DNA from: Psammoneis japonica
Taxonomy: Eukaryota
Direction: 5' to 3'
NCBI GenBank assembly: GCA_008632985.1
Contig: QPGO01000041.1
Location: forward strand, 434,001 to 498,000
Length of the DNA stretch: 64,000 nucleotides
This document shows, piece by piece, positions 1-64,000 of this stretch. Within the stretch, counting starts at the first letter, position 1, and each line of letters begins with the position of its first letter. The position numbers and the translations under genes are program-made. The notes under the pieces are model-generated. The model did not search any database. It was given only the letters and a program-made list of their open reading frames with translations, and was not told where the DNA came from.

Positions 1-1059
1 CGCTCTTGTGACACGGAATGACAAGGCCAATCTTGTTGAGAAACTCTCGATTGTCATCATCGGGTGTCTCGTCCACCTGTTCCGGTTTGAATCGGACACA
101 CAGCGCCACCATGAGCGAGACATAAAACTCAAACCCCACGACAATGATAAAGCGCGGAGTCGAGCTGCCGGCCAAGTACGGTTCCCATAACCATTCAAAT
201 GGCGTTCTGCACGCTCCCGAGGGCAAGCAAAACGGCCATGACATGATGGCAAGCATGATAGCGTAAAAGGTGTAGCAAAGCACAACCCGTTTCCAATCTG
301 CCTTGTCCCACGTTAAGCGCATCTCGACTCGTCTTGCTTATTGCGTTAATATGACATGAGCGAGTCGTCGCCAATGGCGCTGTGGTCAAAAACGGTCGTT
401 TCTCTGAATATGATGAATTGAAACAGACTGCAATATGGGCGTGTCGTTCCCAATCAATATAACGCTGCTGCGTGTCTCTCTGTCTCTTTATCTCTCTATG
501 TTGTCGGCGATCGAAATGGACAGCGATGCGTTTCGTCAAAATGGACAGAAGTATGGTTTAGCGTCGTGGCACGATGCTGAGAGTTTCCACGACCAGCTAC
601 AGTACGTACGGTGGTTGGCGTTTGCAGTCACATTTTGTCGAAACCCGTTTCGGGATGGGTCATTATGGTATGGTGGTTACGCGTCGCCGCGGTCTGTCTG
701 TACGACTGTTTCTACGCCATCTTGGATCGGCATTACATCAGTCATTGATCAAATAATGACCGGACGAACATTGACGTACTGTATTTGAAATATTTTTGTT
801 TTAAAAGACGAATAAGATTTATGCAAGTATTCATATTCATGAGTATAAATCTTTGTATGATGTGAATGTGTCTTTCAACATATGCATGGGTCATTGTTCA
901 GTCCCGCACGACAGCTCATCACTCATTTTCTTCGCGAACCGACGCGACCACCAACGACTGAACTTTCGTTCTGCCCATTCTCGCGGGACACCTTTGATTT
1001 TTGATGAGACTGCGCACCAGGGCATCTCCAGGCGCAGGGAGGCGGGGGTCTATCTGTGC

Positions 1060-2960
1060 GATTCTTCCCACACAATTTTTGTGCACCAGTCTTTGTGAAC
1101 CAGACCAAATGACCACAAGAACATCATTTGAAACTGACAAAAATTGAAGAGAAAGTGGGTGAAAGAAAACAACAACTCCTCACTGCTGTTTGTGTGGCAG
1201 ATGAGGCACCGGGATGACGAAGTGTGCATTTGTGCCCATGGGCAAAAAGTGCCCTGCCATGCAAAAGGCACACGGAAAACTGTGCCCTGCTGGGTGGTTT
1301 GCTTCTTCGCAGAGCGTGCCCGGCAAGCGATGAGTGCCAGCCACGTGCACAATCCCGCGTGCTCTGGAGGCCCTTTGACAGCAATTCCCTCCAACTCGAG
1401 TTTGTTTTCAAATCATCAAGAAAACACACAAGCAACCATGAGCCATGAGCTGCTCTCCTGCCCACTCCCACCCCTTCCACCAGCCACAACACAAAACACC
1501 TGCCAGTGCAGAAGAGTTGCTTGCATCGCACAGCAAAGAAGGCAATGACATTTTTGGCCTGATGGCTTCTCAAAAAGCACCTGCTGCTGGTGCAAGCAAC
1601 AAAAGGCTGCTGTTGTTACCAAGGCAGATGCACTGGCCGTCAGGTGGTGAAGGACATTTTTTGTGCTTCAGTTTCTTGGAGTGCATTTGTTTTGCCTGAA
1701 TTTGCCCTCAGTCATGTCATTTTGTTGAAGTCTGACTCTGTCATGCATTTTCAAATTAAATGCACTGGCACTCTTCAAAGGCAAACCTCTGGAAGGAGCA
1801 TTCAGCATTTTTGTTGCTCGTCAATCACCTGCATTGAGTGCCAACAAAACAAGTCATCCAAGGACAAAGCGTGGCGTGACTGCTGCAACGAATCAGTGAG
1901 CTCCAAGAATGATGCCATCAAGTTGGGAGTGGTGATGGAAAACATCATTTTGCTGTTGTTCCACAAAAGAAAATTGTGAAAAGATGCAGCTGGTGAGTGC
2001 AATGATGGCAGAAATGCAGCCAGAGAATGGCGACTCATTTCCAAAAATCTGTGTGACAAACTGAAAGCTTGTTCAAATCCTGTCATCAGAAACACTCAAA
2101 AACACAGTGAAATTTGTTGGAACATTAGTGCGCTCATGAGTGAGCATGCCTTTGCATGGCAAATGGTGTCTTTTCACATGCACGGGTCATTGTTCAGTCC
2201 TGCATGACAGCTGCTGCTGATTTTTGTAACCCATTTCTGTGAAAAAAACTGTTTGTGTCCTTCTTTTGGCCACTCCTCCATTGATCATGTCACTCTTGGG
2301 GTGCTTTGTTGTGGTGTTTTGTTCTGCACTGAACTGACACCTCAACACACTGCAACCAAATTTGGCTGATCCTGTCCTCCACAGCCTTTTTGGTGAGCTG
2401 GGCTGCTGGGCTGGCTGGCAACATTTGAACATTTCTTTCCCAAAAGTGTGCATCTTTGTGCATGGAACCTGTGCATTTTCAGTGCTGCACAAAATTGTGC
2501 ATGTGAATGGTTTGGCTTTTGGGCCATGGGGTGGCCTGCAGCTTGATGGTTTTCACAGACCCCGACACTTCTGGCTGCACTCAGTTCCATGTGTGAGCAT
2601 CTCTGGATTTCATTGGCTTTTTCTGCATGCATCCCACTCATTTGGCTGCAGTCTTTGTGAACGGAATCATGATTGCTGTGACAGCCACACCCCTGAGGTG
2701 GCTGGACCCTGGCTGTTGCCACAGAAAGAAAAGAGCCAGCCCAATTTGCAAAACAGAGAACCAAGCAGCATGAAGACATGTGGTGACATCCTGCATTTGT
2801 TGTGCACTGACTGACGTTGAGTTTGTCATTTCTCCCATGGTTTGCATTTGGCACTCTCATGCAAAAATCGTGAGAGCTTTCTTGCAAACAGCAACAATCA
2901 CAGATGTTCAAACCCAAAGGCCCGCAATGCCGCACTTGAAGAAATGACGTTGAGCACAGA
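1060..2960. mobile_element. Degenerate repeat/TE-derived block (TpA- and CpG-depleted), family unassigned
   Basis: TA is nearly absent and TG/CA is in excess. Many overlapping Cys/His/Gln-rich ORFs occur on both strands. A segment at ~2137-2212 is a mutated copy of ~839-916. Confidence 0.55.
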
Positions 2961-3176
2961 GTGACATTGCAGACTGGCTATGAGGTGGCCCGGGGGGGGG
3001 TGCGAAGCGCGCGTCGGACGTCGGAGGGAGTTCTTTATTCTCGGGGCTATAAGGCTTATCTCCAACATCTTCATCTTGCATCTATCGCATTGAAGGCATC
3101 ACACCGTTGCTCCGTTGTTGTATTGCTGATCGACTGACCCTCCATCAACCCCTCTACTACTGCCTGATATCTGAAC

Positions 3177-4334
3177 ATGTCTAAAAGAGAAGATGATCCA
3201 GGATTTGTCCTGTTCTATGAGGGCTGTGATCCACGCCTCAAAGCTCCGTTCTGTGTTGGCTGCAACATGAAAAAGAAGGATGAGATCGTCTTACTTTCAG
3301 CGCGCGAAAACAAGCAACAATCGCTGAAACAGTGCAGTGGCTGCAAACTCGTTTACTATTGTTCGCGTGACTGCCAGGTAGAGGACTGGAAGAACCACAA
3401 ACAGCTCTGCAAGAAGTTTAAGAAACTTCGTGCCAATGTCGCTCATGAAGCCAGCAAGATCCAGACAGCCTTGATGAATCCAGATCTGGTTGGACACTTT
3501 TGGAATCACGAGGTTGGCTTCACGTATCTAAAGGCGAAGTTCGATCTTGCTCTCGAGTTGCATCCGGTTGCCTATAACTTAAATATCCTTCGACACTGGG
3601 AGGAAATAATCCGACACGTTCAACAGGTCTTGAGACTCGGCCATTTAAATATCGGCGATGATCTAGGAGCTAACGTCAAGTTTCCACTCTACTTGATCAA
3701 CTTGGGTCATCTGGACAAGGCCTATTCGGTATGTCGTTACATGATAAGACGACAGTCGGAATCTAGCCAGACTGACTTGGAGATTCAGAAGGGAACTATG
3801 GAAGGAGATTGGATGTATCCATGTGAACCACACTGCCGATTCAACGACATCCAAGAAGATTGTCCCGAAGCCGACTTAACTACGATGCATGAGCACCATC
3901 TGGTGGCTATCTGGCTCATCAAGAGGAAAATCATGTCAATGGCCTACGTTGCGGAAAAAGCATGGTTGTGGTTCTTAGAAACGGACTTTGGCGAGCAGTT
4001 CAATGAGCACATGGATGTCGGCTTTGAGATCATGGGCTTTCTCTACGATAGGGGCTCCTGTCAAACATGGCAGGACTTTCGACGTCAGTTTTGCGCTCAA
4101 GATGCTCAGCTGACCCGCATTTCTGACATCATTGACGGCGTTAATCCTCATATTTTCCCCTTCATGATTGAGTTTTGCCAGGAACAAAACCTGAGACAAC
4201 GAACGTACGATGACGGCGAGGACAAGTTCTTTGCTTGGGCTGCTGTGAATGATTGTAGTTATTCCCTCTTGACTCTACCGGGCCTTCAGGATTGGCTGAT
4301 TCAGTTCATGGGACGGCGAGGTGAGAGACGTTAA
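3177..4334 (+). CDS. MYND-type zinc finger protein (385 aa)
   Basis: CVGC...CSGCKLVYYCSRDCQVEDWKNHKQLC matches the MYND finger. Intact ATG-to-TAA ORF with normal composition. Confidence 0.88.
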   Translation: MSKREDDPGFVLFYEGCDPRLKAPFCVGCNMKKKDEIVLLSARENKQQSLKQCSGCKLVYYCSRDCQVEDWKNHKQLCKKFKKLRANVAHEASKIQTALMNPDLVGHFWNHEVGFTYLKAKFDLALELHPVAYNLNILRHWEEIIRHVQQVLRLGHLNIGDDLGANVKFPLYLINLGHLDKAYSVCRYMIRRQSESSQTDLEIQKGTMEGDWMYPCEPHCRFNDIQEDCPEADLTTMHEHHLVAIWLIKRKIMSMAYVAEKAWLWFLETDFGEQFNEHMDVGFEIMGFLYDRGSCQTWQDFRRQFCAQDAQLTRISDIIDGVNPHIFPFMIEFCQEQNLRQRTYDDGEDKFFAWAAVNDCSYSLLTLPGLQDWLIQFMGRRGERR

Positions 4335-4662
4335 AGTCCGCTTCGGTCCATCCTGAAGGCTGTTGTGACCTTTGCATTGTTACCGCCACGGGAGAGAAGC
4401 TCTCCCCGATACCTCGGACATTCACCAAACAGAAGAAGTAAATGTAGTTGACCATTTTGATAAATACTATATCGTGTACTTCGGTTAGGCTAGTGGACGA
4501 TGGAAGGCACTGGCGAGCATGGACGAATCATCCAGAGGCGCTTCAATCTGATAGCCATGAAACGAACAATGCTCGTTGATGTGAATCGCGACAAGTACGT
4601 GCTGTTTCTTCTCGTTTAATTAGTCTTATACGTAGGCACACAATGATTCCTATGACCCCTCT

Positions 4663-5549
4663 CTAAGCCGCTTTGGCCCTGGAAATGTTTTGTTTGGGCT
4701 CAACATGGGTGTGTTGATCTGCAGAAGAGACGAGGGATTTGTTGCGAAAGTGTGGGCAAAGCGAAATGTCAGCACCAAAGTGTTTCGTTTTCGTGCTTGT
4801 CATGGGGCAAAAACGAGGGACCGTTTCCAAGTAATCAACATACTCTTGACCAATCTCGTTCTTCAATGAAGGCTCTTCTAAAAGGATAACCGCAGAAAGA
4901 ATGTAAATCGTATTGACTGTCGACAAGAGCAAATGTGGCATTGTCATGATGGGCGTGGCCCACAGAAATGTGAGAATACCAGTCATGATTGGATGCGCAA
5001 CAATGGCGTAGTGCCAACGCGCGACAAGCTTGTTTCGGCGTTTCTTTGGAGCAAGTCCGACGCGCTTGTTGATATCACAGCCCATGCTCGAAAGTGGTCC
5101 AGGGCAAAGGAGGCGGTCACCAAGAATAAGAATCCGGTTCCAAACAAGGCGTAGATGGGTGTCGTCACGACACTTGAAACATCCCAAACATTGGGAGCTT
5201 CAAAGTTTTGCCAATAATGCATTTGTGCATGTAAAAGTGCTCCCGACTGAAACACAAAGATTGAGCGCTCGATACAGTTTGGTAGTTTGTGGATCTTTTT
5301 CGTAGTCTCACGTGCCAAAGTCGAATGAGGAATGGAAAACAGCAGAATAAGACCAATGTCAATGAGAATGCTCCTGAACATACTGTCATATGTTTTGGCA
5401 GCATCGATACTGTAAGGAATGATTCCTTTAAGAAAGGATGGGAGGGAATCGGTTGGAATGAGAAATGCCCAATACGACGACAATGACAGGAGGCCGTAGA
5501 GGTATGCGACTATTGCAAAGGCAGCGGTGAAGAGATTTGCGTGAATCAT
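4663..5549 (-). pseudogene. MddA (methanethiol S-methyltransferase)/Nurim-like ICMT-fold membrane methyltransferase, frame-disrupted near 5090
   Basis: Two overlapping ORFs carry consecutive family motifs. The first has LFSIPHSTLAR, IERSIFV and SFALDHF; the second has HYAIVAHPIMTG...LWATPIMT and LEEPSL...GQEYVDYLETVPRFCP. The ELFGLxQ segment expected after DHF is missing and there is no room for an intron. Confidence 0.7.
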
Positions 5550-6054
5550 TTCCAGTTTTATTTTTGATCGAGAGGGGAAGAAGAAGTTGAAATTGTGAGA
5601 CCCTCGTTTATCTTAGACCCTACTCTTCTCATTTTTTGGAGCGAGTGGTATCCTGCATGACCACCTCGTGGCCAAGGCCTGCACGAGAACAGTGAGGAGC
5701 GTTCCAATGGGAATTTCAGTCACGAGTGCATACCAACGCCCTGTAGAAATGTACGTGTGCTCATGCACGACCCAAGCGCGATGTTGTTGGATCCTGGATC
5801 TGGATTCATTTTATCATGCATGGCTCGATCTTGAAACAGCGGCGGGATGCGTGTTGCTCTTCAGAAGAAATAGGAAACAGCGATGATTTTGATTAGCTTT
5901 CGCGGAATCGTATTGAACATGCTCGCAATGAGACTAGGGATTGAGAGGAGCGAGCTATACCGATTTCCGTACGAAAATCACGAAACGAAACATTCACACG
6001 TTTTCTACTTTTTTTATGTGTTGTATTCTGACGAATCGATCCCCCGATTTCTTC

Positions 6055-7722
6055 TTACTCCATCGGCCAACTGTCGTTAAGATCAATCACAGCTTCCTCT
6101 AAGAGCATCTCTTCTGTCTCAACCAAATCAAAAATGCCGTTCCCACTCGTGGATATATCTACTAGTTGCTCCATGTGCATTTCAAGGCTGGCCTCATTCA
6201 TGAAATCTCCGCCAAGGAGCTCTTCATCCTCGGTGACAAGTCTCGGCAATTCCATGAGCTCCGCTTCATCCCATTCTAGAGCAGATACTTCTCGGGGCTC
6301 TTGCATTTCTTCGACACGAAACTCTTCATCATCAAGCATGCCAATTTCTGGCAACGACAAAAGTTCCTCTGCGTTCCAGTCCGTCGTCTCTTCTGGAGAC
6401 TTGGGTTTGTCTTGGTCGAATTGAAGACCTTCCTTCTCTAGCAAGTCTTCCATGGAATCGATAAATTCCTCATCGTCACGCGCAAGTGGAGAGAATCGTG
6501 TCATAACGACTGGTTTCTCCTTTTTGCTCTTGCTGGGCTGGCGAGTACGACGCTTCTTCACTTTGACGTCCTCCTTCTTCTTGTTGCTGCTTTCCTCAGC
6601 GACAGGACCGGGCGCCATGGGAACCATGTATCCAAGATCCAACTCTTGAAGCATGCAGCGCTCCACCAAATCCGAATCACTGCAAGGCTCCGTAAGAATA
6701 GCGTTGTAGTGCTGTTCGACGAGCTCGGCGGAATGAACGTGGCCATGCTGTTGTAACGTCTCTTTGAGCCACCGCGTCTTGTTTAGAAACAAGTGAATCA
6801 ACTCGTGCATCATACTGAACACCTCGGGCTCAGAGAATCCGTCATGATGAAGATTCATTGCCTTCGAGAGTTCTTCAGAAACGTCCATTTCAAATTCCAA
6901 CAGTGTCTTGTACTCAAACGTCTTGGTTTTGGCTATAATTGTGTTCCAATTACCGAAAGATTGATAAAAAAGAAACGGAAAGACCTCGTGTTTGCGAATG
7001 GTAGAGAGGAGGTCGAGACAACCCATTTGAACCGTGGCGTCCATCAACGGATTGACTGATACTGTGCGATAGGGCTGCGGTGGTTGCGGAATGTTCGTTA
7101 GCGGAGACTGCTTTTTGCGACGGGGACGACGTTTCTTGGCGCCTTGATCGGAAGGCGTCTGCATGAGAGCCGCGACACGCTCGGTAGTAAAGAGCTTCTT
7201 GGTGGGAGTAGTCTCAACCACGCGATTGTCAGCAAGCGTAGCTGGCGTCGTAGGTTTACGCGTCTTTTTGACTTGATTGACGGGAGAAACGACGCGGATA
7301 TCGTCACGGAGGCGGATCGGCTTTGGACTTTCTAGAACAACAACCTCCTCGTCTTCCATCTTGTCAAACGTGAGACACTGCTTCTTGTTGGGAACGGCCG
7401 TTGGCGAAACCGCATGGGGCTCCTTTCTTCGGTTCGATGGGATGGTGCGCATGTCCCCAACCGCTGCACAGCGCGACATGTGATGCTCTTGGACGACAAG
7501 AGATGAAAGCTTGACGGGCGTAACGACGTTCTGCGACTTGGATGTGATTGCGGGATCGACGGCGTTACCGCTTGCATTGACGTTATCGCCTTGTACAAGA
7601 CGACGAAAAACGTCGTTCCGGTTGTCCATCCTACCACTCACGCCCGGCATCATGAGACTATGCTCCGAGATTGGATCGCAGTGATTGCTTCCGTTCTTGT
7701 TCATGGTGATCGATTGTTTCAT
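6055..7722 (-). CDS. Hypothetical nuclear protein (555 aa) with a degenerate bromodomain-like segment and an acidic C-terminus
   Basis: Long intact ORF with basic NLS-like runs (KKRRPRRKK, KKRRTR). CLDLLSTIRKHEVFPFLF...WNTIIAKTKTFEYKTLLEFEMDV resembles bromodomain helices. Confidence 0.7.
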   Translation of the reverse strand: MKQSITMNKNGSNHCDPISEHSLMMPGVSGRMDNRNDVFRRLVQGDNVNASGNAVDPAITSKSQNVVTPVKLSSLVVQEHHMSRCAAVGDMRTIPSNRRKEPHAVSPTAVPNKKQCLTFDKMEDEEVVVLESPKPIRLRDDIRVVSPVNQVKKTRKPTTPATLADNRVVETTPTKKLFTTERVAALMQTPSDQGAKKRRPRRKKQSPLTNIPQPPQPYRTVSVNPLMDATVQMGCLDLLSTIRKHEVFPFLFYQSFGNWNTIIAKTKTFEYKTLLEFEMDVSEELSKAMNLHHDGFSEPEVFSMMHELIHLFLNKTRWLKETLQQHGHVHSAELVEQHYNAILTEPCSDSDLVERCMLQELDLGYMVPMAPGPVAEESSNKKKEDVKVKKRRTRQPSKSKKEKPVVMTRFSPLARDDEEFIDSMEDLLEKEGLQFDQDKPKSPEETTDWNAEELLSLPEIGMLDDEEFRVEEMQEPREVSALEWDEAELMELPRLVTEDEELLGGDFMNEASLEMHMEQLVDISTSGNGIFDLVETEEMLLEEAVIDLNDSWPME

Positions 7723-8042
7723 GCACGCAACACGAACAGAAAAGTGAAAAAGCGTTGGTCTCCTCGTCGTGGCAACGACATGATTTGTGAGCAGGTTTGC
7801 ATCGCCGTTACTCTGACTTCAGTATCGTCTTATGTAGATGCTACGTAAAAGGACGTCATCGACCGTTACCCACGCGTGATCACGTAGAATCTACATAGAT
7901 TTTCTACTATATTTGGTAACTGTCGGACAACGACTTTTTGTGGAGGGAAATCTATAACTATTTATAGATAACGAATACAAGTATGAAATTATCAAAATCA
8001 TGCAAGGTGCTCGGTGGCGACACTCCGACGACCTCTCCAACC
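7723..8042. promoter_or_regulatory. Probable bidirectional promoter between the 555-aa gene and RRP6
   Basis: The two starts diverge ~320 bp apart. The spacer has AT-rich TATA-like words (ctataactatttatagata ~7952-7970). Confidence 0.45.
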
Positions 8043-10934
8043 ATGAGCGGCCATGACGACAGCGCCGTTCAACAAGACAAGCCGTCGCTTGCCAAACTCC
8101 TGTCTTCGTTGGCTCTGGGTGCTCGCGCTGTTCACGGATTGCCCTTGGAGGACGACTTTCACTTTCAAAATTCCTTTCCCGAGTTTGCCTCGCTCTCACA
8201 AGAATGTCGGCAAGAGCTGCTGCAAACGCTGGCCATTTCCCTCGAAGATCCGTCCCTGGTGGAAGCGTCCACTAGCGATTCACTCGATCCGCACTTGTGG
8301 GAAAGATGTGCGGATGCTTGTGATGCACTGGTGGAAAAGGTAGAAGCCTATCTCGAACGATCCACCAACGCCACCCAACCGATTGAACAATGGTCCGACA
8401 AGGCGCGACAACAGGCACAGCATTCTCATGGACGCGTAGTGGCGTCTCTTGTCGAAATGGAAAAGCCTCAAATCACTCATCACATTAAGGTTCAAAACAA
8501 TCGTCTTGAGCCCTTTGTGCCCAATGTTACCACAAAGCACCACGCGGTTGTGCCGCTTTCGCTCGAGCCTGTTGAGGGACACGGATTGGATACGAGATTT
8601 GGTGATTTGCGGCGCAGCAATGTGGTTGCGTCCGACCTAGTGGCACCATCACACCATGTTCCTCATCCCTATCAGCAAGAGATTGCTTCGCTCGAGTATC
8701 AACCGTGGCAGCTCGAGGCACCGTCCCAAAAGCCTCCGCCCATCAAAGCGGCCGACCATCTAGACGCGTCGTGGGTGGATACGAGAGAAGGACTCGACGA
8801 TTTGCTTGATCAATTAGAGGGCGTTCAGGAAGTTGCGATCGACTTGGAAGCCCACTCTTACCGCAGCTTTTCCGGGATGATCTGCCTCATGCAAATGACT
8901 TTTCAGAAGGACGAAAATTTGTCGACCTACTTGGTGGATACGCTTGCGCTGTGGCACGACATGGAGGCATTGGCACCTCTGTTTGCCGACCCGACGGTTG
9001 TCAAGGTGATGCACGGGGCAGACTGGGATGTGCAGTGGCTGCAACGAGATTTTGGCATTTACATTGTCAATCTGTTTGACACGGGACGTGCTGCGCGAGC
9101 GTTGGGGCTGTCGTCGGCTGGATTGGCGTTTCTGTTGCAAAAATACGTGGGAGTCGAAACGGACAAATCATTCCAGTTATCGGATTGGCGACAACGGCCA
9201 CTGTCAGAAGAAATGACAAAGTATGCCACCATGGATACTCACTACCTGTTGGATATTTACAATCGCCTCAAGTGGGATTTGAATGCTCATCCCGATCCGA
9301 ACGTGAGTATCGAGGCGGTCTTGGATATGAGTCGCAAGATTTGTTTGATTCGCTACGACAAGGAACCCTTCAAGCCCATGGCGTACAAGTTGCTCATGAA
9401 TAGCACTCGCAGCAAAAGTTCCAAGAAACGATCCGAACTAACGAGCAAGCAGGAACGCGTCTTGGCAGCCTTGTTTGATTGGCGTGATCAAACGGCGCGA
9501 GAAGCAGACGAGTCCATTGCGTTCGTCTGCGGCAATCAGGGTCTTTTGCGTTTGGCGCTGTCTTGTCCAACAACGCTGACACTACTCCAAACATGTTTGA
9601 ATCCCATGCCACCCTTAGTCTTGCAGGGCGCCCAAGACATTGTGAATCGCATCAAGGTTGCTATTGCTCAAGACGCTTCCTCGTCCTTTGCGCCGTCGTC
9701 CGCCTTTTTCAAGCCAGCCGAGGCAGAGGACACTGTCGATGACGATGAGCTCCGCCGAGCCACGGGAGTGAGTCCAGTGTTGGGAACCGAAGCACTCTAC
9801 AAGCAAGCCGGATGGATGACACCGCAGCAGCAGCAGCAAGCGGTGTCTCCCACTGGCAGCAACAACAAAGCGTCGACTTTGGAAGTGGTGAATACCACTA
9901 CGACAGACGAGGATGAAGATTTAGATCCCACGACATCCAAGCCACGCAATTTGCTTATGGTACACTCGGACAACAAGGATTATCGTTCCACAAACAATTA
10001 CACCATGCACAGTTTAGGAATGGGGAAAGAAGATCAAAAGGAAGCCAGCGACGGACTGGGTTCTGCACGAGCCGCATTGGAAGTAAGTGACGAAACCGTT
10101 GCGCCACGTCTGCAAGAAGAATCGGAGCGAGCCAAAGAGAGCGCTACGCGGATCCGCATGGACATGGCCAACAAAACACAAGACTTGTTAGGTGTCACTG
10201 CGGCTTTGGAACAAACCACCAGTGCCGAGGAAGAAGAGGAAGACGATGAAGAGATCAATAAGGAACACGACAGCGACGATGATTTTGAAATTCCAAAGAG
10301 TATGAAGGAAATCTACAAAATTAGCAATCGTAACCGACGAAAAAACAAGAAGTCGGCGTCGTCCCGCGAAAGCAACAATGACAATACGGTGGCTCATTCG
10401 CAGCCCAAACCATCTGACACGCTGGAGGGTGCCGAGGCCATCCTGGCAACGGCTGGGTTGGATGGTAAGGGTTACTTTGACGGTGCTGCGGATTCGAAAC
10501 GTCAGCGAACACAAGACGATGCCACCGCCAAGTCCACCAAGTCAAGAAGTGACGATATTCGATTCATGCAACAGATTGGATGGATCAAGGACAAACAAGA
10601 AGCACAAGACTTGCTTTCCACAGAACGCCAACGACACGGCAATGATGGAGAAATTGCTGCTATTGACGTGGCTAAGGATAGTACGGACGATGCGAAATCT
10701 CCAGCCTTTGATTATGCATCTGTGGGAAATATTGGTGTGTTTCATCCGAACGCAGCAGGCACCAATAATAATCCTTTTTTCAGCGGTGCCGCCATGGCAG
10801 GTGGCGGTCCCTTGACGTCACCACAACCGACGCGTTCCCCCAGGAAGAAAAAGGACGGTAAGCCGTCGCGTGGCGTCAAACAAGAACGCCCGGAAAAGAA
10901 GGATGGACGGAGCTTCATCTACAAAAAACGGTAG
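8043..10934 (+). CDS. RRP6: Nuclear exosome 3'-5' exonuclease RRP6/EXOSC10 (PMC2NT-like region, DEDDy exonuclease, HRDC)
   Basis: Motifs VAIDLEAHSYRSFSG, MHGADWDVQWLQRDFGIYIVNLFDTG, LSDWRQRPL and YATMDTHYLL, plus HRDC LFDWRDQTAREADES. Start placed at ATG 8043; the ORF is open from 7983. Confidence 0.95.
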   Translation: MSGHDDSAVQQDKPSLAKLLSSLALGARAVHGLPLEDDFHFQNSFPEFASLSQECRQELLQTLAISLEDPSLVEASTSDSLDPHLWERCADACDALVEKVEAYLERSTNATQPIEQWSDKARQQAQHSHGRVVASLVEMEKPQITHHIKVQNNRLEPFVPNVTTKHHAVVPLSLEPVEGHGLDTRFGDLRRSNVVASDLVAPSHHVPHPYQQEIASLEYQPWQLEAPSQKPPPIKAADHLDASWVDTREGLDDLLDQLEGVQEVAIDLEAHSYRSFSGMICLMQMTFQKDENLSTYLVDTLALWHDMEALAPLFADPTVVKVMHGADWDVQWLQRDFGIYIVNLFDTGRAARALGLSSAGLAFLLQKYVGVETDKSFQLSDWRQRPLSEEMTKYATMDTHYLLDIYNRLKWDLNAHPDPNVSIEAVLDMSRKICLIRYDKEPFKPMAYKLLMNSTRSKSSKKRSELTSKQERVLAALFDWRDQTAREADESIAFVCGNQGLLRLALSCPTTLTLLQTCLNPMPPLVLQGAQDIVNRIKVAIAQDASSSFAPSSAFFKPAEAEDTVDDDELRRATGVSPVLGTEALYKQAGWMTPQQQQQAVSPTGSNNKASTLEVVNTTTTDEDEDLDPTTSKPRNLLMVHSDNKDYRSTNNYTMHSLGMGKEDQKEASDGLGSARAALEVSDETVAPRLQEESERAKESATRIRMDMANKTQDLLGVTAALEQTTSAEEEEEDDEEINKEHDSDDDFEIPKSMKEIYKISNRNRRKNKKSASSRESNNDNTVAHSQPKPSDTLEGAEAILATAGLDGKGYFDGAADSKRQRTQDDATAKSTKSRSDDIRFMQQIGWIKDKQEAQDLLSTERQRHGNDGEIAAIDVAKDSTDDAKSPAFDYASVGNIGVFHPNAAGTNNNPFFSGAAMAGGGPLTSPQPTRSPRKKKDGKPSRGVKQERPEKKDGRSFIYKKR

Positions 10935-11149
10935 TGAATTGAAATGGGAAACTCTGTATTTTATTGAAAGCGGTGAGATGGAATCTAGCTAGGATAGTGC
11001 TACATTTAATCTCCTGGTAGCTAGCTACAAGACTGCTATTACTAGACACCACTGGCATCACGCCCTTCCTTCCACCTCCAAGCACGAAATCGGGGTCGGT
11101 CAACGAGCACGGTAACAACTCGCGCACTCTTGTTGAACACCAATGTGGA

Positions 11150-12510
11150 GTGGGACATTTTTCCAAAAGCAGTGTGGTGTGCAGAAATCAGTGAAACAAA
11201 AAAAATGATGCTGACATCACCCTGCATGAACCACACGTGTTTGCAGGTGATGCCAATGCTGGGAACTAAAGGCAGATGAACTTAAAAACTTGGCAATCAC
11301 TGATCACCCTGAGAACAGCTGTGTGAACACCATGATCAGAGCTTTGTCACACAGACACACCAAACACACAGACAGGCAGGGTTGGGCTGTGGCAATCAAT
11401 GGCACAGTTTGAGATGAAGCACAGAGAGCACATCATGCGTGTGTGCATGATCTGCCATTCTTCAAGAAACTTGCATGAGTTGTGATCATGATGTTTCTGC
11501 CCTGATCTTCTGTGAATGATTTGTCAAATGTTCTGACTCACCTCTGGATTCACATTGCAACTCCCATGCCATTGTAGCTGGCAGAACCAAAACACCGCCT
11601 CACAATGACAGTGCAGCACATTCTTGGGGCAATGCACACCTGCTTGGCAAGAGCAAAAGAACAACAGATGCCTCAGTCCAGTTTGCACAACATTTCCATT
11701 TGAAAGTTTAAGGGTGCAGCACCCATGTGTGAAGAGAGAGGAGAGTGCAAACTTGTTTTGCTTGTGGAGTTCTCAGTGCCACGCAGCCAATCTCCCGTGT
11801 TTTTGTGTTTTTGGCCGCGATGCACCTGGCCAAGAAAATTTTCATGCACAGACATTTTGGCAGTCCAATCACTCAACTTCAGCCAGGAAGGGATGCAAGT
11901 GTGAGCCAACACATTGCATGTGAAATGGAAAATGCCAAAGCTTTGTGAGCAGTGGGTTTTGTGTCGCAAAATCGTTCTTGACTCGCCAGGCGCCATTGCT
12001 GCTGAGTCAGGTGTGTCAGCACAGCAGTGCAAAGCCAGGTGTGTTGCAGCCAGGGAAAAAACCAGCATCCTGGCAGCAGGCTGTGCACATCAGAGGCACA
12101 AAGCCCTTGACTTAAATTCATTTTTGCATTGGGAACAAAGCAAAAAAGTGCATCTCTGCAACGGCGGCACATGTGTGGGAGCAAAGCGGCTGACCAAGTT
12201 TCTGGATTTACAGCAGCACTTCACCAGGTGAACGACAAAGAATCATGTCCTGTTGCACTGACCAAATTCCATGGGGTTGGTGCATCTGTGGGTGTCCAAT
12301 TGAGAATGGGGACTTGTGGGGTGGTTGGTCCCTGCATGAAAAATCAACAGGTGGCGACACACTCCAAGGCTGAGCCATTGTGTGCAAAACTGCTCTGAAC
12401 GAAACAAAACTTGCTTCTTCTGGTGGATTTGCACTTCACTCTACTCCCTACAAAAAGGGCTGTTTTCCATGCAAGAATGGTGATTGCATGCATGCCTGTT
12501 CTTTGCATCA
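11150..12510. mobile_element. Degenerate repeat/TE-derived block (TpA/CpG-depleted), family unassigned
   Basis: Same compositional signature as the other decayed blocks. No recognisable intact protein. Confidence 0.5.
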
Positions 12511-12730
12511 CACTGAAAGATCCAATTGAACGCGACGTGGACATCGGGACGGGTGAAGGAATGAAGTAAGACGGCGGCACGGACGCGACACGCGACGCGG
12601 GCTATTGCAGCTTGCAGCGACACAATGGGCAGGCGAACGGACCGCGAAAGATGATTCATGATGATATGATGAAGAAACATCTTGAAGCCTGCAACACAAT
12701 GCCGTAAACCGGCACACTTCATGCCATGCG

Positions 12731-14151
12731 ATGCGATCGATGCTCTGGTGTTTTCTTGGTGTTTCAGTTGGATTGAGCGTTTACAGGATCATTAGGAGTG
12801 AGCTGCTTCTAAGAGAATTTTCCCCAGACAACAACGCTCCAGTGACTGTTGGCTATGTCTTTTCTCTCATAAAATGCGGCGACTTTCAGAGCACTCCCGA
12901 AGGACTTATCGATGCTGCCTTGGTTATGAGACACTCAATTCACCAAATCTCAATTCGAAATCCCAAAAGCGGCAGCTTGTATGATTATGAAATGTACGCG
13001 CTCGTTCATCGACAAGCTGTCCACTGCTCTGACACCTTACGAGATGTCGGGTTTAACGTGGTGGTGGTCGATCCACCTGTTGAGCTGAGTGAAATCAAGG
13101 GTGCATTTCTCAGAGAAAACATACATCGGGAATGGTGCTGTGGCCATGACGAGTTCATCAAACTCTACGCTTACACAAAGATACCTCATCCGATTGTCGT
13201 TCATGTCGACTCGGACTTTTTCTTTTTGCAACCCATGGATACATTATTTGACGCCATGCTGTATTCCCGTTGGTCAGAACAGGGCGACGAGCACGTCGAC
13301 ACATTGAAATGGAATTTCCAAAAGAGCATGTTATTCCTAATCAGATTGATGCATTTTACACTAGAGATTGGCCGCAGGTGGTGCCGGGGAGCAAGAATCG
13401 CAAAGCTGGCTTTCAAGCTGGATTCATAGTTCTGCGACCCGACAAGCGAGTCTTTAACGAGTTGGTCAACATTATACGGGAAGGAAATTACGTACCAGGC
13501 CCTGGACGGGGGTGGGGAGGTAGCGGAGGCTATGTTGGGTTCGTAGGTGCCATGGCAATGCAAGGTCTTCTCGCCTACTATTACGAGGCGTTGCATCCCC
13601 ATGTGGGGGTAGAGCTGAATCAATGCCGATACAACTGGATGGGAATGGATGTGAGATATCGAGCTGCGCCTAACTTTAACCCACAACGCAACAAAACCGG
13701 CAAGTGCCGCAACAATCGAGAGCACTGTGAGGATTGTAGGTTTACCGACTTGTCTCTCATTAAGAATGTTCATTTGACACAATGTCGCAAACCATGGAAC
13801 TGCGTAGGAGAAGGCCGACCTCAACAAGCTAGACTGCAAGTGAATGTGTCTAACGTTACAAAATTCAACGGATACATTGATACAAGTGCAGGCGATTTGC
13901 AACAATGTCTCAAGATCCAAAGAAAATGGCACGAACTGCGATCTGACTTTGAATCGCAGCTCCACGAGATAACGAAAGATGAAGACATTTTGGCAGGTGG
14001 AAACGGCACATACATGCCGCACGTCTTCATGGGACACTGTAATGAAATTTCTGCATCCGGATACAAACCCATAAATGCATCCAAGACGTCCTTAAAGATG
14101 ATCCCAAAGTTATATTCGCATCAGAGAGGAATGGATATGTACGGTAAATGA
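12731..14151 (+). CDS. Glycosyltransferase family 8 (glycogenin-like), type II membrane protein, with one frameshift near 13283
   Basis: N-terminal TM anchor, then FIKLYAY...VVHVDSD (DxD), FQAGFIVLRPD, QGLLAYYY, YNWM and VHLTQCRKPW. The two ORFs join if one base is added in cagggcgacg. Confidence 0.85.
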
Positions 14152-14744
14152 ACCGTTTGCCGCGATGCTCGCTAGGGGAATAGGGCATGGGCTACTTTCA
14201 ACTTTTGTGTTGCCAAAGCATGCGAACAACGCGGCTACCTCGTCGCCGAGCTTGAATGTCCATGGTGTTCTGTCAGCTAGTGCCCGCCGTGGGTCAACAA
14301 GTCAAAGTCCATAAATGGAGGTTGCTGGGCTTTTGAAGCCCTCCATCCCCAGCAAGACTGGATCACTGATCTGCGCTATTTCTGAAAACGGTTGTCCATA
14401 CAAGGAATTACTTCACGAGTCGTGCATTGACCTACAAGAACCACTATATACTGCCGCGCCGAGACACACATTCACGGCTTCTCTTCGGCGTGTTTGAGCG
14501 AAGCCATAGATAAGAGAGCGTGATTTTCTGTACGCTCATCCGGAGCGCAGCGCGCCTGGGCGGGTCTCGTAGTCTCTAGAGCCTCCTACTAGTAGAGTAG
14601 CTAGCGGCTTTCGATCGAGACGACACATGACACAACATATGAATACTGTACACAACAGACGAAAGAGCGAGGTGGATCAATAACACGTCAAGTATCCAAG
14701 TCCCAAGCCGAACAAAAGATCAAAACAACTACAACAAAACTATC

Positions 14745-16165
14745 ATGAGAAATGAGAAAGCTTTGATTGGGGCTCTCTCCGGTGGTGCCGTAACTCTAGT
14801 CATGGCCTCATGTGTGTACTTTCGGGCGAAACGTGGACGTGGCGCAGAGGATGAATCAATGCTTCCGCCCGCGGATTTTCGCCTCAAGGCGGGAAGAAGG
14901 GGAGTGAGGAAGAGCAGAGTGTGGATGTTGAAATGGGGCAGTGGCCAGCAACAAGTACAAGTATTACGATGAGTTCGACTGCAACCGTGGATACTGTAGG
15001 TACTTCAATCCCGGTTGATGTTGAAGAAACAAAGTTCTTGGACTGCAAACAAACTTTTGAGAGGGCAAAGTTCTTATTTCCTGGCCTGATTCCTGACGGA
15101 GCTCCTCAAGCCCGTTATGCTTCTAACAGAGGAATTGCTGAAGCTTTGTTGGAGGGGCTGTCCTGCAAGCTTCGGGAGTTGCAGAAGCGCTTGAGCAAGA
15201 CGGAGTTTGATCGATTGCTAGAACGAGAAAATGCACCAGATCTCTGCATCAAGTTGGCAATGAACGAGAAGATTGTCAAAATGAGGTTTAAAGTTGTTCG
15301 CAATTTCGAGATCGACGTTGGAATCACTGGGAAACTCAATATCATTCACTCTTTGGAGCACCTTATCCTCAGTCTTCATGTCAACAACCCATTCAGACCT
15401 GTCGATTGTGAGTTCAAACACAAGTTCAACAACAATGGCTGGACCGAGATGAAGAAGGGGCAGATTGCTGATGCGCTCAAACGGGTGGAAGACGTTTGGA
15501 GGGTTCAAATGCATTATTCCAAACCATGGGAAGAATGCCACATGCATGGCACAACAGGAGCGGTACTCTTGGAGGTCGAAGGAAAAAACGGGCTCGTGCA
15601 GCCTAATTCATCTTCTAGCTACCCTCACGATTTCGGGCCTGGTGTCTATTGCTTTAAGGGCCGGCTTGATTGCGCCCTTTCATTTGCGGTGGACCGTTGT
15701 TGGTCAATATTCGATGAGGAAACACAGTGTATTCGCTCCATGAATCCTGCTGTCATTCTGTTTCCGGCAATATGACATACGAAGTTGGTGACAAACCACC
15801 ATTCACGGATCAGGCTTTGAAAAAACGTTTATCTGTTGGACGATTTTGAAGATTTCGAGAAAGAAAGGAACAAGTGGCCCAAGATGAACAAGAACTGGAA
15901 GCAGTTTGTCAAATTGGCTCAGTGGAAAATAATTGTTCCGCCCTTCTCAGGTGTCTTTAAAGGCTTGATACACAAACATAATTGTGAACACACTGGAAAG
16001 TTGGAAGGAGAACCAACAACAGACAAAGATGGCTGGCTGCAGTATTGTTTTACAAATGCTGCTGTTCTTGATGGGACCAGGGGTTTCTTTGAATTCGACT
16101 TGGATTGGAACAAGTGGAAAACATGTATTCTCGAAGAGAGAATACAGATAAACTCGAAAAGGTGA
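14745..16165 (+). CDS. Membrane-anchored protein with an ADP-ribosyltransferase-like (DUF3990-like) domain, split by two frameshifts; possibly a pseudogene
   Basis: Three consecutive ORFs (14745, 14921, 15836) with an N-terminal TM segment. Motifs MHGTT, HDFGPGVYCF and LQYCFTN. Confidence 0.5.
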
Positions 16166-16579
16166 AGCGAGAGGTAGAGGACGAGATTCTGAGCAAGAAC
16201 CAGCATACATAGGCGTTTGTAGTTTCATGTATATCGGGGCAACAAATAATAATGATGGTAATCTTTGTTTTAGAATAATTGCGCCTGCTGCGCTACAACA
16301 ATTCGTAACATCTTCTTGCTCCGGTTGCTGGGAGGACGAGACGGCCTATTTGCGTCCCACAGATGCGGCGTCCTCCTGTCCACCCATTGTCTTTGGATGT
16401 CTGTCAGGGATGGGATGTTCGTCCTACATTGTCCCAGAAGCTACGAATGTCGTTGTTTCTACCTACGAAAGCTGCAGTCTAGCTAGAGTGCCACCACGCA
16501 CCACACCGGAGTGCCTCCTTTGCTCACCCGCATGCAGCAGTGCATGTAAGCCTGCAGGTGCTTGTTCACCACCCTGTGT

Positions 16580-19500
16580 GTCATGACTGGGCAGCAAGAC
16601 CTCCCAGAAGCTGTGGTGCCTTGAGAGGAACCAGAAAATGACCTCTGCACATTCTTAATGCCCAGTGGCATCTGTGCTGCTCAGCGACTGGAGAAATCAT
16701 TGTTGGTGTGGTGGGCACAATGGAGTGACTCTTGATTGCCCTTCCCTTGCACAGGGACAGTGCGGCCATGCATGTTTGCTGCTTTGTCATGCAATGTCAG
16801 TCATTCTGTCAAACACTTTCTTGCCCCATGCATGAACTCCAACATCAGTTCATCAAGCCAGAAGCCTCTCTTCAAATGTGTTCTCAAAATGATTGTTGTC
16901 CAGTGGGCTGCTCCTTGTGGACATTGACAATGCAGCACTCAGTTGATGAGATCATTTCCCAGTCAAAACCATTTTGTTTCTCTTGCCTCCATCACCAATG
17001 CAGGTCCACTGGTGGCTCTCACTCTCTCTGCTTTGTGCAGCACACAGCAAAAGCATTTTGAAAATGAAGCTGTTGAGATCAACATGATGAAAGTTGCTCT
17101 TGCAAGCCATGTGCCATGTGTCACCTGTCAACAATGTTGCATTGTTGCAATGCAGCAATTTTGTTAGAGGAATCTCAGCACAAAAGCAAAAGTGATTTTG
17201 TGCTGTGGGACACAACAACATCAGAAGATGTGCCCCAGCACCCAGCACTGAGCACCAATTTTTTTTCTGGAAATCTTGAAGCACTTGCTGAGATGATGAG
17301 ACCAACACAAACACACACTTGCAGCAGGTGTGGACAATCTTGTGGCTGATTCACATTGTGCAAAGTGATGCAACAACAGCTGTGTTCTAGCCACACATGA
17401 TCAATCGGGTGCTGCAAAATGACACTTGCATGATTTTTGTGCAGTCTCTGACTCGCAACCGAACTTTTACCACCAGAAGCACAGATCCACCCAAATGTCA
17501 ATGTTTTGCAACACTGGCAAGACTCCTGTCAGTGTTGCAGCATCATTGTTTTTGCATCATTGATGTTTTTCATTTGCACTTGGTTGTCTTCAATGTGAAG
17601 AACTTGTTTGAGCAGTGCAGTGTGTGCTGCTCTCCACATGAGATGATCTGGGTTGCCGCTCCCTCACTTGAGTTGTCACCAATTCATTGACAACTCATCA
17701 AAAATTGGAAGTCATCTTGAGGTTTGATTTCTCAGGGTGGCAGCATTTTTCAAATGGCTTGTGATTTGTGGAGCTTTCCTGCACTTTGCTGATCGCACAA
17801 TCTTGTGATGCCTTGGCATGGGCTGCTCCCAAATGTTGCAAGTTTACCCATTGGGTTGACACTCCCTCACTTGAGTGTTGCCAATTCATTGACAATCTTG
17901 AGGTTAGATTTCTCAGGGTGGTCACATTTGTTTAAATGGCTCATGATTTGTGAAGCTTTCCTGCACTTTGCTGACCATGTCATCATGTGATGTGCCTTGG
18001 CACCATGCTCCCAAATGTTGCAAGTGTGCCCAGTGCCTGTCAAGGCTTTTGGCCCTTTGTGCAAACCACTCTTGTCAACTCAAACACCAGTTGTCAGATT
18101 TGGCACAGTTGCCACATTCAACAAACTGCTGCTGTTCTTCACCAAAATCATGCTGCTCATGGTGGTGAGCCTTGACATTCTAGGAAATGACAACAGCTGC
18201 CATTTGACTGGCTGCTGATGTGCTCACAGCTGCTGAGCCAGAGACCTCACAAACTTTCACAGCCATTGTCAATGTGATCAATGATTGGGCCAAAAGTGCT
18301 GAAAAAGAAGCCAAGTCTGACATCTGCAGCATGATTTCCAAGACTTTTGCATCCTTGGCAGATGCTTGTGAGTTGTGTGAGTGGCAGCATTGCATGTTGC
18401 AAATGCCCTCAAAGTGTGCTTCTTGGTTGCTGACACTCACAAGTTGAATTTTGCATCATCAAAAAATGCTGCACCCACACCAATGGTGGAGCTCTTGTCG
18501 TCAACCCTGTTGCTGTTTCATTGTGAAAGGATGCCAAAACATGGGATTTGGCAGTGTTTGTGAAGTGATGAGGGAGTTTCTGCTCTTGGTTTGTTGGCAG
18601 ACAAGAAGAACACAACAAGAACTTGGAAAAGAAACTTCAACTGCCAGTGCAGCCCATTGCTCATGTTGCTTTTCAAATGTGCAAAGGTGCAATGTGGTGG
18701 GTGGCAGTCAGGGCATGCACATCACTGCACTGGAAGCATGCCAGCCACCACATTTGGCACTTCTTCAAAAGCATGGCCAGTGCAAAGGTGCGATGCTTTC
18801 ATCTACCATGATTGCAGTCCACAGATTGTTGTCTGGCCATCATCATAAGATGGACATTTTGTCTGGCCGTCAATGACCACCAGAAGAACGCACACAGCTG
18901 GAGCAGGAACCCACTCATGGAAATGCTTGTCAATTTGTCTGGCCGTCATCACAAGACATTGTGATGTTTCACACCCACAGTGTCCATGAGTGTCCAAAAA
19001 GTGTCCACATCTGGGCTTTTTCCTGCACAGTTTGTGCTGTGAACTGTGCAGAGAAGGGTTTGACTGGACTGGGGGAAAAGTCTGATCATCAGTGTGTTTG
19101 GGGGTTTTGCCAATGCAATTTTTACAGCATGCACAGAAGACATCAAGTCTGTCCAGTGTTCACCAAAACCCCTCAATGCACAGACTGACAGACTCTTTCA
19201 GTGCAAATTCTGTGCAAGATTCTTCAGCGGGGCATGGAAAAGGTTTGATTGGGTTTTCAAATTTTCTGGGATGATTGATCCAGGCCATCAGCGTTTTGTT
19301 TTGGGAGTTGGTGATTCGGCATTGGGGCCATGTGTGCTGGCCAATTTGCTTGGGAATGGGGACACAGCAGTCCATGGTGTCATGTGCTGCTGCAAAGCAT
19401 TTTCTCTTTCCTGCAGATTTGAGCTTTCACTTGACAGACATCAATGTTGTGTTGATCAGTGGCAGGGGACTTGTGGGGCTCCAACATTCACAGTGGCAGT

Positions 19501-20390
19501 GATGAGAGCATTGCCAATTTACAGCTGCACAGGGCTGTAAGATTTTGAGCAGTTGGTGGTGCTTGAGAAGTTCCAGTGGTGGCAGAGACAGTGTGCCACA
19601 GAGGAAAAGAGAGTTGAGTCACAAAATTGATGATGACCAATGCTCCTGAGACACTGGAAGCCCAAGAAAAGGCCAAAAGTGACAAAAGCCTGGTTGGCAA
19701 TGAAGTTGACACATGACCAAAATTTCATTGTCAGTGTCTTGATGGCAGCTGGAGGTGCTTTTCTTTTCACAAGAATGGCCAAAATGCCTGCCATGATCTG
19801 GGCTGTCTCACCCTGCCCTGCTTTGCAGCTTGACCTGCTTGAACAATGGGGGGCCACCCAGCGGTGATCTGTGATGAGCAGCTGCTCTCCAAAGGCAAGG
19901 GCAGAGTGATGGGGCCTCTGCTGTCTAACTCAAAAAGAACACCACCACTCACTTCATTTGGAGGGTGCCCTCAAACAGACCTCCAAACTCTGTGCATGGC
20001 TGGTGTGGTGCAAAAGCTCTTCTCTCGAGCTGACATCATCATGAGTCTGGCAGTTCTTGATGTGTTTGCAAAACTCAGCTTTTAAGTCAAACATGCTGAG
20101 CTGAAAAGCCAACCCCACTTGCCAAGTTGAGATGATGGTTGGGTCAACAGGAGCCAGGGTCACCAGCCAGACAGGAGAGTGCTTTTTTTTCCTCGATGGG
20201 TTCTTGGGGAGGAGATTGTCTCCAACGAATTTGGCAATTTGAGTGTGCCTTCCAACCACTTTGGGTCCTCCTGCTTCTCTTCTGCTCCCCAATCCTGGGC
20301 TGCCCAGCTCCTCAGTCTCAACATTGTCCTGGCTCTTTCCAATCATCCATCCACCTGCCAATCTTTCCCTTTCCTCGCCTTCCTGCTGCC
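16580..20390. mobile_element. Degenerate TE block, possibly including a hAT-like relic with duplicated BED-finger-like motifs
   Basis: TpA/CpG-depleted. On the minus strand KCRKASQIMSHLNKCDHPE occurs with a second, more degraded copy. Confidence 0.4.
17659..18025. repeat. Tandem duplication, period ~200 bp
   Basis: ctccctcacttgag...ccaattcattgacaa...gatttctcagggtgg...ttcctgcactttgctga occurs at ~17659 and ~17862. Confidence 0.85.
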
Positions 20391-20630
20391 ACGCGCGCTG
20401 CGCTCGCTCGCTCCGCTCGCTCCTTCCACTCCCACCCCGTCTGTCCGTGCCACCAGCCCTGCCTTTTTCACCGCACCCAGCACCGACCGCACCGCACCCT
20501 CCGTCAAACATCTCGGTGTTCCGAGCACCGAGCACTTGTCCACACTAATCCTTTCAAGTATTCGATCCCACCCCATAAGAATGCGGCACTAAAGAGTGTG
20601 TTTCTAAAGAGGAAGAGCGCTGTTAACAGC

Positions 20631-22946
20631 ATGAAAACAATCTACGCGTTTTTCGTCGCGACTGCGGCGTCGGCGCAGAAATGCGGGGCTTTTTCGGCTT
20701 CAGGACAACCCCATCGTTTTGACGCGGATATCGCTTCAATGGAAGCTGATGTTATTTGGTCTCTCCGAAGTTGCGAGACCCTCGACCACGTTCACGACAT
20801 CCTCGAGTTTTCTCTATGGGCAAATCCTTCCGTAAGCAACGCTCAGAGAAGCATTCAGCAGAGTAATTCAAAACCGGAAACACGAGTGGGCCCTAATGTT
20901 GCCGCTGCTGCGCTACATAAAACAGTTGATTTAATTTGCTTTTCGGAAATTGACATCGAGAGTGGAAGCACGTTGGCTATGTTGTTGGAGAATGTTGGTA
21001 CAGCTGTTGTGACGGCGCCCAACACAACGACGAACCTTACGGTGTATGCTTTGTCGGATGTGTTGATTTCGCTTGGAAAACTTGCTGGTGGATACAATCC
21101 GAAACTGAAACCCCTTGCTAGTAAAGTGTGTGACCTGATTGATGACCAACAAGAGTGCTACATTAAGGCTGTAGGACCGAAACGATTGGTTCAGAGTCTC
21201 GAGACGATGGCTTCTCTGAGATTGATGTCTGATTTTACTGATTTTGTACAAGCTGCCTGTGGTCGACTGGGACGAGGTGACTCCTTGGGTGCCTTGAAGG
21301 CCTATGATCTTTCTCGAATTCTTAATGTTTGTTCAAGGCTGGACCAACACCCTGTCTCTCCCACACCCTTTATGAGACGCCTTCGAAAGAAATCAGTCCG
21401 AAAACACGCCGCCAACTCGGATATGTTTCGAGCTCTGGTAGCTGCAGAAGTGCTATCGTCCAATGCGACTGCAAAGATGCGTGAAGAGGCAAGGGTAATG
21501 TGCTTTACGGTCCTTCGTGATTTGGCAGATCGACAAGAGTCGCCACTCACGACACGACAAATGACCAAAGCGTTGGATATCGCTCAAAGTCTTGGAATCA
21601 ATAAGACCGAACCTATTCTGGCACAACTCTGTCATAATACCTGTGCGAGCACCATAGCCTCTCAAGATAGAGTTACATTGATCGACGTGAAACGAATTTT
21701 GTCATGCTTGCTTAGACTGGACCTCGTGTCTCAGCCGAACTTAGTCGGACGTTTGGGAGAACGGTTTCGAAAGTTGGTCTGCGCTGGAGAAGAGCAAATG
21801 GAACCTCGACGTGTGGCCGAGATTCTCTTGTTTGCTGCGCTTCTTCATCCTGGTAATGAAGTCATCATGACGCCCTACGTTCGCGCTGCCAGAGTTCTAT
21901 TGGCTTCTGAATCCAATGTCGATCATAAATTTCTCTCTCTATGCAACTGTGTCGAAATCAGCCGGTTTCTTTACTTTGCAACTCAAACTCATTGGACGGA
22001 CCACGAGGTGTTGGTAGAGCTTGCTCATCAGCTGCTTGATTCGGACAAGTGTAGGAAATGCACACCAACCACCGCCGGGCGGATACTGAAAAGCTTCACT
22101 ACCCTGGCATTTCGAGACGGTCCTGATGCAAAGAAGTACGAACAGGAAGTTGAAGATCTTCTCCCCCAGTTGTTTGATAAATTCGGAGAACATTTGTGGC
22201 CCATGGAATTTGAACCAATGGAAGCCTCAGCCATAATGTTTGCATATGCTCGGGCTTCATATTATGTAAGTGATATGGCGGTTTTTGATGCCCTGGCGGG
22301 ACGTGTCGCGCTAGGGTTGGAAGAGTGCACTGCCAGACAAGTGGTGCAGAGCTTTTGGGCATGCGGCAAATTGACAATTCGAAAACAGTCGTGGAGAAAG
22401 ACTCTCCCGCACTACGTATCATGCGCCAAGGAATTTGCCAGATACCTTGCTTTGCAAGCACCAACACTTACGACAAAGGATGTTGCGCAATCCATATGGA
22501 CCTGTGGACGGCTCTATATCAAAGAACCTTCCATCGTCTATCCATTGGTATTCCGAACACAGGAGCTGGTATCCAGTCTTTCATCTCAGGAGGTTGCCAA
22601 CATTATGTGGGGCTTAGCTAGAGTTGGATACAATGACAAAGAGACCATCTCAGAGTTGACAAGGCAGATCGTATCCTTGAGTCCTTCTCCACAAGAGGTC
22701 TCCAATGTCCTGTACGCTATGGGTAGAATGAAGATTGGCGACCGGGAGGTATTCTCGCGGCTCTCTGACGCATTGATGGAACAGATAAAAGACGCAAGTG
22801 CTCAGTCCATTGCCAACGTGCTCTGGGCATACAAAGCAGTGCATGTTACACCTCCTAAGGAGCTACTGGACAGTTGGGCGACACAAAAGCTGGGACTTGT
22901 TGGACTCGTGGTGCCGCCAGCTAGTGAAGATGAAGACATCGTGTGA
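20631..22946 (+). CDS. Plastid-targeted helical-repeat RNA-binding protein (OPR/FAST-RAP-like)
   Basis: ATG 20631 gives the signal peptide MKTIYAFFVATAASAQKCGA^FSAS with an ASAF-like cleavage motif. C-terminal ~37-aa repeats: TTKDVAQSIWTCGRL, SSQEVANIMWGLARV, SPQEVSNVLYAMGRM, SAQSIANVLWAY. Confidence 0.82.
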   Translation: MKTIYAFFVATAASAQKCGAFSASGQPHRFDADIASMEADVIWSLRSCETLDHVHDILEFSLWANPSVSNAQRSIQQSNSKPETRVGPNVAAAALHKTVDLICFSEIDIESGSTLAMLLENVGTAVVTAPNTTTNLTVYALSDVLISLGKLAGGYNPKLKPLASKVCDLIDDQQECYIKAVGPKRLVQSLETMASLRLMSDFTDFVQAACGRLGRGDSLGALKAYDLSRILNVCSRLDQHPVSPTPFMRRLRKKSVRKHAANSDMFRALVAAEVLSSNATAKMREEARVMCFTVLRDLADRQESPLTTRQMTKALDIAQSLGINKTEPILAQLCHNTCASTIASQDRVTLIDVKRILSCLLRLDLVSQPNLVGRLGERFRKLVCAGEEQMEPRRVAEILLFAALLHPGNEVIMTPYVRAARVLLASESNVDHKFLSLCNCVEISRFLYFATQTHWTDHEVLVELAHQLLDSDKCRKCTPTTAGRILKSFTTLAFRDGPDAKKYEQEVEDLLPQLFDKFGEHLWPMEFEPMEASAIMFAYARASYYVSDMAVFDALAGRVALGLEECTARQVVQSFWACGKLTIRKQSWRKTLPHYVSCAKEFARYLALQAPTLTTKDVAQSIWTCGRLYIKEPSIVYPLVFRTQELVSSLSSQEVANIMWGLARVGYNDKETISELTRQIVSLSPSPQEVSNVLYAMGRMKIGDREVFSRLSDALMEQIKDASAQSIANVLWAYKAVHVTPPKELLDSWATQKLGLVGLVVPPASEDEDIV

Positions 22947-22976
22947 CTGCTACATACAAGGACACGACTTTGAGTT

Positions 22977-23240
22977 CTATCGTGGGACACCACCAACCTG
23001 CTGAAAGGATCGCCAGAGCATGGAGAAAAGAGCTCCTTGGATAGCGTTTGTCAAAAGTCGAGTCTGCAAGCCTCGGCCGAAAAGCTCAAGGAATCCGTCC
23101 TTTTCGATAATTAGATTCACTGCTTCCTTGTACGAAAGCTCCACAGGTTTTCCGTTCGATTCTTCTGAGGATGGTGCATCTGCGAGGCCGGCTGTTTGCT
23201 TCGTTGTTTTGATGACTCGAGTCACTATGCTGCAGGAGTG
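22977..23240 (-). pseudogene. C-terminal fragment of a mitochondrial carrier (SLC25) gene
   Basis: RVIKTTKQT...SYKEAVNLIIEKDGFLELFGRGLQTRLLTNAIQGALFSMLW matches the last carrier repeat. No upstream repeats are visible before the next gene. Confidence 0.65.
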
Positions 23241-23901
23241 TTGACCTTGACCGTAAAATTGCGATTGCAATGTTTTACATAGCTTCGAGGTTGTTACTAT
23301 AGCCACAAAACCTTGATTATTTTTCTGGAGCCCCAAACCCTTATCTTTCTGATGTCAACTGTACAGAATCGATACTTGCCCTATCACTACGCGGTGTCGA
23401 TGGATTGTTTATTTTTTCTTTTTATTTGTACTGTATCGTTTTGTTCGAGTAAAGTCGTATCACCAGAAGAATGGTTGACAACGACAGCAACATGGGCTGA
23501 TACCTTTTGCAACCTCACAACTATAGAGCGTACACACTGGCATGTTCCGATTCAGTCCAACTGGAACACCAAACCCTTTTTTTGTTTGGACGCCCGTTCG
23601 TTCTTTTGACATCCTGCTTGTGCACCACGGTTATTTTGCGGTGGGAGCTGTTTTTGGATGGAGTGAGTATCCGAACGTCGCATTCCCGGCTTTTGAGCAG
23701 CATTCATATTACAGAAACAAATCGAGGACTAATAATCGATCCAGCTCTCACTTTACACACTCTTTTTAGAACATCCTAAAGAGGAGCATCATTAATTTAC
23801 ACAAGACCCCCCATTCCACCGAGACTGACATGTACAAATATTATAATCAATTGCAACGTTTCACTATAGCTACAACTACCACTATACATCCATTCCCCGC
23901 C

Positions 23902-25461
23902 TTACACATCAAACTTTTCCAAATCCCCCTTCCAGTGCGCAAAGGTATCATAACTCCCCGTATAGGCCGTGTCATAGGCCAATTCATCCTCGAGGGATTC
24001 GTTCTCGATGCAGCTCGCTAGAAATTGTCTCGACCGCAAGCGTCTCGCCGACAGGGCGCCCACCAAGAGCGCCATGGTGGCCACGGTGGCAATGATAATC
24101 CACTGGTCTTGCGCCTGTTGTGGCATTTGTTGAATCTTGTCCAAATTCAATTTCATGGCTTGAGCAGTCTCTTGCGAATTTCCCAAGGCTTGAGCATCTC
24201 GTTGTGTAGCGCCCAAAGCTTGAGCATCTTGTGGTGTAGCGCCCATGGCCTGATCTTCTTGCTGCGTCGCGCCCAGAGCCTGAGCTTCCTGCTGTTGCAG
24301 AACTTGAGCGTCTTGTTGGGTTCCTCCCATCGCTTCAGCCACCACCTCCTCAGCTCCTGCAAGTACAGACTCGCCAGTAGATCCCAACACGGGCGGTTGC
24401 AGATAAATCTCGGTACGCCCGTCATGGAGGGACGCCAGTTTCACCGGCGTCCCGTCCTCGGCATAGACTACATCGGGAGCAAAGAGCTGTCCATTCTTGA
24501 TGGAAGCGGCAGCGTCATAATAGTAAATCTTGGGGCTGCGTCGTCCCATGGTATTCTGCTGTTGCTGCGTGGCTCCCACTGCATTTTGTTGCTGCTGTGC
24601 GGTTGCCGAGACCGCCTGCTGCTGTTGCTGCTCTGTAGCCTGTAGAGAGTTTCCAGCCTCCTCTGTCGCCTGCAGAGCGGTTCCATCCACTTTTTGCATT
24701 GCGTTTTCATTGTTAGCCTCCATCATTTGATTACCCGCCACAAATTGCGAGGAAGCAGTCAACAAGTTTGCGCTGTTATTTTCGGTCGCCATCATGGCTT
24801 GGTTGGTATTGAATTGCGAGGCTCCACGCGGTTTGGGCCGTGGTCGAGCAACCACCCTGGCGTTGCTAGTACCAAGAGCTGCAGGCTGTTGTTGTTGCTG
24901 CAGAGGCACCACACCAGCTGTGACTCCCAGAGGAGCAATCACGGGAAGGGGCGGCTCTCCTTTGCTCTCGGCCGGAACGTACTTGGTTTGCGTAGCTGAT
25001 GCAGCAGCACGAGGCTGAACTACCAATTTCTGTTGTTGTACTGCCCGATGTGGTTTGTTGAGAATAATTTTGTTTTTCTTTTTCGGTCTCACCGGTACTC
25101 GGACCGCTTGTAGTTTCGATTGTTGTTGTACCGCCGCACTCTCCACAGTCTTGCCGGCATGCAACACCAGAGCCAAACTCCATAAAAAGAGTACCATCAA
25201 GGGTGATGCCAATACCAATCGTGTTGTCCACTTGGCCATGCGATCGCCAGAGCGACGTCGTATTCGGTGACGACCCGGCGTTACTTCCGCGGAGTAGTAT
25301 TGTGAAGGACGCATATCGACATTGCTCCAAATCGGTGTGGTGGAGGACGGACTTAACGGTGTTGATTCCGCGTTGCTTCTGCGCCGTTCGACATAGGATG
25401 GAGTGCCATAGCTTGGGCCATATTTGCTTCTTGTTGGTGGTGGCGGCGGTGTCTGCATCAT
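23902..25461 (-). CDS. Hypothetical two-TM protein with a Gln/Ala-rich low-complexity middle
   Basis: Intact ORF from MMQTPPPP. TM segments LASPLMVLFLWSLALVL and WIIIATVATMALLVGALSA. Internal (A)LGATQ repeats. Confidence 0.8.
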   Translation of the reverse strand: MMQTPPPPPTRSKYGPSYGTPSYVERRRSNAESTPLSPSSTTPIWSNVDMRPSQYYSAEVTPGRHRIRRRSGDRMAKWTTRLVLASPLMVLFLWSLALVLHAGKTVESAAVQQQSKLQAVRVPVRPKKKNKIILNKPHRAVQQQKLVVQPRAAASATQTKYVPAESKGEPPLPVIAPLGVTAGVVPLQQQQQPAALGTSNARVVARPRPKPRGASQFNTNQAMMATENNSANLLTASSQFVAGNQMMEANNENAMQKVDGTALQATEEAGNSLQATEQQQQQAVSATAQQQQNAVGATQQQQNTMGRRSPKIYYYDAAASIKNGQLFAPDVVYAEDGTPVKLASLHDGRTEIYLQPPVLGSTGESVLAGAEEVVAEAMGGTQQDAQVLQQQEAQALGATQQEDQAMGATPQDAQALGATQRDAQALGNSQETAQAMKLNLDKIQQMPQQAQDQWIIIATVATMALLVGALSARRLRSRQFLASCIENESLEDELAYDTAYTGSYDTFAHWKGDLEKFDV

Positions 25462-27719
25462 GGTGACAATATAGTAAATAGAGGCTGGAATTGCATCACA
25501 GCAACAACACAACAACAGATAGACGTGTCGTCGCCGTCCAAAAATGAATCCCGCAAGCGACCAGAGTACACCAACGTTTTTCGGTTCAATCTGTATTTAC
25601 GAAAGGTTTCATACTCAACAATTAGAAAGTATCTTACATACTTAATTTTAATTATGTAGATATTTGAATTCAATAATGTGTATGGATCGGTAGGATAGAA
25701 TTGGATGGAATTTAACGCCCGAGTCCCAACATTAAATTATTAAGGGATGAGGATTTCTTTAAAAATTAAACACGAAAACGCTTGCTTCTTGTGTGCGAGG
25801 TTGCGGGGGCACGGCATTCCTCTCTCTAGCAGCAGTGGGGCCATACGTAGAGAGCAGCAGTGGTGTCTCTGCAGCATTTTGTGAGATCCACTCCCCATTG
25901 CTGAGAATGGAAGGGTTTTTCCATGGCAGTCAATCATTTTTGCCTGTGGAGCTTGTTGTTTGTTCATGCCAGCTGCCATCAGCATTGGGAGGAGCCTGGA
26001 GCGGGTGTCCAAAAAATGACACGGCCAGATCCAGCCCACTCTTGTTCGAAGCATCGCAGCAAGGGACAGCCGCAATTAGAGGAGGAATCCATGAGATCAA
26101 CAGCCAGCTCATGAGGCTGTTCTGCTGCACTCAAGTTGAGCCACTTGATGCTCAATTGTGCTGTGAAAAAAGGGCAGAACAGCGGACGTTCTTCTTCTCA
26201 AAATGCGGCAGCACCACACTGATGGCTGACTGCACTCATGATGCTTGCACTCTGCACAGCTGCATCTTTTTGCTGTGTTCCAAGCTCCTCACAATTCCAT
26301 GTCAGTGCCCATGAAATTGTCCCTTTGTGTGAGTGAGTGGCCATGTGCCACTCTCTCTTTGGGGGGGATGTCGGAGCACAAGCAGTTGTGCCAATGACAA
26401 AGACACCAAAGGTTTCGTGGGGATGCTTTGTTGTGCCTGTGTTCAGGAGGTTCAGTGCTGCCATGGTGTTGAATCTCTTTGCATTTTTATTTCAGATTAC
26501 AGTGCTCTTTCCACGTAAAATTCTGCATGATTTCAATCCTTTTTGAACCGTCTGTTTTGGCACATCCAATTTTCAAGTGCAATTCTGTGCTGTTGGATCA
26601 ATTGTCGAGACAACAATGAGTCACTTTTTGTCACCCTGTGTTTTGTGCCAACTTTCTCTTTCCAAGTTTTCATGCAGCGCATTTTCAATTCAAGAAGAAT
26701 GCCACCTGGTGACATCTTAAGGTGGGATTTGGGGCACTTCGATGCATTGCTGGTTGATGCTCTTTTTCATCTTGTTGCTCAGGTTCAGTGTGCCATTTCC
26801 CTGTGCAATTTTCTGTGCATGATGGAATTTCTCTGTGACTGCCATCTTTCATGTTGAATTTTCTTGGATGTTTCATCCTGGGAAGTTCTTTCACTCTTAA
26901 AAGTGCTTCATCTTTGGAAATGGTCGCGGGCTTCAGTTTTCTGCAGTGTTTGTTTGTGGCCACTCCCACGTGGTGTGGCTGGGCTTGTCCATTCTTCAAA
27001 GCACAGCAACCCAGTTTGCCGTGCAACAAGCATCTGCTTGGGTGCTGTTTCAACTTGTAACTGTGGCATGTGACGGGCATTGATTTTCTGACTGTGTGTT
27101 GACAGTGCCGCCCTTTTGGGCAGCACTGGGGAATGTGGGTCTGCTGTGGTCGGTGTTGGCATGGGCAGCAGTGAGACAACAGTGCAATTAATTTCATTTT
27201 CTTTCAGTGTTCCAAGCTCCTCCCAGATTGCACACAGCTCTCAGAGGATCCAAACAACTTCCCAGCTCACAAAGCATTTCTGAATCTTGTTGTGAAAGTG
27301 GTGCAAAAGCAGAGCCTAGAAAAGCACAACTCATTTTCTGGACAAAACCTTGCCAAGTCTAGTCACTGGAAAGTTTCAAAGCACACTTGGGGAAAAAGCC
27401 ACAGCAAAAGGACATGATGGTCATGAGGACATCTGATTTGCCATGAGCTGCCAAACTTGCAAGGAGGAAACCAAAAAATTGAAAAACTTGGCACCTTGGT
27501 CAGAGAGTTGTTTCTAGCCTTATTTTGGAGGTTGAAAGCCCCCACACTCACAAAGAAAGAAAAAGCAAAAAAATGGAAGTGATGCTGTGGATGTTTGTGC
27601 TGTCAAAGTGGGCTTTCCAGGAGTGTCAGGACAGCACTGTCATGGAGTTAGAAAGTTGTTCAGGTGCAACCCCCTGGTGCTCTGAAAGTTGAGCTCTCCC
27701 TTTTTCCAAACATTCCCAC

Positions 27720-28381
27720 TTTTTTCATTGTTTTTCATTTTTGCCATCAGGAGGTGCACAGGCAGGGCAGCAAAACATCAAAACCTCAATTTTGTGCACA
27801 CTCTCGGCTGGCATTCTGCTGATGCTGATGTTCAGCATCAGCAAATTCCATTGGAGGTCCTTCTTGGCATGCTTGCAACACTCTGCTGGGTGGCTCTCAT
27901 TGTGGTGCAGAAGATCTCGTTCCCCCAAGGCTTGCTGCAGCACCACCAGGGTGGCTCCTGTTGATGACCCAGGGTTGGAGTGGATGCCAGCATGATCCAA
28001 ATGATTTCAATCATTCTTGAGGGTGTCTGCTTCCTGGTTCAACTCTGTTTGTGAGCCTGCACATTTTTCATTGTTTCATTTTTCAGCAATCAGGCACACA
28101 CCTGCAGGGCTGCAAAACATCAAAATCTCCAACTTGTGCACATTCTTGGCTGGCACTCTGCTGATGCTGATGTTTGGCATGTTGGCAGAGTCCATTGGAG
28201 GTCCTTCTTGGCATGTTTGTGGCAACATTCTGATGGGTTGCTCACAGATGTTGTTCCCAAGGTTTGCCATGCCACTGGGGTGGCTGTGTTGACAACCCAG
28301 GGATGGAGAGTGGACCAGTGTGACACAAGTGACTTAATCATTTTTGAGGACATCTGCTTCCTGGCTCAACTCTGTTTGTGA
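27720..28381. repeat. Tandem duplication, period ~345 bp
   Basis: tttttcattg...gcaaaacatcaaaa...ctgctgatgctgatgtt...ccattggaggtccttcttggcatg...ctgcttcctgg.tcaactctgtttgtgagc is present twice. Confidence 0.85.
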
Positions 28382-31300
28382 GCTGCTGAGCCTGGGAGCT
28401 TTAAAAGAGGGCAGATGCATGCGCCACTGAGTGGGGCTTGTTGGTTGTCCCACACTGTGCCCAGCTGTTGCTCCCAAACTCTTAGCTTCATGCAGAGTTG
28501 GGAAATTGGAAATTGCATTGGCAAGGTTGGGAGTCAAAAATGGTGCCAGCACCCACTCACAAATGTTGCTGACAATGGTTTTCCTGGACCAGTCCAATGC
28601 CACCTCTTTTAACCCTGTTCTGTCTCTGCCCACCAGGGGCAAACATTCTCTGTGGCTGCGTCAAAAGTGACAGATTCCTCTGGAATGGGGTGGAAAATGG
28701 CACTTCAGTTGGCCAGCACAAAAATTTGTTGATGCCATGGCAGGACAGAGGATTTTGTTGGAGGTGCCTTCATTGGAGGTTGCCACCAGCATGGCAACAT
28801 GGAGCTGGGAATGTTTGGCAATGTAAAAGGAGAGCAAAAAGGATGCTTCCAGATGGAAACAGCAACTCCAGTTGTGCTGGAGAAGCCACTGAAGGGATGG
28901 CAGCTGCAAGCAGCATTGTGTTTGGCAGTGGTGCATGGGGATCCACTGGGATCTAGGATGGATGCTCTTGTGGCCAGTCCAACCCCATGGTTCAAAGTGC
29001 AAAGTTGGCACCTGGGCACAAGAATGCAATGCTGGGTTGGCACAGCACTCAGCTAGCATCACAACAACATCAGCACCAATTGCATTGGATGTGTCAATGG
29101 CTGCACAATGTTGGAAGCAATGCAGTTGAGTTCTGGCATTCTGAGCTCTGCACACACTGGCCTCTGTTGTCAGCACTTGACAGGATGGTTGTCTTGGCTG
29201 TCACTTTTTGGCTGACTCCTCTTTGAGCTTCAAGCCTCAACAGAACAGGGGACAAGGTTGTTGGAGCAGATGAGAGTGTTCTGCTGCAGTTGCACCACTT
29301 TCAAATTCCTGTGCACAAAGCAGGGAATGAGCACATCAGTGCCAGTGTGATGGAGTGGTCTGCTGAGTGTGCCAAAGCACATCTTGATGCTCAAAAATGG
29401 AGATGAAAACTCCAAGTGCACTGACATCCTCTTTCTGAGGACCCACCATGTTGGGCACAGGGGGCAGGGATCCTGCCAGAGGCAGCAGCAGATTGTGGAA
29501 CAAAACACCTGTCCACTCACAATGACTTTGGGGGGCTCCAAAGTCAGTGTGTGCAACAACCAACCTTGACTGCCCTGTCTGCAAGTGAGGCAGATGACTC
29601 TCTTCCAAGATGATTTTAGTGGTGTTGGCCTTGAGATCAGTGTGATGCATGATGGCTGGCCTTGCCCCCTGCTTGCAACAGGTGTGGGGCAGAGCAACTT
29701 CTGTTCCAAAATCACTTGGACAGGGACCACATGTTGCAGTGTCTGGACAATGAAGCATGGTGATGAAAATTCTTGCAAAGACTTTGAAAACATTGCAACC
29801 ACATTGACACAATGCTGCCACGTTGACACTTTCTGACAGCCTCCTTTAGAAGCTTGGTTTAATGACAAAATGATGTGCACCAATGAGGTTGATTGTCACT
29901 CCCCTGCAGAGCTCTGTGGAATGCTCAATCAGATGTTGGATGGCGCCAAGCATTTGATGGATGCCACTCCTTCCTTTGGCAAACGTTCTTCAATCTGGCA
30001 ACTTGTGCAATTCCAGCATCCTCTGCCAGCACCAAGAAGAAAACAAGCAACCTCCAGATTGGACAATTCAGATCGGATCTTACATGTGAAGGCAGTGGTG
30101 GGAGCTCTGGGAAGAGCACAACCGTCTTTGGTTCATGGGCATGATGTCGACTAAAGGAAATCCTCCCAATGATGCAAGGCTGAGGCCAAGTTGACAGCAA
30201 CACACAACAGATGTCAGAAGCACCTGGCCAAAGACAAAGAAGTTTTGTCAGATGCCTTAGAGGAGCATGAGATGTTCTCTGCAACATGAGTGCAGAATTG
30301 GACTACTGTGGTCTGCCCCAAACTAAAAACGACAGTTTGAAGGAAGCAAAATCTTTGGTGCTTCATGGAACATGCACTGTTGTTGGCCATTTCCATCAGG
30401 CACGTCCAGATGGAGGCACTGCAATTGGCTGATCACATGAACTTTGCACAGACTGGAGCCCCTTGACAGAGTTGTAGAGAGTTGCTTGCGCTGCTCCTCC
30501 CAGATCAAGGTGGTGATGTGCTGCTCACAAGAAAAGGCATTGTTGAGCATGAGCTGCTGCATGGGCATGACAGCCAATGGCAAACCCAATGTCTGGCTCA
30601 CTTCTAAACACCCAATGGAACAACTGCACAGAGAGTGAACTCCCTTGAAACTGATGACACATCTTTTGAAACTGCCACCAAAAACAGCAACAGCTTCTTT
30701 GACATGCTTTGTTTCCTGCCCAACCTTTGCAGGGCACAACAAATGCTTGACAGTGTTGGCATCAGCACAGCTTCTGTTAAAAGACAGCAACAATGAATTC
30801 AAGGGTGGCACCAATGCTGGGTGATGGCAGCAACACTGTGTGATTTTTGCTGCACTTGGGCCAGAGTGCTGATTGACAGCCACTGTGCAGCCCTGCAGTC
30901 AAGGAGTGACAAAAAAATTTGCTCACTTGGCCATTGTGCCAGGAGAACACAGTGCAATGCCTGTGCCGCAGCCACTGGCTCTGCACCTGAGCTGTGTGTG
31001 GATGTGCAGACACTCTGTGCTTTTGACAGCTTGAGTTTTCTCCATCACGTGTGCCTTCACAGAGCAACAACCATCCTTGTCCAAGCATTGTTTGCCATGC
31101 TCTCTAATGTGCACAACTTGATTCATGCTGGTGGCATTGTGCAATTGCACACCAGGCTCCAACCTGAGAACATCACATCTGGGACACCAATGACATGGGT
31201 CTTGTTCTCACTGTCAAAAATGTTTGACTTTTAATTGGGCATTTTCTCTGTTTAATCTAAAATGTCACTGTGCCTTCTCATTTCTGCATTCATGAAATGT

Positions 31301-32899
31301 TTGACAACAACTGTCTCCAGTTGCACAGTCAACAATTTTTCCACTGAATGACAAACAAGATCGCAAATTCATTTGTGTTCATGACATGTCCTGAATGAAG
31401 CACACCCCACTTTTCCAGATCTTAAACTTTGTAGACATCAAGTTGGATTTTTCCTTCCTCCAAAATTTTTGCTCTCTGATGTTGCCATCTCCCTGTCATC
31501 TTCTTTCCACATGCCACTCTGTTAGATTGGAAGAACACATGCATTGTTCCTCTTCACTTGCTTTGTGTTTGCGGTTGTGCTTCTTGCTGACAACTTTGTT
31601 CTGTCAGTGAATTGTTGTGTGCATCTTTCTCTGTCATGTCACACCAGTGATGCAGTCACAAGGTCTTGTGTGCCCTTGTTGCAAACATTCTGTGTGGTTC
31701 TGAGCATGTTTTTTGTCATCATCTTGCCACCAACTGTGGTGCTGCCCTTGGTCTGACCAAGTTTTTCAGCTGCTGCCCATGCTGCAGACAACATGGTTTC
31801 AACTTGGAGAAAAAGTTGGAGAGCACCATCTTCCATGATGCCCCACTGCTTCCACCACTTCCCTCTTTTCTCTTGCAGCACAGTCATCTTCAAGAGCTCA
31901 CATGCCATCCTTGTCTGGTTGGATTTTGATTGCTTTGCTTCCTTGCCATGCGCTGCTGTCTCTGGCACCTCAGTTGGGTGTTTTTCTGATCAATGCATGT
32001 GCCCCCATTGCTGAACTCCCTTTTCCAACATTGCCTGGCATCTCCAAAAGTGTGCACCCTGCCATGAGAAGCAGGATGCTTCTTTGTGACACTGCCCTGC
32101 TGTTGATGCATTTCCCCTTTGAGAAGACAACACCATGTGCAAATTTGATGCATGTGGTGAACTTGACAATGACCCTGTGTTTGGTTTGGCAACGATGCAC
32201 CCAATCCTCCCTTTCTCAAAGAGCCAGTTAAATCCAGATCCATCTCCTCCCACCAACTTGGCCAATGACTCTGCCATCAGTGCCTCTGGGTGCCATTGGA
32301 AGCTGCTCATGACCCCCTTCTGTTTGATGCTCTAGATGTTTTTCTGTGCTGCCAAGGCTGCCATTGCAAATGCTTGCTGACTCATCTTGTTTGCCGGTGA
32401 TGGTGTTTCTGCCCTTGAAGGCAAAAGTGCTGTCAACTCTCAATGTTCCCAAGTTCAGTGCAGCCAACTCTCTTTGTGGCACTTGGGGTGCTCCTGCAAT
32501 TTCTTGTTTGGCAACTGATGCATCTCCTCCTTGTCCCCCCAATGACTTGATTGCAGATTCCTCATTTGATCCCAAAAATCTGCTGGGGCCTGCACTTGGT
32601 CTTGCCTTGCCCTGATGAGGATTTTGACATTCCTCCAGTGTGCCTGCCCGACATCGCACCCATGCTGGTTTGCCTGTTGCATCTTTGTCACTGGTCCAGT
32701 GTTGTGATTGACTTCATTGAAAATGGCTTGTAAGATGTGGAGGTTGCTCAAGGTGCAAGTGGACCTCGTGAAGTGAAGTGGCTTGACCCTCTCTGATGCA
32801 CTGACATTCCTTGCACACTTGGGATTGTCTGAAAAAGGGGCAAAGATGGATTGAAGCAATCATTTGAAGAATTTTGTGTTGCCACCCTCAGCCAGTGAT

Positions 32900-34310
32900 T
32901 TTGCACCATTTTGACTGAATCAATTGCACAGACAGAGTGCAGTGCAGTGCAGCAGATTCTGCCAGCCTCAACACTTTCCAAGCTAATCTGCTTATTTGCA
33001 ATTGCCATTGCATGCCAAGAATTTAGGTTTTTTGGTTTTGTCTCTGTGTCTTTCTGAGTCTTGGCATTCACAGACTGAACTGTCAATCTTTTGGCTTTCT
33101 TGGACATCACTGACTGCTTGATTGTTGCATTTCCTTGCAGTTTGGACATTGTTTGTTGGTTCATGGCTGCAGTCTTCAATGCATTGAGGCAAAAGACAGA
33201 TGCAACTGGGACACCCAAATTGCTGATGTTCTCAGCTTCTGATTCTGCATTTGTGCCCAAACAAACACAGTGCCAGCATGCTGAACAATTGTTGCACTTG
33301 TGCCATTTGACTGATTCAACTGCACAAACAGAGTGCACTGCAGTGCAGCAGACTCTGTTGGCCTCAACACTTTCCAAGCTGTTCTGTTTCCTTGCAATTG
33401 CTGTTGCATGCCAAGCCTTTGGGTTGTTTGGTTTTGGCTCTGTGTCTTTCTGAGTCTTGGCATTCACAGGTTGAACTGCCAAGCTTTTGTTTTCTTGGAC
33501 ACTGCTGGCTGCATGACTGTTGCACTCCCTTGCTGTTCAGTCATTTGGCTCATGGCTGCGGCTTTCGATGCATTGTGGTGAATGACAGGTGTGACTGTGA
33601 TGCCCACACTGCTGTCATTCTTGGCTTTTGATTCTTTGTTTGCACCCAAATGCTTGGCTTCAGCATTTTCTAAGCTGCTCCACTTCTTTGTGGTTGCAGT
33701 TGCATGCTGAAACTCCACGTCTTTCAGTTTTGGCTCTGTGTCTTTCTGAGTCTTGGCAACCACAGACTGAGCTGCCAAACTTTTGGTTTTCTTGAACATT
33801 GCTGGCTGCTTGACTGTTGCACTCCCTTGCCATTCAGTTGCTTGGTTCATGGCTGCAGCCTTTCATGCATTGTGGCAATCATTGGCACATCACTGCAACA
33901 CCCACATGGCTGTTGTTCTTGGTTTCTGATTCTGCATTCACACCCAAATGAATGGCCTCACCATTTTCTAAGCTGTTTTGCTTCTTTGCAAGAACTGCCA
34001 TTGCATGCTGAGACTTTGGGTTGCTCAGTTTTGGCTCTGTGTCTTTCTGAGTTTTAGCATCCACAGGCTGAACTGCCAAGCTTTCAGTTTTCTTGGACAC
34101 TGCTGACTGCTTGACTGTTGCACTCCCTTGCTGCTCAGTTGTTTGGTTTCTGGCCATGGCTTTTGATGCATTGTGGTGAAAGACAGACATGACTGCAACA
34201 CCCATGCTGCTGTTGTTCTCAGTGTCTGATTCTGCATTCACACTCAAATGAATGGCCTCAACACTTTCCAAGCTGTTCTGCTTCTTTGTGATTGCCGTTG
34301 AATGCTGAAA
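32900..34310 (-). repeat. Degenerate coding tandem repeat, ~4 units of ~300-400 bp
   Basis: Recurrent ctgtgtctttctgagtcttggca and gcctcaacactttccaagct. The peptide AVQ(P/S)V.AKTQKDTEPK is repeated four times. Confidence 0.85.
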
Positions 34311-35480
34311 CTTCAGGTTCCAGAGCAGCCCAGAAGGTGCAGCTAAGACACCAAGCTGTTGCCATCAAAGGCTGAGAAAGCTCCAGAGTTGGTGGGAAAT
34401 GGGCAAGCTGGCTGTGGCTCCACAAAAATTGGATTTGAGGTGTGTCTTGTTGCATCAACTGGTGAGCACCCCAAAGAATTTTTCATCAGCCTTGTGCGGC
34501 ATATGTGCAGACAGCCCTGGCTGCAACTGCTGCTGCAGCAGCAGGAGAAGGGAAAAATGAGTGAGCATGAGGGGCGGTGCAACACAGAGCACTTCTCAGA
34601 GATGCTGTTGCGTGTTGCTTGTGTGCAGCGTTGCCGGCCATGTGCCCGTGGTGGCATGTCTTCAGCCAGAGTTTTTTTTTGTTTTGTCCCCACTCGCACA
34701 AACTTGCACAGTGTGGGGCTTGTTGATGACTGAACCAAGCAGTGCCTGAACATGGCTGGCTAGCCTCTGTTGACAAAGGCAAAAAGGCATCATTCTCAAT
34801 GTGTCATTTGTCAGGCACGCACCACTCGTGGTGTGCAGAACATGGCAATTGTCGAAATCACTGTCACAGTTGTTGTTGTTGGTGATTTTCTTCTCCTGGA
34901 GAAAGCACCATGAAGCCTCAGTGCCAGAAAACAACATCAAACCACTCAGCAGGGGTTTGCTGGGCACAGAATCAGAAAGCTAAATATGCCAGCTTTCAGC
35001 ACAGAAAAATGAGTCTCTCGTGACAAACAAGAAAAGGCAGCTGCAAGGCACTTCAAAAATCAAATAAATTGCCACTCCAGACTTCTAAAACAAAGCATGA
35101 ATTGTGCCAAACAGACGTCAATGCATTGTCGACTGATGCAACGGTTTTTGCTCTGGCGCGCCCGCCCGCGATCCACTTGATGGGTGTTCGCCATAAGCCT
35201 GTGTGTTCGCTGCTGCGGCGTGTTATTCGTTCGACCAATCAGAATTGCCATCTCGTGGATGTCATGGCATGATCTTCGGAATCATCTTGGAGTGTGCGTG
35301 AGAGCGTGAAATCCAAAATCTCGTACCGGTACGCACGGTGCAGTACGTTTCGCGGATCGCGGAGTTTTTCGTTTGACGACTATTCTCTCGCATGCTCTAG
35401 AGAGTATCTGCCACCGTATCCTGCTTCTTGCAGATAGCTTAGGCGCAATTCGACCAGCTCTCTTCGTCCCATCCTTCATC

Positions 35481-38400
35481 ATGGATATTCCAGAACAAGA
35501 GTCGAGAAATGCGACTTTTGCCGACGCAAAAGGGAGTGATGGCGAGGAACCGGAACAGCAAGAAGAACCAACGGAACAAGAGGCACGAAAATTACGTTTT
35601 ACCGAGAAGCAAGGCAACTGTCACTTTGAAACAGAGCAACAAGCTGAACCAATCGAGCAAGATGACCTGGCAGATGTCAACCCTTCTGTCATCACCACCA
35701 GAGGAAACATGAAGCTAGAGTTCGAAGAAGAAAAGGAGAGGGTCATGTCTGGAATACCGGACGATGTGCGTTCCGAGTTTGGCCAAGTCGGATTTGCCAA
35801 GCGGTCCGGAGACTATCTTCCAGTCATGTTTCTGAGTCCATACCAAGTGCCGCCTGGGGCGGTGAGAGACCATTGGATGGCAATGTACGAGAATGTGAGT
35901 GACATGCCATCGCAACGACTGACTGACTCAATCTTTTTCTTTACTGAAAACTCTAAATCCTTGTCCCATTTTATGATTTTTGCGAAACCCCAGACCAAGA
36001 ACCGTAGAGACAGCATGACGAGACTTGTTTATTGGTACGGAGAGCAAAATATGGAGGTGGCATTCTCGTTTATAAGCAAGAGGCATTGTATGTCGTACGA
36101 GGAGGGCGTTCAAAAGGGCAAGCACAAGCTCAAGCGGAGTATCCAGAAAAGGATGGACGCCGGCAAAAAGTTATCAGAAATAGATCAAAATTTGGTGAGA
36201 GGGCTGAAGGAAGTCAATGCTGACGCCATGAAAGACCCCAAGGATAGAAAGCTACCCTTTGGAGATTTTCCCGAGGAACACGAGGTTTTCGAGCTTGGAG
36301 AAGACGAGGAAGTGGACGAAGAACTCACAAGCATTGGTGAGGAACGGGCTGTCCAGAAAGAATTGGACGCCAGAAAAAAGGCATTGAAAACTGATCAGAA
36401 ATCGGTGAGAGGTTTGGAAGAAATCAATGCTGACACCCTCAAGGACCCCAAGGATCGAAATCTGCCCGTTGGAGATTTCCCCGAGGAACACGAGGTTTGC
36501 GAACCTGCAGAGGACAAGGAAGTGCACGAAGAGCCTATGAGCTGTGATGAGGAACCGGCTGTCCAGAAAGAATCGGATGCCGGCAAAAAGTTATCGAAAA
36601 CTGATCAGAACTCGGTGAGAGGGTTGGAAGAAATCAATGCTGACACCCTCAAGGACCCCAAGGATCGAAATCTGCCCGTTGGAGATTTCCCCGAGGAACA
36701 CGAGGTTTGCGAACCTGCAGAGGACAAGGAAGTGCACGAAGAGCCTATGAGCTGTGATGAGGAACCGGCTGTCCAGAAAGAATCGGATGCCGGCAAAAAG
36801 TTATCGAAAACTGATCAGAACTCGGTGAGAGGGTTGGAAGAAATCAATGCTGACACCCTCAAGGACCCCAAGGATCGAAATCTGCCCGTTGGAGATTTTC
36901 CCGAGGAACACGAGGTTCGCGAACCTGCAGAGGACAAGGAAGTGGACGAAGAGCTCACAAACAGCGGTGAGGAACAGGCTGTCCAGAAAGAATCGGGCGC
37001 CAACGAAAAAGATGTCGAAAACTGATCAGAACTCGGTGAGAGGGGTGGAAGAAATCAATGCTGACGCCATCGAAGACACGAAGGATCGAGAGCCACCCTT
37101 TGGAGATTTTCCCGAGGAAGACGAGGGAAGGGAACGTGTGGAAGATGAGGAAGTGGGCGAAGAGCTTATCAGCATTGATGAGGAACCGTTGCCAACGAAG
37201 AAAAAAGCAAAGAACGGATCGAAGGAAGTCGACAAAGAGCTCATGGGTGGGGATGACAAGCTGTCGCAGGAGAATGGAACAGAGGAAGGGCCGAAAAAGC
37301 CACATTGTGGAGAAAATTTGCATGTGGAACAAGAACAGGAGAAGGAACTCTCCGAAGGGGAGGAAGATGCAGTCTTGAGTGAGGACAACGACACAGGCAT
37401 ACAAGCGAGGGCAGAGAACGATGAGTTGATAAGACAATTGGATTCAAAGAAGGTTGCCGATGGAAGCATGGCAGGCCCGGGATGGTTGTGTGTCATGTGC
37501 TCATACCCTGGTGACAACAGTCGTACAGACAAATTGTGGGTTCCACCTTCTCGTTGTGGAAAAGGATTTCGATCCCTAAAGGCAGCCAATGAATTTGCGG
37601 ATTTGATGGAAAAATCTGGTGGCGAGGAAAGCGCATGGAAGACTTTTGCAAAAAGAAAGGGAAAGAACTTGGACTCGTTTGTGCGGAGTCTGCCAGCAAG
37701 TGCATTCACGAGAAATGTCAACAGAAAAAGCAACACCAGCAAGAAGAGGGTTCATGCTGGAGACGGTGATGTGTCGTCATCAAAGAAGAGAAAGACCACA
37801 ACCGGGAATCCGAAGAAGCGCACCAATGCCAGTCAACGTCTTGCCAAAGCTTCTGATCCAACCTCCCGGGATCAAGCTTCCCACGAGATGGCATCACCGA
37901 ATCGGAAAAGTGATGCCCGTTCCCAAGCACCCCAAGTTTCTCGGAAAAAAGCACCGTTGAATTGGAACGGTGACGCACCACCCCGAGCTTCCCTCAAAAA
38001 GGCATCATGGAACCGGAAAGGTGATGCACCTCCCCAGCCACCTGCAGTGAATGACTCAGACCGAGGGAATGCAGAGGACGAATATCATGAAGTTGAAAAA
38101 ATATTGGGGAGGCGCCAAAGGGGTGGCTGTGTCGAGCACTTGGTGCAGTGGAAGGGCTGTTCAGAAAACGAGAACAGTTGGGAGCCCAGATCAAACCTGT
38201 GCGACATGGCCGTTGCGGAGGCCGACAAAGTCTACAAGAAGGACAAGATGAAGAACATGCAGAGAGATTTAGGCCACAGTGTCTTGCTTCATTCCGCTGA
38301 TGAGTCCCCCTTCGCTGAACACATCTTGAATGACCAAGCGCTGATGTTCAATGGAGGATTCCCGGGGAGGATCATCATGGAGAGTCCAAAGAAAGTGGAC

Positions 38401-39986
38401 AAACAAGTTTCCTTTTGGTCTTTGCGCGCCGGAAAGCGAGTGCAGACATTGTCGTACCCTTTGGAGAAAAACATGAGAGTCCATGAACCCAGGAGAGAGT
38501 TCGTCCTGAATGGTGTTACCTACGAGCTAATTTCTTCAAAGATGCACAAGAACAAAGGCAGCAAGAAGGGGGGCCAGTGCAGTGAGAATACGAGCAGAAT
38601 TGATCTGTTGTATTTAGCCACCAAAGATCCAGGATTGGCAGACTGGAATCTCCAAGAGGAGTTGGAAAAAATCGCGGATTTCAGGTCTTTGTCTCCACAG
38701 AAGGCTGCAGCTCGTCTTGAATTGCTTCAGACTCCGGGGGAACATGTGTGGTTTTTAAAAACATCAGATTTTGAATTCATAGAGGAAGACTCTCACCAAG
38801 GATGTGGTTTCATCCCTGAAGACATTTTTGAAATGATGCTTGGTGACAACAAAAAAGCGAAGCGCACTGACTCTCTTCAGATGAGGGGAATTGGCCCTCG
38901 CATTGGTGTTCTTAAAGGGATGCTGGAAAGAAAGCAAGGGACAAGAAAGATTCAGATCCCTTCTAGCCTCCACAAGGTTGGCCCTTCACGGAAACGGAAC
39001 CCAGAGGACTGGGTGGTCCTCATCGCCAAAGGAACGTACCCCTCGTCAAACAATGAATGCTTTGGGAGACTCCTCGATCCCGAGGCCCCAGATCCTCCCA
39101 AGAAAAAACCAGAGTGCCCTGATTTAAGTGACATGCACTCACAAATGCTGGTGGGTCTTGGAGTTCCCAGAAAACAGTCACCAGCTACAAAAAGCGGGCC
39201 AAGCGTGCAAGCACACGCATGCACACTGCTTTGAGGGGAGTTATAGACCCAACAGGCCAGCTGCCAGAGAATTGCATTTTCATACCTGGCTACGTTGAGC
39301 ATTCTACGAGTGATGGAGAAGTGTCCAGGCAGCTGTTTGGTCAGATTCACCAGACTGTGTTTGTGACTAGATCCCCTTGTCTGGAGCCATCTGATGCAAA
39401 ACTTCTGCGTGTGGTCAGCAAGAAGCCAAGGACAATGACCAAAGCTTCATGGAAATTCTTGTGCGACCGTAAATTCGGTCACATTATATTTGCAGCGCCT
39501 GAGACCAAGAACGCAGTGCCGCTGCCATCCCTTGCTGGAGAAGGCGACTTGGATGGAGATGACTGTTTCGTACTTTGGGATGAAAGCGTTCTCGAACACT
39601 TAAAAAAGTGCAAAGTCTTGAGAGATTTGGATGGTGAAGGCACCGACAACAGTCAAGCAAGCGGACCGCCACGTCGCAAGGGATCCAACACGTGGATGAA
39701 GGAATGCCAGGAGCAAATGTTGAACTTGGATCTCCAGAATCGTGTGAGCCAATTAACTGGAAAACTTTACAATCTCTTCGGGGAGATGATTGCCGAGAAT
39801 TCAGAAGACGGGGAAAAGGACGCGCACTCCGTTGCTCGGGCATACAAAGATTCCATGGACATTTTAAAGCACGGTAGAAAAGTGTGTTTGCCCCAGCATC
39901 TTCATAAAAAAATTCCTCCGCATCTGCGAGAATTTTTGGCTGACCCCGGCTGGCAAGCACCGACATGCATTTTCCATCTTTTTTAG
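35481..39986 (+). CDS. Multidomain protein: PWWP-like, acidic repeats, MBD-like, chromodomain and cellular RNA-dependent RNA polymerase; two frameshifts (~37005, ~39175), so possibly pseudogenised
   Basis: RdRP motifs in order: KAAARLELLQT, GCGFI, LQMRG..GVLKGML, IPSSLHK, LRGVIDPTGQL, VFVTRSPCLEPSD, PLPSLAGEGDLDGDDCFVLWD (DLDGD at 39546-39560), SMDILKHG. Chromodomain EYHEVEKILGRR...VEHLVQWKGCSENENSWEP at ~38080-38240. MBD-like GW...TDKLWVPPSRCGKGFRSL at ~37480-37600. PWWP-like FGQVGFAK..YLPV..LVYWYG at ~35780-36110. Confidence 0.85.
35895..35993 (+). other. Probable 99-nt spliceosomal intron (in frame)
   Basis: GTGAGT donor, ctgac branch-like words, T-rich interior and CAG acceptor. Removal joins MYEN to TKNRR. 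Confidence 0.75.
36150..37190 (+). repeat. Five ~210-bp (70-aa) intragenic tandem repeats
   Basis: DQNSVRGLEEINADTLKDPKDRNLPVGDFPEEHEV... recurs at ~36183, 36393, 36603, 36813 and 37024. The middle copies are nearly identical. Confidence 0.95.
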
Positions 39987-40249
39987 AACATTTTTTTTAA
40001 ATTTTCACGAACATTTATCGGACCAAAGATGGACATTTGTGATCATTTTATTTTTATGCGTGTCGCTTGTTCACAGTTGGAGATTCAACTTTTCTTTTCC
40101 GCGAATATCAGTCTTTTATTTTCACGAATGTTTATAACATCAAACCAAAGATGGACATTTGTGATCCTTTTATTTTTGTGCGTGTCGCTTGTTCAGTTGG
40201 AAATGCAACTTAATCCTTTCCGCGAAGATTAGCCAAAGATGGGACACGT

Positions 40250-40660
40250 GCAAAGAGTCTTGAGAGTAAATGGTGAAGGCAACAACAACAGTGAAGCAAA
40301 CGGACCACCACATTGCAAGGGACCCAACACGTGGGTGTAAGAATGCCAGGAGATTTTCACCATCCTCATTTAACTGTTTTGTGATCACGCCAAAGATGGG
40401 CATTAGAAGGCATCTACCAAATGGGCCGCCACTTCGCAAGGGATCCAGCAGGTGGATGAAGAGAAATGCAGGAGCAAAAAATGAAGAAATTCTATCTCCA
40501 GTGTCGTGTCATCCATCCAGCTGGAAAACTTAATGGCCTCTTCTAGAAGTTTACCGAAAATTCAAATATGGGATATTTAAAAAGGACGGGCACTCCGTTG
40601 CTCGGGCGTGAAAAGATTTCATAGACATTTTAAAGCACTGCATAGAAGTGTTTTGCCCCA
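40250..40660 (+). pseudogene. Two degenerate partial copies of the RdRP 3' coding end
   Basis: 40250-40352 aligns by eye to 39610-39713 (atggtgaaggca..acaacagt.aagcaa.cggacc.ccac...gaatgccaggag). 40422-40660 aligns to 39662-39895 (aaaaggacg.gcactccgttgctcgggc, gacattttaaagcac). Confidence 0.85.
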
Positions 40661-41043
40661 CAAATCTACGGCAGCTACCCACCAGAAACCCCCACGTGTG
40701 TTTCTACGCCCGCTCTCGCACTGATGTCGTCCTTTTCAGAAGGCGTGTCGGGGGATTGGCCACTTCTGTCATTGGTGCACCCTTATTTTAGCATGATGTA
40801 CAATGATTTTCAGTGGAAAACGATTGGCGTCGACGCCTTGTGGTTCGTGTGCTTGTTGTCTCATTCGGCATGTTTTGTAGATTCGGTGCATTTTCTACAC
40901 ATGATCTAGTTCAAATTCTACGTGCTTCAGAAACACCCACCGACGATCATAGCGTCTTCGATGCGATCATCTTCCATCCACACCTATCATCAGCAAACAA
41001 CAATTTTTTTCTCCTGCCGGCTGTTCAAGTCCTTCTCCTGATT

Positions 41044-41400
41044 TGGTGCAAGTTCTGTCCCTGCTGTGGCGTTTGCGAGTGTTCATTTGGATAAACCATC
41101 GGCATCACTTGACGACCGTCCATTTGCTGCGCAAAATCAGCATTTCTACGCAAGATTTGGCATCAATTCTACATGAGAATAATGTTTCTTCCGACGTCCT
41201 TCTCTGCCACCACCCTCCCCTCTCCTGCCCTCAATCCTCCTGATGGTGCAAGTTCTGTCCTGCTGGCGTTGCGAGTGTTCATTTGGATAAACCATCGGCA
41301 TCACTTGACGACCGTCCATTTGCTGCGCAAAATCAGCATTTCTACGCAAGATTTGGCATCAATTCTACATGAGAATAATGTTTCTTCCGACGTCCTTCTC
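41044..41400. repeat. Near-identical direct repeat of ~160 bp, period ~197 bp
   Basis: tggtgcaagttctgtcc...ttccgacgtccttctct occurs at ~41044 and ~41224. Confidence 0.9.
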
Positions 41401-42591
41401 TGGCCTACCAACCCTGCCACCGGCACTCCGAGTAGTGAATGGTTTAATTTTGTTCCGGTGCGTGAAAATGTGAAACTCAGTCAGTCTTTGTTGAAGACAA
41501 GACACATCCTTGGAAGCAAGGTTTTTCTTTCAGAGTTTGCGCAATAATCTCATTTCTGTGCAATTTTATCTCAACCAGCTGTCTCCGTCTGGCGCCTCTA
41601 TCCGGAAGCGCCGCAACCGGCTGATCACATGAACTGCTGCCGCACCCGAATTGTGGGTTAGCCGGCGCCGGTGTTGCTGGGCAAAGGTGTAACAGCACTA
41701 AAAATTAGGTTTGAGTTTTGTTTTGTTTTTGCCCCAGCATCTTTATGAAACATGCCTCCACATCAGCAAGAGCTGTGCCAGATTCCATTATCGCGCGCCC
41801 AATATGGCAAATTACGCGCTAAAAACCCGATCCATTATTCGCACGACTGCACTGCACTAATTAACTTCACTGCGGGGGGTCCCTCTCTCAACTCTTGTTT
41901 TTGTACTTTCGTTATGTGTCAAGGTTACATAATACTCCAAAAGTTTTTGGACGTCCCACTGCGTTTTGGAGAAAGATCGACGATTGATCGTGGTGCCTGA
42001 TGTTCTCGTTTTCGTGCGCGATCGGGTGTTAACATGTATAGTTTTTGTATAAAAAAATAAACACTGTAAAAAGCCTTATTCAAATGCCACGGTATTGTGT
42101 TGGTGATCCAGCCATTGAGGACAAACCCGGGGATGACGCCCCTTAATGCTTACAAATTTTGTGTTGGTGATCAAGCCAAAGATGGACACTTTGATGAAAA
42201 CGGCTTTTGTACATGCAACTAAAGATTGCTTCTTCGAATTTTATCGTCTACGTGTTTTGTTGCGTGTCTATTCATAGTTTTGTGATCAACAGTAATGTGC
42301 GAAGGACAATGAGATAAAACTTTGCCGAGTTTATTGCTTTCTTATCTTCAGAGCTTGGTTTAATAACAGCAACAGAAATGAAATCAAAACGTGATTGCTA
42401 ATCCACTGGCTGGCACCCATCAAAAAGGGGGCCACTTTCAAACCTCCAAGCAATGAAACAAAAGTAGAAAGATAAAGAAAACACATTTTACACCCACAAA
42501 AACCACACCGGATTCTTTGTAGAAATGCAAAGCACACAGATTGGCACGAGTACAAGTATCTCGGAGATTTGAGCTAACATTCGTTTGTGGT

Positions 42592-42732
42592 GATTGCTGA
42601 AACCCTCAGGATTTGCACTGGAATCCGTGTAAAAAATTCCTGAATCTGGAAAAAATTATGAGATTGCTAAAGGCCACAGAATTTGCACTGGAATCTATGT
42701 AGAAAAATTTCTGAATCTGGAGAAAATTATGA
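42592..42732. repeat. Tandem duplication of ~70 bp
   Basis: gattgct.aa...atttgcactggaatc..tgta.aaaaatt.ctgaatctgga.aaaattatga is present twice. Confidence 0.85.
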
Positions 42733-43127
42733 AAAAGATTATCAACGAGCATGCGAGACAATGCGTGGGATGGTGGTCACCTTGAGTTCATCATCTACGT
42801 TTTTATTGCATGCCTGTTGTTTTTATTTCGTGATAATTGATGTTTTTTATACATAGGATCCTTGACTTTGCGTAAGATCATCAGGTGAAGTAAAAATTTT
42901 GTGAATCATCTGCTAAAGATCAAGTAAGATGGACAAATTTGATTCGGATCAACTACGTTTTGTGATGCATTTCTATTCTTTTTGTTTCGAAACAAATAAC
43001 ATATTTTGAGATTAGCCAAAGATAGACACTTTCATTTTCATGTAATAACCCATTTTTTATGACCAAAAATTATAATTTTACCTTTGCGAATAAATCACCA
43101 TTCGTTTTTTTTTGGAGACTCTAGCTT

Positions 43128-44223
43128 GTAAGGGCTTAGATGAGCGCGTGTAAATATGAAGTTGTCAGTCCCGCCTACTCGTGACTCAGTACTTTCCTAC
43201 GGTGAAAATTGCGTAGAAATCCGAAGATGACAAAAACGGTCCGATAACTTCCGCTAACAATAATATCAACTGCATGTAATGTACATTCAATGTTCTTTAA
43301 TATGTGAATGAACCACTTTAANNNNNNNNNNNNNNNNNNNNNNNNNNNNNNNNNNNNNNNNNNNNNNNNNNNNNNNCAGTTGATATTATTGTTAGCGGAA
43401 GTTATCGGACCGTTTTTGTCATCTTCGGATCTCTACGCAATTTTCACCGTAGGAAAGTACTGAGTCACGAGTATGCGGGACTGACCACTTCCTGTATCCG
43501 CGCGCGCATCTCAGCCCTTAAAAGCAACCAACATTTTTGAAGCGAAATATCTCTCGTAGACTTACAATGAGAAACTATTACGAGATGGACGCCTTTAGCC
43601 AAAGATGGATAAGTCTATTCCTTTCTTTACCAAGTAACTATTCTTTTCCTTACCAAGTAAGACTGACTGGCGTTAGATGGACAATACTTTTTTTAGAACA
43701 ATTTGTGCTTCTTGTTGCGTGTTGAGAAAAAAAACATTTGTGATGCAGTTACGATTCGTCTTTCGTTCGGAGCACCTTCCAATTCGTCAAAGTAACTGCA
43801 TCTAACGCTTAAAGAGGTTCATTCACATATTAAAGAACATTGAATGTACATTACATGCAGTTGATATTATTGTTAGCGGAAGTTATCGGACCGTTTTTGT
43901 CATCTTCGGATCTCTACGCAATTTTCACCGTAGGAAAGTACTGAGTCACGAGTATGCGGGACTGACCACTTCCTGTATCCGCGCGCGCATCTCAGCCCTT
44001 AAAAGCAACCAACATTTTTGAAGCGAAATATCTCTCGTAGACTTACAATGAGAAACTATTACGAGATGGACGCCTTTAGCCAAAGATGGATAAGTCTATT
44101 CCTTTCTTTACCAAGTAACTATTCTTTTCCTTACCAAGTAAGACTGACTGGCGTTAGATGGACTACACTTTTTTTAGAACAATTTGTGCTTCTTGTTGCG
44201 TGTTGAGAAAAAAAACATTTGTG
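43128..44223. repeat. ~190-bp inverted repeat centred on the N gap, plus a 481-bp-period tandem duplication of the right arm
   Basis: 43128-43321 is the reverse complement of 43377-43520 and of 43809-44001. 43377-43742 recurs at 43858-44223. The arms end in TTAA. Confidence 0.9.
43322..43376. other. Assembly gap (N run)
   Basis: Run of n bases. Confidence 1.
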
Positions 44224-45247
44224 TGACCCCTTGAAATGCCAACTGATGCAAACATTTTTTAAGAAAAATGTTTTGCCATCCTTTAAACATTAAATGCTAT
44301 TAAAAATGGAGTCCTTTTCTGAAAATGCAAATTGCAGCAAACATTTTTCAAGCAAACTGTGCTTTTCTGGATGTCTTCGCAAAGGTCAGAAAACCTGAAA
44401 GACTTTGAAGGCTGCGTGACTGCTCGATGTGACTGACTTTGACAAGTGGTGGGCTTTCACTGGGCCAGAGGCTCTTGCTGGCAGAAATGTCATGGCTCTG
44501 ACACCCAGCAATGACAGGAACAACAGTGCAGTCCCTTTTCTCTTGCCAGACCAACACAGCAGTGAATGATGGGATGTCAAAGGATTTGCAAGGTTGCACT
44601 GTCGCAGTGACAAATGGAGTCTGTTCATGAAGCTGCGAAACCAGCAGAAAGAAGAGCTGCGAAAGCAGGGCTAAATGCAAAATGAGCCGGCACACACGCT
44701 AACAATGCCAGGCAAAGAGCCAGATCAGCAGAATGCCAAAGTTGCGGAACAGACAGAGGGGTGTGCCCTGTGTGGTTCAAAGATTTAATTTTGGAGCAAA
44801 ATGCCATCCATCCAAAACCATGTGAGCTTTGAAGTTGCAGGATGACTGACAGCGGCTCTTGGGTTTGTAACCCCTGGAGACTCCTGTCTATTGCACATCT
44901 CACAAATGCACAGTGTGCTAACAGTTGAGTGTTGCTCTAAAGTGAGAGTCATTCTGCGATGCCTCACACGCACCACATCTCACGCCGTATCTTCTTCTTC
45001 AAGTGCCGATCGTCTGACCGTCGTACGACTGACATCCAACACACTCCTTTGCACAAGCAAGTGCAATTGAGAATTGGGATTCTTGGGCATACAACGAGGT
45101 CATGCAGCCCATCCCGTCACCTGGAGAGTGCTCACTTTCTGGGAGCTTTTGTCCTTCTTGTTTTCAGGACAATTCGCTTTAACGTGCCCATGCTTTCCAC
45201 AACTCCAGCACTTCACTCCGCTTGTTTCCGCAAACAACAATCCAACT

Positions 45248-45625
45248 TCTTGATCTTTTTGTCCTTGAAGGACAACACAAGGTCAGGAACTCCAGAGCAT
45301 CTTCGACCATCTCAGGATGTTTCTCATGTCCCAAAGCATGATCAGAGTCTGCAGCCCAGTCAAAACACAGCCAAACTTCTTCTTGCAAACTCCATTCAAA
45401 AACCTGGCAGCTAAAAATTTGTTCTTTTCAATCTTTCTCTTGATCTTTTTGTCCTTGAAGGACAACACAAGGTCAGGAACTCCAGAGCATCTTCGACCAT
45501 CTCAGGATGTTTCTCATGTCCCAAAGCATGATCAGTCTGCAACCCAGTCAAAACACAGCCAAAAATTTCTTCTTGCAAGCTCCATCCAAAAACATGGCAG
45601 CTGAAAACTTGTTCTTTTTAATCTT
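45248..45625. repeat. Tandem duplication, period ~189 bp
   Basis: cttgatctttttgtccttgaaggacaacacaaggtcaggaactccagagcatcttcgacc occurs at ~45249 and ~45439. Confidence 0.9.
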
Positions 45626-45851
45626 TCCAGATTGATTGTCTTGGGATGCTCATGCTCCAGAAACTTCGTCGCTTCAGAGTCATCACTGGCTTTCGCATGG
45701 CAGCTCCATGCTTTCGCCCTGCATGCTGGGCCATCTTCTTGGCAATTTCTTCACACTCCATTGCGGAAATGTTGGAACAGAGTGTCTGATCACTCCCAGC
45801 TCTGCCCATGAGACAAAAGCTTGCAGCAGAAGCAATGGATGGCAGAAACGC

Positions 45852-46937
45852 TCAAATGATCTTTCGACTGCTTTCAGGTTTCCGCAAAAGAATGACAACA
45901 GTGATCTTCTCCTTCTTTTGCAGTTGACAGAAGTGGTTCCTCGTGAGATCTTTGTGATCTCTTGTGTGGCAGACTTTTCCAATCCCATTGCCGGAAGATG
46001 CCTCGCCAACATTGGAGGATGTCTCGCCATCCTCTGGAGGCTCTGAACCTCTTGCCATGTCTGCACAACTCCCAGGATCTGCTGGCATTCTCAACACACT
46101 CCTGCGGTGATGTGCCTTCCTCATCATCAAGTGCCTGCACAAATCCAAGGATCTGCCGCTTGCCCTGGAAGCGAAGGACCGTCTGACCACCAACTGGTGG
46201 GTCGGCTGATGCGTCGTTCGTGGTGCACCCCGACACGCGAAGCCACGCGGGAATCACCGCGTCATTGGGCAAGGGATCGGTGCACTCAGTCTCCACCAAA
46301 CAGAGGGTCAAGAGCTCTGCTGGGGCTTCTGAGCTTGTGGGGGCAGATTGACGGAGCTGCCCCTGGTCATGTGGACACGGCATTTCATGATGGAGCTGGG
46401 GCACGAGATTGAGGACAATGTCGTGCTCCAGGACAACAAGAGCGCCATGCTCCTTGAGAAGAATGACCGAGCCCCCAGTGGCCAACGCACACGACACATC
46501 AACTTTCAACACTTCTTTGCAACTGACAGGATCAAAAACAAGGAAGTTCGAGTGGCGCGCTGCCCAACCGAGGAGGTGTGGGTGGATTTCTTCACCAAAC
46601 CTTTGCGGGGGGACTGTTCCAAAAATTTAGAAAGCTGGTCCTTGGCCTGCCTGATGATGAGGAAAACATCTCACCACAGGAGTGTGCTGAGAATGCCGGC
46701 AGAACCCGGAGCCATGCAGACGTGGTGAGAGGTTCAGAACCTCCAGAGGATGGCAAGACATCCTCCAATGTTGGCGAGGCATCTTCTGGCAATGGGATTG
46801 GAAAAGTCTGCCATGCAAGAGATCACAAAGATCTCATGAACCATGCTTCCAGAAGCAGATCAACTGCAAAAGAAGAGAAGATTGCTCTTCTCATTCTTTT
46901 GTGGAAATCTGAAAGCAATCAAAAGAGACACTTTGAC
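45852..46937 (+). mobile_element. Ty1/copia RNase H fragment flanked by inverted copies of its own 3' end (PPT plus LTR start)
   Basis: WW...DASFVVHPDTRSHAG...GKGSVHSVSTKQ...QDNKSAMLLEKN...RTRHINFQHFFATDRI...CPTEEVWVDFFTKPLRG. Arms 45852-46129 and 46652-46937 are inverted repeats containing caggagtgtg(t/c)tg. Confidence 0.88.
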
Positions 46938-47493
46938 CGGAACTTCGCTCAATCATCGAACCCATTTTGTGCACGCAGTTTCTGACATGAGCAAGAGTGC
47001 CGATTCAATGAGTGGGAAGTCCATCTGTTTTTGCTTTGCAAAAGTGTCGCACGTGATTTCGTCATGCCAACCACACACTTGCAACAAAAAATGGTCGTTG
47101 AAATGTCCTCCTTTGGCCAATTTTGCTCGGAAAAGCATTGTTGTGGGCAACCGAACTTTTAAAGAAGTTTGTCCCTGACAGTTTGGCCAAACACATCAAA
47201 GTTAGATTTGGCTTTTTTGTGCTGTGTCGTCCTCTGCTCAACTCCAAAACCAAATTCTGGGCATGAACGTTGTCCATCTCAGGCAAACATTTTGCGGAAA
47301 ATGGTGTCAGAAATTTCTCATGTGGAAAACGCAAGAAAATGGCGGCAAAGTTTCCAGTGCTGTGTTGTGCTGCACTCAACTCTAAAAGCAAAAAGTCTGT
47401 GAATGCTCATTGTCAATCACAAGCAACTTTTGACGGAAAACGGTTTCAACGGCAAATTCAAGAAAATTGTGGCAACGAAAGAGAGGAAAAAGG

Positions 47494-47501
47494 AAAAAAA
47501 A
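47494..47501 (-). terminator. RNA polymerase III oligo-T terminator of U6
   Basis: A8 on the + strand, immediately after the U6 body. Confidence 0.85.
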
Positions 47502-47605
47502 GGTTTCGCTTCTCTTCGAGTTTGCGTGTCATCCTTGCACAGGGACCATGCTAACTTTCTCTGTATATTTAAGCGTTTGTTTGATGCCGGACCCGAAGGC
47601 CCGGC
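47498..47605 (-). ncRNA. U6: U6 spliceosomal snRNA
   Basis: The minus strand reads a 5' hairpin GCCGGGCC-UUCG-GGUCCGGC, then ACAGAGA, the AGC triad, the ISL GGUCCCUGUGCAAGGAUGAC, ACGCAAA and a T8 run. Confidence 0.95.
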
Positions 47606-47629
47606 CAACCTAACTAGTTGATTTTTTAT

Positions 47630-47637
47630 TATATAAA
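47630..47637 (-). promoter_or_regulatory. TATA box of the U6 gene
   Basis: TTTATATA lies about 25-32 nt upstream of the U6 5' G, as expected for a type 3 Pol III promoter. Confidence 0.8.
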
Positions 47638-48449
47638 CTTAAAACAAATTTCCACGTGAATTTGTACCGGTGCAACGTGCAACGCGCGAAACTGGAAGAC
47701 TGCAGTCGTCGCCATCACGCAATGACGTGCAAACACAGATGTGAAATCACACACGGCAATTTGAAAGACCCGCGTGCGCGCGCCGAATTCGAAAAGCCAT
47801 TGGTTGTGCAGAAACGTGCTGCAACTCTGTGGAGAACAAACTTTGTGGTGGCACATGCAATCACATGGGCTCTCTCTGCTCGAAGCACAGCATCAAATCA
47901 AAAGCACCCGTGCATCGGCAACCTTCGCAACTCACCAGCACCAGGCATTTGACGTGGGGCTCAGGCTCAAAAGTGCTTCATCGGCAGCACCTCTGTCTTT
48001 TGGTGCATTTCTTGCAATCTCGTTGAGAGCACTGTGCTGAAAAGAAGCCAAAGGGGTTGCAGCATGGACAACTTGTTGTGTTTTGGACTCAATGTTTGCA
48101 CTGTGCTCTGAACCCAGCTGCAAGCCAGCAGAGCTGCAGCACAGAATTTTGGCGCAGAGACTCATTTTTGGAAGACTGGGGACAAAGTCAACAGCACATC
48201 ACAAATGGCTCTGATGCTCACATCAGGCCTGTTGACATCTTGGAAAGAGTGTCCTCAAGAGAAGGCTGAGCTGCCAACTTGAGTTCATCTTCTGACAAGC
48301 CCTGCTCGTTCTTGAGAAAGTTGTTGTTGTGAACCCGAAGGCGAGCAAACCTGACCCCAAGTCCGACAATTCAGGCGAGTTGGGCAAGAAGCCTGCCGCC
48401 AATGCAGGTGGACAGCTCTGATGTGGCACCCACAAAAAACCTCAGAATG

Positions 48450-49550
48450 AAGAATGAATGGCTGCACCAGCACTTGACGGTCTAGAGTCAACCAGCTGCG
48501 CAGCTGCTGGCACCACACACTCATCCAGGCAATTCCTTGAGGACATTCATTGCTCTGTGGCATCTGCCAGAAAGGCCAGCACCACAGCAACTGACAACTT
48601 AGACTTGCGTGCTGACACCTGTGCAGCAGGCTCCAATTTTGCAATGTGCTGCAGTGCTGACCACACTGTCAAGTGCACCCACACTCCAAAGAGCATGAAC
48701 CTGTGACAGACACAGCGCCAATGTGCGTGGCTGCTGCCACATGGGCCAGCTGGGACAACAGTCAACCACACCCACCACCAGCAGCCCATGAAGCCCTGTT
48801 CTTTGGGGACTGCATGACTGGTGTGCTTTTGTGTCCAAACGAACTGTGAGCAAATGGACCGACCATCCAGGACACTCCTTCTCAACAGTTTGACGAAAGC
48901 AGCGCTCACTCTGTCACTTTCCCCAACTCAAAAGTCAGGATTGCATTGCATCTGCAAGGTGTTGCACTGGTTTTTGACTCACACAAGCCAACCCTGGATG
49001 ACTTCAAGAACCTTCCTTGATTGGATTCACATCTCTGACAAAATGGGAGCCCATCACTGATGCTTTGGCACAAAAGGGAGGAATTGCTGTGCGCCAGTGT
49101 GTGCCAAAGATCAGTTGCATCTCCAACTGACAAACCGGCAACAATGACCAATGCAAACAGATGCATCGACTCAACTTGATTGCACCAGTGCTCCCACCAT
49201 GAAGAAAACATCATCATGGAGATGAATGATGTTGATGTTCTCTGTCACCACCTGGCAGCCCAAGTCAATGCATCCCGCAACAATGCCAAGGGAGGTGTGC
49301 CGCATGATGGACACAACATGGATGTTCACCCCAGCAGTGATGAGCAGAAGTGTGCACACGCACTGTCAACCTTGGATGGCACAATGACTGTCACACCCAA
49401 GACATTGTTCAAGAGGTGGAATGTCAGCCTGATGGCTGCAAACAGTGCATCAAGAGTGATGACCCAGGCTGTGGTCTGCAATGTCTGCACTCCATCGGAG
49501 TGGAAAGTTCAGAAGAAAGCCCCATGGCTTGAGTTCCCAGCTGTCAAGTG
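48450..49550 (+). mobile_element. Degenerate Ty1/copia (CoDi-like) pol fragment, protease region
   Basis: LDLRADTCAAGSNF (cf. LDSHADTxxxGSN), LLCPNEL*ANG..QDTP and VTPKTLFKRWNVSL.AA...RVMTQ. Confidence 0.7.
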
Positions 49551-49879
49551 ACACTTCTGCGCTTGGACATCAGAGGCCGCAACACAGCATCATCACATGT
49601 CTTCTCACAGTGATTTTTGTTCCTTTCACAGACAACACATTTGCAGTTTCAAACCTTGTCAGTTGTGCAGCTGGCAACAAATTTTAATCTGTGACAGGCA
49701 ATTAATTTGGCTTTGGAGACATCTTTTCATCTACAAGAAATCAACTTTAACTTTCAAAAAGGCCCCCTCTTTTCCCATTTTGCGTGTGCCTTTCTTCACT
49801 GTAGAAGCTGACAACTGACATCATTGGTTTGTTTCATGCAATGTGGCAGTTTTAACATTGAAAGCAACACATGCAATGA

Positions 49880-52800
49880 ATTCAGTCCACTCTTCTCAAT
49901 CAACAATGATGCATTGCTTTGGCTTTTTAACATTGATTGTCAATGAATGCCAAGTTGATGCTGCAGTCCTGGTTGTTCTGCATTTCCAATTGGCTTGTGC
50001 TGGAGTTTTGCTTTCTTTGCCTCCGTCGCTGTCTTCTTGGCCAGCTGTGTCTTCTTCCTCATCTCCTTTGTCACCTGGTGCATCCATTGCATCATCGTCC
50101 TCCTTGTTGTCACTAGAAAGTTCTGTTGTTGCTTGTGTTCTCATCTCTGACTCCGCTGGTTTTTTAGTGTTTTTCCCTTTACCTTTGCTCTCCTTTTTCT
50201 TTCCGTTGGTGCACCACGTGTCAAAATGCACACCCTGCTCACTTGCCCTGTCTTTCTTTGCCTCCCCAGCATTCCTTCATCCTTCCAAGAGTCATGCTGT
50301 TGCATCAGGTCTGTGTGCAACAGCGCTGGTTTCCCCCCTCTTTGCTCCCTTCGTCACTTCCCTCCTGCACGGTCTTGTGCTCCCAAACCTTCCAGCAGTT
50401 TTCCATCACCAACAGGGCCAGTGCCTTGTCACTTGCCGCAGCCAGATCTGCAGCCTTGGTGCTGCCGGACTCCACCATCCTTCTCCACATTGCAGTGCTC
50501 TTTGTGAATTTTAGGATGTTGTTGTAGAACCATGTGCACGCCTCCCTGTTCTTTTGCTTGTCAGACACAATGGTGTCAACCATCTCATCCTCCCAAGTTG
50601 CAAGGAGTTCCTCTTCAATGTCGGCTTTGTCCTGTTTCCACTTCTTGGTGGATTTCTCCCTTGCTTCTTTCTTCTTTTTCCCGCAGATTTCTCCGGCTTC
50701 TTTTTCTGTCATGACGACTTCAGGAAAATGAGAATGTCACTGGCAGCACCACACCTGTTCCCACTTCAGAAATGCCCCACTCCGCCACACTCACCACTCA
50801 TCACACTCTTCATTGTCATCTGACACATGGTGTTTCTTTTTGCATTGCCCAGTCCTCCCACGATCCTGCCCATTTGTGATTGCTGAGCTGAACTGGCCAT
50901 CTGCTGTGTTTTTGTGCATCAGCCATGACACCTTGCCACCACATGCCATGTCTGCCTTTACAAGGAATTTCGCCTTTGGGAAAAGCTCTCTCTGTGCCAC
51001 CTCTTCCACCTCTCTCTTCAGCAATTGGTGATCAGCAGCACAGCCCCCAACCGCTGCAATGCCACTGTTAGCCTTGGGCCATTGGGCACTGCCTCTGCCC
51101 CTGCAGCATCCTTCTTTGCCGCTTTATTCCTCCTTCCCATCGCCCTCGACTCATTGTGTTGTTGTCAGTTCCTTCAGTTTCCAGAATCATTGCAAAATTT
51201 CAAACCTCTTTCTCAACACTCTGATGGTGATGCCACTTCCCCTGATTGTGCATTTTTAACTGGCTTTCTGTCCAAAACAATCATGATTGGCAATGTTCAT
51301 GTTTTTTTTTTGAAAACAACAACCTTGGTTGCATTTGTTTAAATTCAAGAGACAAAACATTCAGTTCAAACAGTGTGAACAGTTGTTGATGATGAATTCT
51401 GCATGTAACTTGATCATTGCATTTGAAACTTTTAACCACACAGATGTGTGCATGAACATCAATCCCAAAGGGCTGAAGTTTGCATCCACATGCTCTTAAC
51501 CTCTGATTGCTGCTTGGCGCAAAAATTGATCTCCAACCCACTTCTTCCATGGCATCCTCCTTGAAATGGACAATGACAAAATTGCTGTGCCTTCCCTCAC
51601 ATGAGTGATCAGTCATGTGATCAAATGCATTTGTCACCTCACAAACACAACCGATGAAACGCTTGACATGATCACAATGGATCTTTTCTTTCTTCATTTT
51701 TAGATGATGTCTCTGCCGTTGTCTCTCCTGCTTGTCCTCACAATGACAGTTGGAATCCTCACCTGATTTCATTTTCTCGATGATCTCCAATGTCCAACCA
51801 TCAACCGTCCTTGGTGTCAATTCAAAGAACTCCAATTCATTGCACCACCACAACCCGTTGGCTCTAGTGGCACAGTTTCAACACATCAAGAACAACATTG
51901 GCCCACAACAATTGGACAAGTGACCTGCAGTTCAACCATGGATTCTGTTGTCCAGAATGATTTGTTGCTGGCATGCTGGCCCAATGACTGCTGGAAGAAA
52001 TTTGAAGAGGTGAACAGTCTGAAACAAGAGAGAAGAGAAGAAAAGATGGAGACAGACTGCAGAGCAGCAAAAGAAGAGCTAAGCCACTGGTTTGGCACAG
52101 GGAGGAAGGAACACTCCTGGGACCCGCACCTGCAAAGAGACTGTGTGGACATGTTTTGTTTAATTGAATCATGCAGCAGCATCACAAGCAGTGACTTGGG
52201 CGATGAATTTCCATCTGTCGAATTTGGAACATTTGTTGGAAAAACATAGAGAGGGAAGAACAAACCATCAAGGAAAAATGGAAGGAACTGTGGGAAACCA
52301 AACACAGGGCTGTGTGCAAGGTGCATGAGGACATGCAGGAATGGAGCAAAGAAGTGAGGGAACACATGCATGCCACCCAGGCCATGTTCTCCATTCACGA
52401 CAAGGACGAGCATGCAAGTGTGGTCATTGAGCGCACAAGGAATGCTCACAGAACCTGGCAGCATTGGAGCTCAATGGCAATGCACCCGGACAGGCAAGGA
52501 GAACTGTTTTGTGCAAACCTTTGGTTAAACAACTGTCACGATGATGAGATGAAGGATCTTTTAGAGGCTGGATCAAGGGGGGGGGCGAGCTTTGATTGGC
52601 AATTGACAAGCAAGATGTTGATGCGTTGAGAGAAGACTCAACCATTGGCTTGCCTGCCTGTGGAATGGACTGAAGCAGGAGATGCAGACCGCTTTCATTG
52701 GACAACGGTTTGGGAGGTGTGTGCTCACTGGTTGTGGACAGAAAGGGTGTTGCATTTGATGCCAGGAAGCTGGCAGAATTGTTCGAGCAACAAGCCACAT

Positions 52801-54215
52801 GAGTCATGATCGTTTTTTTACCACGCACCATGCTGCAGGAAAAGAATTGACAGTGAGTGGTGACCACATCGCGTGCTGAAGACCACATTCCAACTTGCCA
52901 TTTCCTTTCCATTGGCGATTCTCACATTGTCATCAATTGTTCAATCTGAAAAATTCAATGATCCCAATGCTTGTTTTTGACAGGAAACGGTGAAAGCATT
53001 CACCAATGCAAAGAAACAAATGAACACAATTTGCGCGCCAATTTCATGTCTTGTTCCTGTTGCCCCTCACCACACACACTGTTCTCATGACCAAACCTCA
53101 GCAGGAACCATTTGCACCATTGTTCTCACAACTAGCGAAATGGAACTGCTCAAGCCCAACAAAGAGGGCAAAGAAGCAATCACCTGTCCTTGTTGCAAGC
53201 GGTCATTCCAGCGCATGCTCGGTCACTTAAATCAACATCCACAATGCCTCTCTGCAGCTCGCGAAATGGCAAACTTGGCAGGTCAAGATGTGTCACGACC
53301 CGCCTTTCTTGCCGATGATTGTGTCAAAGTGGTTGGTCAGCAGAGCACCTCCAGGAATGCAAATGTTTTGCATGGAAGTTCCAAGGGATTCAATTTGTCC
53401 TTGTCATCAAACGACACCTGTGCACATGGATTGAGACAATCCAGATGAGGAGCCTCCATTTCCAATGTCCACATGGGCAGTTCCACAGGGACATCTGAAC
53501 AACCATCTGACATTCCATGGTCACCAGCATTCGAAGACAACACATCCCCTCTCTCCTCCATCTGTGGCAAAGACGAGGACAATTTCATGTCACTGGAGAT
53601 GCTTTCAGATGAAAGCAGCAATTCAGAAGTGAACTCTTTCGCTGCACTCCTGGATGTCACCATGGATTTTTCCACTGACAATGTGACGGACAATGTGCAA
53701 TTGTCTCAAGAGGATGTGTCCTCCCTGTTGGATGACAGCAGACATTGAGCAAGATTTGCCAACACCCAGCCGAGGTGGCCTTTGCCGGCTTGTCATCATT
53801 GAGCAACCCAAACGGGGTCTGTGTGGAGCTGAGCAAGCTGACAGATGACTGCAGAGCGCCGCTCCACCTGTGTGATGACATTGACGCATGCATCAAAAGG
53901 CATTGTGGCATTGCATTCAAGCTCAGCACAAAAGCACCTCATTGCAGTGCACTGATGGAAACTCTTTCCAAATCATTTCCCAGACCAGAACAAGAGATGA
54001 TCCTGGTCAACCTGGAAAATGCCAGTGGCGAACGTGGTGAGAAAATGGCAATGGTGCCACAATGGAACTTCGAAGAAGCGCGGCAATCATGCATGTCAGG
54101 CACTTGCACATGGGTGGAGAAAAGCAATCTTGTGGACCCAGACCATCCTTTTTCCTCTTCTTTGACTGTCTCTCTGGGTGTTTTGGAGAAATGGAGAGCT
54201 TCCTTCAAATGTTGA
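49880..54215. mobile_element. Decayed DNA-transposon-like or cargo ORF relics (possibly Plavaka-type)
   Basis: C2H2-like CPCCKRSFQRMLGHLNQHPQC at ~53184, PLHLCDDI... at ~53860 and minus-strand SDKALALLVMENCW at ~50420. All are TpA-depleted. Family call is tentative. Confidence 0.35.
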
Positions 54216-54219
54216 TGAC

Positions 54220-56650
54220 AAAGAACGCTTGTGTCATCACCGGTGAGGATGACATGAGGGAGGGTGTCCCATTTGTCGTCAGTGTGGGGTTGCATGGCAA
54301 CATGAGGCAAGCCGCCCTTGATGTCATTTGGGATGACACAGCCATCAGGGGTTGTGATGCACTGCAAGCCGTCAGGCACCTTGACAGAGCGATCGTTGAT
54401 GTTGTGTTTGTGCCATTCGAGCTTGCCACAGGAGTGAATGGTCTTGCCCTTTCCCGTGCATGCGCACTGATGGAGGATGGCGATGACAGGACCACGCTGT
54501 GTGTGTCAATGACTGCACCAGTGGTGACAATGGGGATGTCAACCAATTGATGGTTGTCAACACCCTGAACGTCAACTTGGCGAGAGGTGCGTGCAATGAC
54601 ACAAACATCGTCACCAGCAATGCCGCTGTGGGCTCCACGATCGACTGGAGCACCAGCGCTTGTGGAGTGATGGACGGGTTCTAGTCCCAGGTGGGACTCC
54701 GTGTGACATTGGGCCCGCAGAATTCTGCGTGCGAGCTCCACAGTAAATTTGTTCAGCAATGAAAATATGAATGATCGCCAAAAGAAAAAGAGGCAATTTT
54801 ACGAACGTATCTCCTCTTCCACACTTGCAGCACATCATCAATGGTTTGCCCGGGTGTGTTCTTCAGACATTAAAGAACACACCCAGAGTGTTTTCACTCA
54901 CACAAATGTTGAAAATAGAAAGCCTTTGGCTTCGCAAAATGGGGAGCATGAAACAATTTCGTAGAATGTCACACGTAGAAATCTGCGTGCGCGACATGCC
55001 ACGCGATCCAAAAAACTCTTGATGTCACAGCACAGCAGTGCAAGGTCCCACCTAGAGCTGGAACGTGTTGATGAGCGGAGGCAGAGCAAATGACATTGTG
55101 GTTGTTGACTCGGTGGCAAGTGTGGCCGTTAAGTTCCATGTCATCCGGAGGAGCAGGCGAGGCAGAGGGAGCGGTGGATGGGCCTGGTCAACTGGCTTTG
55201 GGGGCTTGGTCAGGAGACAACAGGCATTGCAGATCACCGGGTGGCAGTGGCCTGCGCTTGGTGAGGTGCACCAGAATGGATTGTCTGAAGTGGCACCCTC
55301 ATTTGGAGCGGGATCACCAGAGTCAGCAAGAGTCATGGCGGACAAGTTGACATCACTGTCTCTCCCAAGTCGTTGGTTGTGAAGGTTGACCGTGACAGAC
55401 TCGTGGCAGTTGCCGGCTCGTGGGTTGCGAGGAGGCGGGCAAGAATGCTCAAGGATGATCGCCTTGGAGGAATGGGGCAACGAATCCCAGATCCGTTGGT
55501 GGTCAGGAGGGAGACGTTTCCATTGGTTGCCGGTGAGACTGGGACCACGGGTGTGGGCAGCGTTGGCCTGAAGGATGTCAATGTTGCTGTCAATGTCATG
55601 GAACACATCATCGGATGGTTCCTTGGAGCAGACGTCATGTGCGCATGTGGCACGGCGGGGAGCTTGAGGTGTCGTCTTGGGTTGAAACATGCTGTCACAC
55701 TGAGCCACCGCTGAGAGGAGCAAGCCACAACATTGATCGCATGCGAGGCTCTTGCCACTCTGCGTGCAATGTTGATCAGCTTGGTTTTTGACGGCGCGAA
55801 GTTCTTCAACAGGATGTGCAGCATTCTCGAGCATGACACGCTTCTGTCCTTCAGAGAAGTGGTCACTGGCCAGGATGAGGGCCTCGCACTTGCGCAACTG
55901 ATCCTGCCAATGAAGGATGAACCTGTGGGTTGGACCTTTCCAAACACCATCACCAAGGTGTGCCGTGGTGAGGCACGTGAGCAAGGTGGAGGACTCGACA
56001 GATGCGCGGGTGGAGGCAAGCGCGCACTCGGACAAGGCACGGCAGATGGTCTGGGCGTCAGAAGACCCCACATTTTTGCAAATGAGAGCCTTGCCCTTGT
56101 TGGTGAGAAGAATGTGTTTGAAGACTGCGAACATGTGCTTTTGCTGTTCAGCAAAGAGCAGTTTGTCTTTGGGGTGGTTGGTCTGCATGTTGAGTCTAGA
56201 ATGCACTCGACGTCTTGGGCATGGGCTTGTGCCACAAGTGAGGTGTGCCAAGTGTGCCACTGCTTGTCGGACTTGAGAGCCATGAAAGCAGTGGGGTCAT
56301 GCTTGATGCCTCACTTGAAGTCTCACACTGGGTTGCGTGCCTTGGTCGGGTTGTGCTTTGACAATGTACAGACTAACTAGAGCTGCTAACATGTTCTCAC
56401 AACCTCAGGGCAATGGGACCACATTGGTGCCGTTGTCGTGCTCGAGCAAGTCGATTTGGGAAGGCATGAACGTGAACAGTTCTTGGCACGAGTCCGTGTC
56501 ATCGTGGGTCAAAGCCAAATGAAGAGGACTTCCAGCACCTTGGGCAAGCACGGTTCCAACAACATGTTCAAAACCATTGGTTTGTTGCTGATGAGTGAGA
56601 ACAATGGTGGACAAAAGCGGTGTCAGGGCAAGCGATTCTTGTTGGGATGC
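54220..56650 (-). mobile_element. Degenerate Ty1/copia (CoDi-like) gag-protease region
   Basis: QQKHMFAVF..ILLTNKGKALI, WKGPTHRFILHWQDQLR, QKRVMLENA.HP.EELRAVK, VDRGAHSGIAGDDV, VDVQGVDNHQLVDIPIVT and WDTLPHVILTGD. Confidence 0.85.
54682..55061. mobile_element. MITE-like insertion interrupting the copia relic
   Basis: Imperfect terminal inverted repeats with core aggtgggac (54689) / gtcccacct (55045), and inner gtgtgacatt/aatgtcacac. Non-coding. Retains TA dinucleotides, unlike the host element. Confidence 0.55.
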
Positions 56651-58124
56651 AGAGGCAGACTTGAAACTTGGGTTGGAATGGACTTGACTTGAAACAGACT
56701 TGACTTGAAATCTTGAACTGTCTTAAAATCAGAAGTTGCTGGGTTGTGCTGTCCCATTTGTTGTTGAGTGCTAAACTTCCCATCCAGTCCGTAGAGTTGT
56801 GCCGGCACGTCCAAACCCGCAGCTGGCCAGCGGCACTTTGTGTTGCATGCGAGCGGAGCAGCGGGTTGTAAACCCCTGCAGGTGAGCTGACTGGAGGTGG
56901 ACAAGACCCCCGAACCATTCTTGTTTTATGTCAGTTGGATTTCCTGATCAGGCTGGCCAGTTGACACAGGCGTCAGGCACTGTGGACAAATGAACAAACG
57001 TGGGAAAAACACCCTCGCCCCAACGCAGGCTGCAATCACGGCTGCTTGCTCTCACAGTCGTCCTTGTGGACCTGGCAGAACTGCAGAGCACCAGTGATCT
57101 GCAGATCAGGTGCAATAGACTCGGTGTGCTTGTAGAGTGGTGGCAAAGCCGGAGTCCAAAGAGTGGGTTCAAGTTCCAACAGGAATCTTTTGAAAATGAC
57201 CCGTGACGCATGACCCATAAATTGATTGAGGACACATGTAGAATCTACACGTTTTTGCACTGAAACTGTCATGTTCACACAATTTGTGCAAAAATAGACT
57301 TGACTGTTATCGGGTCAGGCGCATTTTTGCAAATGTGTTGAAGAAAAATGCGCCTGATCAGAAAACAGTCAAATCCATTTTTGCAAAGTTAAAATTCACT
57401 AAGGACAGACAGACAGACTTGTCTTGGTGCTGTCCCACACAATTTCTACGTAATGACTACACAGCGCGAAAGATTGCCATTGTGGCCGTGAAGACACACA
57501 TGTGACAAGCGACGTAGATCCTTGAACATGTGGGGTTCTTGACCGTTGGCCGTTGAATGGGCACATGAAGCGATGAGGATCAAGAGTGGACTTGAATGTG
57601 ACCGTTGAATGCATGTCTTCAGCGATGTAAAATGCAGTGTAATCAATCCAGATGTCCAGCGGCAAGCAGACTTGACGGTGACATTAAATTCCTGCCGATG
57701 CTTGGTGTTGAATGCAAGCAGACTTGCCGATGTACGTAGAATGCATGCGGAGGTCCACGCAGAATTGAAATGGCGTCGTCAGCAAATCAACGACGACAAT
57801 GGCGGTTGCTCAATGGGTTGACAATGAGCAAGACTGTCAATCTGACAGAAATTGAATGGCAAATGGCAAGAATTCAAACAATGACTCCTTGCTGCTGTCT
57901 AAACAGCAGATGAGTCTCCACTCAGAGACCGTCACAGGAGCCGAAAGATGTGTGAGTCGGTGCAATCGGGCTGCTGTCATTGTTCTTGTGAGCCATGTGG
58001 CTCGAAAGCAAACCACATTGCATGCGCATGTGCAGAACCAAAGAGCACACAAAACTGTGTGCAGCAAACTAAATGGCGCTCAATGTTTTGCGTGCACCTG
58101 AATCCTGTTCAAATCCTGTCACCG

Positions 58125-58960
58125 ACTCAGAATCTTTTTGCAAGTGGAAGTGATTTCAACCACTTTCAATCCAACTTGTGGTAGAATCTTTTTATGAGTG
58201 GAAGTGATTTTGACCACTTTCAATCTGACTTGTAGAATCTTTTTGCAAGTGGAAGTGATTTCGACCACTTTCAATCCGACTCACAGAATCTTTTTATGAG
58301 TGGAAGTGATTTTGACCGTGCTTTCGATCCAACTTGTAGAATCTTTTTGCAATGGAAAGTGATTTTGACTGCTTTTGATCCAACTCACAGAATCTTTTTA
58401 TGAGTGGAAGTGATTTCGACTGCTTTTGATCCAACTTGTAGAATCTTTTTATGATGGGAAGTGATTTCGACCACTTTCGATCTGACTTGTAAAAACTTTT
58501 CATGAGGGGAATTGTTTTCGACCTCTTTCGATCCGACTCACAGAATGTTTTTGTGAGTGGAAGTGATTTCGACTGCTTTTGATCCAACTTGTAGAATCTT
58601 TTCATGGCGCACTTTTGGTCCAACTTGTAGAATCTTTTTGTGTTGGGAAATGATTTCGACTGCTTTTGACCTGACTTGTAAAAACTTTTTGCAAGGGGAG
58701 TTGATTTTGACCGCTTTCGATCCAACTCACAGAATCTTTTTAGAGTGGGAACTCATTTTGACTGCATTTGATCCAGCTTTTTGAATCTTTTTATGTTGGG
58801 AAATGATTTTGACTGCTTTTGATCCCCGACTCATGAACAACTTCTTGCAAGGGAAAGTCAACCCGACTCACAAAAACTTTTTATGAGGAGAATTGATTTT
58901 GACCGCTTTCGACCCGACTCACAAAAATCTTCAACAAGTGGAAGTGATTTCAATCGACTT
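58125..58960. repeat. Minisatellite, ~51-bp unit, ~16 degenerate copies
   Basis: Unit approximates agaatctttttatgagtggaagtgattttgactgcttttgatccaacttgt. Confidence 0.92.
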
Positions 58961-60364
58961 GAAAACAAAGCTTTTTCAATGCAAACATGTTGCAACAATG
59001 TTTGTCTGGAACTCTGAGATCTTCCTTTTCTTGAAGGGAGTTTTGCGTTCTGTCAACATGTCAAACTCTTTTTCATCAAACATTTCCTCAAAGTCAATGT
59101 GATCTGACAGAACATCAGCAGCATCTGCGCGCAACTTTGTCATGTCAAAAACATCTTCAAGCATTCTAAGATTGTTTTTTTTAATGCTTTCGCACTCCTC
59201 ATTCGCGTCACAAACACTTGGAGCTTTGAATCTAAAAACAAGTTGTCTGGCCAAGTTGCAAATCGTCTCAAAACCTTTGACATCAAACGTCAAATCCAAG
59301 TGAGGCCACATTTCTAATTTTTCCATGTCTTCCACAGTCATGCATCCTGCAAGAAGATTTTTCATCAGCTGAAGGTGGTTTTTGGTTCGGAGAATGTTCC
59401 GTTCTTTTTCGTTGCAATTTCCCATTGGCACTTTGTGCAACAAACCATTTGGATCTTCACCCATCCAAAATGTTTTCATTTCCTGTTGTGCTTTGGTGCA
59501 ATTTTTTCTGTTTTCTGGAGACAGATTGGCGACATCAGAGTCTTGTTTTTTTGTCATTCGCAGATTTGTCTGCGACATCATCCAGATTGGAGGCATCATC
59601 CGGAACAGACTCTTCCGGATTGGACGAGTTTTTTTTTAGCACGATTTAATTCTCGGAGCATTGCCATCACCATGCCAGTTTCTGTTTTTGCATCGGCTTT
59701 TGTTTTGAATTGCTCTGTCTCAGCTTGCGTTTCGAATTGCTCCATCTCAGATGTGTTGTCTGTGTCGTTTGGAATTGAGACATCATCCGGAACCGATGTT
59801 TTCTTCAAACAGAACAAAAAACACACCGTGTCAGCATGTCATTGTGCAACATTGTCACTTGGAACTGTTTTGTGGATTCACCTGAGTTGTGCTTTCTTCC
59901 TCATCCGAAATGTTGTTCCAGACACGATCAAACTCACGAATCATCCCCATGAGTTTGTTGTGACTCTTTTCACACTTCTTGCGGATCGACATTGCGTCCT
60001 GTCGAACCGTCTTCTGATGACATCGCGGTACGCTCTTCCTCAAACGCAACGATTATAAGTCGTCACAAAAAAAATCTGTGCCATGTAACAACCTCCACCA
60101 GCCACAAACAAAAAGAAAAAAGCGCAACATCTCAGATCAAAACAAACCGTCATTCAAAAAACGGCGAACATACAATTATCCGTCCATTATAAAACAATAA
60201 GAAAGTGCAACTGCAACGATACAAAAAACACACAGATCAGGTTATGAAACTGTTTCGAAGCCGCGCCACCCACTCTATTATATTCAGCAGGGGAGCCCTG
60301 CGGCAGCCCAATCGGTCCCACGCACGCTGCCGACATTCTCGCTCAATGGCTAACCCTCTTGCGA

Positions 60365-62839
60365 ATGAGCGAACAACCAATTATCCTCGGCAAACGAAAA
60401 AGGAATAAAGAGGTGGATCCAGCTGAAATGATGCAGCAGGTTTCAATCGAAAACAGTGAAGAAAGTGCACCGGAATCGATGGAGCTCGTGGTGGAAACGT
60501 CCGCGAGTGACGCGGATGACTCGACCGCGGTCATAGCCGCCGAAATAGTGCAGGAATGGTTAAAAACCGTGACGGACCCGACAGCAAGGAGTGCTCTGGA
60601 AGAAAACCGAAAGCAAATAGTTGAATGTTTGTCGTCGCTAGCGAGTGAAAACGAGTGGCTGTCGATGAAACGTGAATACAGGTTGATCGAGGTTGGCATC
60701 ATTCTCGGTAAGCTTCAGCTGCCTGTAAAGGTGGACGCGAAGGGCCTCGCCTTTCTTTTTGTGGATGCTATCGAAGAAAGTGAACAGACGGAGTGGAAAA
60801 AACGCGTGGCGACGCTGGACTACAAAATTGAAGAGATAGCGCTTTCCCACACGTTCGACGTAAATCAATTTTTGACTCACGTTACGGTGGTGTCAAAATG
60901 GTATGAAAAGGGCAACCAATTACAGGACGCCCCGTACTTTTGCTTGATTCAATCGAGTGGAATGGGCAAAACCAAGATCATGTATCATGCCTGTCAGGAA
61001 TTAGAGAGCAATCACGGGTGGCGGTGCTCCCTGGTACTCCCGAGTCAGATGAAGACGGGTAATACATCGCCAGTAAATGCACACCGAGTTTTCAAAAAGC
61101 AAATTGACCTTCAAGGAATTCTTGCATCAAACACACCTGTTGGCACAATAGTCGATCGAGGCTTTGAAGCACTGGATCGGCTCGTGGATGAAACTGTAGA
61201 AGGAAAGGAGCAGCCCACCAAATATGTCTTTCTTTGCTTTGATGAAGCCCAGGATTACTTGGGCTCATTCAACGAAACAAGTGAAGATAAACCATTGAAA
61301 ACAGAGCACCCATCACTGCTTTTTAGGATCATTCGTTTGTGGCTGCGAAAGCAACGATCTGATGGCTTAAGAATTGTTGCTTGCTTTGCCGGGACGACCG
61401 CAAATCTGAACAATATTCGCTTCGAGTTTGACGACGACAAAAGATTGATGAACACAGTTCCTTCAAGGGAATGGAAAGCTCAGGGTGCTAAGTTCTACGA
61501 CAAAGGATCTGAGGTTTTTCCGGTGTCCACTCTGACCACTACTATGGGTTGTATCGCCAAGACGAGCGAAGGAAGCGAGTACAAGAAGGCAGTTCGCTAC
61601 GGGCGCCCGCTTTTTGCAGTTTTGGATGCCAATAATGCACTTGAAGAAAAGGTGCAGAACATTCTTGGTCGTATGCTCTTAAGTAAGAATGATTGGGAGG
61701 AAAGCTTGCCTGCCTGTTTTAGTGTGCTTGCTACAAGGATGCAGATGGGCCAAACGACCTTTGCAATCGCTTCCGATCTTGTTGCCAACGGATATGCAAA
61801 CCTCACTTCAGTCTCATCCAAGACCGCGAAAATCTGCTTTATGACTGATCCCGTGTGCGCCCGTCTTGCTATGGGCTTGATGGATGAAGAGTTTGCGTGT
61901 GGGCCGTTCATGGGAAAAAATCCACATTGGTGGGTTAGAAAGATGACTATGTTATTCTCTCGGGGTATGTGTAGCCCCGAAAAGGGCGACTTTGGTGAGG
62001 TGATGGTTGCTTTTTACTTGCTGCTATGTGGGGATGCGATACGTGGACCCCTTTCGGACGAAACCTTTTCAGTTTCATTGGATGATTGGCTTGGTGTTCT
62101 GCAGGGTGGAGGGCGTTCCACGAAGCTCGCCAAGCCTCCCTCTAGTTACCAAGTGACAGTTAACTTCATTCAAGTCTGTCGAAACTACCTTCGTTCTTAC
62201 GGAGTTTGTTGGGAGGGTTTCAACGACCAAGGTTTCTTGAAGTACCTATACGAATCCGCCACCGCTTTCTACGTTTTTGGCGGCTGTCCTGTAATTGACA
62301 TGGCCGGTGCTATCAGAATTTCCAGTTCAACCGGAAGTGAAATTTCCTTTGCGCCGCTTGTCATTTCTATCAAGTCACACCACTACTTTTCACCAAAGCA
62401 GGCCAAGGAGGAATGCGAAAAAATGTTGAAGAAGGCGGTTGACAGCGGCATTATGCGGGCGTTGTGTCTTCTCATTGTATTTGGGTCACCAACGTTGCCG
62501 GGAAAATCGTCTAGTGACGACGAATATGCCTTTAAGGGATGTGTGGCAGACAAAATCGTTGGAGACAAACCTGTAGCTTGTATTATTCGGATCCCGTACA
62601 ATGATGCTTTTGGGCTCACGGATTCCTTTGTGGAGCTGACATCTTGTGGAGTTGCGGTTGCTGAGTTGTTGGCGTCACATCCTTACATTCGTGCGAATGT
62701 CGGAGTGCCGGAGGTGCTTAATCCCGATTTCGCACTCCGGCGAGGACAGAAAGACACAGAAGCAACGGCAATGTTGGGAGCTCTTTCAAAAGATCTCAGA
62801 AAAGAAACCAAGCCTACCACCGACCACATGAATGGGTAA
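60365..62839 (+). CDS. Crinkler (CR)-type P-loop NTPase with a probable C-terminal restriction-endonuclease-fold domain
   Basis: Walker A YFCLIQSSGMGKTK, Walker B FLCFDEAQ, YGRPLF, KGDFGEVMVAFYLL and IDM...LVISIK. Intact and intronless. Confidence 0.75.
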   Translation: MSEQPIILGKRKRNKEVDPAEMMQQVSIENSEESAPESMELVVETSASDADDSTAVIAAEIVQEWLKTVTDPTARSALEENRKQIVECLSSLASENEWLSMKREYRLIEVGIILGKLQLPVKVDAKGLAFLFVDAIEESEQTEWKKRVATLDYKIEEIALSHTFDVNQFLTHVTVVSKWYEKGNQLQDAPYFCLIQSSGMGKTKIMYHACQELESNHGWRCSLVLPSQMKTGNTSPVNAHRVFKKQIDLQGILASNTPVGTIVDRGFEALDRLVDETVEGKEQPTKYVFLCFDEAQDYLGSFNETSEDKPLKTEHPSLLFRIIRLWLRKQRSDGLRIVACFAGTTANLNNIRFEFDDDKRLMNTVPSREWKAQGAKFYDKGSEVFPVSTLTTTMGCIAKTSEGSEYKKAVRYGRPLFAVLDANNALEEKVQNILGRMLLSKNDWEESLPACFSVLATRMQMGQTTFAIASDLVANGYANLTSVSSKTAKICFMTDPVCARLAMGLMDEEFACGPFMGKNPHWWVRKMTMLFSRGMCSPEKGDFGEVMVAFYLLLCGDAIRGPLSDETFSVSLDDWLGVLQGGGRSTKLAKPPSSYQVTVNFIQVCRNYLRSYGVCWEGFNDQGFLKYLYESATAFYVFGGCPVIDMAGAIRISSSTGSEISFAPLVISIKSHHYFSPKQAKEECEKMLKKAVDSGIMRALCLLIVFGSPTLPGKSSSDDEYAFKGCVADKIVGDKPVACIIRIPYNDAFGLTDSFVELTSCGVAVAELLASHPYIRANVGVPEVLNPDFALRRGQKDTEATAMLGALSKDLRKETKPTTDHMNG

Positions 62840-62999
62840 GCCACTGAGCTATTTGGTTGCATGGTTACTGCATTGGCAACAGGAAGCAGTGTTATGTTAC
62901 TATGATGGACGTTAAATTCTTCTCTCAGGGTTGCCTCAAGATAATTCTTCCAGAAGACGTCATAGTCTAAGTTGTTAGGAAAGCAAATGTATTGCATGT

Positions 63000-64000
63000 C
63001 GCATTGGATAGAGTTGACGCACTCTCTGTTTCACACAATGAAATTTGCAGGATGGACAAAACACATTTTTATGCTAAAACGATGATTCGTGTCTTTGCCA
63101 CATGCCCCAAGAAGTTGTTCTTGGATGCACACTGGAATGTGTCTCTGGCCGAGCACCCATGCTTGTGCATGGTGTTGTGTTGCAGTCTGCTTTCTTTGAT
63201 GGGAGAACAGTGCCACAGCCCCTCCCACCTGCAGAAAGGGAAGGGGAGCCAACATCACTCATTGGTTTCACACCACCTGTAAACAACCCAGCTTGAAGAT
63301 TTGGGCTGGTGGTTGGAGTGAATGATGGGGGGCAGAAAATTGTGCAGAAATTGTTGTGCAAACAGACGGGTGCCAGCAATGACACCCACCACCTCTGGGC
63401 TCCAGGTGCTGCCTGTGCATTTGAGCCCTTTTGATGACTTTGAAATGGGGTGACATTTGAGGGTTGCACTGGATTTTTTGACACCTGTTTGCCATCTAAA
63501 AAGAGTTGCCCTATGTTGGCACCAAAGTGATCCAAGAAATGAGGCTCACAAATTTGACAGCAATCGTGTGCTGTCAGTGTCACAATGAGAAAGTGGCTGG
63601 AAAAGTTTGTGCAAATTCAAACAGTGACATTAAATGAGCTGACAAGCTGGTGTCATTTTGGTGCCACCTTTTCTCAAAAAGGAAAAAAAATGATTTGTGT
63701 CAATGCAGTGCTCTTTCTTTTGGGGGTGCAGCATTTGCAAGAAAAACCATTGCAATGGTGACAGGCAAATGAGGCAGAAGCAAAGGGGGTGCAAGGAGCA
63801 GCATTGGTGGCAGGTCAAAGAAGGGGAAAAATGCAAGGAAGCCAATGTTGCAAATCACCCTCCCCAGCCACCACTGCCAGAAGAAGTGCCAACACCAATG
63901 CCAACATGTGACAATGATGCTGACAACCAAGAAGAAGACTTGTTTGAGATTGAAGAGGCTGGCATCACTTTGGACTCCATGTTGGAAGACAGAGATGAAC
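63000..64000. mobile_element. Degenerate repeat/TE-derived block (TpA/CpG-depleted), running off the window
   Basis: Same compositional signature as the other decayed blocks. Confidence 0.5.

Follow-up and report, generated by a model that had tools for sequence, protein, structure and literature searches.

TpA- and CpG-depleted domains between intact genes of a diatom-like genome point to two context-specific transition processes in silent DNA

In ascomycete fungi, RIP converts CpA to TpA, lowers G+C, requires duplicated DNA and leaves strand-wise runs of mutations. Among editing deaminases, ADAR prefers a 3' G, and ADAT/TadA naturally acts on an A that follows U in an anticodon loop. In the chlorarachniophyte (rhizarian) Bigelowiella natans, silent viral inserts undergo a hypermutation confined to TpA (A:T>G:C) at ~1000x background, a rate measured in mutation-accumulation lines (Mettrop et al., bioRxiv 10.64898/2026.01.13.699255); as far as the text of that preprint goes, this is the only organism in which TpA-directed hypermutation has been directly measured. 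In diatoms, DNMT5a has been described as methylating transposons at CpG (PMC9998398), and a literature search found no report of TpA-directed hypermutation in diatoms.

The window analysed here, a whole gene-bearing stretch of 64 kb, comes from a diatom-like (stramenopile) genome, and depleted domains with edges that hug genes occupy about half of it. It resembles B. natans, as that system is described in the preprint's text, in its chemistry (TpA becomes TpG or CpA by strand), in its clustering (TpA-poor, CpA+TpG-rich stretches that are regional and not genome-wide) and possibly in having foreign or mobile DNA among the targets, of which one Copia gag-protease fragment of ~2.3 kb was recognised in the window. 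It differs from B. natans in host lineage, in being near saturation (TA observed/expected (o/e) 0.08, against a B. natans cluster cut-off of Rho <=0.43), in the CpG loss that joins the TpA loss (the preprint's text reports none), in the position of its edges and extent of depletion, and in the 3'-neighbour rule TAT > TAC >> TAG > TAA, which was derived from the window; de novo mutations were measured in B. natans, whereas the window is known from sequence alone. With fungal RIP it has in common a dinucleotide context, sharp genome compartments and the inactivation of mobile DNA by transitions only, but TpA was removed 12-fold, G+C was unchanged (0.474 in normal and 0.475 in depleted DNA), most of the DNA is single-copy, and CA and TG follow one another in random order. 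As in methylation-driven CpG decay with CpG islands of the vertebrate type, where CpG-dense promoters are spared, CpG-poor, TpG/CpA-rich domains abut CpG-dense gene 5' ends, and CpG loss (o/e 0.15) is flank-independent with a gain of TpG/CpA; the faster, dominant loss at TpA is not explicable by methylcytosine decay. An A-to-G change with a 5' T/U preference recalls ADAR/APOBEC/ADAT/TadA editing, but the 3' order in the window (T > C >> G > A) favours a pyrimidine, unlike ADAR, and because both DNA strands are equally affected, the pattern does not suit editing of one RNA strand ahead of reverse transcription.

The window was segmented with a 3-state HMM on TA / CG / CA+TG / other, together with a 500-bp scan, and three states gave a logL of -44744 compared to -45723 for one. 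The original prediction had described sharply bounded mutated domains alternating with untouched gene islands; its depleted blocks were recovered by the HMM with limits within about 50 bp of those first proposed (Table 1), the blocks spanning 0.9-9.3 kb. In fully depleted blocks TA, CG and CA+TG made up 0.0051, 0.0083 and 0.228 of dinucleotides, compared to 0.038, 0.056 and 0.147 in the normal remainder of the window, while intermediate domains had TA at 0.0086 and CG at 0.035. TA had been replaced by CA or TG, and CG by TG or CA: the CA and TG gain in blocks (o/e 1.83) approximately equalled the TA and CG loss, and the four pyrimidine-purine (YpR) steps summed to 0.241 in normal and depleted DNA alike. 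The longest TA-free gap was 1454 bp (<=594 bp in 60 first-order Markov simulations), 27 TA-free gaps exceeded 350 bp (<=4 in the same simulations) and the longest CG-free gap was 1162 bp (<=349 bp); chance is excluded as the source of the depletion, since these gaps exceed all simulated ones.

Table 1. Features of the window, in window coordinates.
Feature	Position	Strand	Details
Fully depleted block	1069..2915	.	4 TA, 24 CG, 427 CA+TG in 1847 bp; HMM
Fully depleted block, between Rrp6 3' end (10934) and next ORF (12686)	11125..12527	.	HMM
Fully depleted block	16531..20359	.	16 TA, 19 CG in 3829 bp; HMM
Short dispersed repeats in block 16531..20359	near 17445-17554 and 19113-19228		
Fully depleted block, largest	25855..35112	.	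54 TA, 60 CG, 2106 CA+TG in 9258 bp; HMM
Tandem repeats of ~300 bp, in block 25855..35112	32910..34319	.	mismatches mostly transitions, CA-versus-TG doubles
Intermediate domain	44302..47551	.	17 TA (nearly gone), 95 CG (about half kept) in 3250 bp; HMM
U6 snRNA gene	47495..47605	-	Rfam RF00026, 71 bits, E 5.7e-16
Normal-composition island, 246 bp	47552..47797	.	12 TA, 22 CG; HMM
Fully depleted sub-domain	47798..52396	.	HMM
Intermediate domain with retrotransposon fragment	52397..59981	.	67 TA, 254 CG in 7585 bp; HMM
Ty1/copia-type LTR retrotransposon 5' third (gag + protease-like), frameshifted	54100..56361	-	
Fully depleted block, runs past window end	63090..64000	.	HMM
CpG-dense, C-rich, TA-free segment, between a block edge and next gene's ATG (20631)	20376..20546	+	
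Similar CpG-dense, C-rich, TA-free segments	905-1059, 2991-3022, 12531-12645, 35116-35169, 59982-60061		
HMM intermediate-state call over a live-looking chromodomain-RdRP gene	36318..39463	+	ambiguous
Internal control, 4.3 kb without Pfam-bearing ORF, normal TA and CG	39987..44301	.	

Block limits were found 85-500 bp away from ORFs and were sharp, composition changing within about 50-230 bp. TA and CG were normal at the silent sites of genes and in their UTR-sized flanks, and the U6 gene was spared along with about 190 bp of its upstream DNA: the 246-bp island, which consists of the U6 5' part and upstream TATA and CpG-rich DNA, lies inside a 16-kb depleted domain. A tRNA scan found 0 genes. 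If a genome-wide bias eroded TA and CG while selection retained both in genes only, long intergenic spaces should be depleted, and most of them are indeed filled by blocks; such a bias is nevertheless extremely unlikely given the sharp edges and the normal composition of silent sites, UTR-sized flanks, the DNA upstream of U6 and the internal control of Table 1. As genes, U6 with its promoter and some non-coding DNA are all spared, targeting would seem to follow the state of a domain and not its coding status. The chromodomain-RdRP gene, live-looking as it is, was partly depleted (33% of the TA and 64% of the CG predicted for its protein sequence under the codon usage of the window), which blurs the picture of spared genes.

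It had also been proposed that TpA loss comes earlier or spreads further than CpG loss. Within domains the temporal part of this proposal was borne out: 64 of the 128 500-bp scan segments were TA-low, 24 of these 64 kept middling or normal CG, and a CG-low segment that was not TA-low was never seen (0/128). The spatial part was not, as separate TA and CG change points placed the TA limit further out at 6 of 11 edges and the CG limit at 4, with 1 tie. One of two edges put forward as having lost TA while CG persisted holds up (1069-1400, with 0 TA versus 10.4 expected and CG 11 versus 21.8 expected, all expected counts taking as their ancestral stand-in the normal state of the window, mostly coding sequence); the other (20376-20546) is 49% C with 2.4 TA expected, and the absence of TA there says little.

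Contigs of sequencing run X1 span three block edges (16531, 25855 and 35112) with 0-4 differences from the window per piece, although X1 is possibly the source data of the assembly and is not independent proof of its letters. X1 word depth was 65-75 on block pieces and 60-82 on gene pieces, where depth is not copy number. Run X2 had contigs only over gene islands and X3 nowhere; the uncovered parts bear on neither expression nor absence. An artefact of sequencing or assembly that systematically misread modified bases as CA/TG would also be expected to leave random CA or TG at palindromic sites through conflicting strand calls, and the records of the runs give no library type. However, X1 contigs of up to 315 kb with a word depth of ~65 and so few differences fit accurate polymerase-read data, and polymerase-read sequencing does not misread 5mC or 6mA. 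The artefact is also at odds with a metagenome contig of a relative that carries a similar stretch and with an unrelated public record that has the same Tyr to Cys/His pattern (described below), and in our judgement its probability is minimal.

The retention of TA relative to normal DNA depended strongly on its flanks, being 0.009 for RTAY, 0.095 for RTAR, 0.076 for YTAY and 0.47 for YTAR; for the mixed classes a per-strand model predicts 0.065. TA loss exponents by 3' neighbour were 2.66 for T, 1.86 for C, 0.65 for G and 0.16 for A, a 16-fold span, and the flank model gave a chi2 of 21.5 compared to 198.7 at a uniform rate. TA loss thus fits independent attack on each strand, and the products agreed with the per-strand model (TG 845 : CA 508 between Y_Y flanks; CA 667 : TG 523 between R_R flanks). 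For CG, the per-strand exponents were flat over all four neighbours (0.86-1.01) and the flank model added nothing (chi2 18.2 versus 19.8 at a uniform rate); CG loss is flank-independent, as methyl-cytosine decay would be. Because TA loss depends on the 3' neighbour and CG loss does not depend on flanks, two processes appear to be at work. Error-prone polymerase eta at WA motifs was set aside (AA was not depleted, o/e 1.27), as were a T:G-glycosylase bias, a modification of TpA as a palindrome (6mA or 5hmU) and UV TA photoproducts.

A single DNA deaminase acting on both A and C could instead have edited the silenced domains at TpA and CpG alike, with no role for methylation. It would account for the sharing of domains and the lack of CG loss without TA loss, and enzymes of ADAT2 type are reported to deaminate A and C in DNA (cited in bioRxiv 10.64898/2026.01.13.699255). 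The contrasting flank dependence of the two losses speaks against it, as does the uncoupling of their extents, the Copia gag stretch having 1 TA versus 28 expected but 49 CG versus 80 expected; moreover, in B. natans, according to the preprint's text, 230 of 231 hypermutations were A:T>G:C at TpA and a C>T component was absent. We regard a single enzyme as unlikely.

The mutational nature of the blocks was seen in the retrotransposon fragment. Its gag ORF (55055-56296, P0123) has homologues at E 9e-55 to 1.5e-37 and contains no Tyr in 414 residues, compared to 2.7-4.7% in 7 homologues, while Cys reaches 5.3% compared to 0-1.9%. Half or more of the homologues have Tyr at 16 columns; there P0123 has TGC/TGT 8 times, CAT once, some other codon 7 times and never Tyr. 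A second public copy from an unrelated record (P0133) had C or H at 10 of 16 Tyr columns, and three controls kept Tyr at 11-13 of 15-18. A recognisable mobile-element origin was found for ~2.3 kb of the ~32.7 kb of depleted DNA (states 1+2 minus the RdRP gene). Searches of the window by tblastn with 7 full-length Copia polyproteins found nothing beyond 54100-56361 at E <=0.01; a match at 34820-34957 (E 0.036) was taken as noise. Pfam gave 0 matches above noise on the 142 stop-to-stop block ORFs that reach 90 aa or more, out of 246 listed, the other 104 being of 70-89 aa. A zinc-finger match in a block ORF was sub-threshold (16.5 bits, cut-off 27), and an Rfam search of 54400-55300 at a relaxed threshold gave a chance-level miRNA match only.

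Five in-block repeat pairs (1764 aligned bp) differed by 226 transitions, with 71 cases of adjacent double transitions, of which 49 were CA/TG; 2000 shuffles averaged 29.3 and never exceeded 45. Transitions to transversions were 104:32, 47:18, 33:16, 15:10 and 27:4 in these pairs. A pair in normal DNA, in which a degenerate copy of RdRP DNA lies at 40248-40660, had 20:23 and 1 CA/TG double mismatch. Between the window and X1 contigs, 12 of 13 in-block differences were transitions among those listed (40 of 328), and residual TA/CG sites, accounting for 2.8% of block bases, carried 5 of these 13; residual TA/CG sites in blocks are variable, a hint of a locally raised mutation rate. Since gag lacks Tyr, repeat copies differ as CA versus TG and residual TA/CG varies, the blocks are a record of mutation and not a native composition. 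A selected or functional composition, with TA and CG avoided, for example, in structural DNA or long non-coding RNAs, has a precedent in the joint avoidance of UpA and CpG with CpA/UpG excess known at the RNA level (PMC3829696). It is contradicted by the Tyr codons turned Cys or His in a dead gag ORF, by repeat copies that decayed separately to CA or TG, by a depletion of 10-20-fold with a real domain in 0/142 ORFs and by residual TA that follows per-strand kinetics, and is most improbable.

No block-to-block similarity was found by blastn (word size 9), and X1 contigs continued from unique genes into blocks, so that the relation to repeats expected by the original prediction is weak; past duplication of block DNA may nonetheless have occurred. 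Short dispersed repeats were present in blocks (X1 bins 17335-18001, 18669-19335 and 26673-27339). The dispersed repeats and the retrotransposon fragment inside a block are what a RIP-like defence would call for, in which formerly duplicated blocks were detected through their homology and hit by bursts of mutation, and diatoms have DNMT4 enzymes that are kin of fungal RID (PMC9998398). Yet RIP creates TpA, which is here destroyed with G+C unchanged, and strand-wise patches of one mutation type were absent from the 6 blocks (runs-test z -0.59 to 0.36). The blocks are mutually dissimilar, although the process alone could be expected to diverge copies by only ~9%, they are entered from unique genes by X1 contigs, and the degenerate duplicate in normal DNA escaped. 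A RIP-like origin is therefore very unlikely.

Having weighed these alternatives, we consider it probable that the blocks consist of silent DNA outside genes, some of it at least being dead retrotransposon, and that two context-specific transition processes are near completion in them. The first would change A:T to G:C at TpA, giving TG, or CA as seen from the other strand, on each strand independently and with a preference for 5'-T-A-Y-3'; its agent may be an enzyme that reads a single strand, such as an adenine deaminase acting on DNA. The second would be a decay of CpG to TpG/CpA without flank preference, possibly through 5-methylcytosine deamination in the methylated repeats of diatoms. 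Both processes would be restricted to the same chromatin-scale domains and kept out of transcription units with ~85-500 bp of flank, of U6 and its promoter and of some non-coding DNA, and TA loss would be several-fold faster than CG loss. The blocks may be a record of heterochromatin, as originally predicted; the indirect evidence for this is the dead Copia fragment in a block and the silent-DNA precedent of B. natans.

Among 20 related Rrp6 loci from metagenomes (116 kb, mostly coding), one carried a block-like stretch (813 bp); a depleted segment was absent from the other 19, which, being short and mostly coding, are no evidence of absence in relatives. On this indirect evidence, the window shows B. 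natans-type chemistry in a diatom-like genome, in a form that is saturated, coupled to CpG loss and sharply limited around genes. A wider reading, to which we give somewhat less than even weight, is a chromatin-targeted DNA-editing defence of diatoms, in which A->G change in 5'-TAY-3', made by an enzyme reading single strands, proceeds to near extinction of TpA over silenced domains and is accompanied by methyl-CpG decay; heterochromatin limits, down to the 250-bp U6 island, could then be read from sequence, and together with Bigelowiella TpA editing would amount to an old and widespread genome immunity of the stramenopile-alveolate-rhizarian (SAR) lineages.

If the pattern is general, long-term silent chromatin could be mapped from sequence alone in a group of algae that is ecologically dominant, and the per-strand rule would be a requirement on any candidate enzyme. 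The pattern would also be a warning for annotation, in that edited transposon genes lose all Tyr and gain Cys and His, and blocks contain long spurious ORFs because editing removes two of the three stop codons. The question of an ancient eukaryotic immunity based on DNA editing would thereby be made testable in a tractable group.

In a 500-bp scan, depleted windows had observed/expected ratios (o/e) of 0.00-0.18 for TA and 0.00-0.5 for CG, with CA/TG ratios of up to 2.09 and unchanged G+C. The depleted blocks of the original prediction were recovered by a hidden Markov model with three states (normal, intermediate and fully depleted) on TA, CG, CA+TG and the other dinucleotides, with limits that agreed within approximately 50 bp. 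Block dinucleotide frequencies were 0.0052 for TA (o/e 0.08), 0.0087 for CG (o/e 0.15), 0.108 for CA and 0.120 for TG (each o/e 1.83), while the summed frequency of the four pyrimidine-purine steps was 0.241 in normal and depleted states alike, the exact expectation for transition-only conversion. The longest TA-free gap was 1454 bp and the longest CG-free gap 1162 bp, compared to at most 594 bp and 349 bp, respectively, in 60 first-order Markov simulations. Block sequence is of normal complexity and is not a simple repeat; the depletion is real, strong and mutational. Due to the loss of TAA and TAG, long stop-free frames are numerous in the blocks (e.g. 2345-2977 and 29233-29895), and gene finders could take them for genes.

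Depleted domains and genes of the window
Feature	Position	Strand	Remarks
Fully depleted block	1069-2915		three-state model
Fully depleted block	11125-12527		three-state model
Fully depleted block	16531-20359		three-state model
Fully depleted block	25855-35112		three-state model
Fully depleted block	47798-52396		three-state model
Fully depleted block	63090-end		three-state model
Intermediate domain	36318-39463		three-state model; remainder of window normal
Intermediate domain	44302-47551		three-state model
Intermediate domain	52397-59981		three-state model
MYND-finger protein	3168-4334		long intron-poor ORF
Rrp6/exosome exonuclease	7968-10934		long intron-poor ORF
Chromodomain-RdRP gene	35481-39986	+	chromodomain ORF 36829-39234, then RdRP ORF 39132-39983
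U6 snRNA gene	47495-47605	-	71 bits; TATA-like box and CpG-rich DNA upstream; alone in 16-kb depleted domain
Several further long ORFs			without Pfam domain

The blocks are a mutational scar; the direction in which they changed follows from four independent lines of evidence. A gag ORF (55055-56296, minus strand) belongs to a very large Copia family (8936 representatives with E ≤0.001; its homologs match at E 9e-55 to 1.5e-37), full-length members of which carry the copia-type reverse transcriptase RVT_2; the element in the window is frameshifted and consists of the gag and protease-like third only (approximately 56361-54100). The ORF has no tyrosine among 414 residues, compared to 2.7-4.7% in seven homologs, and is high in cysteine (5.3% versus 0-1.9%) and histidine (6.0% versus 2.6-3.9%). 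Half or more of the homologs share a tyrosine at 16 columns; in these the window has TGC/TGT eight times, CAT once, another codon seven times and a tyrosine codon never. Further replacements of Tyr by Cys or His were seen by eye in the downstream fragment on comparison with the public homolog P0129. Between the gag and protease-like parts, a stretch of approximately 450 bp (54682-55130) keeps several TA and CG (o/e 0.28 and 0.78 in a 500-bp window) and may be a younger, less edited insertion; it matched neither a tRNA nor an Rfam family.

Five in-block repeat pairs differed by 226 transitions over 1764 aligned bp (transitions:transversions 104:32, 47:18, 33:16, 15:10 and 27:4). They contained 71 adjacent double transitions, 49 of which were CA against TG (mean 29.3, maximum 45 in 2000 shuffles): a single ancestral TA or CG has given rise to CA in one of the copies and to TG in its partner. 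A control pair in normal DNA, a degenerate duplicate (39663-39895 vs 40423-40660), had a ratio of 20:23 and one CA/TG pair. The duplicate of 3' RdRP coding DNA (39608-39895) spans 40248-40660 in undepleted non-coding DNA, and was taken as the within-window reference for the mutation spectrum of normal DNA. A 47-bp element occurs in normal DNA at 868-916 and in a block at 2166-2212, with 89% identity; the copies differ by four C/T transitions and one A/T difference, and these include CG against TG three times and TA against CA once. The former copy lies just outside the block and the latter inside it, and the core of the conserved element is unchanged. Of 328 differences separating the window from the contigs of sequencing run X1, 40 were listed; 13 of these 40 were in blocks, 12 of them transitions, and 27 were in the gene island, 14 of them transitions. 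Five of the 13 fell on the window's residual TA/CG, which account for 2.8% of the bases in blocks; two run the opposite way.

Survival of TA relative to normal DNA was 0.009 in RTAY, 0.095 in RTAR, 0.076 in YTAY and 0.47 in YTAR (R, purine; Y, pyrimidine), where the window's normal state, which is mostly coding, stands in for the ancestor in all expected TA and CG counts, and absolute values are not robust to that choice. The ranking of contexts is robust, because 74 of the 113 residual TA lie in YTAR. Independent attack on the T-A of each strand, with the rate governed by the base 3' to the A, predicts 0.065 for the mixed classes (the product of the square roots), near what was observed. The fitted per-strand model gave TA loss exponents of 2.66, 1.86, 0.65 and 0.16 for a 3' T, C, G and A, respectively (chi-squared 21.5, 12 df, compared to 198.7, 15 df, for a uniform rate). 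Where TAY occurs on the plus strand only, TG products exceed CA (845:508), and where it occurs on the minus strand only, CA exceeds TG (667:523); this bias by flank is significant (Fisher P = 9e-21) and far weaker in normal DNA. The 5' T and 3' pyrimidine of this context would resemble the anticodon-loop target of TadA/ADAT enzymes. CG loss exponents were flat over neighbours (0.86-1.01), and the losses of TA and CG are best read as two processes, not one.

Within domains, TpA loss came earlier than CpG loss, as had been proposed: 64 of 128 500-bp windows were TA-low (with CG low in 40, middling in 17 and normal in 7), and none was CG-low without being TA-low. Over 55130-56197, most of the gag ORF, 1 TA remained of 28 expected and 49 CG of 80 expected; taken together, these results indicate that TA loss was several-fold faster. 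The accompanying claim that TpA loss spreads further at block edges was not supported, as TA loss reached further at 6 of 11 edges and CG loss at 4, with one tie, and offsets of 18-230 bp showed no consistent order. One edge offered as an example (1060-1380, tested as 1069-1400) is real; the other (20390-20530) is uninformative, lying inside a 49%-C segment (20376-20546) with only 2.4 TA expected. The best explanation is a pair of transition processes restricted to domains: TpA editing, which is fast, and CpG decay, which is slower.

The RIP (repeat-induced point mutation) family was excluded, since TpA is destroyed rather than made, G+C is unchanged and strand runs are absent; CA and TG follow each other in random order in the blocks (runs z -0.59 to 0.36), so the strand-wise bursts typical of RIP are absent. 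In the library of papers searched, no report of TpA hypermutation in diatoms was found. The closest known case is in Bigelowiella natans, where a 2026 preprint reports that 231 of 302 nuclear mutations in mutation-accumulation lines lay in two integrated viral regions, 230 of these 231 being A>G or T>C changes, each of them within TpA, with a rate approximately 1000 times background; it also describes 124 TpA-poor, CpA+TpG-rich clusters, and its authors propose an ADAT2-like adenine deaminase (10.64898/2026.01.13.699255). The TpA to TpG/CpA chemistry is common to both; compared to what the preprint describes, the window differs in host lineage, saturation, coupling to CpG loss, gene-hugging limits and the 3'-neighbour rule derived here. 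Diatom transposons are reported to be methylated by DNMT5a, and CpG decay in the blocks, as read from sequence, would be compatible with methylation of this type (PMC9998398).

Among the 150 best family representatives the median tyrosine content was 3.6%; the lowest, 0.7%, was that of P0133, which has Cys or His at 10 and Tyr at 3 of the 16 tyrosine columns; three controls kept Tyr at 13 of 18, 12 of 15 and 11 of 17. One of 20 related Rrp6 loci, on metagenome contig L003, has a depleted-class stretch (817-1629; 813 bp, 12 TA, 10 CG, 196 CA+TG). Its flanks (1-300 and 1860-2250) are strikingly rich in CTAG/TAGTA motifs, with TA o/e of 1.1-1.5.

No similarity between blocks was found when the window was compared to itself. 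Many contigs of 80-90% likeness matched approximately 17445-17554, 19113-19228 and 26956-27010, so small dispersed repeats exist. Contigs of X1, which may be the assembly's own data, pass from unique genes into blocks over the edges at 16531, 25855 and 35112, with 0-4 differences per piece. A 55-N gap (43322-43376) adjoins a direct repeat (43377-43742 / 43858-44223, 99.5%) and an inverted copy (43124-43321 / 44006-43809), probably an assembly duplication around the gap. The gene island 20646-23220 has a variant form in both runs, with many substitutions and 27 other letters in place of a 60-bp stretch (22971-23032), probably a second, diverged allele.

A gap of 85-500 bp separates block ends from the start or end of an ORF, often with CpG-dense segments between block edge and ATG. 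The Rrp6 ORF matched 350 relatives; 120 of these were listed, every named one a diatom, with a best identity of 48% among the matches listed. This points to a diatom-like source that has no close relative in the collection searched. The sole normal island in the 16-kb depleted domain (47552-47797) holds the 5' part of U6 and approximately 190 bp upstream. TA and CG stay normal in the 4.3-kb stretch that lies downstream of the RdRP ORF and contains no domain-bearing ORF, which indicates targeting by domain, not coding status. Selection alone cannot hold silent sites and flanks normal; exclusion of both processes from active chromatin would be the economical reading. GCGCGC occurs 17 times (6.7 expected; 17 reached in 0 of 100 shuffles), and four sites (3007, 20393, 35156 and 47776) lie approximately 50-110 bp from a block edge or the U6 island edge; it is a possible promoter or boundary motif.

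The chromodomain-RdRP gene matches PF00385 (chromodomain, E 3.5e-10) and PF05183 (eukaryotic RdRP, E 1.3e-20), the latter with the DLDGD motif. It carries acidic 210-bp coding tandem repeats (36142-37188) and changes frame near 39132-39234, via an intron or a frameshift. Its TA and CG are at 33% and 64%, respectively, of the prediction from amino acids and local codon usage, and it may itself be partly edited. As a fusion of chromodomain and RdRP, its product would make a plausible silencing factor.

Follow-up and report, generated by a model that had tools for sequence, protein, structure and literature searches.

Does a single diatom-type gene couple the reading of silent chromatin to the synthesis of double-stranded RNA (dsRNA)? 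A central problem of RNAi-directed heterochromatin is what restricts the making of small RNAs to silent chromatin. Model systems use multi-protein complexes to connect a chromatin reader with an RNA-dependent RNA polymerase (RdRP). Reader modules and a polymerase built as one chain would give a minimal and directly testable form of this coupling. The RNAi machinery of diatoms, an ecologically major group, is poorly understood. The question is raised by a locus in a 64,000-nt stretch of Psammoneis japonica DNA (contig QPGO01000041.1, positions 434,001 to 498,000), referred to here as the window. The locus is a diatom-type RdRP gene with built-in chromatin-reader modules; this copy carries two genuine one-base frameshifts and was probably disabled recently.

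A preliminary description had read the locus, after correction of two single-base frameshifts, as coding for one polypeptide. As sequenced, it consists of three long ORFs on the forward strand, and the second of the two frameshifts separates the catalytic half of the polymerase from the rest. ORF1 covers 35310-37025 (frame 0, ATG at 35481), ORF2 covers 36829-39234 (frame 1), and ORF3 covers 39132-39986 (frame 0). They contain 571, 801, and 284 open codons, respectively; counted from its own ATG, ORF1 is open for 514 codons. Contigs derived from the reads of two runs, X1 and X2, were compared with the window. Both runs were made from a single sample, and their reads could be the ones from which the window was assembled; the contigs reveal presence, not absence. 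X2 carries the label 'DNA?' but was taken to be RNA because its contigs contain spliced joints, total 30 Mb, and are no longer than 16 kb. A spliced X2 contig begins at 35366, which suggests a probable 5' leader at 35366-35480, a contig end not being the same as a mapped transcript start. An ATG at 35392 in this leader opens a 2-codon upstream ORF. Exon 1 (35481-35894) carries the start codon, an acidic N-terminus, and, from ~35748, the first half of a PWWP-like region homologous to the proteins P0007 and P0008. The one intron proposed earlier is borne out: a frame-preserving GT..AG intron of 99 nt occupies 35895-35993, and in one X2 contig 35894 is followed directly by 35994. An X1 contig runs unbroken through the same 99 nt.

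The catalytic half of the polymerase lies in ORF3. It matches the RdRP family PF05183 at 74.1 bits against a cut-off of 23.8 (E 1.3e-20), and GDLDGD, a DxDGD catalytic loop, is encoded at 39543-39560. The direct Pfam match is confined to positions 339-554 of the 582-position profile. The extent of the core comes from tblastn, in which P0003 (E 1.5e-127) aligns with its aa 297-605 to 38260-39168 (frame 1) and with its aa 606-870 to 39168-39938 (frame 3). The N-terminal half of the core (38260-39174, frame 1) was placed by tblastn of P0003-P0006 and was matched by 355 library representatives at E<=1e-10. The C-terminal catalytic half (39174-39986, frame 0), placed by Pfam and tblastn, ends with a TAG stop at 39984-39986. 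The frame of the core is not continuous, as one base is missing at 39171-39174. Thus, the compact cellular RdRP with GDLDGD of the preliminary description is upheld in family and motif, but its core is ~560-575 aa by homology and not ~470 aa. Of 73 columns with at least 85% conservation among 100 relatives, the window retains 68, which ranks it 32nd of 100 from the bottom (median 0.95). Downstream of the stop, a repeat comparison (D9-D11) identified degenerate partial duplicates of the last ~260 nt of the gene at 40270-40713, in pieces 82-87% identical. A weak tblastn match of P0003 aa 777-871 also falls within these duplicates.

Which reader modules precede the polymerase? A chromodomain (PF00385) at ~38080-38230 in ORF2 scores 40.1 bits against a Pfam cut-off of 25.1 (E 3.5e-10), as had been proposed, and it shares one uninterrupted frame with the N-terminal half of the RdRP. 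Its best solved matches are CBX5/HP1 (E 1.9e-13) and Drosophila HP1 (2.1e-11). In HP1, residues Y24, W45, and Y48 form the aromatic cage for methyl-lysine. The aligned positions in the window read H/W/C instead of three aromatics. In the RdRP-linked relatives, the first position is mostly W (Y in P0076), the second W, and the third C, S, or H. A basic Ser/Thr-rich linker with KKRK-type motifs (37681-38079, K+R 22%) precedes the chromodomain.

Upstream of this linker lies an MBD-like module (37462-37680) with a GPGW...FRS pattern followed by two helices. Its assignment comes from a family profile. Alignment A1, consisting of the window together with P0003, P0004, P0006, P0011, and P0015 (six sequences), returned 36 PDB rows at E<=10, of which the best 27 were MBD-type domains (best E 2.5e-4). 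Solved structures of MBD2/4/6/1, MeCP2, and MBD3 were among the matches. Furthermore, the homologous segment of P0003 passes the Pfam MBD model (PF01429) at 26.3 bits against a cut-off of 21. The MBD-like call therefore holds at the level of the family profile, but the window piece taken alone (37441-37740) matched no Pfam family at E<=1. An AlphaFold model of the module reached a pLDDT of 75.2, and the first 21 rows listed by Foldseek for this model were MBD domains or MBD2 complexes, at E 0.4-2.4 and TM 0.31-0.47. The methyl-CpG contacts of MeCP2/MBD2 are two Arg fingers, an Asp, and a Tyr. Of these, the Arg of FRS and an Asp can be aligned, no clear counterpart is seen for the first Arg or the Tyr, and just one contact residue is clearly kept. 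Because the ligand pockets are non-canonical, the sequences of the two modules would not imply binding to methyl-lysine or methyl-CpG.

The N-terminal part of the locus has a different origin from the RdRP and its readers, to judge from its homologues. The second half of the PWWP-like region (35994-36143) is 41% identical to P0007 (alignment A2), and window positions 35630-36350 as a whole are homologous to P0007 at E 5.4e-28. In a phmmer comparison with 167 proteins, the spliced region matched solely P0007 and P0008, neither of which is an RdRP. The preliminary description had named a PWWP-like domain here, a claim that failed all Pfam and PDB profile tests. PWWP (PF00855) gave no Pfam match on ORF1, either exon piece, or P0007, and no PWWP appeared among the PDB profile matches of the exon pieces or the A2 profile. 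The ORF1, P0007, and A2-profile tests were less sensitive because their read-through sequence includes 33 intron-coded residues; the exon-piece queries are free of intron residues but just 42-50 aa long. An AlphaFold model from the two-sequence alignment was unusable (pLDDT 45). What is left is the ESM Atlas, where every nearest cluster is PWWP, at 0.80-0.83; by the statistics of the tool, such a value counts as no more than a lead.

Following the PWWP-like region, TRF identified five tandem 210-nt acidic repeats (36142-37188; 5.0 copies, 87% matches), which agree with the 70-aa repeats described earlier. Copies 1-4 are in frame 0, and copy 5 is in frame 1, where it still encodes the repeat peptide. 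P0007 holds one copy of the 70-aa unit. An acidic linker (37189-37461, D+E 27%) connects the repeats to the MBD-like module. The PWWP-like/repeat part was found on none of the RdRP relatives in the compared set. It appears to be a segment of another gene that was duplicated recently, because a paralogous contig, roughly 88% identical and with 47 differing letters, covers 35630-36040. An additional divergent contig extends to 36135.

Is the order of modules shared by other polymerases? P0004, an intact protein of 958 aa, carries an MBD-like motif, then a chromodomain (E 9.5e-15), then the RdRP, in the same order as the window. Its N-terminus is acidic and comparable to the linker at 37189-37461, and its cluster includes an MMETSP transcript. 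A Pfam scan of 152 proteins, including 144 RdRP relatives, found KOW/SPT5-like modules in 19 of the 144 and a chromodomain in 5 (P0026 in addition, by phmmer only). The MBD-like motif was present in 5/144, HA in 3, PHD and Tudor in 2 each, and CXXC and RNase H in 1 each. In a tree of 101 rows, the window falls in a clade of 11 (SH-aLRT 99) with P0003, P0004, P0006, P0011, P0009, and P0010; the first four of these carry the MBD-like module, and the last two carry HA. On this tree, the chromodomain must have been gained or lost three times or more. The proposal of an RdRP fused to chromatin-reader-type modules is thus sustained by the chromodomain, by the MBD-like module at the profile level, and by the intact P0004. 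An intact homologue exists for the MBD-like/Chromo/RdRP part of the order, but homologue searches found none with the full order from PWWP-like to RdRP. The preliminary description knew of no report of this architecture; full-text literature searches found no paper on reader-RdRP fusions, and the family of reader-fused diatom RdRPs is apparently undescribed.

The standing of the two frameshifts decides how the window copy itself should be read. At the first (37001-37006), one base is extra relative to the repeat consensus: the repeats are spaced by 210, 210, 210, and 211, and frame-0 ORF1 terminates at 37023-37025. At the second (39171-39174), an A4 run is one base short relative to homologues (GVPRK / TVTSYKK); tblastn of P0003 changes from frame 1 to frame 3 at 39168, between aa 605 and 606, with no gap in the query. 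Both lesions lie within or beside A-runs. A reading of the sequence found no GT..AG intron of suitable length spanning either site. The preliminary description treated both as errors to be corrected. X1/X2 contigs, however, cross the first site (36915/36888-37044) and cover 37015-39900/40100, including the second site, with 0 gaps in each case. Because both runs carry both sites in this way, 'correcting' them is a hypothesis and not error repair. The contigs are not merely the same consensus as the window, since they differ from it at 37676, 37776, and 39565; the last of these positions gives the family-consensus Tyr in the reads, unlike the window. The genome may still contain an intact second allele, or an intact paralogue at another locus.

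We lean towards the following history. The locus would belong to a diatom-type family of compact cellular RdRPs with N-terminal chromatin/transcription modules, whose ancestral form, still intact in P0004, would have consisted of an acidic region, an MBD-like module, an HP1-type chromodomain, and the RdRP. In the window lineage, a 5' fragment duplicated from another gene, with the PWWP-like region and one 70-aa unit, would have joined ahead of it, and the unit would then have been amplified to five copies. An extra base at ~37003 would have ended the first frame at 37025, and a missing base in the A-run at 39171-39174 would have cut the RdRP core into a non-catalytic N-terminal half and a catalytic C-terminal half. 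The breaks would be very recent because the remaining coding sequence is still clean. The locus would now be a transcribed young pseudogene or null allele, and its intact kin would couple chromatin reading to dsRNA synthesis.

An intact gene in the organism is an unlikely but serious competitor. It would encode one protein of ~1,470 aa (PWWP-like region, repeats, MBD-like module, chromodomain, and RdRP), with the frameshifts limited to one allele, strain, or consensus. The 68 conserved columns fit an intact gene equally well and count against a disabled copy, and the three frames are otherwise free of stops. Repeat copy 5 encodes its peptide in the shifted frame, both lesions touch A-runs, and the three window/read differences, with the consensus Tyr in the reads, mean that more than one haplotype exists. 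Yet no indel is listed at either site in the gapless contigs of both runs, and neither a PWWP-like module on the compared RdRP relatives nor a homologue of the full order was found.

Separate products are a more doubtful proposition. A spliced PWWP-like/acidic-repeat protein (35481-37025) would be accompanied by a reader-only protein running from a frame-1 ATG at 37012-37014 to 39234, with the MBD-like module, the chromodomain, and the non-catalytic RdRP half; the latter could be a decoy or adaptor instead of a polymerase. This ATG has an A at -3 and lies six bases 3' of frameshift 1, and it could be the own start of the reader-RdRP ORF, a point that also speaks against a disabled copy. The ORF that it opens begins with an acidic stretch, as P0004 does, and ORF1 is open throughout its 514 codons. 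However, no internal transcript start is evident, half an RdRP core is unlikely to fold, and no relative ends at that point of the core, obvious fragments aside. In eukaryotes, moreover, an ORF downstream of one of ~480 codons is rarely translated. That expression overcomes the shifts, whether by transcript slippage or by programmed ribosomal frameshifting (+1 and -1), is highly improbable: the shifts are opposite in sign and both sites are A-rich, but a reading of the sequence shows a canonical slippery heptamer at neither, known transcriptional slippage needs A-runs longer than the 4-5 seen here, intact relatives require no shift, and the X2 contig runs colinear with the DNA.

If the window holds a young broken copy, its value lies in the family and in intact members such as P0004, and the locus illustrates how fast such fusions can be made and lost. 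In intact members, the reader modules would tether the polymerase to chromatin that is marked or silent, where it would copy nascent transcripts into dsRNA for Dicer. This mechanism is drawn from domain identity. A broader generalization is tentative: diatoms may have hard-wired compact RdRPs by fusion with MBD-like, HP1-type chromo, PHD/CXXC, Tudor, and SPT5-like KOW modules. Such single chains would recognize either an elongating polymerase or a silent-chromatin mark and synthesize dsRNA at that site, and the window would be a very young broken member with a captured PWWP-like module.

How does this family compare with known systems? In S. pombe, RITS (with the chromodomain protein Chp1) and RDRC (with Rdp1), and in plants SHH1-Pol IV-RDR2, couple a reader of silent chromatin to a dsRNA-making RdRP. 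By analogy, the same coupling logic may operate in intact relatives such as P0004. The reader and polymerase of these systems are separate proteins in complexes, whereas the diatom-type family has one polypeptide, which would do the work of both. The window chromodomain resembles those of HP1/CBX proteins by its match to CBX5 and differs by its H/W/C cage. The MBD-like module shares the PxGW ... SP ... FRS pattern with MBD2, MBD4, MeCP2, and plant MBD5/6, and its predicted hairpin-plus-helix fold ranks MBDs first. It differs in an extra conserved C-terminal helix pair (AWEEY-type) and, on the residue mapping used above, in the apparent loss of the first Arg finger and the Tyr. With P0007-type diatom PWWP-like proteins (ENA, 920 aa), the window shares an intron position and the 70-aa unit; P0007 has neither an RdRP nor a Pfam match, and the window has the unit amplified to five copies. 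RdRPs of the QDE-1/Rdp1/RDR type (PF05183) are alike in the 74.1-bit match, the DxDGD loop, and the conserved core columns. The window family is set apart from them by its compact core and N-terminal chromatin/transcription modules, and the window copy by its split through a 1-nt frameshift. As described in PMC4791657, the RdRPs of Dictyostelium and Phytophthora carry an N-terminal DEAD-box helicase, which is a precedent for added domains on a cellular RdRP in protists and stramenopiles; the fused module described there is a Dicer-like helicase and not a chromatin reader.

The RdRP gene is distributed over three overlapping open frames on the + strand. ORF1 (35310-37025, frame 0) has its first ATG at 35481 and is followed by ORF2 (36829-39234, frame 1) and ORF3 (39132-39986, frame 0), and apart from the two shifts there is no stop inside any of the frames. 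The preliminary description proposed a single intron for the gene. This intron lies at 35895-35993 (+), is 99 nt long with GT..AG ends, and preserves the frame. Evidence for its removal comes from a contig of sequencing run X2 in which 35894 is joined directly to 35994; the contig of run X1 is continuous through the intron. Run X2 carries the label 'DNA?', but it appears to be cDNA because its contigs total 30 Mb with the longest being 16 kb, and because it also contains the intron-less form of a paralogue.

The first shift occurs in a repeat array. A repeat search located five tandem copies of a 210-nt unit at 36142-37188 (+), whose starts are spaced by 210, 210, 210, and then 211 nt. Copy 5 carries GCCAACGAAAAAG versus the consensus GCCAGCAAAAAG, in other words, one extra base. 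The frame-0 ORF terminates at 37023-37025, and the repeat peptide is still encoded by copy 5 in frame 1. An ATG is present at 37012, 6 nt past the extra base. The five repeats display no third-position excess in their codon-position bias, which is uninformative on selection. Upstream of the gene, another tandem array (33003-34318) has a period of ~300 nt and copies that are 65-87% identical, and the - strand ORFs in it have no Pfam match.

The second shift occurs in the polymerase. The claim of a cellular RdRP with a GDLDGD motif held, as the C-terminal part of PF05183 (cellular RdRP) matched ORF3 at 74.1 bits against a Pfam cut-off of 23.8, and the motif is at 39543-39560. When four relatives found with ORF3 were placed on the window by tblastn, their alignments crossed both frames. 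For example, residues 297-605 of the homologous protein P0003 aligned to 38260-39168 (frame 1) and residues 606-870 to 39168-39938 (frame 3), with no gap in the protein across the frame switch. The relatives read GVP-xx-V..Y at this site. The corresponding residues of the window are divided between two frames, GVPRK and TVTSYKK, which have base 39174 in common; therefore, the A4 run at 39171-39174 is one base short. The missing base splits the polymerase core. A tblastn search found no further RdRP-like sequence within the window. Just downstream, 40270-40713 carries degenerate partial duplicates, 82-87% identical, of the final ~260 nt of RdRP coding sequence.

Are the two shifts errors that need to be corrected, as was originally supposed? 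Their presence is confirmed, but their status as errors is not. Contigs of X1/X2 span 36915/36888-37044 and 37015-40100/39900 with 0 gaps, and no inserted or missing letter relative to the window is listed at either shift. The contigs and the window do not represent the same consensus because they differ at three sites: 37676 (S to L), 37776 (silent), and 39565 (C to Y, Y being the family consensus). At 39565, the window has G (the Cys in GDLDGDDC) and the X1 and X2 contigs alike carry A, which gives the family-conserved Tyr; this discrepancy reflects a second haplotype or else a difference in consensus. X1 and X2 derive from one sample, may be the source reads of the assembly, and yield contigs that can conceal a second allele; we regard both shifts as genuine, at least in the dominant sequence.

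Two ways of restoring the frame were rejected. Programmed frameshifting was rejected as unlikely, with canonical slippery sites absent. Bridging introns near 36967-37041 would measure 20, 45 or 63 nt, and no such length is 3n+1; the sole GT..AG pair near 39150 is 20 nt long. Furthermore, the X1/X2 contigs are colinear with DNA at both shifts. The catalytic half of the window copy is unreachable from the upstream frames.

Of 73 columns with a conservation of 85% or more across 100 relatives, the window retains 68, and the five changes are S/T, V/M, L/I, M/L, and Y/C. By this measure, it is 32nd of 100 from the bottom (median 0.95). Because the frames are otherwise free of stops and these columns are kept, the damage is either very young or absent from some copies. 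We lean toward the view that the window copy was recently disabled. A gene that is intact in another allele or strain would agree with damage that is absent from some copies and could be hidden by contigs that conceal an allele; both runs carry the shifts, and we consider this unlikely. The locus might also make separate reader-only products from its stop-free upstream frames, which we regard as quite improbable. Elsewhere in the window, there are genes for a zf-MYND protein (3168-4334, +) and an RRP6-like nuclear exosome exonuclease (7968-10934, +; PMC2NT, 3'-5' exonuclease with E 3.4e-47, and HRDC), a perfect 134-nt direct repeat (41073-41206 and 41269-41402, starts 196 nt apart), and an assembly gap of 55 N (43322-43376).

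The claimed chromodomain, in ORF2, is secure. It scored 40.1 bits in Pfam (cut-off 25.1, E 3.5e-10), and among solved structures it matched CBX5 (E 1.9e-13) and Drosophila HP1 best. The methyl-lysine cage of HP1 is formed by Y24, W45, and Y48, and H, W, and C occupy these positions in the window. In most chromodomains of RdRP relatives the first two positions are W and the third is C, S or H; the fragment P0076 has Y first. The RdRP-linked chromodomains look like a distinct subfamily whose ligand is not inferable. A word-index search with ORF2 matched chromodomain proteins only, including one Tf2 retrotransposon (E 6.8e-4). A retroelement origin is unsupported because the best chromodomain matches are HP1/CBX.

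The MBD-like motif was recovered as a family feature; the window piece alone has no Pfam match. The module is also present in P0003, P0004, P0006 (several copies), P0011, and P0015, and the P0003 copy exceeds the Pfam MBD cut-off (26.3 bits vs 21). A profile of six copies returned 36 PDB rows at E<=10, of which the top 27 were MBD-type (best E 2.5e-4), with matches to MBD2, MBD4, plant MBD6, MBD1, MeCP2, the MeCP2 homologue ARBP, and MBD3. An AlphaFold model (pLDDT 75) predicts a hairpin followed by two helices, and in a Foldseek search with it the first 21 listed rows were MBD domains or MBD2 complexes, all at E 0.4 or worse. The module may be called 'MBD-like', which does not imply methyl-CpG binding.

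The N-terminal PWWP-like domain, in contrast to these modules, did not withstand profile and fold tests. Pfam detected no PWWP on ORF1, on either exon piece, or on P0007. A read-through alignment profile found no PWWP in the PDB; its sole match under E 0.01, a DnaB loader, aligns through the intron-coded part and was judged spurious. Each exon piece searched singly against the PDB gave no support for PWWP, and neither did an AlphaFold model (pLDDT 45). ESM Atlas neighbours of the window region and P0007 were PWWP clusters (0.80-0.83), a language-model similarity that, judged by the tool's own statistics, may serve as a lead only.

Where does this region come from? The stretch 35481-36143 matches just two proteins, P0007 (920 aa, no RdRP and no Pfam match) and P0008 (478 aa, HA domain). 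They were also the only matches when the spliced PWWP-like region was compared by phmmer with the full stored set of 167 proteins, in which local phmmer recognises 153 RdRP relatives. In P0007 the position of the intron is the same, and the 70-aa unit occurs once. P0008 opens with the second half of the region and closes with the first half, with the HA domain between, and is probably a gene call running across two neighbouring copies. In X1 and X2, 35630-36040 is matched by a contig of a ~88% identical PWWP-like paralogue, which differs at 47 letters, and a further divergent contig extends to 36135. The 26 listed exon 1 differences from the paralogue fall at 10 first, 6 second, and 10 third codon positions, which is uninformative. 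The simplest reading is that a 5' piece of a P0007-type gene was duplicated and placed ahead of an RdRP gene, and that the 70-aa unit would have been amplified after this joining.

The remainder of the fusion does have an intact counterpart. P0004 is an intact 958-aa relative with the order acidic region, MBD-like, Chromo, and RdRP, and its cluster includes an MMETSP transcript. An exhaustive HMMER search with 37441-39174 matched 1677 representatives at a threshold of E<=1e-3; tightening it to E<=1e-10 left 355, and to E<=1e-30 left 34. The Pfam scan covered 152 proteins (P0003-P0006 and 148 further listed), comprising 8 chromodomain-only proteins and 144 RdRP relatives. Chromo was present in 5 of these 144 (P0004, P0014, P0032 with four copies, and the fragments P0076 and P0110); a chromodomain in P0026 was detected by phmmer only. 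The MBD-like motif was found in 5/144, HA in 3/144, PHD in 2/144, and CXXC in 1/144. A PTM/DIR17-type Tudor precedes the RdRP in 2/144 (P0128 and P0153), and P0153 has a sub-threshold Pfam PWWP (E 0.008, 17.1 bits vs 25.6). One relative of the 144, P0136 (909 aa), has a C-terminal RNase H1-type module after the RdRP (Cauli_VI E 3.9e-20, RVT_3, RNase_H). Named sources are the diatoms Nitzschia, Discostella, Thalassiosira exigua, and Proboscia alata, plus MMETSP transcripts.

A KOW/SPT5-like part lies ahead of the RdRP in 19/144 relatives (P0017, P0022, P0023, P0030, P0038-P0041, P0046, P0052, P0060, P0080, P0100, P0105, P0108, P0113, P0130, P0131, and P0133). Plant RNA-directed DNA methylation includes an SPT5-like factor, and the KOW-RdRP relatives resemble that pathway in this respect. 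KOW domains would couple an RdRP to elongating polymerase. A quick maximum-likelihood tree (LG+G4, SH-aLRT only) was built from 101 core sequences, leaving out rows without one half, cores <380 aa, and six same-cluster duplicates. KOW types clustered on it (5 changes vs a shuffled mean of 10.1), and the chromodomain needed at least 3 gains or losses. The window fell in a clade of 11 members (support 99) together with P0003, P0004, P0005, P0006, P0009, P0010, P0011, P0012, P0123, and P0160.

Full-text searches found no description of a chromo-, MBD-, PHD- or Tudor-RdRP fusion, with subscription journals and database architecture tables outside the scope. The relevant passages of De Riso 2009 (PMC2724275) and Maumus 2011 (PMC3145265) merely list diatom RdRP genes, those of Bollmann 2016 (PMC4791657) describe a helicase-RdRP fusion in Phytophthora and Dictyostelium, and those of PMC8885841 are unrelated to reader-RdRP fusions. 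Automatic annotation can register the architecture, as the precomputed Pfam strings of the protein collection show.

Beyond the observed domain identities, domain order, recurrence in intact relatives, and two lesions of the window copy, we infer reader-directed dsRNA synthesis by intact members. Their N-terminal modules would position the polymerase on particular chromatin or, in the KOW types, on elongating polymerase, and the positioned RdRP would make dsRNA from nascent RNA. Fission yeast couples RITS to RDRC, and plants couple SHH1, Pol IV, and RDR2. The coupling proposed for the intact relatives would be similar to that in both systems, but contained in one chain.
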